Source of the DNA: Auanema rhodensis
Taxonomy: Eukaryota; Animalia; Nematoda
Assembly (NCBI GenBank): GCA_964057225.1
Contig: OZ059894.1
Coordinates: forward strand, 7,378,001-7,442,000
Direction: 5' to 3'
DNA: 64,000 nucleotides
The position numbers were made by a program, and so were the translations under genes. Below the pieces are notes generated by a model. It did not search any database. It had not been told where the DNA came from and was given only the letters and a program-made list of their open reading frames with translations. Below are positions 1-64,000 of this stretch, piece after piece (within the stretch, counting starts at the first letter, position 1; every line of letters starts with the position of its first letter).

Positions 1-2349
1 CTCTCTCATTCGCTCCTGTAAAGTTTCTCGATTAATAGAGAGACAATAAATTAGTATAGTCAGAAAGTATGAATAGATACATAGATCGAAGAGATAAATA
101 GAGATAGAAAGAGAAAAGTATGGAGAGATACATAAGAATTCTGTAGTACATTCAGAACGACATGAACAAAAAAGCAACAATGATTAAACCAATAAGATAA
201 ATATTTGAAAAGAATTTAAAAAAAAAGCTAAACAAGTGAATGTTATAATCTCTTTATTTATACATATGTTTGACCATTTATACAATTATGTTGGACATGA
301 TCTTTATTCATCTATTTAATAATTTTGTATAACATATTTAAATAAATATACGTTTACATTATAATTATTAAATATTATAAAAATTAATTAACGTATTTTT
401 TCAAGCATATAATTAGCATTATAATTTTAGTTTTAATTATACAATATGAATTTGAAAAAAATTTGTCTCTCCCGTATATGTATAACCTTTTATAATTATT
501 GATAAAGCATATAAACTCATTAAGTTCAGCATTATTAAGTTTGATTGTCTAATGATATACGGTTCTGATTATAAGTTTCAATTTATATCATTATGAAACG
601 GAAGTAATTTTATTAAAAAGGTGGTAAATGATAAAATGAAATAAAAATTTACTTTCACCTTATTTGATGTCTTTTTTGTTTAAAATTGATTCTTATAATT
701 ATATATATTCATATAGTACATATATACATAATATTATAAATTACTATTTTTAAAGTGCATTGTATAATAAGTTCATTTGTAAAATGATTCCTTTATATTG
801 TTTCAGCTGCAGCTCAAACTGTCCATACATGCACACATGATGATGTTCTTTTCAAAGCACATTCATACTCTATACATGATAAATGTCATGTATAACGTAT
901 ATAGTATAATCTTTATTGTTGATCTTTACGAAAAAGATGAAACAATTAATCTATATTTAGTTGCAGAATTTGTGGAGATGTATAATGATATTCGATAAAA
1001 AAATAATCAACAAAAGGTTTGAAGATTCTGATCAAATAGGATGAACTCTGAGAAAAACTCGCATCATCTTACTTAATTCAGTTTGTAGAAGTTGCACAAG
1101 TAAACTTTCGATGAATCAATCTAAACATACAAGACGGTGTTGGTCACTGTCATCATCTTATTTCTCATTTATCTTTTATTTTTTCAGAGAAAATGACGAA
1201 AATTTCGGAGTTAAACATGTAAAGTATGTAATATCTATATAATTCAACAAAAACTTTAGCAAATATAGCAACTGTAACACTTGAAACAAGGTTAATCTTT
1301 ATTCTTTTCAATGAAGATTTTTTTCTGAATGAACTTTTACAAATTTATTCAATTATTATGAGTAAAATAATAATTTAAATGAAATATATAACACTTAACT
1401 TCATTCTCGTGAAATAACTCTAAAAAGTTATATTAATGTTTTAAAAGCTTACCATAGAAATGAGTTCAAAGGATGTTTGCTCGAATTTGTTCAAATCTGT
1501 TCAATTCACCATTTCACGCAACGCTTCTTCTCTCAGACAATTCTTTCTGTTTGACACCACAAACTTCAGATAATATGAATGATTTTACTATCTACCTTAC
1601 TATCTTAACTTATTTACACATCGTAGTTTGAGTAAATTGTTAATAGAAAAGATTTATTTTTCTTCAAAGATGTTGAAGTAAGACTTCACAATTGCCACAA
1701 ATGATAACGGATGATTCATAGCAAGTATTCGGCCAAACAAAGAATGTGAAACTCACATTCTGAATAAATTCAATTGTGTTATAAGTATACATTCAAAGTA
1801 AACGAATCTTCTTTGAAATTCAAATAATTGACTGATCAGAAAACAATTTAAAACAATAATTTTGAAATGAGTGAAAAATATTTAAAACATTATGGGCCCT
1901 ACAGTGCATGAACTCTATTTACTTTACCTTTCTGAATTGAAACAACTCTTAATATAATTGTATTGACTTCCACATATTCCAACACAAACTACAGTATAAT
2001 AAATTATCTGTTTAAGATATTTTGTAAGAAAAAATCGTTTCTTAATCAACTTTTTCACAAACATTTGAGGTTCAAGTTCAAAATGAGAATTCGGATAATC
2101 CTTGTCCGTTGCTGTGTATGCCAATAAGTTGGCGTCGGAATCTTTTATTTGCAAAAACTTACTGGACGTAAGATGAATCATTAACCACTTCATCGTGTCT
2201 ACATTCTCTTCAACTTAAATGTTCTTTCATTTCATGCAAATATACCGAAATTCTGAGAGCCTGTGCCATAACCCAGTATATAATGAACGAAGTCTCTATA
2301 ACCTTGTAGGATTCCTTCCAGAGTTTCAGCGCTTCACCTCAGTTCCGCT

Positions 2350-3101
2350 ATGAACAGTATCAGGTAATATTTAACTTGTCTACTAATTTTGGCAAAACGT
2401 GCAGACACGTAGTAAAATAAAAATTATTTTCAAACTAAGGTCAGCTAAATCGTTCACTTTCAGTTTCCTTGTCTTCCTTGCTTGCTTGCTATGCAGCTGC
2501 CACGCATATTACGTGAGTTAATCTCAAAGAAACTGATCGAATAAGCCGTTGATCAGATGATAAACTTGAAAGATAACTGTTTTTTTTATTTCAGACTTAT
2601 TACTATTACTATCCAAGTAATACCAATGGACAAACTACATACTACTATTATCCAAATAATAATAATAATAATGGTTACAATACATATTATTATCCAAATA
2701 CTGGTAAATTTTTTTGTTTTATCTATATAATAGTAACAAATTTTAATCTATAATGATTTGAGTACATCAATACCTAAACTATGAAAAACAATCAAATTGA
2801 AGAAAAAACGTTATGTCTTTTGATTTTATAGATCAATTAAACAATCTTCATATCGTATATTATCTTGAAATGAACACTCGAATCTATTATCAGATTATGA
2901 TAGCAATTTTAAGAACACTGAAAATTTCAAAATGTGTTGTCACAAGAAGAGGACAATGAAAAAGTTTTTAAAAAATTTTACTTTTTAGGCTCAAATAATG
3001 GATATACAACCTATTACTATTATCCAAATAACAACAATGGATACAATAATCTCTACAATCCATACAATACATACTACTATACCACTTATGGAAGAAAATG
3101 A
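2350..3101 (+). CDS. Small secreted Tyr/Asn-rich peptide (94 aa, 4 exons) with C-terminal GRK amidation signal
   Basis: Exons 2350-2363, 2464-2512, 2595-2703 and 2989-3101 with GT..AG introns splice in frame to MNSISFLVFLACLLCSCHA-YYTYYYYYPSNTNGQTTYYYYPNNNNNNGYNTYYYPNTGSNNGYTTYYYYPNNNNGYNNLYNPYNTYYYTTYGRK*. Hydrophobic signal peptide; GTATATAA TATA-like box at about 2276. Absent from the ORF track. Confidence 0.85.
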
Positions 3102-5162
3102 AAAATTAATATTCTAAATACTGTCTAGTTAAATTTCTCCAAGAATATCTCAGCGTGTATTGTATTTCAGTAAAAGATGCAATTTTTTCATCATATCTAT
3201 AAACCTTTAACTGTATTAAATATTTCCAGTATAATAATATTTTGAAATAAAACATTTTTTTCCACTCTTTCATTGATAAAACATTTGTTTTTTCAAGAAA
3301 CAAGATTCAGTTTGATAATAAATAAATACAAGTTATAGAATATATTCTATTGTTAGAAGTTACTTCAATGAAAAATGTGAATATATGTATATCGTCACAA
3401 GCCTTGAAAAAAGATTTGAAACAACTTCACTATTTCCCAATGGAATAAATGACAATCAGAATAGAGAAAAATATATAATGTTACTTCGAAAACTAAAGCT
3501 ATAATAAAAATAAAAAAATATATATAATGATCTCTGTTTAGTTTGATATGTTATCATTTTGATTTTCGTTGATAAATGATAAAGTGAGTACAATGCACTG
3601 TGAATTCACATTCAAATGCCCCTACTTTAGCTTTTTCATGACAGAAATGAAGAAAATAGTTTCATTTTCATGAGATGTTCATAACGAAAATTGAGAAAAT
3701 GCCATGAAATAATGCTTTAATAACATCTTATTAGATAATTATTTCATTTCTTTTATCATTTCTTGGATGATATGTTAACCTTATAAATGTCCTCGGGGCA
3801 ATTATCTTATCATGTTTCAAGAGATTGATATTATTTTTTCAAATCATTACTATATATAGTATTAATATTCATCAGTCTTGTCATTTAAAATCAAACTTTT
3901 TGATCAAAAAGTTCATAATTTTCATCGTTTTATCTTATAACTTTCAATTATTTCATCAATTAATATCTTAACTATAACATATAAATTAAAATTCTTTTAT
4001 TTTTCTGTTCAATTCATGTTCTATTCACGTGATGATCATTTGTGGGCATTTTATCGAGAAAACCATATCGATTCCAGTTTACCTCTTACCTACTATGAGA
4101 GTATCAACATTTAAATTCCTTTTGGCAATTTTCCAAAACTCAAATCATCCTGCCTTGTTCATTGATAATGCATGTTCTAATGATTTTCTTCGATGTTCAC
4201 AAACACTCTTATCTAAGTCTTCTGCTCATGGCATAATCTTGATCGTCCTCTCATCTGAATCCAAGACATTCACATCCAATTTGAACTGTTTCAACTACAA
4301 ATATCGTTTTTTCAACAATTTCGTTGTCCAAAATTGTTTTTTTCTTCCTTTCCTTGTAGTTTTTGCTTTTTCTTTGTTATTTTCTTAATGAAAATGCCTA
4401 AATGGATAACAAGTCATTGTAAGTTCGTGTTTTTCCTTCTTTCTATCGATCATATCATTGGCTATATCTACTAGTTTATCATAATCTTATCCTTTTCTCT
4501 TTCTATATTTATCTTTTTCCTAGCAAACTAAGTAAATTCAAAAATTTTAATTTAAAGTTCTGATTGATTAACTCATTTTGAGTCAAAAGCTTTTCCTTTT
4601 TTGACCTTTTACACTGGGAAATCTCATTTTCTCATATCAAATTGGCTTTTAAGATACAAAAAACCAAAAGATGAAAAGGGAAATCCAGACGTGTTGGTCA
4701 GTTGTTATTCCTTCACGGCATTACGAGTGAGCAGATGGATCAGGAGACTGAACATCTCATATCTTCTCTCATGCGCTCTCCATTCTAACCATTATGTCTA
4801 GCTCTCTTGTTCGTCTGCTGATCTCTCCATCACATCCTCTCTCTTAGGCTTTGTTCCTAATAGTTTCAGCTTGCAGATGTCCTTTTCATATCTCGTCAAG
4901 TGAACCTTGCTATGGTCCAAATAGCTCGAAACCTTCTGAACTGCTCTCAAAGGTTTTTTCTCTTATCAGTAACTTGTAACCCCTTAACCCCGGCCTCTAG
5001 TTCTGTTGACTTTACATAACCAAAAGATCAAAAACCTCCTATCTCTTGTATTTTCAACCAAAAAAAAAGAACTTTTTATTATAATTTATATTGATTTTAT
5101 TGATTTTTCTATTCTGACCCTTTCTTCCTTATACACGCTACAGCTGTTGATAGATACGCCGT

Positions 5163-5190
5163 TGACGTGAAACCCACGTGGTCACGTGAA
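5163..5190. promoter_or_regulatory. CRE-like site and two E-boxes upstream of glutamine synthetase
   Basis: TGACGTGA at 5163, CACGTG at 5175 and GTCACGTGA at 5181, about 240 bp before the ATG. Confidence 0.4.
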
Positions 5191-5422
5191 CTTCATTTGT
5201 TGATCCCAGACGTGTAGTGTTGGTTGTATTCTCCCAACGTTGCCCAATTCTCGCAAATCTTTTTTTTCCAAAACCTGGCAAGTTTTCCTTTTCTTCTTGA
5301 ACTTTGTTTGAAGAATCAGCATTTCTTATTCATTTTCTCTTGTATTCTCATCTTTCCGTTTCATTTTCTTCAATTTGGCTCATTTTCACTGAAATTCATT
5401 ATAGAATTCAAAAAAACTCAAA

Positions 5423-7365
5423 ATGATGTCAACCATGAAGAGTTTATCTCGTTTTGCCACAGGATCTGTCAGGTTTTCATCACATTTCACTAAATTACCA
5501 TTAGGAACACCTATTATTAACCAATCTCTGGACATACAAACTCCTGGAAAAAAAATTCTCGTAAGTCTCTCATCGTTTTCTCCGCTTTCTGAGCAGGAAA
5601 TGGAAATTTTCTTTGAATTATTGATTGGATTGATGTGTTTATAGGCTACTTACGTGTGGATTGATGGTACTGGAGAAAACTTGCGAGAGAAAACTCGTAC
5701 ATTAAACAGTGATCCTGGAGATGCTAAGAGTTAGTTCATTTACGTAAATCCAAGGAAATCATGAAAAGTGGGGGGGGAATCAGAAAGACCAGCAGTGAAT
5801 ACGATAGTCTATCACTTCATATCAAACCACAGAGTTCAAATGAGAGTACAGATAAGCAACTGTTTGCTGACCAAATGTTCACTTTTGCTGAGAAAAAAGT
5901 TTTTTTGGAGAGTGAAAAGAGGGAAATAATATGATTTGAGAGATGCAAGTTCCAAAGTCTCTGTGTTCAATGAATTTGAGCAATTTCTTTCTTTTAAAAC
6001 GTCTTTGGTCAAGAGTGATCTCCGGTATATCAGACCTGATTTAGATTACCCATCATGGAGTTTCGATGGATCTTCAACCTATCAAGCAACAAAGGGAATG
6101 GATTCTGATATGAACCTAGTTGTAAGTTTCATGTGGTGTCCGAGTTCCTTGCTCAGTGAGTCCATTTTCAGCCAGCTGCCATTTATCCAGATCCCTTTTG
6201 GGGTGGAAATCATAAACTCGTTCTGTGTGAAACCTACGATAAGACTGGAAAACCAGCTCGTTAGTGGATGTTTTGAGTTATAACTCTTTGAATGTTCTCT
6301 GTTTCAGCTACTAACCATCGTTCTGCTTGTAATGATGTTATGAAAAAGATTACTAAACACAAGCCATGGTTTGGAATGGAACAAGAGTATCTCCTCCTTG
6401 ACAGAGATGACTATCCACTTGGTTGGCCCAAGCACGGCTACCCAGCTCCTCAAGGTATGATAGTTTATTCCAATAAACCATCTGGGTCATCCTTCATTTA
6501 GGGCCATATTATTGTGCGGTTGGAGCTACAAAAGTATTTGGACGGGAAGTTGTTAATGCTCATTATCGCGCATGTCTTCATGCTGGCTTAGAACTTTTTG
6601 GAATTAACGCTGGCATGTCACCACTTAGAACAAAATTTCATAATTTTCATTGATTTTTCTAGAAGTTACACCAGGACAATGGGAATTCCAACTAGGTTGT
6701 TGTGAAGGCATTGATATGGGAGATCAACTTTGGATGGCGAGATATCTTCTCCACAGAGTTGCTGAACAGTTCGGAGTTGCTGTCACGTTCCATCCTAAGC
6801 CGACGGTTAGTTTTACGAGGTTGTGAACGCGCTTATCTGAGAATATTTGTGTTTTAGGCCACAATGGGAGATTGGAATGGTGCTGGATGCCATTGTAACT
6901 TCTCCACGGAAGAGATGAGATCTGAAGGAGGTTTGAAGGCCGTTGAAGCTGTAAGTTCTTGAGAAGCATCTGTTATCTTAACGGTTGATTACAGGCCATG
7001 CCTAAACTTGCTGTTACTCATAAAGAATGTATCCAAGCATATGATCCTCATAACGGCGAAGACAACAAACATAGGTTAGATAGTGTTTGTCATCGTCTTA
7101 GATGTTACATCTGCTTTTCAGATTAACAGGACTTCATGAGACTTCTTCTGCTGAAGTATTCTCATTCGGTGTTGCTGATAGATCGGCATCGGTTAGGATT
7201 CCAAGAGGTGTAGCTTCCGAAGGAAAGGTGAGTTCGAAGTAGAGTAAACCTACCGTAACCTGTGTTGGAAATATTCAGGGCTACTTAGAAGATAGACGTC
7301 CATCATCAAACTGTGATCCTTATCAAGTAACTAGATTGATTGCTGAAAGTATTCTTCTTCGCTAA
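5423..7365 (+). CDS. gln: Glutamine synthetase (eukaryotic GSII), 11 exons, 384 aa
   Basis: Exons 5423-5560, 5645-5729, 6045-6121, 6172-6259, 6308-6454, 6502-6612, 6663-6805, 6858-6950, 6995-7074, 7122-7227 and 7279-7365 join in frame (1155 nt). Motifs [75 protein letters not shown]. Resembles C. elegans gln-2-type proteins from memory; exact paralogue not assigned. Confidence 0.97.
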
Positions 7366-8080
7366 TTTATTCGGAAAACCTGCTCAAGTTGCCAAGAAAA
7401 CAAAAAATATTTGTCAAATGCCTGATTAAACTTTGAATTATTTTCCGAAGATAATGAGAGGAATTGATCAGGATTAGTGTATAACATATCGTTTATCCAA
7501 CTTTTCTCTCGATTTCTTTATTATATTTACGAAAATTCATTCATATCACTTACTTATTTACTCATTTACTTATGTGAAATATATTTAAAATAACATTTTT
7601 TCTTGAAAATGAGTCATTTGAATGATTTTTTTATAAAAATTATGTTATAATTACAACAATTCATATTTACTATATGTAACATTCTTTTTATATCAAAATT
7701 CTTATTCGACATTCGAATAAATTTTTTTTTCCATTTTCCAGTTTTTTTTGTATTTTTTTCGTTTTTATGTCGGAATTTTTATGAAAAACCCTGAAACTCT
7801 TCCACTTCTCCTCAATCCAAATGTGTTTTTCAGTGAAGAATTAGGATATTCGATCGTTAAACTAGCAGAAGATAGTTCTTCAATTGACTTATTCATTTCA
7901 TTTCCTTGTGAACTTTTATCACAAAAGTGTTGAAATGATGTGATGATCAACTAAACTGAAGTTCTTTATAGATGTTTAATCTATGCTCTAGATGTACATT
8001 CATATGCATAGCAATCAATATGATTTAGAAGTTTTTAATTGTGTTAGTTATAACTGATAAGAATGATTTATTTTGCATCG

Positions 8081-10270
8081 ATGATGTTTCAGCTTCTGTT
8101 ACTGTTTTTCTACGGCTTCATACAGCTGGGTATGTCATATTCAACACATCTACAATGGTGTTTGAAATGAACATTTAAGCTTCATTTCCTCCATTTTTTG
8201 GTTTTTTTCCGAATTTTTTCCCGTTTTTTCAGCTAAGGCACAAGATTCTTCTTCTTTGTGTCCAAACGTGACAGGATGGACTTTCAATCATGAATCTAGT
8301 ACATGCTTTTTCTTAGGAGACACATTAGTTAATCATGATGAAGCTCAAGCTTTCTGTGCGAGCAAAGGAGGTATTCTAGCTGAAATTCGTGATAAGTATC
8401 ATCATAGCGAACTCATAAGTCAGTCTGATTATATTGAGCATTCATGGATTCATCTTACATAACTTCAGAATCATCTCAACCACTGTTCGTCCCACCATGG
8501 ACGGGCGCAAAACGCGGTGTAGACAAGTTCACATGGCCTGATGGAACTGATATTGGGAATTACTGGGGATTAGGTACAACGATTTTTCAAAATATCAATA
8601 GCATACTGAACATAGTTAATGAAAATGAAAGAATAAATTAAGGAGAACCCAGTAAAAACGGTGATTGTACAGTATTCCGTGTTCCCTTAAATGTGAACGA
8701 TTCTGGTTTAACAACAGCCCCATGCTCTGATATTCAGTACCCGCTTTGTACATATCGACCAAAAATGTAAATAATACAAAAATCTTGTAGCATAATCAGT
8801 TTACTTGAATGTGTTTTTGCAAATTTTCAAAGATTAATTCGGTCTATGAAGATAATATTTCAGCTGTGAGGGTGTGGTCACAATTCAAGGTGAATCAGGA
8901 ACGTTCACAAGTCCAAATTATCCAAATAATTATTATAATGATGTAACCTGTGTTTGGCTTCTCGTTGGTAAGAATATTCAGTAGAAGTGTATATCTTCAT
9001 GATGTTGTAGCTCCTGTAAATACTTCATTCATTAGTTTGATATTCGATGATTATGATGTTCATGGATATCCTGATTATATTATTTTATATGAAGGAAATA
9101 CGACAGATACCAGAAATTATATTCATTAGTGAGTTTGAAAAGAAAAAAATATTTTTTCTCATAAATTATATGAAATAATTAATTTTAATTTTATTATTTT
9201 TCAGTTACCTTGGACATGATCTATCAGAAAAAAACACTTATGATTCAATTGGAAATATGATGACAGTACTATTCCGTACTGATGCTAATGCTCCAAATAA
9301 AGGTTTCAAAGCTTCGTTCATAGCTGTGTAAGAAATGATTGAATCAACTTCACATAATACTATTTTAGTCCAAATTATCCGGAAATTCGACAAACTGGAA
9401 CATCTGGAGATATTACTTCACTTAACTATCCAAATAATTATCCTGATCTAGTTCATCAGAATTATTACATAGAAGGACCACCTGGAACTTTAGTTAGATC
9501 ATATACATAAATCTTTTAATTTTTATTTTTCGTCAGATTTCAATTCAAATAGATGATTTCAATACTGAACCTAATGTTGACAGAGTCGATATGTATTGTC
9601 AAGCAGAACCAGATAGTGATGAAAGAATTCTATTAATGAGGTAAGAAATCATTTAACTTATCTTATATATCTTACAAACTTTAACAAACTTTAATAAACC
9701 TCAAAAACTTCAACCAACCTCGACAAACCTTAACAAACTTTATCAAACCTTAAGAAACTTTAAGAAACCTTAACAAACCTCAAGAAACCTTAACAAACTT
9801 TAACAAACCTTAACAAACCTCAACAAACCTCAAGAAACTTTAACAAACTGTAACAAACTTTAACAAACCTTAACAAACCTTAAGAAACTTTAACAAACCT
9901 CAACAAACCTCAACAAACCTCAACAAACTTCAACAAACCTCAACAAACTTCAACAAACCTCAACAAACCTCAAGAAACTTTAACAAACTGTAACAAACTT
10001 TAACAAACCTTAACAAACCTTAACAAACCTTAAGAAACTTTAACAAACCTTAACAAACCTCAACAAACCTCCTTTTCTTTTTTCAAACTTTTTATAAAAC
10101 TATGAATTTAAAATTTTTTAATTTTTTTCAGTGCGTCTGGTCACATTTTTGCACATAACTTAACAGCAGGTAGTGAAAAAGTTTGGATGACATTCCGATC
10201 AGATAGAAATATCAATCTTAGTGGTTTTCATATGAAATGGATTGCGTATGAAGATGACAGTCATGCTTAA
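8081..10270 (+). CDS. Secreted C-type lectin domain + 2 CUB domain protein (clec family), multi-exon
   Basis: Signal peptide exon from 8081 (MMFQLLLLFFYGFIQL). CTLD: CPNVTGWTFNHESSTCF...AQAFCASKGGILAEI...WTGA...FTWPDGT...GEPSKNGDC...C. CUB1: CEGVVTIQGESGTFTSPNYPNNYYNDVTCVW...FRTD..NKGFKASF. CUB2: SGDITSLNYPNNYP...FRSDRNINLSGFHMKW. Stop TAA at 10268-10270; GT..AG introns. Confidence 0.9.
9672..10070. repeat. 10-bp minisatellite (AACAAACCTT/AACAAACCTC/AAGAAACTTT variants), about 40 units, intronic
   Basis: 10-nt periodicity is directly visible; lies in the last intron of the lectin gene. Confidence 0.95.
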
Positions 10271-10799
10271 TTTGTATTTTTTTTGTTTTTTTTTATTTGC
10301 AATCAAATATAAGATAAATAATAACAACAACAACAATATGTTGTGTGAAATATAATATTTCAAGTTCGAATTATATGGATATATCAATTATCTTTCTCAT
10401 GTATTCTTTTTCTTTTTGTTTTTCAACAATATTTTGAAAAAGAAAATGAAAATTTTATTGTAAATAACAAGATTCAGTCTTTTGCTACTTTAATTCAAAC
10501 AATCACACACTGATGAGAGTTTGTATCATGCTAGCTTTCGGAAAGCGGATTCCTTTTCACGGCCATGTTGATGTTGAAGAGATCGAGAATTTGAGATCCA
10601 AAAAGGCGTTGTTGATGATGAGTATGGCGATCAAATATCAGAGAAATGAACAAATATGTTTAAGATTACAACTTGTTATATAAGTAAAAAAATGTATATG
10701 TTATTATGAAAATCCAAAAAAAAAGAAAAATGCTGATGAGATCATGAAATTAATGCCAGGGTTATTTTTTACATTTGCATTTATCATGTTATTGTAGGC

Positions 10800-11215
10800 C
10801 TACTTGCCACCCCAACTATAACCAAGATCAATCCATTTCTGATTCGGCATTTTGCGCAAAGGATGAAGCATATTCATAATATTTTCATTTGTCTAAAATT
10901 AGAAAATTATTATTAATTGAAAGATATAAAACTAAATCATACTAAAGAATCATGTCGCTTGAACATATTGCTGTCTGGCCAATTTATTTGATTGTAATCA
11001 GGCATAAGCTCATATTGAGATGACGATAACACTAAAAAGAAAAAAGTGAAAAATAAAATTCATAACAATAAACGAAACAAAAATTTTTCGTAACTATTTG
11101 TATTGTTGGCTGCAATCAATTTTAATTTACCTTGTTTAGGAACAGATTTTGCAGAAGCAACTTGAATGCACAATGCTATGAAAAGAGTTGTTCCAAACAT
11201 TGTCTGCCACATCAT
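10800..11215 (-). CDS. nlp-42: Neuropeptide precursor, nlp-42-like W(X6)W-amide (MIP/allatostatin-B-type), 88 aa, 3 exons
   Basis: Minus-strand exons 11215-11131, 11031-10943 and 10892-10800 splice to MMWQTMFGTTLFIALCIQVASA-KSVPKQVLSSSQYELMPDYNQINWPDSNMF-KR-HDSLTNENIMNMLHPL-RK-MPNQKWIDLGYSWGGK*. Signal peptide and dibasic sites; the C-terminus parallels NLP-42 (LHPVKK-NPDWQDLGFAWGRK, as recalled). Confidence 0.8.
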
Positions 11216-12977
11216 ATGTCAGATAGGAAACTGAAACTTTTGTTATATTTAAGTATCGAATTGAAAAGAAACAAAACATTTTTTTTGCTTCGTCTTAAAG
11301 CTCTTTTCAAAACGAAAAAAATCAATGTATGTGTAAGAAATAAATGAATGAATGATATACAAGTTCAATCATACATATAATAATTAACGAATTCACACAA
11401 CTAATCTGGGAATAAAACTAAAAACTAAAGCATTGTCAGAGCAAAGAAGTATGTTGGTTCATTTTGTTTCAACTATAAATGAGAAAAGGAGAACTTCAAA
11501 ATTAAAATTTTTATGGCTATTGTCTTTTCTTGCAGTGGATTTGTCAGTGAACTTCATAAACCTCGAAAAAAAGAGTAGCCAAAGGAGGCAATTAGAAAAG
11601 AAGCCCAATTAAGATTCTTGTTTGTATGACACCAACTACTGGAAAAAAAGTATCGGATCGAAAGATGTTCAAGTAATTGAAACGAGTTCTGAGAATACTT
11701 TGTGAGCTCAATCAATTCCAAGAAAGAAAATTGTTGAATTTTGAAAATAAAAAATTGTTCCTATCTTGTGTGAAAATGTGAAAAAAAAATGAAAAAAAGA
11801 TTATTTTTGAATGGCATCTACTGTAAATTTTGCAAGTTATAGAGACAATTGAAAAATGAAGAGCTTGTATCACTTATGTTATATTGTAAACGAGACGTAA
11901 AAACCAAAGGATGTTTTTAGAATTTATTAATCCCTCCCATCCTGGCTGTCAGTCTCCACCTCTTTTTTTCTCCCTCCTCCCATAAATTACATCGTCACAA
12001 ATACTGAAAACAACTATATTAAAAATGGAAAACATTAAAAGTATATAAAGAATATTGAAGAAAAAAATTGTATGAAACACAAATAGATATAAGTAGAATT
12101 TTGCGTGTTAACTATGGAAAAAGTATATTATAGTTAATATTATTATATCCATAAATATGTATTATGCTGATTGAAATAATTTATTGAAAAAAAAATAATT
12201 ATGAAAAAAACAATAAAAATAGAATATTTAAAGGAAATATTTTATTTCTAGTTCATTGATTTCAAAATAAGAAAAACCAATTGTATATAGTTGTTGAAGA
12301 GAGTGAGAGTAAAAGAATCAATTATATTTTGATAACAATCTGTGAATGAGCATCCTCGTATGCAATAGTTTGAGTTGGCTATATCTCCATTATCTTATCT
12401 AGCTTTGAAAGCCATTTTCTTTATTAATTATTTTGGTTTATTCAGTATAATTGAATAGACTACCAATATGAATAAGAGATGTAAGGTTTCAATCTATAAC
12501 TTTAGCAAATGTTGGAAGAAAAAATATTTGAATAAGATAAGGAAATGATTAAAGATGCTTTAGATAGGGTTACTTCATGTTGACACTGAAACGTGATTCG
12601 AAGCATTTATTAAATAGATCCGTATTGGTGTAGTAGTATAGTAAAATGCTTTAATATTCTTATTCAGACAGCTATATACAATACTTCATTTTTTCAAAAA
12701 TTAAACTAAAAACAGGAAGTTCAAATTTCGATCAAGTTTCATGAAATTGTTAATTCTATAGCTTTGAAGAAATAAAATGAACAAATATCTATTCGCTTAG
12801 TTGAAAGCATATGAATGACAGATTTCTTGAAAAAATACATTCATACATGTATGTATATGTCTAAAGAAAAGAAATTTTCATCATTGAATATATAGATACA
12901 TATGTATGTATGTGATATATAGATGAATATATAAAATATATATAATTTATAATAATATGTATAGTTAATTGTGTATG

Positions 12978-13966
12978 TAATATACATATATATGTCTATA
13001 TATCCATATTATAACTCCGATTTCATCTTTCATCTGTAAAAATGTTTCAATTAAATATCCAGGTTCTTGGGCTCATTGCTTATCGTTTAGGATCTGCGCT
13101 CATTGGTCAGCTATTAACGATAGCTATTCTTTGATTAGTTCAAAAGTTGAAAGTAGAAAATTAAAGTTGAAGAAACTTCGATTAGGAAAAATAGTTCACG
13201 AAAGCTTGTGGAGTCTGGAAATAAACTGCACGTTTCAATTCTTCTTCATTAGCCCACTTCATACGGGAAAAAGGAGAAGCTATGGTTTTGCGAAAACAAA
13301 AAGAGGAAGAAATCCTTCCTTATCCAGAAAATTCGTTTTCACTATATTCAGCAAGCAAATTCATTATTTTTTGTATTCTTCTTTCTGCCTTTCTCGTATT
13401 AAAAAGAAAGAAGATGGTTGAAATTGATTAAAATAATATTTATTTTTCATTGAAGTTTAAGAAAATATAACGACCTTCACAAAACAGTTAAACATGTATA
13501 ATTTCTTTCTTTTTTTTGTTCAAAAAAATAATCTCCATGAAATCTGACCTTATAATAAAGATGTCTCATACTCTTCTCGTAGAACTGATTGAAATATCTG
13601 ACAGATAACTCTTGTGTATTTTCATTTAAGGAAAATAAATGATTAAGACTTAGAGTTTGATTGATTTTATCGCCGTGGCTCCGATTCAAGGGGGAGGGGT
13701 AAAAAGCCCGAGAAAGTCTTGTCAACGCTAATAATGTCATTTGTAAGATACCGGTTTCCAAGTTTGTAACAGACAAGTTATGTTTCCGTTCTCTCCTCTC
13801 CCCTCTCTCTCTTCTTATCTCTCTCCCTCTGTCTGTGTTCCTCTCCATCTCTCTTTAGTAAAAACTAGTAGTATATATACGAGGGATTATAATACCATAC
13901 ATCTCAGTAAGTGAATTTTTGAAGAACTAAAAAGTGCTTATCTTTTTTATAATTTTTATACATTTT
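12978..13966 (+). repeat. Inverted duplication arm A (989 bp)
   Basis: Reverse complement of 17894-18882 (paired coordinates sum to 31860; mirrored ORFs 13131/18729 and 13477/18383). One substitution seen. Confidence 0.95.
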
Positions 13967-15075
13967 TTTTAGATGGCTCTCCATCATATGATTCCCAGTT
14001 TTGCTTTCACCATATCAAATAACCTAACGTATGATCTCTTATTTAATATTTTTGAATTATTATTCAAATATACCGCATTGAAATTAGAGAAAAATATAAT
14101 TGAAAAGATTTATTTTGAGAATTCAGGAAAAATTTTCGTGTATTCATTAAACGTTACATAGAATTTGGATGGAGTACTTATTGAAAATGAAGAAAACAGT
14201 TGATACAACAGAAAGAATTGATAGGAACCTCATGATTTTAAGAAAAATATTCAAAACCTTTGAAATGCGGAAATGACGCCATCTGAAGGTCGTTAGGTAG
14301 GTGAGGGGTACGGGTTACTGTAAGCGAGGTCCAGAAATGAATAGTCTTTAGATTGGGACGAAAAGCGAAAAAAATGAAGAGAGAAAAGAAAGAATGGAAG
14401 AAAAGTAAAGAGGAGAAAACGTTAAGTGATAGGTAATCATCATAAAAACCTCATCATCACGTATTATTAGAGAAAAACAATAAGTCAAACAATAGGACAA
14501 GTTGTGGTTTCTGTTTCCTAAAAAGGACATCTGATACACAGTGTACCTGTAGGTCTTCAGGACCGGTATGATTTGTTGTTTTGGAGGCAAGAACAAGAGG
14601 AGGTTGAAATACTTCTTCCAAGAAGAATTATGAGGGAATAAAAAACCTACAAAAAGAGCGGGAAAAATTGAATGAAGAAGAGAATTACAAAATGTATATA
14701 TAGTAAGAAAAGTTTAAATAGTATATATACGAGGGATTATAATACCATTTTGACATCTCAGCCGTTTTAGACACATTTTCATTCTTTGAAGTCAGAAAAT
14801 CACCTCATTTACAACACTTTTTTGAAAGAAGTGAGAAGTAAGTGAATTTTTTGAAGCACTAAAAAGTGCTTATCTTTGATAATTTTCATACATTTTTGAT
14901 CAATTTTCTGTTAAGATGTCGATTTCATTTTTAATTTCTTATTTTCATGCTTAAATGTTATATTTTCATGTCACTTTCATACTTTTTACAAAATTGATGA
15001 ATGTCGATGTATGTCGATTTTTTTCACCAAGTGGTAATATAAAAATAGAGCCTAATAAATGACTAATCTGAAAAA

Positions 15076-15450
15076 AATCTACCAAGTCTTACAAATCTTA
15101 AACTTCTGACTTTAGTAGAAAAATTAGAAATCAAGAAGGAATCTTTATGAGAAACATTTTACCATCACAAGGAATTAGAGAAAAAGAAGTAGGAATTGTA
15201 AATTTAGATTCTTTAAATATTAAAAAAACTCATTGGGTTTGTTATTCCGAAATGAAAGATAAAATACATTATTTCGATTCTTTTGGACTTGATCCTCCAT
15301 TAGAACATCAAGAATAATTGAAGACCTCAAAAGGGAAGATAAAATAGAACTCTCAACATTTCAAATTCAAGAATTCAATACACATCACCGTGACTATTAC
15401 TGTTTACTACTCTTTAAATTATTAGGAAAATATGAATTTCAAAAATCAGT
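15076..15450 (+). pseudogene. Maverick/Polinton adenovirus-type cysteine protease pseudogene
   Basis: Translates as NLPSLTNLKLL../GIFMRNILP..EVGIVNLDSLNIKKTHWVCY...YFDSFGLDPP..*/STFQIQEFNTHHRDYYCLL. THWV, YFDSFG and QIQ motifs are present; the catalytic CG reads RD; stop and frameshifts present. Confidence 0.85.
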
Positions 15451-15453
15451 AAT

Positions 15454-16898
15454 CTATCTGATGTGAATACCGTCATCCATTACAACACCTTTTGGATACA
15501 CAGGAGATAAACCGGTTTTATTCAATTCATAAGTTTTCATCGTCTTATCAATAAATCTAAAACCTTTGTTCCTTCCATTAATCAACTCATTATTCATTAA
15601 GCAACTGAGGTATTTCTCTTTAGTTAATATGTTTTTATTTCTATCTTTTTGGATTCCTTTGGCTGAGAGTTTATTCTCTTTATCATTCCAAACAAAATAA
15701 GTTCCCATCCCAACACCTTCAAATCCAATTTTGAACAGACATGTGGTTCTTTTATCAAATGTTTTGAAATCTGGTCTAGGAAAAAACTTATATTTGTTCT
15801 TCTCGAATTCTTCTCTTATATGTGGTTTAATAATACTTTCAAAATTTCCAGAAAGAGTCATATATGATGAATCTGTATCCATTATTATCCATAATTGAAT
15901 TGCAACATTCTCAACTTAGAATTATCGTACACACTACAAGCAATTTGAATTGGCATGTTTTGCTTAACTTTTTTTGATTTCTTAACCACTTCATATGTTC
16001 CATCATATTCTTTAGCATCATAGTAAAAATAATCATTTTTAGCTCTATTGAACTGTATTTCATCCCACATTTTCACTTTTCTATGTTTATTCTTATCCAT
16101 TCCAGTTACTATAAAGGCAGAATTTCCAACTAGTTTAGCTCCTCCAGGAATTATAGCATACTTTTGATCAACATCTCCTTTACGTCTTTCATCAGATACC
16201 CAATTCATAAAAAAAATTTTTAAATTTTCCTCGTTTAGCTTCTGGTACCTCAACGTCAACTTCTAAAAATCCAAAAAAGGAGAATGTATCACTCATCAAA
16301 GTTCTCTCATAGAACGAAAAATCATTGGTTTTTGTGTTCCGCAAGGAATTTCTTCAACAAGACACCATAGGTATAACGCATGAGCATCAAATCCAACTAT
16401 TTTCTTAACTGTTTTACCGTTTTTGTCATAATACCATTCCTTTTTATTTTTATTGTAGTGTACTCTTGTAATTTGGGTTTTATCGTTTTCATGATATCTA
16501 TGAGATACTATTGAAGCTCCGCCAGTTATATTACTTTTAAATTTATAAAATGCTTCTTTATTTTCTTCTCCAAAAAGCCAAATCATGGGATGATCTTTTT
16601 CCCAACTTAGAAGAGCTTTATGTCTACAAAACTCTTTGAATAATTTATCGGATCTCGATTTATTACAAAGAATACAACAAGCAACACTTGACTCTTGGAA
16701 CAATCAAATCTATCAAGATACCATGTATCTCGCTTCAAAAAGAAGCATCAATAGAAACATTTATAATTTTCTTTTTTTGAAAATGCTAACAACATCTTCA
16801 ACTTGTCATCTGTTCATCTATTTAATTATTTATCTTGTTTATAGTAGTTGTAAATCCTTTTTTCAATAATTTCTTCATCTATTTTCAAAGTGTAAGAA
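15454..16898 (-). pseudogene. Protein-primed family B DNA polymerase pseudogene (Maverick/Polinton/adintovirus type), left copy
   Basis: Fragments with ITGGASIVSHRYHE, VGFDAHALYLWC (motif A), AKLVGNSAF (motif B), PIQIACSVYDNSKLRML, MDTDSSY (motif C) and SAKGIQK, broken by stops, frameshifts and deletions. Confidence 0.92.
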
Positions 16899-16933
16899 GT
16901 TCATCATTTAAATTTTATTGAATATCTTTACAG

Positions 16934-17720
16934 ATTGTGTGCTCGCGGTTCCTTTTTTTCTGATGGGAGACTAATTCGTTTCGGTAAGTTCAACTATAAT
17001 TTTGAAGTTTTGGATTTTTTTATTTTTGTAATGAAAACACAATTTAAGCTTAACATTGTTTAATCATTAGTTTTTAATAATTGGTTTTCATTTTCAGCTC
17101 CATTTCCGTTGACCTCGATACTCGTAGAGTAGTCGTTGATTTTCTTCACAATGCTTTAAAAAAAATTCAAACAAAGATGTCACGTCACACAGGTTCGGAT
17201 AAACTTTTTTTTTACCGCATAAAATTTTGTAAATAATAATGCCATTGGAGAAATTCAGAGGCTTTTTTAGTTTTATCTAAAAAAAATTTTGTTTAGTTCG
17301 TGGAAAGTTGGATCCGACTTTGTTCACTACAGCGATCAACGAGGTTGTGATTCTTCTACTTATAAGAATGATAAATTACAGCACTTGATGCAAGAACATA
17401 TACATAATATTTAATGTCTAATAATAATTTGTTAAGAGGTCATCGTTGCGGTCAATTTTGCGACGACTCTCGAATTTGGTCAAGGCTGCTTGCATTCTCG
17501 CGGGTCTGGTTCAGATTGGTATTTTTTTATATTATCTTATAAAGAGTTTTAAAATGTTCTTATATTTTACTTTTTGATTACAGACATGTATTTATTTTGT
17601 TTTTAGGTCTGGCGGCCAACAACGAAGAAGAGGATGCCTTGGAGCAAGTCAAACAGACTGCGCGACATCGTCAACAACATTGTAGCTGCTTCAACTCCTT
17701 GTGCCTCCTCCACCGATTAA
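16934..17720 (+). pseudogene. Intron-containing gene remnant of unknown family inside the Maverick derivative
   Basis: GC-richer blocks bounded by TTACAG/TTTCAG/TTTAG acceptors and GT donors (about 16934-16983, 17098-17191, 17297-17343, 17437-17518, 17607-17720). I could not recover a clean continuous frame. Confidence 0.4.
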
Positions 17721-17893
17721 AATTATTTGTATTGATACCTTTTTATGTAAATTTCGTTTATTGTCTTAAATGAAGTACCTAAAAGTCTGGTAGATATGGT
17801 TTTGTATAATCAAATTTAGTTTTTCGACGTTCGGTTTTAACAGACTTTAGGGTAACATGTATGCTTGTTTCTTAAAACAACAGAATATTAATC

Positions 17894-18882
17894 AAAATGT
17901 ATAAAAATTATAAAAAAGATAAGCACTTTTTAGTTCTTCAAAAATTCACTTACTGAGATGTATGGTATTATAATCCCTCGTATATATACTACTAGTTTTT
18001 ACTAAAGAGAGATGGAGAGGAACACAGACAGAGGGAGAGAGATAAGAAGAGAGAGAGGGGAGAGGAGAGAACGGAAACATAACTTGTCTGTTACAAACTT
18101 GGAAACCGGTATCTTACAAATGACATTATTAGCGTTGACAAGACTTTCTCGGGCTTTTTACCCCTCCCCCTTGAATCGGAGCCACGGCGATAAAATCAAT
18201 CAAACTCTAAGTCTTAATCATTTATTTTCCTTAAATGAAAATACACAAGAGTTATCTGTCAGATATTTCAATCAGTTCTACGAGAAGAGTATGAGACATC
18301 TTTATTATAAGGTCAGATTTCATGGAGATTATTTTTTTGAACAAAAAAAAGAAAGAAATTATACATGTTTAACTGTTTTGTGAAGGTCGTTATATTTTCT
18401 TAAACTTCAATGAAAAATAAATATTATTTTAATCAATTTCAACCATCTTCTTTCTTTTTAATACGAGAAAGGCAGAAAGAAGAATACAAAAAATAATGAA
18501 TTTGCTTGCTGAATATAGTGAAAACGAATTTTCTGGATAAGGAAGGATTTCTTCCTCTTTTTGTTTTCGCAAAACCATAGCTTCTCCTTTTTCCCGTATG
18601 AAGTGGGCTAATGAAGAAGAATTGAAACTTGCAGTTTATTTCCAGACTCCACAAGCTTTCGTGAACTATTTTTCCTAATCGAAGTTTCTTCAACTTTAAT
18701 TTTCTACTTTCAACTTTTGAACTAATCAAAGAATAGCTATCGTTAATAGCTGACCAATGAGCGCAGATCCTAAACGATAAGCAATGAGCCCAAGAACCTG
18801 GATATTTAATTGAAACATTTTTACAGATGAAAGATGAAATCGGAGTTATAATATGGATATATAGACATATATATGTATATTA
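17894..18882 (-). repeat. Inverted duplication arm A'
   Basis: Reverse complement of 12978-13966. Confidence 0.95.
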
Positions 18883-18893
18883 ATATATATTAC

Positions 18894-20468
18894 ATTCTAC
18901 ACTTTCAATTTAGATATGTATGAAAACGCTGTGTCTCCATCAGGTTTGAGTGAACATATTTTATATCAAATTCAAGCATTCACAAGATTTTGAAAAGTAC
19001 CTAAAGCAAAGATCTATAAAATGTTCTTACACTTTGAAAATAGATGAAGAAATTATTGAAAAAAGGATTTACAACTACTATAAACAAGATAAATAATTAA
19101 ATAGATGAACAGATGACAAGTTGAAGATGTTGTTAGCATTTTCAAAAAAAGAAAATTATAAATGTTTCTATTGATGCTTCTTTTTGAAGCGATATACATG
19201 GTCTCTTGATAGATTTGATTGTTCCAAGAGTCAAGTGTTGCTTGTTGTATTCTTTGTAATAAATCGAGATCCGATAAATTATTCAAAGAGTTTTGTAGAC
19301 ATAAAGCTCTTCTAAGTTGGGAAAAAGATCATCCCATGATTTGGCTTTTTGGAGAAGAAAATAAAGAAGCATTTTATAAATTTAAAAGTAATATAACTGG
19401 CGGAGCTTCAATAGTATCTCATAGATATCATGAAAACGATAAAACCCAAATTACAAGAGTACACTACAATAAAAATAAAAAGGAATGGTATTATGACAAA
19501 AACGGTAAAACAGTTAAGAAAATAGTTGGATTTGATGCTCATGCGTTATACCTATGGTGTCTTGTTGAAGAAATTCCTTGCGGAACACAAAAACCAATGA
19601 TTTTTCGTTCTATGAGAGAACTTTGATGAGTGATACATTCTCCTTTTTTGGATTTTTAGAAGTTGACGTTGAGGTACCAGAAGCTAAACGAGGAAAATTT
19701 AAAAATTTTTTTTATGAATTGGGTATCTGATGAAAGACGTAAAGGAGATGTTGATCAAAAGTATGCTATAATTCCTGGAGGAGCTAAACTAGTTGGAAAT
19801 TCTGCCTTTATAGTAACTGGAATGGATAAGAATAAACATAGAAAAGTGAAAATGTGGGATGAAATACAGTTCAATAGAGCTAAAAATGATTATTTTTACT
19901 ATGATGCTAAAGAATATGATGGAACATATGAAGTGGTTAAGAAATCAAAAAAAGTTAAGCAAAACATGCCAATTCAAATTGCTTGTAGTGTGTACGATAA
20001 TTCTAAGTTGAGAATGTTGCAATTCAATTATGGATAATAATGGATACAGATTCATCATATATGACTCTTTCTGGAAATTTTGAAAGTATTATTAAACCAC
20101 ATATAAGAGAAGAATTCGAGAAGAACAAATATAAGTTTTTTCCTAGACCAGATTTCAAAACATTTGATAAAAGAACCACATGTCTGTTCAAAATTGGATT
20201 TGAAGGTGTTGGGATGGGAACTTATTTTGTTTGGAATGATAAAGAGAATAAACTCTCAGCCAAAGGAATCCAAAAAGATAGAAATAAAAACATATTAACT
20301 AAAGAGAAATACCTCAGTTGCTTAATGAATAATGAGTTGATTAATGGAAGGAACAAAGGTTTTAGATTTATTGATAAGACGATGAAAACTTATGAATTGA
20401 ATAAAACCGGTTTATCTCCTGTGTATCCAAAAGGTGTTGTAATGGATGACGGTATTCACATCAGATAG
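18894..20468 (+). pseudogene. Protein-primed PolB pseudogene, right copy (extends about 130 bp further N-terminally)
   Basis: Mirror of the left copy plus unique upstream sequence reading FYTFNLDMYENAVSPSGLSEHILYQ, which resembles the D-M-F..S.PG-L segment of Polinton PolBs. Confidence 0.9.
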
Positions 20469-21954
20469 ATTACTGATTTTTGAAATTCATATTTTCCTAA
20501 TAATTTAAAGAGTAGTAAACAGTAATAGTCACGGTGATGTGTATTGAATTCTTGAATTTGAAATGTTGAGAGTTCTATTTTATCTTCCCTTTTGAGGTCT
20601 TCAATTATTCTTGATGTTCTAATGGAGGATCAAGTCCAAAAGAATCGAAATAATGTATTTTATCTTTCATTTCGGAATAACAAACCCAATGAGTTTTTTT
20701 AATATTTAAAGAATCTAAATTTACAATTCCTACTTCTTTTTCTCTAATTCCTTGTGATGGTAAAATGTTTCTCATAAAGATTCCTTCTTGATTTCTAATT
20801 TTTCTACTAAAGTCAGAAGTTTAAGATTTGTAAGACTTGGTAGATTTTTTTCAGATTAGTCATTTATTAGGCTCTATTTTTATATTACCACTTGGTGAAA
20901 AAAATCGACATACATCGACATTCATCAATTTTGTAAAAAGTATGAAAGTGACATGAAAATATAACATTTAAGCATGAAAATAAGAAATTAAAAATGAAAT
21001 CGACATCTTAACAGAAAATTGATCAAAAATGTATGAAAATTATCAAAGATAAGCACTTTTTAGTGCTTCAAAAAATTCACTTACTTCTCACTTCTTTCAA
21101 AAAAGTGTTGTAAATGAGGTGATTTTCTGACTTCAAAGAATGAAAATGTGTCTAAAACGGCTGAGATGTCAAAATGGTATTATAATCCCTCGTATATATA
21201 CTATTTAAACTTTTCTTACTATATATACATTTTGTAATTCTCTTCTTCATTCAATTTTTCCCGCTCTTTTTGTAGGTTTTTTATTCCCTCATAATTCTTC
21301 TTGGAAGAAGTATTTCAACCTCCTCTTGTTCTTGCCTCCAAAACAACAAATCATACCGGTCCTGAAGACCTACAGGTACACTGTGTATCAGATGTCCTTT
21401 TTAGGAAACAGAAACCACAACTTGTCCTATTGTTTGACTTATTGTTTTTCTCTAATAATACGTGATGATGAGGTTTTTATGATGATTACCTATCACTTAA
21501 CGTTTTCTCCTCTTTACTTTTCTTCCATTCTTTCTTTTCTCTCTTCATTTTTTTCGCTTTTCGTCCCAATCTAAAGACTATTCATTTCTGGACCTCGCTT
21601 ACAGTAACCCGTACCCCTCACCTACCTAACGACCTTCAGATGGCGTCATTTCCGCATTTCAAAGGTTTTGAATATTTTTCTTAAAATCATGAGGTTCCTA
21701 TCAATTCTTTCTGTTGTATCAACTGTTTTCTTCATTTTCAATAAGTACTCCATCCAAATTCTATGTAACGTTTAATGAATACACGAAAATTTTTCCTGAA
21801 TTCTCAAAATAAATCTTTTCAATTATATTTTTCTCTAATTTCAATGCGGTATATTTGAATAATAATTCAAAAATATTAAATAAGAGATCATACGTTAGGT
21901 TATTTGATATGGTGAAAGCAAAACTGGGAATCATATGATAGAGAGCCATCTAAA
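19024..21954 (-). repeat. Inverted duplication arm B'
   Basis: Reverse complement of 13968-16898; includes a copy of the Maverick TIR ending at 21205. Confidence 0.95.
20472..20846 (-). pseudogene. Maverick protease pseudogene, mirrored copy
   Basis: Reverse complement of 15076-15450. Confidence 0.85.
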
Positions 21955-22247
21955 TTCGTATATTTTCAGTAATATATTCAGTTCTCTAAGTCGATTTTTC
22001 TCAAATTGAATTGTTTTTTCCTGCTAATGAGCGAGGCTCGAACGTTAACCTCGATTGTTAGCAATTACGATCTCCCTCTTTTTGATAATATGATTAATTT
22101 GATTAACATCAACAGGAATCTGATCATCAGAAAATTCAACATTTAAACCTCCTATAGACAATTTGTTTTATATTTTGAGAGATTGAAATTAAGATCTCGA
22201 CGATGATCAGGTTTCGAGCATGTAAATCATCAATTTGAGATTAATGA

Positions 22248-22646
22248 AAACTCGTGAAATGGCAATCAGAAAACAAAATATGAAGGTGGAACAGCAGAAT
22301 CAGTTGATAACAGATATGAAGAGGAATTGGAGGAGACAGAAAATGAGAGAAAATTGCAAAAAGAGAGGAGAGAGGCCATTGAGAGAGAGGAGAAACGAGA
22401 GAAGATATTGATACTTTGGACTGAGGCACACAAGAGTTCTTAGCAACTTTAACTGAAAAAAAAACGGCACAGGCAGCATGACGATGTCGACAATGGCGAA
22501 AGAGAAGATAAATCAACCTGCGAACTCCTATGCTACTTCAGATTCAGACGAGGTTCTTAGCAAGTTTCTTTTTTTCAGAAATAAGAAGAATTTTGAGAGA
22601 GGAGAATGATAGAGGTGTTTGAAGAAATATTCAACATTGATATGCA
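22248..22646 (+). repeat. ~400-bp direct repeat, copy 1
   Basis: AAACTCGTGAAATGGCAATC...CAACATTGATATGCA, near-identical to 24445-24842 with a cluster of substitutions mid-repeat. Confidence 0.92.
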
Positions 22647-23417
22647 AAATTTAGAGCTTCGTCAAAGTTGTTAATGCTTGTTAAAATTTGAAAATCAGAA
22701 AAAAACGGAAGCGTTTGTATCATTTTTTATTTGAAGATGAGTTTTATTAAACATATCATGCTTATATTCTTGTGCAGATCTGTTCAGCTACCGTGTTTTA
22801 GTTACTTTTTGAAAATTTCATAAATAGAGGAATGTGTTGATTATGTTTGGACTGCTGATACTTAACTGGGTTCTACTATATGAATGATACGACGACAGAT
22901 ATAAAGCGAGAGAAAAGATAAAAAAGAGAAAATAAAAGAAGAGAAAACATAGAGTCAGAGAAAGAGGGAAGAAAATAGAAAAAGAGGATTGAATAGAAGA
23001 AAAGAAAAGAAATAAGAATGAGGTCTTCTTTATCTTTTCCTTCCCCATCTTCTTCATTTTCATCTTCTTCTTTCTTCATATTCAAGGAATTGAAAAGGAA
23101 GACTGTTTGTCTCCGGAACCTGCAACCATCTCGTCGATGATACTCAATCAGCCTATCAATGTAATCGCTAGTTTTGTCAGCATTACGATGACCATATTTG
23201 GTCGAACGACGACGACAACGAAGACGCTGACAAAACCTAGGACATCGACCATCGACAATGACGATGACGATGGACTGTCTTGACTGACTCTTCAACTGTT
23301 TTCAACATTTCTTTCCTCATCATATTTTTCTATTTCATCATATCATCATCGTATATTTACTCTATTACTTTTCGTTTTCATTTTTTTTGGGGAAAAAATT
23401 GTTTGTCAAAAAAAATA

Positions 23418-23422
<5 letters not shown>

Positions 23423-23448
<26 letters not shown>
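23423..23448. repeat. (TA)n microsatellite
   Basis: Direct reading. Confidence 0.9.
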
Positions 23449-24444
23449 AATTAAATATTATATAGTTATTTAAAAGAATTTTATAATAACAATCTAAAAT
23501 CACAATTTTTTTAATTCCACAATGATGTTTAGAAGTAGAGCTTGTATTAGAACTTTTTTTGATTTTCAAAAACTTGTGAATACTGTCGTGTCGTCGTCCT
23601 TTTCGTCAGCCATATCACTTGATTTCACACCATGAGCTATTGACTGTTCACTCAAACATCATCTGTATTTTGGAAAACAAAGTAATGATTCTGACCAAAA
23701 AAATGTGACAATCTGAGCTTAGTTAAACTACAATAGAAAAAAAATTAAACTGGAAATCAGGTTTCTGGGTGTTTGATACTGGCTACAAGAGAAATGAAAA
23801 TATTAGTTCGAGAGATAATGAGTGGTCAATCTAAAAAAAAACGAATGATGGGTAAAGGTCATCGAGAATAAACTAATAGAATACTATCCTTACAAACAAC
23901 GGAAGCGAAAATGCCAAACCGATGATAACCATATCATATAGTTAATATGCATATAGTTAACTGTCTTTATTCTTTTTAGGTCTTTCAATTTTATGATATT
24001 ATCATTATTTTATCGATTACGTTACTTATGAAACACTTGTTTCACCCTCTTTCTATTCTAACTAGCACTTTATTACTCATCATTATAAAAAGAAAAACTC
24101 ATTGAAACACATATCAGTAATCAGGAATGAAGGAATGAACTAGCGAGGACGAGGCAATACAGTGGGGGTCACTAGCAAAAGTGAAATTTAACGATTAGAT
24201 CGCAATATTAGATTGCCAAGTTCAGTGCTCACACTTGACATGTTACATGTCGTACGAGATTGGAGTAGATTGAACGAGCGATTGATGAAGACAGTGCAAT
24301 CGTTTCATAAAAATTCTTTTTTTTCTCTTTAGTTTTTACTTGTTTCATATTTATCCTATATTGGTAGTTGTTCCCTTGTAATCCTTCAATGTCATTTGAA
24401 AACGTGAAAAGAAGAAAATAGATATCGGAACCTCATCGATGATC

Positions 24445-24842
24445 AAACTCGTGAAATGGCAATCAGAAAACAAAATATGAAGGTGGAACAGCAGAATCAG
24501 TTGATAACAGATATGAAGAGGAATTGGAGGAGACAGAAAATGAGAGAAAATTGCAAAAAGAGAGGAGAGAGGCCATTGAGAGAGAGGAGAAACGAGAGAA
24601 AACATTGCTACTTCGGGCTGAGGCAGAAGAGAGTTCTTAGCAACTTTAACTGGAAAAAAACGGCACAGGCAGCATGACGATGTCGACAATGGCGAAAGAG
24701 AAGATAAATCAACCTGCGAACTCCTATGCTACTTCAGATTCAGACGAGGTTCTTAGCAAGTTTCTTTTTTTCAGAAATAAGAAGAATTTTGAGAGAGGAA
24801 AATGATAGAGGTGTTTGAAGAAATATTCAACAATGATATGCA
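24445..24842 (+). repeat. ~400-bp direct repeat, copy 2
   Basis: Matches 22248-22646. Confidence 0.92.
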
Positions 24843-27800
24843 CCAAATTTGTTAATCTACGTCAAATACAAACATAGTTAAATCTTTTTGTCCAGTACGA
24901 TACAAAAAAAATTAAAATAGACAGGAATCAACAGTATAACTTTCAAAAATAAAAGAGTTATCATAAAGACCTGGATGTACGTCGAAAGTGAATATCATTC
25001 ATAATGAAATAATCGCATTGAACGGTTGTATCTCTTACTTCTATCAATTCCTTCGTCTTCGTTTTATTTAAAAAGATATATCCTATCAGCAAATTATTAC
25101 GTAATTCTGAAGAAACGACGTCATTTTTGAAAAAAGAACACGATTAAATTTGTGAAAAAGAATTATTTTCATAATCTTTAATGTATCTGTTTTGCTTTTT
25201 TTTGTGACATGAGGTTTTGTTGTCTTTTATGCGAACAGCAAGCATGGTAAAGAAGAAAATGAGTTCGGAAGACATGCGGTTCGATTTCGGAAATTCAGTT
25301 TTCTTGATCAACTGATGTTCTGTCAGTGCTACCGCAATCTGTCTTCATCGGATGAGTGGCTAAATCGTTATAGTTGAATAAAACTTAAACGAGGAAGAAG
25401 ATGTTGAAGATAGGAAGCTAAAGATGAATGATGAGGACGACAATCGTCTTCAAAATACGGTGGTGTCACCATTTCAGCGTTTTACTACCAAAACGAGTAA
25501 ACGCAACAGCAAACATCGGAATTATCATCATGCATATACACTTGATTAGTAAATCTGATCCCTCCTGAGACCTGATGTATACAATTCACTAGTACTAAAA
25601 CAATATTCAAATTTAACAATTTTTTTCAAAACTGTTTGCATAATAAACATCAAGCAGATTTTGTTTTTATTTGTTTCCTAATGAACAAATTCACCAATAT
25701 AATTAAATATTTTATACATTACGTACTAGGATTTATTAAAACTTTAAATTTAAACACAAATGTCTTTTCTTCTTTTTCTTCTTCTTCTTTAGACTACTAC
25801 AGAACCCTACACTTCAGTCTGTTAATTATAATTGTTTGATCCTAATATCATAACGTAGTTCTCTTCTGATTAAATATAGACAATTTAAGAGTTGCCTCTC
25901 CCTATCTCTTTTCCTTCTCTTTTACCTCCACCTCATGTCCTGCAATCAATCGTCCCTCAAACGGCGGAATCGACATTATCAGATTATCGTGTGAGGACAT
26001 TCGGGGGCTGTAAGAGACGGGTGAGGAAGTAGAGGAACAAGGAGAAACGATAGTTTAGACGGTTGTCCAGACCCTAAATATCTTCATACTATTTTCCTCT
26101 AGCCTCACTAACAACTCAACCAACTTCATTCTTGCCCATTTATACCTGTCTTACGTTACAACTCATGTAATTTCCCAATAGTAAGTTTCCAAAGACATGT
26201 GATGTAGATGTTTAAAGTCTCAGTAAACACATCTGACCTTTTGCTGATTAGTTTACATACAATGAAAGAAGAAAATATTCTCATTTTACCTGAAATTATT
26301 ATTTGTGCATGATAAGTGATGAACAAGAAATAGCTGGCCACAAGAATTGATGTTGAATAGACATCCGACATCATGTTAGAATGCAAAATATATCTCCGAT
26401 GCAATGAGTTGACTCTTTAAATCACACAAACTAACGTTTTCAATTATTTTGCTTCCATATTGCCTCGGATCTGGCTTTGTGACTGACCATATCATGCCGA
26501 CAGTTCCAACGCTAAAATCAAAAACCTCTGCTTAATATTCCATTTTTTCACACCATTTGTGATCCATTGGCCGACATAGTTATACACATGAAACCACAAG
26601 CCGTATAGGGCTCATATACATATAGCCAATTGATATTCTCACGATTTAACAAAAAGATGTGACGATAGATGAACAAAATCATGAGACAGTTAGAAAGGAA
26701 ATGGTATATGTGTATATGTATGTAGTATATGATATCTATCCTTATTCATTCTATTCCAATCCACCTCATTCTCCTCCTTTTTTTCTTTTCCCCCTTCTTC
26801 TGTTCTCCTCATCTTCCTTTTGTTCTCTGTCTAAAGTGATGCAAGTTGTAGTCGGTTCAACTGATATGATGCCCTGGACGACCTCTCATGGACCTCGGCG
26901 ACATCTTCATATACGCCTCCGCTCCTCCCCCGTTCTTCCCCCTCCTGGAATCATTTACTCAATTTGTTCATCCATTGTCGTCTCATTCATTGTTATATGT
27001 ATATATTTCTAAGTCATATCAATATCTCAATTGATTCTTTTTTGATTGTTTCAGTTCCAATACAGTTCTTCCTCTTGCATTGTCTACATTCATTCTCAGA
27101 TGTCTGCAACTTGTAATCACTATAACCCAAGTATATCTTCTCCTTCTTGTCTTGCATAGGTTGCTTTTCAATCCTTATTCTACTCTACTACTATACCACT
27201 TTGGTAATCCGTCTACTGCTTTATAGTCTCCACCCCCGCTTTATCATCATCATTACTTCGTTCTCTTTTCCTCGAATATGGTGTCAAGCCATCGCTGAAT
27301 GTTTATGTGTTGCCTTTATTGACTATCATAGATGTATCTGTGGGGAGAACCTCCCTTTAATCACTTTTTCTTCTTTTGTTTTCAAAGTCCTTTCCATACA
27401 ATTAATGTCATACTTATCCTTTTCTGCTACCCCCCTCTTTTTCCTACCAAATCAACTGCGAGATTCAGCACGAATTTGCGCCTATTAAGATCTTCCGGCC
27501 AACTTTTTTCTTAATCTCTCTTTCTTTTTCATTTCTTCTCTTTCTCTCTCGTTATTTTTCTATCATTCCCTCTTTCTTTCTCTACCATTTCTCCATACTT
27601 GTTCTCGTTTCTCTATCATTCCTCATTCATAGTTTACTATGCCAACGCTTCATATACTTATAGAAATATTTTTGATTGCCGTCGACTGTTAAGGTAACTG
27701 ATAGTAAATCTCTCTATTTCTCCTTCTCTCTCTTCTTTTTTTTGTCTCTCTCATTTCTTTGCCATGGTTCTCCAATCAACGATTGCTAAAGTACTTCTCC

Positions 27801-29598
27801 TTCGCCTTCTGATTGATAATAGGTTGTCATTACATTGATCGCCCAGCTCGCTGATTTATTTTCTCGACCCTTTCCCTCTCTCTCCTTCTCTTCTAGTCTC
27901 TATGGATTTAACACTATTTTTCTTCTAATTCTATCATTTCATACACTTCCCTTTCTCTCTATATATACAATGTCCTCCTTATTAGGCAAGGAGAAACAAA
28001 ATTCCTCTTTTCTCTTCTTCACCCATATCACTGGAGGACCTTTTCCCTTCGTAATTCATCTAACCAACCTAACCTTTTTGCAAGTCCCCCACTCATACAA
28101 TCACATATCACCATCTCGTTCAAAACTTCGGACCCGATCCAGCTTCGTTTCCTCGTTCCTGTGCCCCCACCACCCCTATTCTCTTTCCTTCCCCCGTCTC
28201 TCCCTATCCTTTTGCGTGAAAAAGGGAATTGACTCGTTTTGTTCTACCGTAGTCAGTTCCTTACACCAACTATCACCCTCTCTCTCTTTACCATCATCAG
28301 CAACCACACAACCCCTCTCTTTCTCTCTATCTCTCTTTTCGCCCCAAACCAGCATTTGTTGTCTTTTTGACTCGCCCCGACTACAGTAACCGGAATGCTT
28401 GGGGCTGTGCTGCTGGTGCTTTGGAAAAGAGGGGCCTGACTGACTGATAGTCAGACTGACTGAGGAAGCTATATTATCATCACGATCGACTATACAAAGA
28501 CTATCTATTAACTTTCAATATTTTGTCAACACATATAGACGTAAACGATAATACATTGCAAATGGCACGCTCACTTTTAAAGCTTCACCGTCTAGGTTGC
28601 CTACGAAAATACAATTCTGCCTCTCTCCTCACAAAGTCTGGAGGTGGATATATAAAAAGCTGATAAAATATGTATGCAATCATAGAGGATAATCGTCATT
28701 CATGTTCATTTGTACACAAGTGGGTATGAACCGCAATCATCAAGTTATCAGCTTCATATACATTTCGCTAATACACTGCCAACATCCTACCAAAATCTTA
28801 GTTAAATCAAATTCTTCAGAGCCGTGTATATAGATACGTCTTGACGTTTAGAATTATCATAACGTAGACGTGTCTAATAGAAGATTTTTGATTTTTTTGG
28901 TTCATTTATAGTCTGAAGTCTTTGACATATTTCTGTTGACTTAATATCTGCTATATGATGTCGTCACAGTGTTAGTGAATATATAAATTGCTTCTTCTTC
29001 TTTTTTACTGATACTGCATTGCCCAATACATAGTAACAGAATTCCAGTCACGTCCTAGTATTGTCATTGTCGACGACGTTGACATCGTCGTTGTCATCGA
29101 CGACGACGACGACGAAGGCATCTCATCATTGCATTGTCGTGTTCCTGTATCACTTTCTCAGTATACAGAAGAGTGCAAACAAGGTGTTTGATACTAGCCA
29201 AACTAAGTCATCTTCTATCTTAAGAGCTTCGGGTACAACCCAGCAACAACTAGAGATTCAGGGCAGCATGAAAACGTGGAACTATTATAAGAGTAAATGA
29301 GAGAAACAAGAAGCAGAGGGAGGGCTTGAAATGGATGAGAAAAAAGAAAAATAGAAAAAGACACTTTGAGAAAGAGTGAGAAAGAGGCCTACGGAGGAAA
29401 CAGGAAGACAATTCTTTCAATAGCATATGAAAGCTATCTGTAGATAGTGACTTTTCTCTTGATCTGACAAAAAAAGGAAAAGGTAATACAAAAAGAAAAA
29501 AGATAGACTCATATTTTATGTTTTTGCGGTAATTTGTGTGTATGTGTATTACTGATTGCTGAATTATTTCTTTCTCTTTCTATCGAGTTTTCTCTATG

Positions 29599-29601
<3 letters not shown>

Positions 29602-29648
<47 letters not shown>
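29602..29648. repeat. (CT)n microsatellite
   Basis: Direct reading; explains the SLSLSL ORFs. Confidence 0.95.
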
Positions 29649-29652
<4 letters not shown>

Positions 29653-32282
29653 CTTTCTCTCTCTTTTTCACTCTACTTCACAATCTTTCCCCTTTCTCTC
29701 TATTTTTGTCTTTCTCTATTTCCCTCTTTCTCTTTTTCCTCATATACTAAATTGACAACTATACAATGATTGCTCTCCTTCTTTTGTATATGAAAAGAGA
29801 TGGATTTTGGATCAATTTGTCTTGGTATTACCCAAAGAATGATAGACCAAATATAGAGAAAAGATAGAAACTAATGAGAGAAGGAAAAGAGAGAAAGAAA
29901 GATCAGTTTCATTGTTGGATTTTCTAATGCTTGATACCCAGACCAACCAGCGTTCGACCGTCTCCTCGTTTCTGTATTCTTTCTAACCTATCTCCCCACC
30001 TCTATTTCGCCAATTTCTCTCTTTATCTGTCTATCTCTCATCTTTTCATTCCCCTATCTGTGATGATAACGGCTACTGATGATTATGGTGATGATGGAGA
30101 GGGGGGGGGGGGGTTGAGAGGTGGAGTTAACATCTCCATAACCCTCTCTATTTCGTTTTCTGTTTCTCTTCTATTCTCTTTAAGCAATTAATATCTTATT
30201 CTTCTAACTGATATTCTTGTCTCTTCTTTCTAATTCCTCCTTACCTTCCTTACCTCTTTCTTATTCGTCTCAGGTCTTCATATCTTTTCTCCTTTCCTTC
30301 CCCCTCTCCCTCTCTTTCTCTATCATATATATATCACACTCTCTATATTCGTTTATTTCTATCTAACAGTCTGCAACCAAATTTTGAATTCTCTTCAAGC
30401 TTTTCTGTTATGGTTGTTGATTAGACGGATGTTGATGAAAAAATTCAATCTTTTCTAGTTTAAGGGAAGCTACTTTATGAAATTTATATTGTTCCAATTA
30501 AAGCAATAAAATATTCATTTTTTCTGCAAATTTTTGACTTCATTCCCAAAAAAGCTTTTCTCATGCCTCTTACCCTATCTTGTCATCGCCAGTATCTATC
30601 ACTCCCTCTTGTTCTACATATCTCTTACAGTCTCTAAATTTCTTTTTTTCATCAAATTCTGCAAATGACGACAAAAAAGAAAATAAGGAGGATGGGTGAT
30701 GGATAGACAAGACTCATCGATTTCGCTCATTACACACCTATAGATGATTGTGAGAGGGTGGGGGGGGGCGTGGGGTGAGTAGAAGGTTAGGGAGTAGAAA
30801 CTGTTCTATCGTCTAACAGTCTCTACAGTGTGTAAAAGAGGAGAAAACGAGGACTGCCAAAGTTGGAATGAACAACCAACCTGAAATGGTTGAGGAATAC
30901 TCTGATGATCATCGTCGTCATCAGCACTGTCTACATTGCTAGTGCTGTTGACATTGCTTTTGTTGTCATTTTAATCAGTAGCTATTTGAGCCAACTTACA
31001 ATATTATCTGCAAGTTGTTCTAATTACAATAACATGTTTTGCTCTTTTTCTCTATTCTTATGAATTATCCGTTAACCGTTTCTTCCTTCCATCCCTCGTT
31101 GAAACTATTTGTTCATATTACCTCTTTCTGTCGTGAGTCTCAGTTTCGTTTCGAGATTTTTTTCCTCATTGGCCATGTTGTCAATTTCAAGTCCATCAGT
31201 ACTCCGATTTACCCTTCTTCACATCTTCCACTGCCCACTCCTCGCTTGTCGACAGTCTACCGTCTGTCAGCAACTTGTCGCCACGTTTCCACGTCTGAAC
31301 CTCATATCTACTTCTCTCCATTCTTGTTCTCCCTTCTCCTCTTTCTCTACCCAGTGATATCGGGCATATTCGTCTTCTCGTTGGGTCGACCACCAAAGCA
31401 ACGACAACGTCGACGTTGTCGTTGTTGAAGTCGCTGTGGTCTAGTCTCGTTCTCTTTCCATCTCGTCAGATTCGCCTCAAGATCATTCACCTCCGGATAG
31501 ATTATGTATCATATAACTTGAAACCTATTTGTCTAATTTAAGAATCTGAAAACTACAACTATTCTTTTTCTCCTTTCTGACAAAAAAAATTCTATCGTAG
31601 TTTGATCATCTTGTACATTTATTTATTTTCTTACTCTGATCGCTGACAGATAAATGTTAGTTTTCAGTTCCAGTTCAAACAATATTCAGCTTTTTTTGAA
31701 AAAAAAATAGTATATTTATCTAATCATCATAAGAATATTTTTGCTAACTATATACTGCATAAATTTCAGGCTATATTTCTAAGTTCAAGATTTGTAAATG
31801 ACTATATCGAATTGATAATCATCCAGCAGAAAAGTTTTTTCACTTCACTTTTATTTTCTGAAATTCATAGTAAATATAATTGTATTATCTAAACTTGAGT
31901 GACAGATGATATGTGGCCCAATTAACTCGTTCCTCACCGTTTTTATAGATATTTCATTCTGTTTTCGGTTTTTTCGCCTATCTTGTCACCGAAAAAGGCC
32001 ATGATGATGCCCACCCACCCCCTCTTCTTTTCCCCTCCTGTTCATATACGCTACTCATCTATCTGAGGTCACTAGGGTCAGACAGCCATATCGTAGACGT
32101 TCAGACGAACTGATAAATGGCAAAATTCAGAATAATTTACTGTCCAGTTCATCAATGAGTTTTTAGATTTGTATTCTTATAACTGATTTGTGTATCCTTG
32201 TATACTGTCTCCAATTACCTAATACTAAATCTGATTAGTATATTCCTATCACGTATGATTATTGATGTTACTGATTATATAC

Positions 32283-32283
<1 letters not shown>

Positions 32284-32316
<33 letters not shown>
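32284..32316. repeat. (TA)n microsatellite
   Basis: Direct reading. Confidence 0.95.
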
Positions 32317-32318
<2 letters not shown>

Positions 32319-34436
32319 TTAACATATCGAGATTTATTATGTTACTCAAACTTTATTTGATAAAGTTCATATGCTCTTGTTAGCATATGATTTTCACGTG
32401 ATCCACGTGAAATACTAATTTTCATTTTTTGGAACGTTGACGCACGGGACAGTTAGTTCTCTTTTAACATCATTCTTTTTCTATATTTTCTATTCTCTAC
32501 ATTTCTACTTCTCTCTTTCTCTATCATTCTCTTTCTCTTTATACAAAAGTTTTTCTCGTCTATCTTTCAATATGTTTCTTATGCCTCTTTCATTCACATT
32601 TTCCTTTTTCTTTCCCTAGTTTTCATTCACCCTCAATTGTTCTTTCCTTCGTCCTTTCTATCAGTTTCTCCTTAATTTTTTAGTCCAAATTTTAACTCGT
32701 ATCTCCTCTGATTTCCCGCGAAGAGTGAAGTGATTATTATCACTAATGCTTCAATGGTAAATGTACTGATTTATAACTCTTTGATTATGTTTTGCTTTAT
32801 TTCATTTACATTAAGCTTTAACCTTCTCTCATTATATCCTGAAATTATTATATGTTGTAGCCAATTTTCTTCTGTTCTGCCATATAAGGACAAAGACAAA
32901 AAAGTCCAAATATACTGGACTGGTTAAGATGATTGTGACTGGCTGACTTGTCTCCTTTCTAGTAGTGGGAGGGGAGAAAGAGAGTCTGAGAACTAATCAG
33001 CAAGGTCGACTTCATCAGCTCTTGCAGCCATCAGTTTCACGTGAGACGATGCGGAACCTCCTTCATATCACTATGAGATGTTTGATAGATATTTGACCTC
33101 TCATCAAGCACAATTAGTCTAATAGTTCAATGTTTCATTAACTTTTCTGAAATTCAGTTAAAATGATTTGAGGAATACATATCGAAATTGAAATCATTCG
33201 TTCTCGTCACGCGGATATGATCTGTAGAGAAGGTGAATACGTAGTCTATAACCTGGCCGAACACAGAGGAAATTTGTTAGGCCTATTTGCCCTCGATGAA
33301 CTTTGATACATTGCGATTTTCACAAAAGAAAAGTTTTAAACAAAAAAAAAAAGCTGCTAGTTATGAAAAATAAAACTGTCCTCTGCGAACCATTAATGAG
33401 ATATACGGTAGGTATATCAGATAATTACATAGAAAAGCATCTAAATGTGAAGCTCATCCAAGTTTCCATTCTTACCTTTTTGCCCTTTTCTCCTTATTTC
33501 GCGTTTCTTCCAAGTACTCTATCGTCTGCCTCTTACGGTTTGAACCTCTCTGGTTTATATGGCGACACAAATTGACTGCTGTTAGGGCTGCTGGTAATTT
33601 TCCTAGCTGGCTAGTGGCATTTGGTTGTCCTTTCCTTATCTTATCACTTATATAAGAGAAAGAAGTGATAGACATAGACATCAAGAGACTAACGAGAACT
33701 GAGAATCTAAGAGAGAGAAAAAGAATAGAGATAATATAAGGAGTGACAGTATTGAGAACTAAGTAAGAGAGAGTCATCAGTTAAGGGGAAGAGAGAATAG
33801 GAGAAAAAGATTACCTTTGCCTCATACTTATAGCGAAGCCAATGTGTCTAAATACAGTTCAAATTGAATAGAGATGGCAGAGAAGAAAAGAATATTAACG
33901 GAGAGAGAAAGAGTCTCGAGACTACGAAGGTGGAGGTAAAGAGGAGACAAGGCAGCCTCTACTGTCTCCTCCTCAACCTCCCGCTTTCCGTGAGCTCCTC
34001 AATTTGATTTTATGGAGAGAACATCGTTAAATTTGTAACTATTGCCTCGAAATACTTGTCTTGCTAACTTCATCACTTCATCTTTTTTTAAAATCACTAA
34101 CTTCCTCACTCTAGCTTTCACTGTTCTTCTCCTGTTGTTGCACTAAGAATTCGCATCAGCGCTACATCTCGTTCTCAATAGTTGATGTTGTTCATACCAT
34201 CATGATTTTCAACGTCTTCCGCATATTTATCTTAGTACTGATTGTCATCAATGACTACGGTTTAACCAAGTTGTCAGCCCTCAGTTTCAAGTTCGTTATG
34301 TGGGGCTTTTACTAACTATACTGCTGCTGTCTTGCAAAAAGATATGCTATTTGAGAATATTTCTCTGCGTTAATGACCGTTTTTTCTAACAAAAATGTTC
34401 AAAGTGATTTGTCATTTTCTATCCATTTACAGCTTC

Positions 34437-34460
34437 TGATGAAGATGATGATGTTGTTGT

Positions 34461-34497
<37 letters not shown>
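34437..34497. repeat. (GAT)n/(GTT)n compound microsatellite
   Basis: Direct reading; explains the poly-Met ORF. Confidence 0.9.
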
Positions 34498-35717
34498 CTC
34501 GTTTTCATTTATTTTCTTTGGCCTCTATAGAAACTGTTCTCTGCTAGTCGACATGCTTTTATCGTTTTGATCTCAAGATGACATTACACGTAGTCAATCG
34601 ACCCTCATAATGTTGAGGAGGAGCAGACAGTGAATTAGACATGATCAAAGATGTTCCCTCAAATTTGAAAGATGAATATACGTGTATCATCTTCCTTAAA
34701 ATCAATGAAATACCATGTCAAACATCAGAGGGATATATTTTAATTTTTCAAGGAAGTGTCATATTTGAGTTACCTCCATATTGAGAGCCAAGAACAAAAT
34801 GAAGAATGAGTATGACTACAATTGGTCCTCGCTCTTCATGCCTGTTCATATCTCTTAGCTTTCTTGTTCTCTCATTTGATAATACCTGTCTCTCTCTCCC
34901 CTCCTTCTCTTTTGACTTTGTGTCCCTTGTGCACTTTTTATCAAGAATTTTTTTCTGCAGAAAATGTTTCATTGAAGAACAGAAGCTGCCGAAAAGTTGA
35001 AACTAATATTTCTGATACTGCGCGTGAACACTGAATAGATACAAGAACAAGCTAACAGCCTGCTTCTATATCTAATTTCCAGACATTTTGCTTAACGTCG
35101 GCTGGGATGTAGTTAGAGACAAAGAAGCTTATGCTACCTCAAGCTCAACCATAATCCCGGCTTCGATACTTCATTTTATTATATTAGTTTCTTCCCTTTT
35201 CGACCTTATTTTCTAATCCTCATTCCTTTACTATGCCTCACAAGCCATTCACTACAAACATTTTTCTATTAGTCCTTCATCCTACATCCCTCTTCCACTA
35301 GTCATGACATTCAGAGAATGAAGTCGTTGGCTGAATCTTCTAAACGGAGGTCGTTTTTCTATTTCACCGTATCTACATTCCTTTTTCCCGAAAATCGATA
35401 CCGATCTACGTGCTGCCGTTTAATATTGAACTTATCGACTGCTTCTTCCGACACTCCATGTTTCTTGACTCTCTATCTATTGAATGGTTCATCAGTTTGC
35501 CCTTAAGTTGAATCTTCTTTATTATGCTTTTATCACTCGTTTCACTCTCTCTTTCTTGCTTCATATTGCATTTTCACTCTTTCCGTTTTTTTTGCTTCAA
35601 TTTAACTTTGCCTAGCTCTAATCTTCTACTTTTACTAAATATTTTCATTTTAGCATCAAATCCAAAGTCCCGCTCGTCGGACTGTAGACGTTGAGGTAGA
35701 AGACTTATTCACTAGTT

Positions 35718-37192
35718 ATGGAAGATCAGCACGAGTTTGGAGACGTGGCGACTGCTTCTCTACTTACCTCAATGACTTCGTCTGACCGATCTCCCAATGG
35801 CAGCGTTCTGCTATCCACATCAGCCAGCCTTCTTGAAGCTGAGCCATCATCATCATCCGGTTTTAGTAGCAGCAGCAGCTGTATGAGCGGTGGTAGCACC
35901 ACATCCGATGTGACGACAAGCACGCCATCAGAAAATTCCACAACATCCTCGACAGACGACGACGATTACTTTGCCCGCTTTATGCAGAACAATCAGCAAT
36001 TGATCTCACAGCTGATGTTACCGCAACGTCGGAAAAGAAGATCGTTAGCAGAAACAGTAGAGATTTTGAAACAGAAACGAAAAGAAGAATCACCGTCAGA
36101 TGAAATTCTTGATCTATCTAACATCATTATGCAAAAAACAGAATTAATTACAATTAATTTTGGACAAGAGCCCAAAGAAATTGTAGAAGATAGCGAACGT
36201 CAAAAAAAGGGTTCACCTCGCCAAAACGTGTAAGTCTTCAATTTTTCACATCTTTAGCATAAATGAGCTTTTTAAGCAAAAAATTCTAAAACGTGTTCTA
36301 ATCCTGGTTCATGTAATTATTTTCAGAGATGACGATGAGAAGAAGTTTACCTGCACCATTTGCCAAAAAAGATTTGCTAATAAATTTCTTTTAAATAAAC
36401 ATATTTTTATTCATACCGGTCTCCGACCTCACAAATGTCCAGATTGTTGCAAGGTGAGTAATAGCATCAAATGTGAAAGGTTTTCAAGCTTTTATTTCCT
36501 AACTTGATCAAAATATAAATATCGAGAACAATATCATATTGTTACTTTTTTCCTCTTCATGATATCTATGTAATTGGCTGTTGACACGGAAAACTACATA
36601 TAAAAATTGTCTAATGACCTTGCGCGCAAAGTCTAGTCAAAGATGATTTACACTTGAAAGACAAACACAAAGAACTAATCGTATTGCAAGAAAAATTAAT
36701 TATCATTATTCTAAATGTAATAACAATTCATTATTACACCTTTTATCATCTATTGTACCAATTCTCATTTTGCTGTTTCAGAGCTTTAACCGTAAAGACA
36801 ATCTTTTGCGACATCGTAAGACGCATGCTTTGAGGAAATCCAGTGGTAAGTTTGTTGAAATTTTGAGTTTCTCAAACAAAGTTACAATTATTCGCTTTTC
36901 ATACATTCAAAATTAAAACTCGTACTGTAGAATCTAAATTTTACTGATTTCAATCATTTTACAGGATCATCCAATAGTGCGTTACTGAGTCAAACTGACT
37001 GTACTGATGGTGAGTCAATTTTATTACTTTCATTTGAAAATTCCCAAAAATTATTTCTTAGAAGTTCAATTTTTTTTACAAACTTCTACATTTCTATATT
37101 GCTTCATTTTTATAAATTTGTTTTCAGATCTCGTAGCAGCAATGAAAAACGGTTATGTACAGGCTGCTGAATTATTTGCCAAATTCACTTAG
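35718..37192 (+). CDS. C2H2 zinc-finger transcription factor (2 fingers, Ser/Thr-rich N-terminus), 5 coding exons
   Basis: Exons 35718-36229, 36327-36453, 36782-36845, 36965-37009 and 37129-37192. Fingers FTCTICQKRFANKFLLNKHIFIH-TGLRPH-KCPDCCKSFNRKDNLLRHRKTH; basic patch PQRRKRR. An acceptor TTTTAG ending at 35653 precedes the ATG, implying trans-splicing or an upstream exon. Confidence 0.9.
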
Positions 37193-37504
37193 AATCACGA
37201 GCACGACCTCAATTTCTTTCTCTTAATTATCAATTTGTTATTTCACCTTTTGATATGTACAGGTGATTTTCTCATAATAATTTCATAATTTTAATGGAAT
37301 ATTTTAATGTTAGTAGATTTGTTTTATTGATTGCTCAATCCTCTCTGTATATAAGAGCGGGGGGAATAGATAATAAAAGATTTTCTATCAAAAAAAATAT
37401 TTATTGATATATTAAAGACTTAAACAAAAAATATTCACTTATGATAGTGACCAACTAGAATCAGAAAAAAACTTTTAAATTACTTTTCTGACAACAAAGC
37501 AAAA

Positions 37505-37576
37505 CGCAGTATGTTCTAGGGGTATGTTTCTCGCTTTCAGGGCGATAGGTCCTGGGTTCAGATCCCCATTCGGTCC
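37505..37576 (+). pseudogene. Degenerate tRNA-Pro pseudogene
   Basis: CGCAGTATGTTCTAGGGGTATGTTTCTCGCTTTCAGGGCGATAGGTCCTGGGTTCAGATCCCCATTCGGTCC aligns to the array tRNA. Stems and anticodon are damaged; the array-type 3' trailer is retained. Confidence 0.8.
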
Positions 37577-37849
37577 AAACTTTTAATATCTACTGTTTGA
37601 GAAACATTTCTCGTTAAGTGGCGTCCTGGTGCTCCTTCGACTCCTCGATCTTGGAGCTACTCGAGATCCCAGGGCTGGGAGCGGTTGACAATAATATTCG
37701 TGAAGCGTTTAAGTTGTTTTTTTGAAAATTCTGCTTAGCTCAAGGATGTCCTATTACATAATCACGCGGATAAACCGCGGGTGACAGGTGATCAGAAGCA
37801 AAGATGACATGCAAAATAGTTACATAGGCTTACAGCATAAGTGGCTATT

Positions 37850-38705
37850 CTTACTTAATACTTACCCAAATATTAAGAAAAACCCCGCAAAAAGATTCTG
37901 TGAGATGTGGAAAATTGAAGATTTGGACTTCCAGGACAGGACCCTAAGAATTCAAGCTGGAAAACATGCCGGATTACCGGACTGCCAGGATGTAAGCTGG
38001 GGTTGAAAAGATTTGTTTAAAAAATGAAATTATGAAAAATGTTGTAAAAATGTTAAGTTGAAAAAAAGCAAAATATTATATTATTTTTGAAGAATAACAA
38101 ATCAACGTGAGAGACATAAATCGAGGTTTGGTTATCAAGAAAATTTTGAGTTTTTTAAAATAAAATTGAAAACGTATGGAGGATATTGAGGTTATGAATT
38201 GGACAACAATCACTTCATATTAAATATAACGTTATAATAATATTATTCTCTTGTCCAAGAGAATAAGCTCAGGTCAAGAGTTTTTTTGGCTCAGGATCTT
38301 CTAAAAATGAGCCAAAAAAACGGGTTTTTCAAAAGTTTGGTGACTTGAGATGAGAAGTGGATTCCATATTCCAACCCAATCAGGGCTTTGAGTTAACCCT
38401 GGAAAATCGGTTCCGAAGACCCTAAGGGCTATTCTGCAAACAGCTAAGAAGACACTTCTATCTGTTTCCTGGAACGAAAACAGAGTTCTCTTCTAAGTGT
38501 TTTTAACATACGGTAGAAGCATAAATAAACATCATTATTCTGACCAACAAAGACGGCTCAGTGTTAATATTGAAGCCTGAGAGGAGCTCATTAACAGATG
38601 TATAGCGTTGTAGCATGACAACGCGTGCCCTCACTGATGTGCTAAGGCACTGCAGATGCTTCTGGAGCTGGGATGGATCGTTCTCAAACAATAAACCACA
38701 GTTTG
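37850..38705 (+). mobile_element. Mariner-family transposase fossil
   Basis: Core 38337-38700 reads LVT*DEKWIPYSNP...LSVSWNENRVL...L*HDNACPH*...LLELGWIVL, matching mariner TGDEKW, HDNARPH and LGWEVL motifs with many stops. The 5' extent is less certain. Confidence 0.8.
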
Positions 38706-39483
38706 AGAGTAAAGAACTTCAAAAACTTACTAGACGTTGAAACATTTGTTAAAAATCTCTTTGCATCAAAAAGTAAAGTTTTTTCAGGATAGGAAGAAGA
38801 AGCTTGAAAGAAATGTGGAAGAAAGTTATCGAAAAGAAGGGAGAATACTAAAAGTAATAAAATGTTTCTCTAAATATTTTTTTTTGTCTATTTCATGGGA
38901 TTGCATGAGGGGCCCGAAATCAATGCAACCACTTAATATTAATTTATATCGAAAACACTTATTTGTTGACGTTAATTTATATTTGAAAGAAAATAAATCA
39001 AGATGAGTAGAGCACACGTGAAAAATGTTAATCAGTCCAAGTAAAGTTTAATGTTTAAAAAGTAAAATATACATTTAAGTCAATCCATAACTATCAGTGT
39101 GCTGTGAATTTGAATGATTGTAATCTTATCTGTAAATCCTAAAAAACTGATAGAAAATTAAAAATATCAATATATCAACGAGATCACGGGTTGAATACAG
39201 GCCCCAGCTTGAAACCTATATTGCATATGATTTATAGGATATTACAATTTGTTATTTTGGCATATAGTTACCAATTAAATATAAATGTGACCAACAGCCA
39301 AATTGTTACTGACCAAGACATAATGGTTCGGCGGCCACAACTTTTGCAATCTGCTGTTTAAGAAAAAGTTTTGATGAAGCTTTCCGTATCATATCAGAAC
39401 TTCTATCACATCGATTCTATAGATATATTGTGGTCGAAAGGTCTAGGCTTATGTTTACGTTGTTTGGTTTGTCAGGCTTAGTG

Positions 39484-39553
39484 GTGGATGTCTTCTGGCA
39501 TGATTCTCGTTTTGTGTGCGAGAGGACCCTGGTTCAAACCCCGGTTTGGCCCT
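39484..39553 (+). pseudogene. Degenerate tRNA-Pro pseudogene at the array edge
   Basis: ...GGCATGATTCTCGTTTTGTGTGCGAGAGGACCCTGGTTCAAACCCCGGTTTGGCCC plus an array-like trailer. Confidence 0.8.
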
Positions 39554-39891
39554 AGCTTTTGCTATTTGCCGTTTAAGAAAAAGTTTTGATGAAGCTTTCA
39601 GTATCGGATCTTAGATGGATTCTTTGGATGTATGGCGGCTGAAACTCTTACGCGAATTATACCGCCCTTTCCTGTCTAGTGTCTGTGGAACATTAACGGA
39701 TGTGTTCTCAGATGATATCCCTGAGAGTTACATGACCGAATGGTCAATGGTGTATAAGAGGCTGATGATTTATACGATGATATCCATGAACACGTCTAAC
39801 CCAAAACAACTAGGTGTGCCATACTCGTAGTTTGGATGCATCAGCAATAGACGGCGGATCTCTTGTGAGATGATATTCTAGAAGATAATGT

Positions 39892-39963
39892 GGCCGAATG
39901 GTCTAGGGGTATGATTCTCGCTTTGGGTGCGAGAGGTCCCGGGTTCAAATCCCGGTTCGGCCC
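39892..39963 (+). tRNA. tRNA-Pro(TGG)
   Basis: GGCCGAATGGTCTAGGGGTATGATTCTCGCTTTGGGTGCGAGAGGTCCCGGGTTCAAATCCCGGTTCGGCCC: full cloverleaf, A/B boxes, TGG anticodon, TTTT 3 nt downstream (array consensus). Confidence 0.95.
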
Positions 39964-40387
39964 AAACTTTTGCTTTCTTTTGTTTCAGAAACAGTTTTGA
40001 TAAAGCTTTCAGTTTCGGAACTTCTCTCAAATCCTTTCTTTAGATAATTTCCGGTAAAAAGGTCTAGGCTTATGGTTACGTTGTTTTGATGCATCAGGAA
40101 TAGACGGCGGATCTCTTGTGAGATGATATACTTTGAGAAAATGTCGATTGGACATTGTTTCTTGGATATATTGTGAAAAAAGCTCCAAGCTTATGATTAC
40201 CGTGTTTGGATGCATAAGGGATAGACGGCGGATCTCTTGTGAGATCATATTCTAGGAGATAATGTCGATTGGACATGGTTTCTTGGATATATTGTGATAA
40301 AAAGCTCCAAGCTTATGATTACCGTGTTTGGATGCATCAGGAATAGACGGCAGATCTCTTGTGAGATGATATTCTAGGAGATAATGT

Positions 40388-40459
40388 GGCCGAATGGTCT
40401 AGGGGTATGATTCTCGCTTTGGGTGCGAGAGGTCCCGGGTTCAAATCCCGGTTCGGCCC
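40388..40459 (+). tRNA. tRNA-Pro(TGG)
   Basis: Consensus copy. Confidence 0.95.
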
Positions 40460-41126
40460 AAACTTTTGCTTTCTTTTGTTTCAGAAACAGTTTTGATAAA
40501 GCTTTCAGTTTCGGAACTTCTCTCAAATCCTTTCTTTAGATAATTTCCGGTAAAAAGGTCTAGGCTCATGGTTACGTTGTTTGGATGCATCAGGAATAGA
40601 CGGCGGATCTCTTGTGAGATGATATACTTTGAGATAATGTCGATTGGACATTGTTTCTTGGATATATTGTGATAAAAAGCTCCAAGCTTATGATTACCGT
40701 GTTTGGATGCATCAGGAATAGACGGCGGATCTCTTGTGAGATCATATTCTAGAAGATAATGTCGATTGGACATTGTTTCTTGGATATATTGTGATAAAAA
40801 GCTCCAAGCTTATGATTACCGTGTTTGGATGCATCAGGAATAGACGGCGGATCTCTTGTGAGATGATATACTTTGAGATAATGTCGATTGGACATTGTTT
40901 CTTGGATATATTGTGATAAAAAGCTCCAAGCTTATGATTACCGTGTTTGGATGCATCAGGAATAGACGGCGGATCTCTTGTGAGATCATATTCTAGAAGA
41001 TAATGTCGATTGGACATTGTTTCTTGGATATATTGTGAAAAAAGGTCCAAGCTTATGATTAGGTTGTTTGGATGCATAAGGGATAGACGGCGTTCTCTTG
41101 TGAGATGATATTCTAGGAGATAATGT

Positions 41127-41198
41127 GGCCGAATGGTCTAGGGGTATGATTCTCGCTTTGGGTGCGAGAGGTCCCGGGTTCAAATCCCGGTTCGGCCC
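41127..41198 (+). tRNA. tRNA-Pro(TGG)
   Basis: Consensus copy. Confidence 0.95.
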
Positions 41199-41621
41199 AA
41201 TCTTTTGCTTTCTTTTTTTCAGAAACAGTTTTGATAAAGCTTTCAGTTTCGGAACTTCTCTCAAATCCTTTCTTTGGATAATTTCCGGTAAAAAGTTCTA
41301 GGCTTATGGTTACGTTGTTTGGATGCATCAGGAATAGACGGCGGATCTCTTGTGAGATGATATACTTTGAGATAATGTCGATTGGACATTGTTTCTTGGA
41401 TATATTGTGAAAAAAGCTCCAAGCTTATGATTACCGTGTTTGGATGCATAAGGGATAGACGGCGGATCTCTTGTGAGATCATATTCTAGGAGATAATGTC
41501 GATTGGACATGGTTTCTTGGATATATTGTGATAAAAAGCTCCAAGCTTATGATTACCGTGTTTGGATGCATCAGGAATAGACGGCAGATCTCTTGTGAGA
41601 TGATATTCTTGGAGATAATGT

Positions 41622-41693
41622 GGCCGATTGGTCTAGGGGTATGATTCTCGCTTTGGGTGCGAGAGGTCCCGGGTTCAAATCCCGGTTCGGCCC
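41622..41693 (+). tRNA. tRNA-Pro(TGG) variant
   Basis: A7T acceptor-stem mismatch. Confidence 0.85.
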
Positions 41694-42114
41694 AATCTTT
41701 TGCTTTCTTTTTTTCAGAAACAGTTTTGATAAAGCTTTCAGTTTCGGAACTTCTCTCAAATCCTTTCTTTGGATAATTTCCGGTAAAAAGTTCTAGGCTT
41801 ATGGTTACGTTGTTTGGATGCATCAGGAATAGACGGCGGATCTCTTGTGAGATGATATACTTTGAGAAAATGTCGATTGGACATTGTTTCTTGGATATAT
41901 TGTGAAAAAAGCTCCAAGCTTATGATTACCGTGTTTGGATGCATCAGGAATAGACGGCGGATCTCTTGTGAGATCATATTCTAGAAGATAATGTCGATTG
42001 GACATTGTTTCTTGGATATATTGTGAAAAAAGGTCCAAGCTTATGATTAGGTTGTTTGGATGCATAAGGGATAGACGGCGTTCTCTTGTGAGATGATATT
42101 CTAGGAGATAATGT

Positions 42115-42186
42115 GGCCTAATGGTCTAGGGGTATGATTCTCGCTTTGGGTGCGAGAGGTCCCGGGTTCAAATCCCGGTTCGGCCC
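42115..42186 (+). tRNA. tRNA-Pro(TGG) variant
   Basis: G5T acceptor-stem mismatch. Confidence 0.85.
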
Positions 42187-42610
42187 AAACTTTTGCTTTC
42201 TTTTGTTTCAGAAACAGTTTTGATAAAGCTTTCAGTTTCGGAACTTCTCTCAAATCCTTTCTTTAGATAATTTCCGGTAAAAAGGTCTAGGCTTATGGTT
42301 ACGTTGTTTGGATGCATCAGGAATAGACGGCGGATCTCTTGTGAGATGATATACTTTGAGATAATGTCGATTGGACATTGTTTCTTGGATATACTGTGAA
42401 AAAAGCTCCAAGCTTATGATTACCGTGTTTGGATGCATAAGGGATAGACGGCGGATCTCTTGTGAGATCATATTCTAGGAGATAATGTCGATTGGACATG
42501 GTTTCTTGGATATATTGTGATAAAAAGCTCCAAGCTTATGATTACCGTGTTTGGATGCATCAGGAATAGACGGCTGATCTCTTGTGAGATGATATTCTAA
42601 GAGATAATGT

Positions 42611-42682
42611 GGCCGAATGGTCTAGGGGTATGATTCTCGCTTTGGGTGCGAGAGGTCCCGGGTTCAAATCCCGGTTCGGCCC
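42611..42682 (+). tRNA. tRNA-Pro(TGG)
   Basis: Consensus copy. Confidence 0.95.
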
Positions 42683-43103
42683 AATCTTTTGCTTTCTTTT
42701 TTTCAGAAACAGTTTTGATAAAGCTTTCAGTTTCGGAACTTCTCTCAAATCCTTTCTTTGGATAATTTCCGGTAAAAAGTTCTAGGCTTATGGTTACGTT
42801 GTTTGGATGCATCAGGAATAGACGGCGGATCTCTTGTGAGATGATATACTTTGAGATAATGTCAATTGGACATTGTTTCTTGGATATATTGTGAAAAAAG
42901 CTCCAAGCTTATGATTACCGTGTTTGGATGCATAAGGGATAGATGGCGGATCTCTTGTGAGATCATATTCTAGGAGATAATGTCGATTGGACATGGTTTC
43001 TTGGATATATTGTGAAAAAAGGTCCAAGCTTATGATTAGGTTGTTTGGATGCATAAGGGATAGACGGCGTTCTCTTGTGAGATGATATTCTAGGAGATAA
43101 TGT

Positions 43104-43175
43104 GGCCTAATGGTCTAGGGGTATGATTCTCGCTTTGGGTGCGAGAGGTCCCGGGTTCAAATCCCGGTTCGGCCC
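43104..43175 (+). tRNA. tRNA-Pro(TGG) variant
   Basis: G5T acceptor-stem mismatch. Confidence 0.85.
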
Positions 43176-43598
43176 AATCTTTTGCTTTCTTTTTTTCAGA
43201 AACAGTTTTGATAAAGCTTTCAGTTTTGGAACTTCTCTCAAATCCTTTCTTTGGATATATTCTGGTAAAAAGGTCTAGGCTTATGGTTACGTTGTTTGGA
43301 TGCATCAGGAATAGACGGCGGATCTCTTGTGAGATGATATACTTTGGGATAATGTCGATTGGACATTGTTTCTTGGATATATTGTGATAAAAAGCTCCAA
43401 GCTTATGATTACCGTGTTTGGATGCATCAGGAATAGACGGCGGATCTCTTGTGAGATCATATTCTAGGAGATAATGTCGATTGGACATTGTTTCTTGGAT
43501 ATATTGTGAAAAAAGGTCCAAGCTTATGATTAGGTTGTTTGGATCCATAAGGGATAGACGGCGGATCTCTTCTGAGATGATATTCTAGGAGATAATGT

Positions 43599-43670
43599 GG
43601 CCGAATGGTCTAGGGGTATGATTCTCGCTTTGGGTGCGAGAGGTCCCGGGTTCAAATCCCGGTTCGGCCC
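43599..43670 (+). tRNA. tRNA-Pro(TGG)
   Basis: Consensus copy. Confidence 0.95.
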
Positions 43671-44217
43671 AAACTTTTGCTTTCTTTTGTTTCAGAAACA
43701 GTTTTGATAAAGCTTTCAGTTTCGGAACTTCTCTCAAATCCTTTCATTGGATATATTCTGGTAAAAAGGTCTATGCTTATGGTTACGTTGTTTGGATGCA
43801 TCAGGAATAGACGGCGGATCTCTTGTGAGATGATATACTTTGAGATAATGTCGATTGGACATGGTTTCTTGGATATATTGTGATAAAAAGCTCCAAGCTT
43901 ATGATTACCGTGTTTGGATGCATCAGGAATAGACGGCGGATCTCTTGTGAGATCATATTCTAGGAGATAATGTCGATTGGACATGGTTTCTTGGATATAT
44001 TGTGATAAAAAGCTCCAAGCTTATGATTACCGTGTTTGGATGCATAAGGGATAGACGGCGGATCTCTTGTGAGATCATATTCTAGGAGATAATTTCGATT
44101 GGACATGGTTTCTTGGATATATTGTGATAAAAAGGTCCAAGCTTATGATTACGTTGTTTGGATGCATAAGGGATAGACGTCGGATCTCTTGTGAGATGAT
44201 ATTCTAGGAGATAATGT

Positions 44218-44289
44218 GGCCGAATGGTCTAGGGGTATGATTCTCGCTTTGGGTGCGAGAGGTCCCGGGTTCAAATCCCGGTTCGGCCC
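44218..44289 (+). tRNA. tRNA-Pro(TGG)
   Basis: Consensus copy. Confidence 0.95.
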
Positions 44290-44713
44290 AAACTTTTGCT
44301 TTCATTTGTTTCAGAAACAGTTTTGATAAAGCTTTCAGTTTCGGTACTTCTCTCAAATTCTTTCATTGGATATATTCTGGTAAAAAGGTCTAGGCTTATG
44401 GTTACGTTGTTTGGATGCATCAGGAATAGACGGCGGATCTCTTGTGAGATGATATACTTTGGGATAATGTCGATTGGACATTGTTTCTTGGATATATTGT
44501 GATAAAAAGCTCCAAGCTTATGATTACCGTGTTTGGATGCATCAGGAATAGACGGCGGATCTCTTGTGAGATCATATTCTAGGAGATAATGTCGATTGGA
44601 CATTGTTTCTTGGATATATTGTGAAAAAAGGTCCAAGCTTATGATTAGGTTGTTTGGATCCATAAGGGATAGACGGCGGATCTCTTCTGAGATGATATTC
44701 TAGGAGATAATGT

Positions 44714-44785
44714 GGCCGAATGGTCTAGGGGTATGATTCTCGCTTTGGGTGCGAGAGGTCCCGGGTTCAAATCCCGGTTCGGCCC
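44714..44785 (+). tRNA. tRNA-Pro(TGG)
   Basis: Consensus copy. Confidence 0.95.
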
Positions 44786-45088
44786 AAACTTTTGCTTTCT
44801 TTTGTTTCAGAAACAGTTTTGATAAAGCTTTCAGTTTCGGAACTTCTCTCAAATCCTTTCATTGGATATATTCTGGTAAAAAGGTCTATGCTTATGGTTA
44901 CGTTGTTTGGATGCATCAGGAATAGACGGCGGATCTCTTGTGAGATGATATACTTTGAGATAATGTCGATTGGACATTGTTTCTTGGATATATTGTGATA
45001 AAAAGCTCCAAGCTTATGATTACCGTGTTTGGATGCATCAGGAATAGACGGCGGATCTCTTGTGAGATGATATTCTAGGAGATATTGT

Positions 45089-45160
45089 GGCCGAATGGTC
45101 TAGGGGTATGATTCTCGCTTTGGGTGCGAGAGGTCCCGGGTTCAAATCCCGGTTCGGCCC
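45089..45160 (+). tRNA. tRNA-Pro(TGG)
   Basis: Consensus copy. Confidence 0.95.
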
Positions 45161-45584
45161 AAACTTTTGCTTTCTTTTGTTTCAGAAACAGTTTTGATAA
45201 AGCTTTCAGTTTCGGAACTTCTCTCAAATCCTTTCTTTAGATAATTTCCGGTAAAAAGGTCTAGGCTTATGGTTACGTTGTTTGGATGCATCAGGAATAG
45301 ACGGCGGATCTCTTGTGAGATGATATACTTTGAGATAATGTCGATTGGACATTGTTTCTTGGATATACTGTGAAAAAAGCTCCAAGCTTATGATTACCGT
45401 GTTTGGATGCATAAGGGATAGACGGCGGATCTCTTGTGAGATCATATTCTAGGAGATAATGTCGATTGGACATGGTTTCTTGGATATATTGTGATAAAAA
45501 GCTCCAAGCTTATGATTACCGTGTTTGGATGCATCAGGAATAGACGGCTGATCTCTTGTGAGATGATATTCTAAGAGATAATGT

Positions 45585-45656
45585 GGCCGAATGGTCTAGG
45601 GGTATGATTCTCGCTTTGGGTGCGAGAGGTCCCGGGTTCAAATCCCGGTTCGGCCC
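45585..45656 (+). tRNA. tRNA-Pro(TGG)
   Basis: Consensus copy. Confidence 0.95.
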
Positions 45657-46077
45657 AATCTTTTGCTTTCTTTTTTTCAGAAACAGTTTTGATAAAGCTT
45701 TCAGTTTCGGAACTTCTCTCAAATCCTTTCTTTGGATAATTTCCGGTAAAAAGTTCTAGGCTTATGGTTACGTTGTTTGGATGCATCAGGAATAGACGGC
45801 GGATCTCTTGTGAGATGATATACTTTGAGATAATGTCAATTGGACATTGTTTCTTGGATATATTGTGAAAAAAGCTCCAAGCTTATGATTACCGTGTTTG
45901 GATGCATAAGGGATAGATGGCGGATCTCTTGTGAGATCATATTCTAGGAGATAATGTCGATTGGACATGGTTTCTTGGATATATTGTGAAAAAAGGTCCA
46001 AGCTTATGATTAGGTTGTTTGGATGCATAAGGGATAGACGGCGTTCTCTTGTGAGATGATATTCTAGGAGATAATGT

Positions 46078-46149
46078 GGCCTAATGGTCTAGGGGTATGA
46101 TTCTCGCTTTGGGTGCGAGAGGTCCCGGGTTCAAATCCCGGTTCGGCCC
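46078..46149 (+). tRNA. tRNA-Pro(TGG) variant
   Basis: G5T acceptor-stem mismatch. Confidence 0.85.
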
Positions 46150-46572
46150 AATCTTTTGCTTTCTTTTTTTCAGAAACAGTTTTGATAAAGCTTTCAGTTT
46201 TGGAACTTCTCTCAAATCCTTTCTTTGGATATATTCTGGTAAAAAGGTCTAGGCTTATGGTTACGTTGTTTGGATGCATCAGGAATAGACGGCGGATCTC
46301 TTGTGAGATGATATACTTTGGGATAATGTCGATTGGACATTGTTTCTTGGATATATTGTGATAAAAAGCTCCAAGCTTATGATTACCGTGTTTGGATGCA
46401 TCAGGAATAGACGGCGGATCTCTTGTGAGATCATATTCTAGGAGATAATGTCGATTGGACATTGTTTCTTGGATATATTGTGAAAAAAGGTCCAAGCTTA
46501 TGATTAGGTTGTTTGGATCCATAAGGGATAGACGGCGGATCTCTTCTGAGATGATATTCTAGGAGATAATGT

Positions 46573-46644
46573 GGCCGAATGGTCTAGGGGTATGATTCTC
46601 GCTTTGGGTGCGAGAGGTCCCGGGTTCAAATCCCGGTTCGGCCC
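46573..46644 (+). tRNA. tRNA-Pro(TGG)
   Basis: Consensus copy. Confidence 0.95.
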
Positions 46645-47191
46645 AAACTTTTGCTTTCTTTTGTTTCAGAAACAGTTTTGATAAAGCTTTCAGTTTCGGA
46701 ACTTCTCTCAAATCCTTTCATTGGATATATTCTGGTAAAAAGGTCTATGCTTATGGTTACGTTGTTTGGATGCATCAGGAATAGACGGCGGATCTCTTGT
46801 GAGATGATATACTTTGAGATAATGTCGATTGGACATGGTTTCTTGGATATATTGTGATAAAAAGCTCCAAGCTTATGATTACCGTGTTTGGATGCATCAG
46901 GAATAGACGGCGGATCTCTTGTGAGATCATATTCTAGGAGATAATGTCGATTGGACATGGTTTCTTGGATATATTGTGATAAAAAGCTCCAAGCTTATGA
47001 TTACCGTGTTTGGATGCATAAGGGATAGACGGCGGATCTCTTGTGAGATCATATTCTAGGAGATAATTTCGATTGGACATGGTTTCTTGGATATATTGTG
47101 ATAAAAAGGTCCAAGCTTATGATTACGTTGTTTGGATGCATAAGGGATAGACGTCGGATCTCTTGTGAGATGATATTCTAGGAGATAATGT

Positions 47192-47263
47192 GGCCGAATG
47201 GTCTAGGGGTATGATTCTCGCTTTGGGTGCGAGAGGTCCCGGGTTCAAATCCCGGTTCGGCCC
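47192..47263 (+). tRNA. tRNA-Pro(TGG)
   Basis: Consensus copy. Confidence 0.95.
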
Positions 47264-47687
47264 AAACTTTTGCTTTCATTTGTTTCAGAAACAGTTTTGA
47301 TAAAGCTTTCAGTTTCGGTACTTCTCTCAAATTCTTTCATTGGATATATTCTGGTAAAAAGGTCTAGGCTTATGGTTACGTTGTTTGGATGCATCAGGAA
47401 TAGACGGCGGATCTCTTGTGAGATGATATACTTTGGGATAATGTCGATTGGACATTGTTTCTTGGATATATTGTGATAAAAAGCTCCAAGCTTATGATTA
47501 CCGTGTTTGGATGCATCAGGAATAGACGGCGGATCTCTTGTGAGATCATATTCTAGGAGATAATGTCGATTGGACATTGTTTCTTGGATATATTGTGAAA
47601 AAAGGTCCAAGCTTATGATTAGGTTGTTTGGATCCATAAGGGATAGACGGCGGATCTCTTCTGAGATGATATTCTAGGAGATAATGT

Positions 47688-47759
47688 GGCCGAATGGTCT
47701 AGGGGTATGATTCTCGCTTTGGGTGCGAGAGGTCCCGGGTTCAAATCCCGGTTCGGCCC
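47688..47759 (+). tRNA. tRNA-Pro(TGG)
   Basis: Consensus copy. Confidence 0.95.
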
Positions 47760-48062
47760 AAACTTTTGCTTTCTTTTGTTTCAGAAACAGTTTTGATAAA
47801 GCTTTCAGTTTCGGAACTTCTCTCAAATCCTTTCATTGGATATATTCTGGTAAAAAGGTCTATGCTTATGGTTACGTTGTTTGGATGCATCAGGAATAGA
47901 CGGCGGATCTCTTGTGAGATGATATACTTTGAGATAATGTCGATTGGACATTGTTTCTTGGATATATTGTGATAAAAAGCTCCAAGCTTATGATTACCGT
48001 GTTTGGATGCATCAGGAATAGACGGCGGATCTCTTGTGAGATGATATTCTAGGAGATATTGT

Positions 48063-48134
48063 GGCCGAATGGTCTAGGGGTATGATTCTCGCTTTGGGTG
48101 CGAGAGGTCCCGGGTTCAAATCCCGGTTCGGCCC
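48063..48134 (+). tRNA. tRNA-Pro(TGG)
   Basis: Consensus copy. Confidence 0.95.
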
Positions 48135-48435
48135 AAACTTTTGCTTTCTTTTGTTTCAGAAACAGTTTTGATAAAGCTTTCAGTTTCGGAACTTCTCTCA
48201 AATCCTTTCATTGGATATATTCTGGTAAAAAGGTCTATGCTTATGGTTACGTTGTTTGGATGCATCAGGAATAGACGGCGGATCTCTTGTGAGATGATAT
48301 ACTTTGAGATAATGTCGATTGGACATTGTTTCTTGGATATATTGTGAAAAAAGGTCCAAGCTTATGATTAGGTTGTTTGGATGCATAAGGGATAGACGGC
48401 GTTCTCTTGTGAGATGATATTCTAGGAGATAATGT

Positions 48436-48507
48436 GGCCGAATGGTCTAGGGGTATGATTCTCGCTTTGGGTGCGAGAGGTCCCGGGTTCAAATCCCGGT
48501 TCGGCCC
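48436..48507 (+). tRNA. tRNA-Pro(TGG)
   Basis: Consensus copy. Confidence 0.95.
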
Positions 48508-49414
48508 AAACTTTTGCTTTCTTTTGTTTCAGAAACAGTTTTGATAAAGCTTTCAGTTTCCGAACTTCTCTCAAATCCTTTCTTTAGATAATTTCCGGTA
48601 AAAAGGTCTAGACTTATGGTTACGTTGTTTGGATGCATCAGGAATAGACGGCGGATCTCTTGTGAGATGATATACTTTGAGATAATGTCGATTGGACATT
48701 GTTTCTTGGATATATTGTGAAAAAAGCTCCAAGCTTATGATTACCGTGTTTGGATGCATAAGGGATAGACGGCGGATCTCTTGTGAGATCATATTCTAGG
48801 AGATAATGTCAATTGGACATTGTTTCTTGGATATATTGTGAAAAAAGCTCCAAGCTTATGATTACCGTGTTTGGATGCATAAGGGATAGATGGCGGATCT
48901 CTTGTGAGATCATATTCTAGGAGATAATGTCGATTGGACATGGTTTCTTGGATATATTGTGAAAAAAGCTCCAAGCTTATGATTACCGTGTTTGGATGCA
49001 TAAGGGATAGACGGCGGATCTCTTGTGAGATCATATTCTAGGAGATAATGTCAATTGGACATTGTTTCTTGGATATATTGTGAAAAAAGCTCCAAGCTTA
49101 TGATTACCGTGTTTGGATGCATAAGGGATAGATGGCGGATCTCTTGTGAGATCATATTCTAGGAGATAATGTCGATTGGACATGGTTTCTTGGATATATT
49201 GTGAAAAAAGCTCCAAGCTTATGATTACCGTGTTTGGATGCATAAGGGATAGATGGCGGATCTCTTGTGAGATCATATTCTAGGAGATAATGTCGATTGG
49301 ACATGGTTTCTTGGATATATTGTGAAAAAAGCTCCAAGCTTATGATTACGTTGTTTGGATGCATAAGGGATAGACGTCGGATCTCTTGTGAGATGATATT
49401 CTAGGATATAATGT

Positions 49415-49486
49415 GGCCGAATGGTCTAGGGGTATGATTCTCGCTTTGGGTGCGAGAGGTCCCGGGTTCAAATCCCGGTTCGGCCC
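49415..49486 (+). tRNA. tRNA-Pro(TGG)
   Basis: Consensus copy. Confidence 0.95.
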
Positions 49487-49787
49487 AATCTTTTGCTTTC
49501 TTTTTTTCAGAAACAGTTTTGATAAAGCTTTCAGTTTCGGAACTTCTCTCAAATCCTTTCTTTCGATAATTTCCGGTAAAAAGGTCTAGGCTTATGGTTA
49601 CGTTGTTTGGATGCATCAGGAATAGACGGCGGATCTCTTGTGAGATCATATTCTAGGAGATAATGTCGATTGGACATTGTTTCTTGGATATATTGTGAAA
49701 AAAGGTCCAAGCTTATGATTAGGTTGTTTGGATGCATAAGGGATAGACGGCGGAACTCTTCTGAGATGATATTCTTGGAGATAATGT

Positions 49788-49859
49788 GGCCGAATGGTCC
49801 AGGGGTATGATTCTCGCTTTGGGTGCGAGAGGTCCCGGGTTCAAATCCCGGTTCGGCCC
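49788..49859 (+). tRNA. tRNA-Pro(TGG) variant
   Basis: T13C in D arm. Confidence 0.9.
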
Positions 49860-50161
49860 AAACTTTTGCTTTCTTTTGTTTCAGAAACAGTTTTGATAAA
49901 GCTTTCAATTTCGAAACTTCTCTCAAATCCTTTCTTTGGATAATTTCCGGTAAAAAGGTCTAGGCTTATGGTTACATTGTTTGGATGCATCAGGAATAGA
50001 CGGCGGATCTCTTGTGAGATGATATTCTAGGAGATAATGTCGATTGGACATTGTTTATTGGATATATTGTGAAAAAAGCTCCAAGCTTATGATTACCGTG
50101 TTTGGATGCATAAGGGATAGACGGCGGATCTCTTCTGAGGTGATATTCTAGGAGATAATGT

Positions 50162-50233
50162 GGCCGAATGGTCTAGGGGTATGATTCTCGCTTTGGGTGC
50201 GAGAGGTCCCGGGTTCAAATCCCGGTTCGGCCC
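50162..50233 (+). tRNA. tRNA-Pro(TGG)
   Basis: Consensus copy. Confidence 0.95.
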
Positions 50234-50778
50234 AAACTTTTGCTTTCTTTTGTTTCAGAAACAGTTTTGATAAAGCTTTCAGTTTCGGAACTTCTCTCAA
50301 ATCCTTTCATTGGATATATTCTGGTAAAAAGGTCTAGGCTTATGGTTACGTTGTTTGGATGCATCAGGAATAGATGGCGGATCTCTTGTGAGATGATATA
50401 CTTTGAGATAATGTCGATTGGACATTGTTTCTTGGATATATTGTGATAAAAAGCTCCAAGCTTATGATTACCGTGTTTGGATGCATCAGGAATAGACGGC
50501 GGATCTCTTGTGAGATCATATTCTAGGAGATAATGTCGATTGGACATTGTTTCTCGGATATATTGTGATAAAAAGCTCCAAGCTTATGATTACCGTGTTT
50601 GGATGCATCAGGAATAGACGGCAGATCTCTTGTGAGATCATATTCTAGGAGATAATGTCGATTGGACATTGTTTCTTGGATATATTGTGAAAAAAGGTCC
50701 AAGCTTATGATTAGGTTGTTTGGATGCATAAGGGATAGACGGCGTTCTCTTGTGAGATGATATTCTAGGAGATAATGT

Positions 50779-50850
50779 GGCCGAATGGTCTAGGGGTATG
50801 ATTCTCGCTTTGGGTGCGAGAGGTCCCGGGTTCAAATCCCGGTTCGGCCC
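50779..50850 (+). tRNA. tRNA-Pro(TGG)
   Basis: Consensus copy. Confidence 0.95.
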
Positions 50851-51151
50851 AAACTTTTGCTTTCTTTTTTTCAGAAACAGTTTTGATAAAGCTTTCAGTT
50901 TCGGAACTTCTCTCAAATCCTTTCTTTGGATAATTTCCGGTACAAAGGTCTAGGCTTATGGTTACGTTGTTTGGATGCATCAGGAATAGACGGCGGATCT
51001 CTTGTGAGATCATATTCTAGGAGATAATGTCGATTGGACATTGTTTCTTGGATATATTGTGAAAAAAGCTCCAAGCTTATGATTACCGTGTTTGGATGCA
51101 TAAGGGATAGACGGCGGATCTCTTCTGAGATGATATTCTAGGAGATAATGT

Positions 51152-51223
51152 GGCCGAATGGTCTAGGGGTATGATTCTCGCTTTGGGTGCGAGAGGTCCC
51201 GGGTTCAAATCCCGGTTCGGCCC
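51152..51223 (+). tRNA. tRNA-Pro(TGG)
   Basis: Consensus copy. Confidence 0.95.
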
Positions 51224-51404
51224 AAACTTTTGCTTTCTTTTGTTTCAGAAACAGTTTTGATAAAGCTTTCAGTTTCGGAACTTCTCTCAAATACTTTCTT
51301 TGGATAATTTCCGGTACAAAGGTCTAGGCTTATGGTTACGTTGTTTGGATGCATCAGGAATAGACGGCGGATCTCTTGTGAGATCATATTCTAGGAGATA
51401 ATGC

Positions 51405-51476
51405 GGCCGAATGGTCTAGGGGTATGATTCTCGCTTTGGGTGCGAGAGGTCCCGGGTTCAAATCCCGGTTCGGCCC
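51405..51476 (+). tRNA. tRNA-Pro(TGG)
   Basis: Consensus copy. Confidence 0.95.
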
Positions 51477-52022
51477 AAACTTTTGCTTTCTTTTGTTTCA
51501 GAAACAGTTTTGATAAAGCTTTCAGTTTCGGAACTTCTCTTAAATCCTTTCTTTCGATAATTTCCGGTAAAAAGGTCTAGGCTTATGGTTACGTTGTTTG
51601 GATGCATCAGGAATAGACGGCGGATCTCTTGTGAGATGATATACTTTTAAATAATTTCGATTGGACATTGTTTCTTGGATATATTGTGATAAAAAGCTCC
51701 AAGCTTATGATTACCGTGTTTGGATGCATCAGGAATAGACGGCAGATCTCTTGTGAGATCATATTCTAGGAGATAATGTCAATTGGACATTGTTTCTTGG
51801 ATATATTGTGAAAAAAGCTCCAAGCTTATGATTACCGTGTTTGGATGCATAAGGGATAGATGGCGGATCTCTTGTGAGATCATATTCTAGGAGATAATGT
51901 CGATTGGACATGGTTTCTTGGATATATTGTGATAAAAAGCTCCAAGCTTATGATTACGTTGTTTGGATGCATAAGGGATAGACGTCGGATCTCTTGTGAG
52001 ATGATATTCTAGGATATAATGT

Positions 52023-52094
52023 GGCCGAATGGTCTAGGGGTATGATTCTCGCTTTGGGTGCGAGAGGTCCCGGGTTCAAATCCCGGTTCGGCCC
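52023..52094 (+). tRNA. tRNA-Pro(TGG)
   Basis: Consensus copy. Confidence 0.95.
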
Positions 52095-52517
52095 AATCTT
52101 TTGCTTTCTTTTTTTCAGAAACAGTTTTGATAAAGCTTTCAGTTTCGGAACTTCTCTCAAATCCTTTCATTGGATATATTCTGGTAAAAAGGTCTAGGCT
52201 TATGGTTACGTTGTTTAGATGCATCAGGAATAGACGGCGGATCTCTTGTGAGATGATATACTTTGAGATAATGTCGATTGGACATTGTTTCTTGGATATA
52301 TTGTGATAAAAAGCTCCAAGCTTATGATTACCGTGTTTGGATGCATCAGGAATAGACGGCGGATCTCTTGTGAGATCATATTCTAGGAGATAATGTCGAT
52401 TGGACATTGTTTCTTGGATATATTGTGAAAAAAGGTCCAAGCTTATGATTAGGTTGTTTGGATGCATAAGGGATAGACGGCAGATCTCTTGTGAGATGAT
52501 ATTCTAGGAGATAATGT

Positions 52518-52589
52518 GGCCGAATGGTCTAGGGGTATGATTCTCGCTTTGGGTGCGAGAGGTCCCGGGTTCAAATCCCGGTTCGGCCC
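52518..52589 (+). tRNA. tRNA-Pro(TGG)
   Basis: Consensus copy. Confidence 0.95.
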
Positions 52590-52891
52590 AATCTTTTGCT
52601 TTCTTTTGTTTCAGAAACAGTTTTGATAAAGCTTTCAGTTTCCGAACTTCTCTCAAATCCTTTCTTTAGATAATTTCCGGTAAAAAGGTCTATGCTTATG
52701 GTTACGTTGTTTGGATGCATCAGGAATAGACGGCGGATCTCTTGTGAGATGATATACTTTGAGATAATGTCGATTGGACATTGTTTCTTGGATATATTGT
52801 GAAAAAAGGTCCAAGCTTATGATTAGGTTGTTTGGATGCATAAGGGATAGACGGCGGATCTCTTCTGAGGTGATATTCTAGGAGATAATGT

Positions 52892-52963
52892 GGCCGAATG
52901 GTCTAGGGGTATGATTCTCGCTTTGGGTGCGAGAGGTCCCGGGTTCAAATCCCGGTTCGGCCC
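52892..52963 (+). tRNA. tRNA-Pro(TGG)
   Basis: Consensus copy. Confidence 0.95.
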
Positions 52964-53144
52964 AAACTTTTGCTTTCTTTTGTTTCAGAAACAGTTTTGA
53001 TAAAGCTTTCAGTTTCGGAACTTCTCTCAAATCCTTTCATTGGATATATTCTGGTAAAAAGGTCTAGGCTTATGGTTACGTTGTTTGGATGCATCAGGAA
53101 TAGACGGCGGAACTCTTGTGAGATGATATTCTTGGAGATAATGT

Positions 53145-53216
53145 GGCCGAATGGTCCAGGGGTATGATTCTCGCTTTGGGTGCGAGAGGTCCCGGGTTCA
53201 AATCCCGGTTCGGCCC
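53145..53216 (+). tRNA. tRNA-Pro(TGG) variant
   Basis: T13C in D arm. Confidence 0.9.
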
Positions 53217-53518
53217 AAACTTTTGCTTTCTTTTGTTTCAGAAACAGTTTTGATAAAGCTTTCAATTTCGAAACTTCTCTCAAATCCTTTCTTTGGATAA
53301 TTTCCGGTAAAAAGGTCTAGGCTTATGGTTACGTTGTTTGGATGCATCAGGAATAGACGGCGGAACTCTTCTGAGATGATATACTTTCAGATAATGTCGA
53401 TTGGACATTGTTTCTTGGATATATTGTGAAAAAAGGTCCAAGCTTATGATTAGGTTGTTTGGATGCATAAGGGATAGACGGCGGATCTCTTCTGAGGTGA
53501 TATTCTAGGAGATAATGT

Positions 53519-53590
53519 GGCCGAATGGTCTAGGGGTATGATTCTCGCTTTGGGTGCGAGAGGTCCCGGGTTCAAATCCCGGTTCGGCCC
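53519..53590 (+). tRNA. tRNA-Pro(TGG)
   Basis: Consensus copy. Confidence 0.95.
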
Positions 53591-54378
53591 AAACTTTTGC
53601 TTTCTTTTGTTTCAGAAACAGTTTTGATAAAGCTTTCAGTTTCGGAACTTCTCTCAAATCCTTTCATTGGATATATTCTGGTAAAAAGGTCTAGGCTTAT
53701 GGTTACGTTGTTTGGATGCATCAGGAATAGACGGCGGATCTCTTGTGAGATGATATACTTTGAGATAATGTCGATTGGACATTGTTTCTTGGATATATTG
53801 TGATAAAAAGCTCCAAGCTTATGATTACCGTGTTTGGATGCATCAGGAATAGACGGCGGATCTCTTGTGAGATGATATACTTTGAGATAATGTCGATTGG
53901 ACATTGTTTCTTGGATATATTGTGAAAAAAGCTCCAAGCTTATGATTACCGTGTTTGGATGCATCAGGAATAGACGGCAGATCTCTTGTGAGATCATATT
54001 CTAGGAGATAATGTCGATTGGACATTGTTTCTCGGATATATTGTGATAAAAAGCTCCAAGCTTATGATTACCGTGTTTGGATGCATCAGGAATAGACGGC
54101 AGATCTCTTGTGAGATCATATTCTAGGAGATAATGTCGATTGGACATTGTTTCTCGGATATATTGTGATAAAAAGCTCCAAGCTTATGATTACCGTGTTT
54201 GGATGCATCAGGAATAGACGGCAGATCTCTTGTTAGATCATATTCTAGGATATAATGTCGATTGGACATTGTTTCTCGGATATATTGTGAAAAAAGGTCC
54301 AAGCTTATGATTAGGTTGTTTGGATGCATAAGGGATAGACGGCGTTCTCTTGTGAGATGATATTCTAGGAGATAATGT

Positions 54379-54450
54379 GGCCGAATGGTCTAGGGGTATG
54401 ATTCTCGCTTTGGGTGCGAGAGGTCCCGGGTTCAAATCCCGGTTCGGCCC
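54379..54450 (+). tRNA. tRNA-Pro(TGG)
   Basis: Consensus copy. Confidence 0.95.
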
Positions 54451-54751
54451 AAACTTTTGCTTTCTTTTTTTCAGAAACAGTTTTGATAAAGCTTTCAGTT
54501 TCGGAACTTCTCTCAAATCCTTTCTTTGGATAATTTCCGGTACAAAGGTCTAGGCTTATGGTTACGTTGTTTGGATGCATCAGGAATAGACGGCGGATCT
54601 CTTGTGAGATCATATTCTAGGAGATAATGTCGATTGGACATTGTTTATTGGATATATTGTGAAAAAAGCTCCAAGCTTATGATTACCGTGTTTGGATGCA
54701 TAAGGGATAGACGGCGGATCTCTTCTGAGATGATATTCTAGGAGATAATGT

Positions 54752-54823
54752 GGCCGAATGGTCTAGGGGTATGATTCTCGCTTTGGGTGCGAGAGGTCCC
54801 GGGTTCAAATCCCGGTTCGGCCC
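54752..54823 (+). tRNA. tRNA-Pro(TGG)
   Basis: Consensus copy. Confidence 0.95.
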
Positions 54824-55004
54824 AAACTTTTGCTTTCTTTTGTTTCAGAAACAGTTTTGATAAAGCTTTCAGTTTCGGAACTTCTCTCAAATCCTTTCTT
54901 TGGATAATTTCCGGTACAAAGGTCTAGGCTTATGGTTACGTTGTTTGGATGCATCAGGAATAGACGGCGGATCTCTTGTGAGATCATATTCTAGGAGATA
55001 ATGC

Positions 55005-55076
55005 GGCCGAATGGTCTAGGGGTATGATTCTCGCTTTGGGTGCGAGAGGTCCCGGGTTCAAATCCCGGTTCGGCCC
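55005..55076 (+). tRNA. tRNA-Pro(TGG)
   Basis: Consensus copy. Confidence 0.95.
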
Positions 55077-55501
55077 AAAATTTTGCTTTCTTTTGTTTCA
55101 GAAACAGTTTTGATAAAGCTTTCAGTTTCGGAACTTCTCTCAAATCCTTTCATTGGATATATTCTGGTAAAAAGGTCTAGGCTTATGGTTACGTTGTTTG
55201 GATGCATCAGGAATAGAAGGCGGATCTCTTGTGAGATGATATACTTTGAGATAATTTCGATTGGACATTGTTTCTTGGATATATTGTGATAAAAAGCTCC
55301 AAGCTTATGATTACCGTGTTTGGATGCATCAGGAATAGACGGCAGATCTCTTGTGAGATCATATTCTAGGAGATAATGTCGATTGGACATTGTTTCTTTT
55401 ATATATTGTGATAAAAAGGTCCAAGCTTATGATTACGTTGTTTGGATGTATAAGGGATAGACGGCGGATCTCTTGTGAGATGATATTCTAGGAGATAATG
55501 T

Positions 55502-55573
55502 TGCCGAATGGTCTAGGGGTATGATTCTCGCTTTGGGTGCGAGAGGTCCCGGGTTCAAATCCCGGTTCGGCCC
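55502..55573 (+). tRNA. tRNA-Pro(TGG) variant
   Basis: G1T, first acceptor pair broken. Confidence 0.8.
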
Positions 55574-55754
55574 AAAATTTTGCTTTCTTTTGTTTCAGAA
55601 ACAGTTTTGATAAAGCTTTCAGTTTCGGAACTTCTCTCAAATCCTTTCATTGGATATATTCTGGTAAAAAGGTCTAGGCTTATGGTTACGTTGTTCGGAT
55701 GCATCAGGAATAGACGGCGGATCTCTTGTGAGATGATATACTTTGAGATAATGT

Positions 55755-55826
55755 GGCCGAATGGTCTAGGGGTATGATTCTCGCTTTGGGTGCGAGAGGT
55801 CCCGGGTTCAAATCCCGGTTCGACCC
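55755..55826 (+). tRNA. tRNA-Pro(TGG) variant
   Basis: G to A at gene position 69, acceptor-stem mismatch. Confidence 0.85.
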
Positions 55827-56007
55827 AAAATTTTGCTTTCTTTTGTTTCAGAAACAGTTTTGATAAAGCTTTCAGTTTCGGAACTTCTCTCAAATCCTTT
55901 CATTGGATATATTCTGGTAAAAAGGTCTAGGCTTATGGTTACGTTGTTTGGATGCATCAGGAATAGACGGCGGATCTCTTGTGAGATCATATTCTAGGAG
56001 ATAATGT

Positions 56008-56079
56008 GGCCGAATGGTCTAGGGGTATGATTCTCGCTTTGGGTGCGAGAGGTCCCGGGTTCAAATCCCGGTTCGGCCC
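56008..56079 (+). tRNA. tRNA-Pro(TGG)
   Basis: Consensus copy. Confidence 0.95.
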
Positions 56080-56260
56080 AAAATTTTGCTTTCTTTTGTT
56101 TCAGAAACAGTTTTGATAAAGCTTTCCGTTTCGGAACTTCTCTCAAATCCTTTCATTGGATATATTCTGGTAAAAAGGTCTAGGCTTATGGTTACGTTGT
56201 TTGGATGCATCAGGAATAGACGGCGGATCTCTTGTGAGATCATATTCTAGGAGATAATGT

Positions 56261-56332
56261 GGCCGAATGGTCTAGGGGTATGATTCTCGCTTTGGGTGCG
56301 AGAGGTCCCGGGTTCAAATCCCGGTTCGGCCC
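56261..56332 (+). tRNA. tRNA-Pro(TGG)
   Basis: Consensus copy. Confidence 0.95.
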
Positions 56333-56634
56333 AAACTTTTGCTTTCTTTTTTTCAGAAACAGTTTTGATAAAGCTTTCAGTTTCGGAACTTCTCTCAAAT
56401 CCTTTCTTTGGATAATTTCCGGTACAAAGGTCTAGGCTTATGGTTACGTTGTTTGGATGCATCAGGAATAGACGGCGGATCTCTTGTGAGATCATATTCT
56501 TGGAGATAATGTCGATTGGACATTGTTTCTTGGATATATTGTGATAAAAAGGTCCAAGCTTATGATTACGTTGTTCGGATGCATCAGGAATAGACGGCGG
56601 ATCTCTTGTGAGATGATATTCTGGGAGATAATGT

Positions 56635-56706
56635 GGCCGAATGGTCTAGGGGTATGATTCTCGCTTTGGGTGCGAGAGGTCCCGGGTTCAAATCCCGGTT
56701 CGGCCC
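56635..56706 (+). tRNA. tRNA-Pro(TGG)
   Basis: Consensus copy. Confidence 0.95.
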
Positions 56707-57251
56707 AAACTTTTGCTTTCTTTTGTTTCAGAAACAGTTTTGATAAAGCTTTCAGTTTCGGAACTTCTCTCAAATCCTTTCATTGGATATATTCTGGTAA
56801 AAAGGTCTAGGCTTATGGTTACGTTGTTTGGATGCATCAGGAATAGACGGCGGATCTCTTGTGAGATGATATACTTTGAGATAATGTCGATTGGACATTG
56901 TTTCTTGGATATATTGTGATAAAAAGCTCCAAGCTTATGATTACCGTGTTTGGATGCATCAGGAATAGACGGCGGATCTCTTGTGAGATCATATTCTAGG
57001 AGATAATGTCGATTAGACATTGTTTCTTGGATATATTGTGATAAAAAGCTCCAAGCTTATGATTACCGTGTTTGGATGCATCAGGAATAGACGGCAGATC
57101 TCTTGTGAGATCATATTCTAGGAGATAATGTCGATTGGACATTGTTTCTTGGATATATTGTGAAAAAAGGTCCAAGCTTATGATTAGCTTGTTTGGATGC
57201 ATAAGGGATAGACGGCGTTCTCTTGTGAGATGATATTCTAGGAGATAATGT

Positions 57252-57323
57252 GGCCGAATGGTCTAGGGGTATGATTCTCGCTTTGGGTGCGAGAGGTCCC
57301 GGGTTCAAATCCCGGTTCGGCCC
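57252..57323 (+). tRNA. tRNA-Pro(TGG)
   Basis: Consensus copy. Confidence 0.95.
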
Positions 57324-57867
57324 AAACTTTTGCTTTCTTTTGTTTCAGAAACAGTTTTGATAAAGCTTTCAGTTTCGGAACTTCTCTCAAATCCTTTCAT
57401 TGGATATATTCTGGTAAAAAGGTCTAGGCTTATGGTTACGTTGTTTGGATGCATCAGGAATAGACGGCGGATCTCTTGTGAGATGATATACTTTGAGATA
57501 ATGTCGATTGGACATTGTTTCTTGGATATATTGTGAAAAAAGCTCCAAGCTTATGATTACCGTGTTTGGATGCATCAGGAATAGACGGCAGATCTCTTGT
57601 GAGATCATATTCTAACAGATAATGTCGATTGAACATTGTTTCTTGGATATATTGTGAAAAAAGGTCCAAGCTTATGATTACCGTGTTTGGATGCATCAGG
57701 AATAGACGGCAGATCTCTTGTGAGATCATATTCTAGGAGATAATGTCGATTGGACATTGTTTCTTGGATATATTGTGATAAAAAGCTCCAAGCTTATGAT
57801 TAGCTTGTTTGGATGCATAAGGGATAGACGGCGTTCTCTTGTGAGATGATATTCTAGGAGATAATGT

Positions 57868-57939
57868 GGCCGAATGGTCTAGGGGTATGATTCTCGCTTT
57901 GGGTGCGAGAGGTCCCGGGTTCAAATCCCGGTTCGGCCC
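57868..57939 (+). tRNA. tRNA-Pro(TGG)
   Basis: Consensus copy. Confidence 0.95.
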
Positions 57940-58120
57940 AAACTTTTGCTTTCTTTTGTTTCAGAAACAGTTTTGATAAAGCTTTCCGTTTCGGAACTTC
58001 TCTCAAATCCTTTCATTGGATATATTCTGGTAAAAAGGTCTAGGCTTATGGTTACGTTGTTTGGATGCATCAGGAATAGACGGCGGATCTCTTGTGAGAT
58101 CATATTCTAGGAGATAATGT

Positions 58121-58192
58121 GGCCGAATGGTCTAGGGGTATGATTCTCGCTTTGGGTGCGAGAGGTCCCGGGTTCAAATCCCGGTTCGGCCC
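58121..58192 (+). tRNA. tRNA-Pro(TGG)
   Basis: Consensus copy. Confidence 0.95.
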
Positions 58193-58616
58193 AAACTTTT
58201 GCTTTCTTTTGTTTCAGAAACAGTTTTGATAAAGCTTTCAGTTTCGGAACTTCTCTCAAATCCTTTCTTTGGATAATTTCCGGTGAAAAGGTCTAGGCTT
58301 ATGGTTACGTTGTTTTTATGCATCAGGAATATACGGCGGATCTCTTGTGAGATGATATTCTAGGAGATAATGTCGATTGGACATTGTTTCTTGGATATAT
58401 TGTGATAAAAAACTCCAAGCTTATGATTACCGTGTTTGGATGCATCAGGAATAGACGGCAGATCTCTTGTGAGATCATATTCTAACAGATAATGTCGATT
58501 GGACATTGTTTCTTGGATATATTGTGAAAAAAGGTCCAAGCTTATGATTACCGTGTTTGGATGCATCAGGAATAGACGGCGGATCTCTTGTGAGATGATA
58601 TTCTGGGAGATAATGT

Positions 58617-58688
58617 GGCCGAATGGTCTAGGGGTATGATTCTCGCTTTGGGTGCGAGAGGTCCCGGGTTCAAATCCCGGTTCGGCCC
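58617..58688 (+). tRNA. tRNA-Pro(TGG)
   Basis: Consensus copy. Confidence 0.95.
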
Positions 58689-59233
58689 AAACGTTTGCTT
58701 TCTTTTGTTTCAGAAACAGTTTTGATAAAGCTTTCAGTTTCGGAACTTCTCTCAAATCCTTTCTTTGGATAATTTCCGGTAAAAAGGTCTAGTCTTATGG
58801 TTACGTTGTTTGGATGCATCAGGAATAGACGGCGGATCTCTTGTGAGATGATATACTTTGAGATAATGTCGATTGGACATTGTTTCTTGGATATATTGTG
58901 ATAAAAAGCTCCAAGCTTATGATTACCGTGTTTGGATGCATCAGGAATAGACGGCGGATCTCTTGTGAGATCATATTCTAGGAGATAATGTCGATTAGAC
59001 ATTGTTTCTTGGATATATTGTGATAAAAAGCTCCAAGCTTATGATTACCGTGTTTGGATGCATCAGGAATAGACGGCAGATCTCTTGTGAGATCATATTC
59101 TAGGAGATAATGTCGATTGGACATTGTTTCTTGGATATATTGTGAAAAAAGGTCCAAGCTTATGATTAGCTTGTTTGGATGCATAAGGGATAGACGGCGT
59201 TCTCTTGTGAGATGATATTCTAGGAGATAATGT

Positions 59234-59305
59234 GGCCGAATGGTCTAGGGGTATGATTCTCGCTTTGGGTGCGAGAGGTCCCGGGTTCAAATCCCGGTTC
59301 GGCCC
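59234..59305 (+). tRNA. tRNA-Pro(TGG)
   Basis: Consensus copy. Confidence 0.95.
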
Positions 59306-59728
59306 AAACTTTTGCTTTCTTTTGTTTCAGAAACAGTTTTGATAAAGCTTTCAGTTTCGGAACTTCTCTCAAATCCTTTCTTTGGATAATTTCCGGTAAA
59401 AAGGTCTAGTCTTATGGTTACGTTGTTTGGATGCATCAGGAATAGACGGCGGATCTCTTGTGAGATGATATACTTTGAGATAATGTCGATTGGACATTGT
59501 TTCTTGGATATATTGTGAAAAAAGCTCCAAGCTTATGATTACCGTGTTTGGATGCATCAGGAATAGACGGCAGATCTCTTGTGAGATCATATTCTAACAG
59601 ATAATGTCGATTGGACATTGTTTCTTGGATATATTGTGAAAAAAGGTCCAAGCTTATGATTACCGTGTTTGGATGCATCAGGAATAGACGGCGGATCTCT
59701 TGTGAGATGATATTCTGGGAGATAATGT

Positions 59729-59800
59729 GGCCGAATGGTCTAGGGGTATGATTCTCGCTTTGGGTGCGAGAGGTCCCGGGTTCAAATCCCGGTTCGGCCC
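59729..59800 (+). tRNA. tRNA-Pro(TGG)
   Basis: Consensus copy. Confidence 0.95.
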
Positions 59801-60345
59801 AAACTTTTGCTTTCTTTTGTTTCAGAAACAGTTTTGATAAAGCTTTCAGTTTCGGAACTTCTCTCAAATCCTTTCATTGGATATATTCTGGTAAAAAGGT
59901 CTAGGCTTATGGTTACGTTGTTTGGATGCATCAGGAATAGACGGCGGATCTCTTGTGAGATAATATACTTTGAGATAATGTCGATTGGACATTGTTTCTT
60001 GGATATATTGTGATAAAAAGCTCCAAGCTTATGATTACCGTGTTTGGATGCATCAGGAATAGACGGCGGATCTCTTGTGAGATCATATTCTAGGAGATAA
60101 TGTCGATTAGACATTGTTTCTTGGATATATTGTGATAAAAAGCTCCAAGCTTGTGATTACCGTGTTTGGATGCATCAGGAATAGACGGCAGATCTCTTGT
60201 GAGATCATATTCTAGGAGATAATGTCGATTGGACATTGTTTCTTGGATATATTGTGAAAAAAGGTCCAAGCTTATGATTAGTTTGTTTGGATGCATAAGG
60301 GATAGACGGCGTTCTCTTGTGAGATGATATTCTAGGAGATAATGT

Positions 60346-60417
60346 GGCCGAATGGTCTAGGGGTATGATTCTCGCTTTGGGTGCGAGAGGTCCCGGGTTC
60401 AAATCCCGGTTCGGCCC
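60346..60417 (+). tRNA. tRNA-Pro(TGG)
   Basis: Consensus copy. Confidence 0.95.
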
Positions 60418-60840
60418 AAACTTTTGCTTTCTTTTGTTTCAGAAACAGTTTTGATAAAGCTTTCAGTTTCGGAACTTCTCTCAAATCCTTTCTTTGGATA
60501 ATTTCCGGTAAAAAGGTCTAGTCTTATGGTTACGTTGTTTGGATGCATCAGGAATAGACGGCGGATCTCTTGTGAGATGATATACTTTGAGATAATGTCG
60601 ATTGGACATTGTTTCTTGGATATATTGTGAAAAAAGCTCCAAGCTTATGATTACCGTGTTTGGATGCATCAGGAATAGACGGCAGATCTCTTGTGAGATC
60701 ATATTCTAACAGATAATGTCGATTGGACATTGTTTCTTGGATATATTGTGAAAAAAGGTCCAAGCTTATGATTACCGTGTTTGGATGCATCAGGAATAGA
60801 CGGCGGATCTCTTGTGAGATGATATTCTGGGAGATAATGT

Positions 60841-60912
60841 GGCCGAATGGTCTAGGGGTATGATTCTCGCTTTGGGTGCGAGAGGTCCCGGGTTCAAATC
60901 CCGGTTCGGCCC
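60841..60912 (+). tRNA. tRNA-Pro(TGG)
   Basis: Consensus copy. Confidence 0.95.
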
Positions 60913-61457
60913 AAACTTTTGCTTTCTTTTGTTTCAGAAACAGTTTTGATAAAGCTTTCAGTTTCGGAACTTCTCTCAAATCCTTTCATTGGATATATTC
61001 TGGTAAAAAGGTCTAGGCTTATGGTTACGTTGTTTGGATGCATCAGGAATAGACGGCGGATCTCTTGTGAGATGATATACTTTGAGATAATGTCGATTGG
61101 ACATTGTTTCTTGGATATATTGTGATAAAAAGCTCCAAGCTTATGATTACCGTGTTTGGATGCATCAGGAATAGACGGCGGATCTCTTGTGAGATCATAT
61201 TCTAGGAGATAATGTCGATTAGACATTGTTTCTTGGATATATTGTGATAAAAAGCTCCAAGCTTGTGATTACCGTGTTTGGATGCATCAGGAATAGACGG
61301 CAGATCTCTTGTGAGATCATATTCTAGGAGATAATGTCGATTGGACATTGTTTCTTGGATATATTGTGAAAAAAGGTCCAAGCTTATGATTAGCTTGTTT
61401 GGATGCATAAGGGATAGACGGCGTTCTCTTGTGAGATGATATTCTAGGAGATAATGT

Positions 61458-61529
61458 GGCCGAATGGTCTAGGGGTATGATTCTCGCTTTGGGTGCGAGA
61501 GGTCCCGGGTTCAAATCCCGGTTCGGCCC
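61458..61529 (+). tRNA. tRNA-Pro(TGG)
   Basis: Consensus copy. Confidence 0.95.
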
Positions 61530-61831
61530 AAACTTTTGCTTTCTTTTGTTTCAGAAACAGTTTTGATAAAGCTTTCCGTTTCGGAACTTCTCTCAAATCC
61601 TTTCATTGGATATATTCTGGTAAAAAGGTCTAGGCTTATGGTTACGTTGTTTGGATGCATCAGGAATAGACGGCGGATCTCTTGTGAGATGATATACTTT
61701 GAGATAATGTCGATTGGACATTGTTTCTTGGATATATTGTGAAAAAAGCTCCAAGCTTATGATTACCGTGTTTGGATGCATAAGGGATAGACGGCGGATC
61801 TCTTCTGAGATGATATTCTAGGAGATAATGT

Positions 61832-61903
61832 GGCCGAATGGTCTAGGGGTATGATTCTCGCTTTGGGTGCGAGAGGTCCCGGGTTCAAATCCCGGTTCGG
61901 CCC
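61832..61903 (+). tRNA. tRNA-Pro(TGG)
   Basis: Consensus copy. Confidence 0.95.
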
Positions 61904-62083
61904 AAACTTTTGCTTTCTTTTGTTTCAGAAACAGTTTTGATAAAGCTTTCAGTTTCGGAACTTCTCTCAAATCCTTTCTTTCGATAATTTCCGGTAAAAA
62001 GGTCTAGGCTTATGATTAGCTTGTTTGGATGCATAAGGGATAGACGGCGTTCTCTTGTGAGATGATATTCTAGGAGATAATGT

Positions 62084-62155
62084 GGCCGAATGGTCTAGGG
62101 GTATGATTCTCGCTTTGGGTGCGAGAGGTCCCGGGTTCAAATCCCGGTTCGGCCC
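62084..62155 (+). tRNA. tRNA-Pro(TGG)
   Basis: Consensus copy. Confidence 0.95.
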
Positions 62156-62336
62156 GAACTTTTGCTTTCTTTTGTTTCAGAAACAGTTTTGATAAAGCTT
62201 TCAGTTTCGGAACTTCTCTCAAATCCTTTCATTTTATATATTCTGGTAAAAAGGTCTAGGCTTATGGTTACGTTGTTCGGATGCATCAGGAATAGACGGC
62301 GGATCTCTTGTGAGATGATATACTTTGAGATAATGT

Positions 62337-62408
62337 GGCCGAATGGTCTAGGGGTATGATTCTCGCTTTGGGTGCGAGAGGTCCCGGGTTCAAATCCCGG
62401 TTCGGCCC
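62337..62408 (+). tRNA. tRNA-Pro(TGG)
   Basis: Consensus copy. Confidence 0.95.
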
Positions 62409-62589
62409 AAAATTTTGCTTTCTTTTGTTTCAGAAACAGTTTTGATAAAGCTTTCAGTTTCGGAACTTCTCTCAAATCCTTTCATTGGATATATTCTGGT
62501 AAAAAAGTCTAGGCTTATGGTTACGTTGTTTGGATGCATCAGGAATAGACGGCGGATCTCTTGTGAGATGATATACTTTGAGATAATGT

Positions 62590-62661
62590 GGCCGAATGGT
62601 CTAGGGGTATGATTCTCGCTTTGGGTGCGAGAGGTCCCGGGTTCAAATCCCGGTTCGGCCC
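62590..62661 (+). tRNA. tRNA-Pro(TGG)
   Basis: Consensus copy. Confidence 0.95.
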
Positions 62662-62842
62662 AAAATTTTGCTTTCTTTTGTTTCAGAAACAGTTTTGATA
62701 AAGCTTTCAGTTTCGGAACTTCTCTCAAATCCTTTCATTGGATATATTCTGGTAAAAAGGCCTAGGCTTATGGTTACGTTGTTTGGATGCATCAGGAATA
62801 GACGGCGGATCTCTTGTGAGATGATATACTTTGAGATAATGT

Positions 62843-62914
62843 GGCCGAATGGTCTAGGGGTATGATTCTCGCTTTGGGTGCGAGAGGTCCCGGGTTCAAA
62901 TCCCGGTTCGGCCC
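62843..62914 (+). tRNA. tRNA-Pro(TGG)
   Basis: Consensus copy. Confidence 0.95.
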
Positions 62915-63095
62915 AAAATTTTGCTTTCTTTTGTTTCAGAAACAGTTTTGATAAAGCTTTCAGTTTCGGAACTTCTCTCAAATCCTTTCATTGGATATAT
63001 TCTGGTAAAAAGGTCTAGGCTTATGGTTACGTTGTTTGGATGCATCAGGAATAGACGGCGGATCTCTTGTGAGATCATATTCTAGGAGATAATGT

Positions 63096-63167
63096 GGCCG
63101 AATGGTCTAGGGGTATGATTCTCGCTTTGGGTGCGAGAGGTCCCGGGTTCAAATCCCGGTTCGGCCC
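63096..63167 (+). tRNA. tRNA-Pro(TGG)
   Basis: Consensus copy. Confidence 0.95.
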
Positions 63168-63348
63168 AAAATTTTGCTTTCTTTTGTTTCAGAAACAGTT
63201 TTGATAAAGCTTTCCGTTTCGGAACTTCTCTCAAATCCTTTCATTGGATATATTCTGGTAAAAAGGTCTAGGCTTATGGTTACGTTGTTTGGATGCATCA
63301 GGAATAGACGGCGGATCTCTTGTGAGATCATATTCTAGGAGATAATGT

Positions 63349-63420
63349 GGCCGAATGGTCTAGGGGTATGATTCTCGCTTTGGGTGCGAGAGGTCCCGGG
63401 TTCAAATCCCGGTTCGGCCC
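63349..63420 (+). tRNA. tRNA-Pro(TGG)
   Basis: Consensus copy. Confidence 0.95.
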
Positions 63421-63844
63421 AAACTTTTGCTTTCTTTTGTTTCAGAAACAGTTTTGATAAAGCTTTCAGTTTCGGAACTTCTCTCAAATCCTTTCTTTGG
63501 ATAATTTCCGGTAAAAAGGTCTAGGCTTATGGTTACGTTGTTTGGATGCATCAGGAATAGACGGCGGATCTCTTGTGAGATGATATTCTAGGAGATAATG
63601 TCGATTGGACATTGTTTCTTGGATATATTGTGATAAAAAGCTCCAAGCTTATGATTACCGTGTTTGGATGCATCAGGAATAGACGGCAGATCTCTTGTGA
63701 GATCATATTCTAACAGATAATGTCGATTGGACATTGTTTCTTGGATATATTGTGAAAAAAGGTCCAAGCTTATGATTACCGTGTTTGGATGCATCAGGAA
63801 TAGACGGCGGATCTCTTGTGAGATGATATTCTGGGAGATAATGT

Positions 63845-63916
63845 GGCCGAATGGTCTAGGGGTATGATTCTCGCTTTGGGTGCGAGAGGTCCCGGGTTCA
63901 AATCCCGGTTCGGCCC
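63845..63916 (+). tRNA. tRNA-Pro(TGG)
   Basis: Consensus copy. Confidence 0.95.
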
Positions 63917-64000
63917 AAACTTTTGCTTTCTTTTGTTTCAGAAACAGTTTTGATAAAGCTTTCAGTTTCGCAACTTCTCTCAAATCCTTTCATTGGATAT

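What the first reader, a model, noticed from the sequence alone, without database searches (positions are those of the whole stretch)
39421..64000. The array's spacer satellite is itself a degenerate tRNA-Pro
Seen: tRNA with leader GAGATAATGTGGCCGAATGGTCTAGGGGTATGATTCTCGC-TTTGGGTGCGAGAGG aligns with the spacer motif GATATATTGTGAAAAAAGGTCCAAGCTTATGATTACCGTGTTTGGATGCATCAGG and with its variant in the 253-bp unit, GGTCTAGGCTTATGGTTACGTTGTTTGGATGCATCAGG. D-arm/A-box and anticodon-loop (TTTGG) residues are kept; the T-arm/B-box is gone. An intermediate survives at the edge (39422: GATATATTGTGGTCGAAAGGTCTAGGCTTATG). Each 121-mer also begins GGAGATAATGT-CGATTGGAC, like the tRNA start lacking GGC. Inference: a satellite born in place from dead tRNA copies and now co-amplified with live genes. 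It may yield tRNA-half-like RNAs or supply repeated upstream elements.
Basis: partly seen in the sequence, partly recalled or inferred. Interest (0 to 1): 0.8.

Follow-up and report, generated by a model that had tools for sequence, protein, structure and literature searches.

The report
tRNA-array spacer satellite made of tRNA relics
In a tandem array of proline tRNA genes, probably from a nematode, the 121-base repeats that fill the spacers are decayed leftovers of the same gene, which shows step by step how a satellite forms inside a gene array; I found no sign that these repeats have a function.

Summary
From 39892 to the window end there are 54 intact tRNA-Pro(TGG) genes. Their spacing is 253 + n x 121 bases, with n from 0 to 6.

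Every spacer carries one to seven copies of a "p" element, 141 in all. This element is 68-71% identical to the 11-base leader plus positions 1-45 of the tRNA.
- Against dinucleotide shuffles the match gives z 4.3-7.9 for the array consensus and z 8-11.6 for an older copy at the array edge (0 of 3000 shuffles).
- It also beats all control tiles from the rest of the window that do not touch a tRNA relic.

p is dead:
- its anticodon stem no longer pairs;
- it has no B box;
- the generic tRNA model does not see it;
- only 37 of 141 copies keep the tRNA's D-arm octamer.

The 46 bases after p show no tRNA homology.

The tRNA-less 121-mer (87 copies, one shared junction) is a 253-base unit that lost about 132 bases: the tRNA body and most of the trailer.

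The tRNA bodies are 6-16 times less variable than their flanks, so they are probably under selection. The relics most likely ride along passively through unequal crossing-over.

I have no usable RNA evidence. The organism is probably the nematode Auanema rhodense; I did not establish this myself. tRNA-derived tandem repeats and decayed array ends are known, so this is a new member of a known kind.

The parts
39892..64000 (+). Tandem array of 54 tRNA-Pro(TGG) genes with quantised spacers. It runs off the window end.
   Evidence: gene spacing is 253 + n x 121; 141 p elements; tRNA bodies are 16% of the array and tRNA-less monomers 44%
62843..62914 (+). Representative intact tRNA-Pro(TGG) gene
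   Evidence: ARAGORN. Five array genes in the scanned stretch 39000-42300 score 51-58 bits on RF00005 against a threshold of 29; this gene has the same consensus sequence. 46 of 54 genes are identical and 8 differ by one base.
62740..62796 (+). Type-A p element: an 11-base leader-like stretch plus a relic of tRNA positions 1-45. Type A always follows a trailer.
   Evidence: 71% identical to leader + tRNA 1-45; alignment A1; 53 such copies
62797..62842 (+). Tail plus true leader: the 46 bases directly upstream of every tRNA gene, also present in every monomer
   Evidence: no significant similarity to the T arm or trailer; 62 of 62 identical between the 253-base and 121-base consensus units
62915..62992 (+). 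Trailer after the tRNA, with T4 runs from +4 onward (likely Pol III terminators)
   Evidence: sequence; diversity 0.024 against 0.004 in the tRNA
63621..63742 (+). Representative tRNA-less 121/122-base monomer, containing a type-B p element, the tail, the leader and the junction
   Evidence: 87 such monomers (46 of 121 bases, 41 of 122), mean diversity 0.051, no T4 run on the + strand
63724..63742 (+). The 19-base junction that replaces about 150 bases (tRNA plus trailer) of the 253-base unit
   Evidence: global alignment; all 87 junctions are one sequence with point variants; 7 of 9 match to tRNA positions 4-12, or a 6-bp inverted repeat with the leader
39422..39474 (+). Older p element at the array edge, closest to the tRNA in the acceptor and D-arm part (28 of 35 identical including the leader)
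   Evidence: z 8-11.6, 0 of 3000 shuffles
39475..39552 (+). Degenerate tRNA-Pro whose 5' part is deleted; ARAGORN calls it tRNA-Thr(tgt)
   Evidence: RF00005 19.5 bits, below the 29-bit threshold; 77% identical to the array unit
39332..39421 (+). tRNA 3'-end remnant plus a decayed trailer belonging to an old edge unit
   Evidence: blastn against the 253-base unit: positions 67-236 match 39332-39504 at 75%
39733..39755 (+). Isolated relic of the tRNA 5' end (positions -2 to 21)
   Evidence: 19 of 23 aligned columns identical, z 2.5-4.5, 9-54 of 3000 shuffles; weaker than the other relics
39830..39891 (+). 3' part of a p element plus tail and leader in front of the first intact gene. This is the left boundary of the homogenised array.
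   Evidence: 95% identical to the monomer. The unique sequence just to its left (39796-39825) appears as the loose end of contigs in two independent DNA runs.
37506..37618 (+). Solitary decayed full-length tRNA-Pro with the same trailer, 2.3 kb left of the array
   Evidence: 78% identical to unit positions 2-114; sequence; not called by ARAGORN
42115..48062 (+). Two tandem copies of a 2974-base higher-order segment, each with six genes
   Evidence: 1 mismatch in 2974

Best explanation
The spacer repeat is a passive relic of the array's own gene.

Inferred step 1: a DNA-level duplication copied at least 11-22 bases of 5' flank plus tRNA-Pro(TGG). One copy kept only positions 1-45. It lost the T arm and the 3' acceptor strand, or never had them. 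This gave a 253-base unit: tRNA, trailer, p relic, tail and leader.

Shown by collinearity, step 2: one such unit then lost about 132 bases, namely the tRNA body and most of the trailer. This created a tRNA-less 121-base monomer with a single shared junction.

Shown by pattern, step 3: unequal crossing-over or replication slippage, in 121-base and 253-base registers, spread both forms. Genes are now separated by 0-6 extra monomers, and multi-gene segments are duplicated nearly without change.

Inferred from diversity: selection acts on the tRNA bodies, while the relics drift.

Inferred from lost promoter parts: the relics are not expected to be transcribed on their own by RNA polymerase III, because they lack a B box, a pairing anticodon stem and a terminator.
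For: Homology of p to leader + tRNA 1-45 is 68-71% identity. It is significant against shuffles and against real-sequence tiles.

The homology includes the 5' flank, so this was a DNA duplication and not retroposition.

The edge of the array keeps older, less homogenised units, including a p closer to the tRNA.

The 121-mer is collinear with the 253-base unit: 62 of 62 bases, then a 19-base junction, then about 85% identity. All 87 junctions share one origin.

Spacers are quantised. A 2974-base duplicate is 99.97% identical.

Diversity is 0.004 in the tRNA, against 0.024 in the trailer, 0.052 in p and 0.065 upstream. Variable sites are 5 of 72 against 51 of 186, Fisher p 0.0002.

Signs of decay in p:
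- only 37 of 141 keep the D-arm octamer, and there is no B-box-like site;
- there is no T4 run in the monomer;
- there is no RF00005 hit at E up to 10.
Against: No RNA data could be brought to bear. All runs are assembled contigs, and the only possibly-RNA run is a guess. Silence of the relics is therefore inferred, not shown.

The B-type monomer folds somewhat better than shuffles (z -2.2, 5 of 200). Its three D-arm substitutions all strengthen one hairpin. This could hint at constraint, or it could be ascertainment bias.

The low tRNA diversity could partly reflect subfamily structure in the flanks rather than selection.

Whether p was ever a complete gene cannot be decided.
Confidence: 0.77

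Rival explanations
1. The relics are functional. They would be transcribed into tRNA-half-like or hairpin RNAs, or they would act as repeated upstream, TFIIIC or chromatin elements that tune expression or silencing of the neighbouring genes.
For: Every gene has the same 46-base upstream segment, and each monomer repeats it. The B-type monomer folds at z -2.2, and three substitutions strengthen a hairpin between the D-arm and anticodon-loop remnants. Low-depth contigs of a run guessed to be RNA cover 48286-48435.
Against: p has no B box, has lost the A-box octamer in 104 of 141 copies, and has no terminator. The RNA label of run X13 is a guess and DNA carry-over is not excluded. The hairpin was read off the very sequence in which it is strongest. 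Monomer number per spacer varies freely from 0 to 6, which does not suggest a dosage-sensitive element.
Confidence: 0.1
2. p was never a whole gene. A partial duplication by slippage or illegitimate recombination copied only the flank plus the first 45 bases of the tRNA, so the satellite derives from a gene fragment rather than from 'dead tRNA copies'.
For: Homology stops sharply at about position 45. The following 46 bases show nothing of the T arm or trailer. The same p-tail joint is already present in the old edge unit.
Against: Nothing argues directly against it. The array edge does hold full-length decayed copies (37506-37618 and 39475-39552), so whole-gene decay does occur at this locus.
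Confidence: 0.1
3. The resemblance arises by chance, by shared composition, or from the way the assembly collapsed a repeat.
For: One individual unit under strict scoring was not significant. The generic tRNA covariance model does not detect p.
Against: 0 of 3000 shuffles reach the observed score for the edge copy and, in two of four schemes, for the consensus. Control tiles without a tRNA relic stay at 13 or below, against 17 and 21. Independent DNA runs from several studies hold the same monomers and the same array-edge joint.
Confidence: 0.03

Closest known systems
Tandem tRNA gene arrays evolving by unequal crossing-over, for example the Arabidopsis Ser-Tyr-Tyr array (PMC2886086) and the irregularly spaced Pro clusters (PMC7544208)
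   Same: Head-to-tail tRNA units, concerted evolution, copy-number change by unequal exchange, and the most divergent or pseudogenic copies at the array ends. In Arabidopsis the clustered Pro genes are likewise 'not regularly interspaced'.
   Different: Here the irregular spacing is resolved into whole numbers of one 121-base monomer, and that monomer is itself a deletion derivative of the gene unit. The organism is probably a nematode, not a plant. The sequences are unrelated to the plant clusters as far as I can tell (not tested).
Plant satellites proposed to descend from a tRNA gene (Benslimane et al. 1986, cited in PMC4411372)
   Same: A short tandem repeat whose monomer shows homology to a tRNA gene (title seen; the paper itself was not held).
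   Different: Those are large stand-alone satellites in which the tRNA link is only a distant similarity. Here the donor gene, the intermediate forms and the derived monomer lie side by side in one array, so the descent can be read directly.
tRNA arrays of Auanema rhodense germline DNA (bioRxiv 10.64898/2026.08.27.747507)
   Same: The preprint reports 19,554 tRNA loci, tandem tRNA blocks, and RNA-gene density always under 20% per 10 kb. Here the tRNA bodies are 16% of the array. Earlier scan notes assign this genome to that species.
   Different: In the text I read, the preprint describes the arrays only in outline and does not discuss the origin of the spacers. It counts only 215 tRNA pseudogenes, and relics such as p would escape that annotation. 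I did not verify the species assignment independently.
tRNA-derived SINEs
   Same: Both are repeats descended from a tRNA.
   Different: SINEs spread through RNA, keep A and B boxes, are dispersed, and do not carry the donor's 5' flank. p carries the 5' flank, lacks a B box, and in this window occurs only in and at the edge of the array.

Membership tests
Functional tRNA gene (Rfam RF00005), applied to the p element | Cloverleaf recognised by the covariance model at or above 29 bits | tested here: not met
   No hit on any p element at E up to 10 in 39000-42300. The real genes score 51-58 bits.
Functional tRNA gene (Rfam RF00005), applied to the p element | Internal Pol III promoter with A box and B box | tested here: not met
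   No B-box-like site within 3 mismatches on either strand. The A-box/D-arm octamer is intact in 37 of 141 copies.
Functional tRNA gene (Rfam RF00005), applied to the 54 array genes | Model score above threshold, intact anticodon, and sequence conservation relative to flanks | tested here: met
   Scores of 51-58 bits for the five array genes in the scanned stretch 39000-42300. 46 of 54 genes are identical. Diversity is 0.004 against 0.024-0.065 in the flanks. Expression was not tested.
tRNA-derived satellite / tandem repeat | Monomer with statistically supported homology to a tRNA gene | tested here: met
tRNA-derived satellite / tandem repeat | Head-to-tail monomers amplified without the gene | tested here: met
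   87 tRNA-less monomers in runs of up to 6 per spacer
tRNA-derived satellite / tandem repeat | Long arrays that exist independently of the parent genes | tested here: inconclusive
   Within the window the monomer occurs only inside the array and at its edge. Public runs show very high word depth and a few joints to unlike sequence, but no long pieces. The rest of the genome could not be searched.
tRNA-derived SINE | A and B boxes, dispersed copies, no donor 5' flank | tested here: not met
Tandem gene array under unequal crossing-over | Quantised unit lengths, near-identical higher-order duplicates, and the most divergent units at the array end | tested here: met

The most novel reading that the evidence does not exclude
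The relic monomers are not inert. The B-type monomer would have been reshaped by three pair-strengthening substitutions into a hairpin-forming unit. Its transcripts, or its DNA structure, would then serve the germline, for example as a source of small RNAs that mark the array for silencing or for programmed elimination, or as the recombination substrate that sets tRNA gene dosage.
Probability: 0.06. Interest if true: 0.7.

Novelty: new member of a known kind. Interest (0 to 1): 0.38.

Why it matters
The array is an unusually legible record of how a satellite arises. The donor gene, a half-gene relic, a gene-less deletion derivative and older frozen copies at the array edge all lie within 27 kb, so the order of events can be read from the sequence.

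It also shows that standard tRNA annotation under-counts tRNA-derived DNA in such genomes. In this array about a quarter of the bases are unrecognised tRNA relics, on top of the 16% that are genes.

If the genome is that of Auanema rhodense, it adds detail to the repeat blocks that this worm builds up and partly discards from its body cells.

It does not, on present evidence, reveal a new mechanism or function.

Tried and rejected
1. I first took the window for the Arabidopsis chromosome-1 tRNA-Pro cluster and read plant papers. I rejected this for three reasons. Earlier scan notes on the same genome call it a nematode. The neighbouring zinc-finger gene has short introns ending in TTTCAG or TTTTCAG. 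A 2026 preprint on Auanema rhodense fits the tRNA load. I could not confirm the species myself: Pfam and atlas scans of window ORFs were uninformative, an exact-protein look-up found nothing, and run names were coded.

2. It gave no hit.

3. I looked for T-arm or trailer homology in the 46-base tail. There was none.

4. I tested a single unit with strict scoring. It was not significant, so I repeated the test with the consensus, several scoring schemes and a real-sequence control.

5. For expression, the look-up of sequencing runs listed no holder on record as RNA. Read laying gave only contigs, so neither transcription nor copy number can be read from them. I gave the reads tools spacer-only stretches, because the tRNA body is close to human tRNA-Pro.

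6. Benslimane 1986 could not be read.

7. The bacterial, viral and metagenome collections were not searched, because they are not suited to a eukaryotic satellite.
Full report
WHAT IS THERE. ARAGORN finds 54 tRNA-Pro(TGG) genes on the + strand between 39892 and 63916, plus one degenerate gene at 39475-39552. Tandem Repeats Finder reports periods of 122, 253, 374 and 496 bases over the same region. Distances between gene starts are 253 + n x 121 bases, with n from 0 to 6. The array runs off the end of the window. Between one and seven copies lie between neighbouring genes.

p falls into two classes linked to position.
- Type A always follows a gene trailer. There are 53 copies, and their D-arm remnant is mostly the same as in the tRNA.
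- Type B always follows the gene-less junction. There are 87 copies, and their D-arm remnant has changed at two or three bases.

IS THE RESEMBLANCE TO THE tRNA REAL? Yes. I aligned the 15-base leader plus the 72-base tRNA locally against the rest of the 253-base consensus unit, and compared the score with 3000 dinucleotide-preserving shuffles under four scoring schemes.
- Array consensus: z = 4.3 to 7.9, with 0 to 9 shuffles reaching the observed score.
- Older copy at the array edge (39380-39474): z = 8.0 to 11.6, with no shuffle reaching it. That alignment has 28 of 35 identical bases and spans the leader, acceptor stem and D arm.
- tRNA body without the leader: z = 3.3 to 5.5.
- Real-sequence control: I scored the same query against 409 tiles of 190 bases from window 1-39000. 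The mean was 8.1, and the best tiles free of any tRNA relic reached 13. The spacer scored 17 and the edge copy 21. The higher-scoring tiles, including one at 14, all touch a previously unnoticed decayed tRNA-Pro at 37506-37618.
- End-to-end alignment: p is 68-71% identical to the 11-base leader plus tRNA positions 1-45, and the anticodon TGG is retained in the loop remnant.
- Caveat: one individual unit with a private mutation, under the strictest scoring, was not significant. The generic tRNA covariance model does not see p at E up to 10. The case rests on specific sequence homology, not on tRNA-like structure.

WHAT IS NOT tRNA-DERIVED. The homology stops at about position 45. The following 35-46 bases (the tail plus the real leader) show no significant similarity to the tRNA's 3' third or to the trailer (z -0.2 to 2.5). 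So "the satellite is a degenerate tRNA" is true for about 45 of 121 bases, plus the leader-like 11.

THE 121-MER. A global alignment shows how the 121-base consensus relates to the 253-base unit.
- The first 62 bases are identical.
- The last 42 bases or so are about 85% identical.
- A 19-base junction stands in for about 150 bases, namely the tRNA body and most of the trailer.

All 87 junctions are one sequence with point variants, so the deletion happened once and the product was then amplified.

It matches tRNA positions 4-12 at 7 of 9 bases. The same bases also form a perfect 6-bp inverted repeat with the leader, as fold-back filler at a repaired break would. I cannot choose between these two readings, and they are not exclusive.

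HISTORY READ FROM THE EDGE. Left of the first intact gene lie older, diverged pieces:
- a tRNA 3' end plus trailer (39332-39421);
- the edge p (39422-39474);
- a 5'-deleted degenerate tRNA (39475-39552; 19.5 bits);
- its trailer;
- an isolated 5' relic (39733-39755; weaker, z 2.5-4.5);
- a half p with tail and leader (39830-39891).

These pieces are 75-77% identical to the array unit. The joint between p and the tail is already present in the edge unit, so p predates the homogenised array. Divergent copies stranded at array ends are what unequal crossing-over predicts, and the same was described for the Arabidopsis Ser-Tyr-Tyr array (PMC2886086). The homology covers at least 11, and perhaps about 22, bases of 5' flank. 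The founding event was therefore a DNA duplication, not retroposition.

LIVE GENES, DRIFTING RELICS. Of the 54 genes, 46 are identical and 8 differ by one base. In a MAFFT alignment of 53 units, nucleotide diversity is as follows.

| Segment | Diversity |
|---|---|
| tRNA body | 0.004 |
| Trailer | 0.024 |
| p | 0.052 |
| 46 bases upstream of the gene | 0.065 |

Variable sites number 5 of 72 in the tRNA against 51 of 186 in the flanks (Fisher p = 0.0002). This fits purifying selection on the tRNA bodies. Subfamily structure in the flanks may contribute to the difference.

By contrast p shows several signs of decay.
- Its anticodon stem no longer pairs (sequence).
- Only 37 of 141 copies keep the tRNA's D-arm octamer.
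- There is no B-box-like site within 3 mismatches.
- The monomer has no run of four T on the + strand.

From what is established about type-2 Pol III promoters, which need an A box and a B box and terminate at T runs, p should not be transcribed on its own. Transcription of each gene should stop at the T4 runs that begin four bases after it.

ARRAY DYNAMICS. A 2974-base segment holding six genes is repeated in tandem with one mismatch. This is either a very recent exchange or an assembly copy. tRNA bodies make up 16% of the array and gene-less monomers 44%. p relics account for about a quarter of the bases.

OUTSIDE EVIDENCE. Fourteen public runs from six studies, under five coded organism labels, hold words of the spacer. 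None is on record as RNA.

I laid four runs on a spacer-only stretch (48135-48435).
- Two DNA runs under other organism labels cover it fully, at very high summed word depth.
- The same two runs carry, as a loose end, the unique sequence that abuts the array at 39796-39825. They therefore contain this same locus.
- A run guessed to be RNA has a few low-depth contigs over 48286-48435. This cannot be told apart from DNA carry-over.

Expression therefore remains untested. I kept the tRNA body out of the reads tools because it is close to human tRNA-Pro.

ORGANISM. I first assumed a plant and was wrong. Three things point to a nematode:
- earlier notes of this scan on the same genome call it a nematode, probably Auanema rhodense;
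- the neighbouring zinc-finger gene has short introns ending in TTTCAG or TTTTCAG;
- a 2026 preprint reports 19,554 tRNA loci and tandem tRNA blocks, with RNA-gene density under 20% per 10 kb, in that species.

I did not verify the species independently.

VERDICT. The functional suggestions are unsupported. One loose thread remains. The B-type monomer folds slightly better than shuffles (z -2.2), and its three D-arm substitutions all strengthen one hairpin with the anticodon-loop remnant. I rate this as probably an ascertainment effect. tRNA-derived tandem repeats and decayed array ends are known ideas, so this is a clear, well-documented new member of a known kind. It is of moderate interest, mainly as a worked example of satellite birth and as a warning that tRNA-derived DNA is under-annotated in such genomes.

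Noticed in passing
window 37506-37618 (+): A solitary decayed full-length tRNA-Pro with about 40 bases of the array's trailer, 78% identical to the array unit. It has a different 5' flank and was missed by ARAGORN.
   Followed up: partly
window 35718-37192 (+): A C2H2 zinc-finger gene with five exons and four short GT..AG introns of 96-327 bases. Three introns end in TTTCAG or TTTTCAG, a nematode-style acceptor. The gene sits directly left of the array region.
   Followed up: partly
window 42115-45088 and 45089-48062: A 2974-base six-gene segment of the array repeated in tandem with a single mismatch. This is either a very recent unequal exchange or an assembly duplicate.
   Followed up: partly
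window 63724-63742 and the 86 other junctions: The deletion junction of the 121-mer forms a perfect 6-bp inverted repeat with the leader (arms AATGTC and GACATT, 5-base loop). This suggests fold-back filler DNA at the repair site.
   Followed up: partly
window 40660-40781 (type-B monomer): Three substitutions that separate type B from type A in the D-arm remnant all convert wobble or mismatched positions into Watson-Crick pairs with the anticodon-loop remnant (9-bp hairpin). The monomer fold has z -2.2.
   Followed up: partly
window 48279 and 48293 (contigs of runs X6 and X12): Contigs leave the spacer repeat into 105-255 bases of unlike sequence. Copies of parts of the monomer therefore exist in another context, or at the far edge of the array.
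   Followed up: no
window 9674-10070: About 40 tandem copies of the 10-base unit ACAAACCTTA.
   Followed up: no
window 5936-6283 (+): An open frame with a divergent glutamine-synthetase N-terminal motif (Pfam Gln-synt_N, E 0.0012, below the curated cut-off). It may be a decayed exon.
   Followed up: no

What the first reader, a model, noticed from the sequence alone, without database searches (positions are those of the whole stretch)
39892..64000. At least 24 kb single-isoacceptor tRNA-Pro(TGG) array with quantised spacers
Seen: 54 same-strand copies (46 identical by eye), each with intact A/B boxes and a TTTT terminator, spaced at 253 + n x ~121 bp (n = 0-6), continuing past the window. The tRNA body is more conserved than the spacers. 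Established: C. elegans tRNA genes are mostly dispersed; tRNA-plus-repeat arrays are known in Entamoeba; CCA is the favoured Pro codon in nematode collagens; tRNA genes act as chromatin barriers; several nematodes eliminate satellite-rich germline DNA from the soma. Inference: could be a dosage amplifier for Pro-rich cuticle synthesis, an rDNA-like locus with enhancer-like spacer subrepeats, or a structural or germline-limited block. The sequence alone cannot distinguish these.
Basis: partly seen in the sequence, partly recalled or inferred. Interest (0 to 1): 0.85.

Follow-up and report, generated by a model that had tools for sequence, protein, structure and literature searches.

The report
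Tandem proline-tRNA gene array in Auanema
A nematode chromosome (most likely Auanema rhodense) carries at least 54 head-to-tail copies of one proline tRNA gene, separated by decayed copies of itself. It is real and striking, but it is one of many such arrays in this genome and was reported in outline in a 2026 preprint.

Summary
There are 54 same-strand tRNA-Pro(UGG) genes from 39892 to the window's end, and 46 are identical. Each has internal promoter boxes and a T4 terminator. Spacing is 253 + n x ~122 bp, n = 0-6.

The array is a clean mosaic of 53 gene-bearing 253-bp units and 87 gene-less 122-bp units. Both kinds share a 109-bp segment, which holds a decayed copy of the gene's 5' flank and 5' half. 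The 'spacers' are therefore dead gene copies. Multi-unit blocks are re-duplicated (one 2,974-bp block twice, one difference), and the array edge holds decayed relics. This is satellite-like turnover by unequal exchange. The tRNA body varies about ten times less than the rest.

The flanking gene's only relative is from Auanema sp. JU1783, so the genome is most likely A. rhodense. A 2026 preprint on that species reports 19,554 tRNA genes, tRNA arrays, and loss of 61% of germline DNA from body cells. The scan has already found many such arrays on other DNA of this genome.

The window holds no break-site motif and no telomere repeat.

The parts
39892..64000 (+). Tandem array: 54 tRNA-Pro(UGG) genes in 53 complete T units (252-253 bp) and 87 s units (120-122 bp), with the last T unit cut by the window's end. 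tRNA letters make up 16% of the array, at 2.2 genes per kb.
39892..39963 (+). First intact tRNA-Pro(UGG) gene of the array
   Evidence: Rfam tRNA 58 bits
62590..62842 (+). Representative T unit: tRNA (72 nt), trailer (72 nt, T4 terminator at +5), then the 109-nt 'tail' that also serves as the upstream region of the next unit
40641..40762 (+). Representative s unit (122 bp, no gene): a 13-nt head plus a 109-nt tail homologous to the T tail
42115..45088 (+). 2,974-bp block of 18 units (6 genes), first copy
   Evidence: 2,973 of 2,974 identical to the next block
45089..48062 (+). Second copy of the 2,974-bp block. The single difference is at 42119/45093, inside the tRNA body (G5T).
58617..61953 (+). 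1,112-bp seven-unit block (two T and five s units) repeated three times (99.2% and 92.6% identity between neighbours)
37506..37662 (+). Outlying decayed unit: tRNA-like relic (58 of 71 identical) followed by a trailer-like stretch (59 of 90)
39339..39552 (+). Decayed T unit at the array edge: spacer relic (131 of 168) and tRNA relic 39490-39552 (53 of 63; ARAGORN calls it 'Thr(tgt)')
39556..39891 (+). Further decayed spacer (119 of 181), passing into the intact upstream segment of the first gene (39826-39891, 60 of 66)
35718..37192 (+). Flanking five-exon gene for a 272-aa two-finger C2H2 zinc-finger protein. Synteny with Auanema sp. JU1783 ends in its 3' UTR (about 37384).
38380..38720 (+). 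Decayed mariner-type transposase remnant (HDNACPH followed by a stop), lying between the outlying relic and the array
   Evidence: translation; the family is assigned from the motif by my own knowledge, with no Pfam test

Best explanation
This is a 'tDNA satellite': a head-to-tail array of transcription-competent-looking RNA polymerase III genes for tRNA-Pro(UGG). It is one of many single-isoacceptor arrays in the germline genome of an Auanema nematode, most likely A. rhodense.

The array has two kinds of unit. One is a 253-bp unit with the gene. The other is a 122-bp unit without it. Both end in the same 109-bp segment.

Because that segment recurs every 122 or 253 bp, misaligned exchange or replication slippage between copies adds and removes whole units. 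That is why gene-to-gene distances come in steps of ~122 bp. Larger misalignments duplicate blocks of several units.

The shared segment is itself a decayed copy of the gene's 5' flank plus its 5' half. The 'spacers' are thus old gene copies that died and were then co-amplified. The array edge, which exchange reaches least, keeps still older decayed units.

The tRNA body of the gene-bearing units stays nearly invariant. The cause is either selection on the RNA or gene conversion limited to the tRNA body.

Shown: the anatomy, the block duplications, the relic homology, the edge decay and the lower variation of the tRNA. Inferred: unequal exchange as the engine, selection as the reason for conservation, and competence for transcription.
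For: The decomposition into 53 T and 87 s units has no exceptions. T tails and s units fall into fully separate sequence clusters, and some variants are position-specific; for example type c is always the last s unit before a gene. One 2,974-bp block is duplicated with a single difference, and a 1,112-bp block occurs three times. Adjacent T units are more alike than random pairs (6.4 against 7.8 differences; 0 of 2,000 permutations reach this).

The spacer relic aligns to 14 nt of upstream sequence plus tRNA nt 1-39 over 56 columns (z = 5.8, p ~0.001). For tRNA against T tail, p is 0.004 or less in two scoring schemes and 0.016 in the third. Edge relics are 66-84% identical to the unit, against 96-100% inside the array.

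The tRNA has 5 of 72 segregating sites against 52 of 181 elsewhere (p = 1e-4). At the spacers' mean divergence from consensus (5.2 per 181 nt), only about 7 of 53 tRNA bodies would be unchanged; 46 of 54 are. All 54 genes keep a B box and a T4 terminator.

On the genus, the flank gene's only homologue is from Auanema sp. JU1783, and its locus is collinear with the window flank. The preprint 10.64898/2026.08.27.747507 reports 19,554 tRNA genes and tandem tRNA arrays at under 20% density per 10 kb. The density here is 16%.
Against: There is no evidence of transcription. Arabidopsis clustered Pro tDNAs have canonical elements yet are silent (PMC7544208).

The depletion of variants in the tRNA rests on older, shared variants (2 against 34 sites, p = 5e-4). 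For singletons it is not significant (3 against 18, p = 0.2). 6 of 54 genes carry an uncompensated acceptor-stem mismatch, so selection on single copies is weak.

Selection and ectopic gene conversion cannot be told apart here.

Whether the s unit arose by a ~131-bp deletion of the gene (its 13-nt head matches tRNA nt 4-16 at 8 of 13) or by older decay is not settled.

The species is inferred, not read from a record.
Confidence: 0.75

Rival explanations
1. Germline-restricted block. The array lies in DNA that Auanema rhodense removes from all somatic cells at about the 12-cell stage, so it can act only in the germline and earliest embryo, if it acts at all. This concerns the array's fate and does not conflict with the satellite-like origin.
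For: [quoted passage not shown] The flank gene here is a C2H2 zinc-finger gene. The flank is gene-poor and rich in transposon remnants. The 2019 assembly, which the preprint says held only the somatic part of the genome, had ~500 tRNA loci against 19,554 now. Two runs of one 2024 study hold only 0.28 and 0.10 of the stretch's words while a third holds 0.94 (unexplained).
Against: No SFE-like palindrome (GGC-N3-GCC core or TAGGC...GCCTA form) and no TTAGGC repeat lies anywhere in the 64-kb window. The array therefore shares the fate of the neighbouring genes. Only 3% of protein-coding genes are eliminated. Unchecked scan notes place other tRNA arrays inside introns of genes that look somatic. 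2019 runs with small contig sets still hold 0.94-0.95 of the stretch.
Confidence: 0.45
2. Silent array. The genes look intact but are not transcribed (heterochromatin or interference), as for clustered tDNAs in Arabidopsis. Their conservation reflects recent amplification and gene conversion, not use.
For: Arabidopsis clustered Pro, Tyr and Ser tDNAs keep canonical Pol III elements yet are below detection. The depletion of singleton mutations in the tRNA is not significant. 6 of 54 copies carry uncompensated stem mismatches (my reading of the cloverleaf). The preprint suggests repeats accumulate where selective surveillance is weak.
Against: Variation in the tRNA body is 10-14 times lower than in flanks that share the same amplification history. 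Gene-less and decayed copies show what happens without constraint (22% divergence of the relic).
Confidence: 0.35
3. Dedicated dosage amplifier. The array was selected to supply tRNA-Pro(UGG) for CCA-rich collagen synthesis at the moults.
For: Many intact genes of the isoacceptor that reads CCA. The tRNA body is conserved.
Against: The genome holds 19,554 tRNA genes. By scan notes, it has arrays for many other isoacceptors, including Trp and the minor Pro(CGG), as well as Pro(AGG) and a second Pro(TGG) array. No link to Pro demand is needed to explain arrays in general. The sister species has no tRNA at the orthologous spot within the sequence available. If the array is eliminated from the soma, it cannot serve the hypodermis.
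Confidence: 0.07
4. rDNA-like locus. The 122-bp subrepeats act as enhancers or factor sinks for Pol III transcription of the neighbouring gene.
For: s units and T tails carry a duplicate of the gene's 5' flank and A-box half. In form this recalls the promoter duplicates in Xenopus rDNA spacers (my own knowledge).
Against: The non-tRNA parts have no B-box-like site on either strand, and TFIIIC binding depends mainly on the B box (established knowledge). The Rfam tRNA model sees nothing in four s units. The number of s units per gene varies from 0 to 6 with no visible constraint.
Confidence: 0.05
5. Assembly artefact. The array is much shorter in the real genome and was expanded by the assembler.
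For: One 2,974-bp block is duplicated with only one difference.
Against: The 140 units differ from each other in an irregular, non-periodic order with several sequence types. The flank and array start are held by 9 runs from 3 studies. The preprint reports thousands of arrayed tRNA genes from HiFi data whose reads mostly map uniquely.
Confidence: 0.05

Closest known systems
Tandem tRNA arrays of Auanema rhodense (preprint 10.64898/2026.08.27.747507)
   Same: Probably the very same genome. The preprint reports 19,554 tRNA genes (only 215 pseudogenes) and 'tandemly repeated blocks' of several tRNA loci at under 20% density per 10 kb. This array is at 16%.
   Different: The preprint mentions the arrays in one sentence and in a table held only as an image. 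It gives no anatomy, no unit types and no statement on this locus. Elimination status of this array is unknown to me.
Clustered Pro tDNAs of Arabidopsis thaliana (PMC7544208)
   Same: Clusters of one amino acid's tRNA genes, also proline, with canonical Pol III elements. These extra copies exceed codon demand and are transcriptionally silent.
   Different: This is a plant. There are 39 copies in three irregularly spaced clusters within introns or lncRNAs, and silencing is linked to DNA methylation. No gene-less subrepeats are described.
tRNA gene arrays of Entamoeba (PMC2652664)
   Same: [quoted passage not shown]
   Different: Entamoeba units hold up to 5 different tRNA genes (some with 5S), and the spacers are microsatellite-like short tandem repeats. 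Nearly all of that genome's tRNA genes are arrayed. Here there is one gene per unit, and the spacers are 122-bp decayed gene copies.
Human 1q23.3 tRNA variable-number tandem repeat (PMC4041453)
   Same: A tRNA-bearing tandem repeat with copy-number variation and instability (abstract).
   Different: The unit is 7.3 kb with several genes and a CTCF site, at 9-43 copies.
Gene-less units in tRNA-Arg arrays of the same genome (scan notes s1-384020, s1-373152)
   Same: Gene-bearing units mixed with shorter units that are the same sequence minus the gene, read as a gene array decaying into satellite.
   Different: Other isoacceptor, other unit sizes. These are AI notes that I could not check. Here the shared segment additionally holds an older half-gene relic.
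Xenopus oocyte-type 5S rRNA genes (my own knowledge, not looked up here)
   Same: A huge tandem family of a Pol III gene, used in the germline and shut off in the soma, next to a small somatic family.
   Different: The shut-off there is by chromatin, not by DNA loss. It is relevant only if this array proves to be germline-restricted and expressed.

Membership tests
Eukaryotic nuclear tRNA gene (type 2 Pol III gene) | Cloverleaf with anticodon loop | tested here: met
   ARAGORN calls all 54 as Pro(tgg). Rfam tRNA scores 58 bits against a gathering score of 29 for the two copies tested. 48 of 54 have all stem pairs of the majority form, and 6 have one acceptor-stem mismatch (my reading).
Eukaryotic nuclear tRNA gene (type 2 Pol III gene) | Internal A and B boxes | tested here: met
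   The B box has one mismatch to the consensus at nt 51-61. The A-box region is invariant except for T13C in 2 copies.
Eukaryotic nuclear tRNA gene (type 2 Pol III gene) | Oligo-T terminator just downstream; CCA not encoded | tested here: met
   T4 starts at +5 in 53 genes and at +15 in 1. The 3' flank does not encode CCA.
Eukaryotic nuclear tRNA gene (type 2 Pol III gene) | Transcription and a mature tRNA product | not testable with these tools
All listed runs are kept as contigs.
Satellite-like tandem gene array (concerted evolution by unequal exchange) | Head-to-tail units on one strand with high identity | tested here: met
Satellite-like tandem gene array (concerted evolution by unequal exchange) | Higher-order blocks, local similarity, decayed edges | tested here: met
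Satellite-like tandem gene array (concerted evolution by unequal exchange) | Copy-number variation between individuals or strains | not tested
   It would need reads or other assemblies of the same species.
Germline-restricted (eliminated) DNA of Auanema rhodense | Bounded by a 29-nt palindromic SFE with telomere addition | tested here: not met
   The 64-kb window has no SFE-like palindrome and no telomere repeat. The species' own weight matrix is only in a figure, so the scan used the O. tipulae core (PMC13060919) and general palindromy. A site beyond the window is not excluded.
Germline-restricted (eliminated) DNA of Auanema rhodense | About eight-fold lower read depth in whole-animal DNA | not testable with these tools
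Entamoeba-type tRNA array | Array unit with several different tRNA genes and microsatellite-like spacers | tested here: not met
   There is one gene kind only, and the spacers are 122-bp units.
rDNA-like spacer enhancer repeats | Spacer repeats that duplicate the functional promoter element | tested here: inconclusive
   A duplicate of the 5' flank and A-box half is present, but the B box, the main TFIIIC determinant, is absent.

The most novel reading that the evidence does not exclude
The array is part of a germline-only tRNA supply. Thousands of intact arrayed tRNA genes would be transcribed in the germline and oocyte to stock the embryo, then physically discarded from all somatic cells at the 12-cell stage. 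The soma would be left with the ~500 dispersed genes. This would be a counterpart, by DNA elimination, of the oocyte-type and somatic-type 5S gene switch of Xenopus.
Probability: 0.12. Interest if true: 0.8.

Novelty: new member of a known kind. Interest (0 to 1): 0.4.

Why it matters
A genome with about 19,500 tRNA genes, most in single-isoacceptor tandem arrays, is far outside the animal norm. It also belongs to a worm that discards two thirds of its germline DNA from body cells. This array gives a clean, readable example of how such arrays are built: gene units, dead gene units, block duplications and decaying edges. It also shows that the RNA-coding part is kept while everything else drifts.

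The array turns two open questions into simple tests. Are these genes used? Are they germline-only? If both answers are yes, DNA elimination would be a way to separate a germline tRNA pool from a somatic one. If not, the arrays are selfish or neutral satellites that happen to be genes. That would still bear on how tRNA gene number is, or is not, tied to codon demand.

Tried and rejected
So there is no depth, no junction reads and no RNA evidence. The Rfam one search covered only 40470-41120, which lies between two genes. Everything else on the genes was local computation.

2. Break-site search. I scanned for 14+1+14 palindromes, the GGC-N3/4-GCC core, the TAGGC...GCCTA form and telomere repeats. 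The window and the JU1783 locus hold nothing convincing. The one GGC-N3-GCC at 6994 is not palindromic (6 of 14).

3. The first test of 'spacer = decayed tRNA' used one unit and harsh scoring and was not significant. Repeated with consensus sequences and three scoring schemes it was significant for the T tail and weaker for s units. No homology was found for the tRNA's 3' half.

4. The Rfam tRNA model on four s units found no hit.

5. The orthologous locus in Auanema sp. JU1783 has no tRNA and no spacer homology in the 2.3 kb available before the contig's end, which includes an N gap. The array's age is therefore not settled.

6. Pfam on flank ORFs was nearly blank, apart from a weak glutamine synthetase exon.

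7. The preprint's supplements (tables of eliminated ncRNA and genes) are not held as text.

9. Stop-free stretches of up to 164 codons on the minus strand of the array are no longer than those in the flank, so I read them as chance. I did not search them, because they contain the tRNA letters.

Full report
OBSERVATION

ARAGORN finds 54 tRNA-Pro(tgg) genes on the + strand, from 39892-39963 to 63845-63916. It also finds one decayed copy at 39475-39552, which it calls Thr(tgt).
- 46 of the 54 are identical. The other eight carry one substitution each, of five types: G1T, G5T (three copies), A7T, T13C (two copies) and G69A.
- Gene-to-gene distances fall into seven classes: 252/253, ~374, ~495, ~617, 739, 860 and 979 bp. 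That is 253 + n x ~121.7 with n = 0 to 6, in 13, 11, 17, 9, 1, 1 and 1 cases.
- Rfam scored the two copies it was given at 58 bits against a gathering score of 29.
- Every gene has a B box with one mismatch to the consensus and a T4 run starting 5 nt (53 genes) or 15 nt (1 gene) after its 3' end.

ANATOMY

I cut the array at the conserved end of the repeat. This gives 53 units of 252-253 bp (T units: tRNA 72 nt, trailer 72 nt, 'tail' 109 nt) and 87 units of 120-122 bp (s units: a 13-nt head plus a 109-nt tail). There is not a single exception. The 87 s units are exactly the sum of n over the 53 intervals.
- The tails of T units and the s units are about 85-90% alike, yet they fall into fully separate sequence clusters: three T-tail types and four s types. 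Some types are position-specific; for example one s type is always the last s unit before a gene.
- The order of types shows re-duplicated blocks. An 18-unit, 2,974-bp block (42115-45088) is repeated at once (45089-48062) with a single difference. That difference lies in a tRNA body, at 42119/45093.
- A 1,112-bp block occurs three times at 58617-61953, with 99.2% and 92.6% identity between neighbours.
- Adjacent T units are more alike than random pairs: 6.4 against 7.8 differences, and 0 of 2,000 permutations reach this.

WHAT THE SPACERS ARE

With consensus sequences, tRNA nt 5-39 (A box through the anticodon loop, anticodon kept) aligns to the T tail at 28 of 36 positions.
- In shuffle tests, p is 0.004 or less in two scoring schemes and 0.016 in the third. 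For s units, p is 0.013-0.07.
- The homology extends into the 5' flank. 14 nt of upstream sequence plus tRNA nt 1-39 align over 56 columns (z = 5.8, p ~0.001).
- The 3' half has no detectable counterpart. The Rfam tRNA model sees nothing in four s units. No B-box-like site exists outside the genes.

The shared 109-bp segment is thus a dead partial copy of the gene with its upstream region. The 13-nt head of the s unit also matches tRNA nt 4-16 at 8 of 13 positions, against 4 of 13 for the end of the trailer (my reading of the consensus). This suggests that the s unit additionally lost a gene by a deletion of about 131 bp. That step is only suggestive.

ARRAY EDGE

Upstream of the first intact gene lie decayed units, all:
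- 39826-39891: 60 of 66 identical to the unit
- 39556-39726: 119 of 181
- 39339-39552: spacer 131 of 168 and tRNA 53 of 63
- an outlier at 37506-37662: tRNA 58 of 71

A mariner-type transposase remnant lies between the outlier and the rest.

Identity rises from 66-84% at the edge to 96-100% inside the array. This is expected if exchange between units homogenises the interior and rarely reaches the edge.

CONSTRAINT ON THE tRNA

Among the 53 aligned T units, 5 of 72 tRNA sites vary, against 52 of 181 elsewhere (Fisher p = 1e-4). Pi is 0.004 against 0.043.
- At the spacers' mean divergence from consensus (5.2 per 181 nt), only about 7 of 53 tRNA bodies should be unchanged. 46 of 54 are.
- The signal comes from older, shared variants (2 against 34 sites, p = 5e-4). 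For singletons it is not significant (3 against 18, p = 0.2).
- Four of the five variant types break an acceptor-stem pair without compensation. T13C lies at a position that is already unpaired in the majority form (my reading of the cloverleaf).

Something specific to the tRNA body keeps it constant over time. It could be selection on the RNA, or gene conversion with other tRNA-Pro genes. Single copies are meanwhile free to pick up damaging changes.

WHOSE GENOME

The gene 2.7 kb upstream of the array (35718-37192, five exons) encodes a 272-aa two-finger C2H2 protein.
- Its only homologue among 5.8 billion proteins is an unnamed protein of Auanema sp. JU1783, at 84% identity.
- That locus (GCA_943334845.2) is collinear with window 26.5-37.38 kb. 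Synteny stops in the gene's 3' UTR, just upstream of the first tRNA relic.
- The sister species has no tRNA and no spacer homology in the 2.3 kb left before its contig ends, which includes an N gap.

The window is therefore from an Auanema. Scan notes had named A. rhodense, which I could confirm only to genus. The preprint's figures fit, however.

WHAT IS PUBLISHED

- The preprint 10.64898/2026.08.27.747507 reports a 180-Mb germline genome for A. rhodense, of which 61% is eliminated from somatic cells from the 12-cell stage. It counts 19,554 tRNA genes (215 pseudogenes). It describes 'tandemly repeated blocks' of 5S, several tRNA loci and U2 among germline-restricted repeats, at under 20% density per 10 kb. 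It finds a 29-nt palindromic motif (SFE) at all 28 internal break sites, and notes that several Zn-finger proteins are encoded in eliminated DNA.
- In the related O. tipulae, the SFE core is GGC-N3-GCC (PMC13060919).
- Clustered Pro tDNAs of Arabidopsis keep canonical Pol III elements yet are silent (PMC7544208).
- Entamoeba has multi-gene tRNA arrays with microsatellite-like spacers (PMC2652664).

ELIMINATED OR RETAINED?

I scanned the window for 14+1+14 palindromes, for the GGC/GCC core with several spacings, for the TAGGC...GCCTA form named in a scan note, and for telomere repeats. Nothing qualifies, and nothing does in the JU1783 locus either.
- Points towards elimination: the transposon-rich, gene-poor flank, the Zn-finger remark in the preprint, and the gap between 500 and 19,554 tRNA genes.
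- Points towards retention: only 3% of genes are eliminated, and unchecked scan notes place other arrays in introns of genes that look somatic.

I put elimination at about 45%.

All listed runs are kept as contigs anyway.

VERDICT

The array is real.
- The flank and array start are held at 0.94 or more of sampled words by 9 runs from 3 studies.
- The irregular order of unit variants argues against an assembler's expansion.
- Copy number, and whether the 2,974-bp duplication is real, remain unchecked.

The array is best read as a satellite-like tRNA gene array that turns over by unequal exchange, sheds dead gene copies into its own spacers, and keeps its RNA-coding part constant.

The collagen-dosage idea is weak, because arrays exist for many isoacceptors, among them Trp and the minor Pro(CGG) (scan notes; preprint count). 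The enhancer idea lacks a B box.

The scan has already reported many such arrays on other DNA of this genome, and the preprint reports them in outline. This is therefore a well-preserved new member of a known kind. The open and testable part is whether it is used, and whether it is germline-only.

Noticed in passing
window 13131-16869 and 18012-21574: Two inverted copies of a block with identical ORFs of 96-142 aa. Pfam finds nothing convincing in them. Another first-reader note (s1-421400) covers this stretch.
   Followed up: no
window 5936-6283 (+): An ORF with a weak match to the glutamine synthetase N-terminal domain (PF03951, E = 0.0012, below Pfam's cut-off). It is probably one exon of a glutamine synthetase gene in the GC-richer stretch at 4-8 kb.
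   Followed up: partly
window 26547-35447 vs L001 4882-9654: A series of short collinear blocks conserved with Auanema sp. JU1783 at up to 94-97% identity. That is higher than in the ZnF coding exons (74-88%), although no gene is called there in JU1783. They may be unannotated exons, non-coding RNA or regulatory elements.
   Followed up: no
window 38380-38720 (+): Decayed mariner-type transposase remnant (HDNACPH followed by a stop, then LELGW). It lies between the outlying tRNA relic and the array, so the old array edge was split by a transposon.
   Followed up: partly
L001 11395-11430 and 11885-11935: Downstream of the orthologous ZnF gene, JU1783 has stretches that to my eye resemble the 5' end of 5S rRNA, the second running into an ~850-N gap. 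Rfam did not confirm it (its only weak hit, RAGATH-11, scores far below the gathering score).
   Followed up: partly
window 42119 / 45093: The only difference between the two 2,974-bp blocks is the G5T change inside a tRNA body, which breaks an acceptor-stem pair. It is either a very recent mutation or conversion, or a sign that the duplication is an assembly matter.
   Followed up: partly
runs X9, X10, X15 (one 2024 study) for window 35000-41000: One run holds 0.94 of the stretch's words, while two others of similar size hold 0.28 and 0.10. The cause could be RNA runs, low depth, or samples that differ in germline content.
   Followed up: no
window 29082-29740: Simple GAC/GTC-type repeat, also present at several places in the JU1783 locus.
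   Followed up: no
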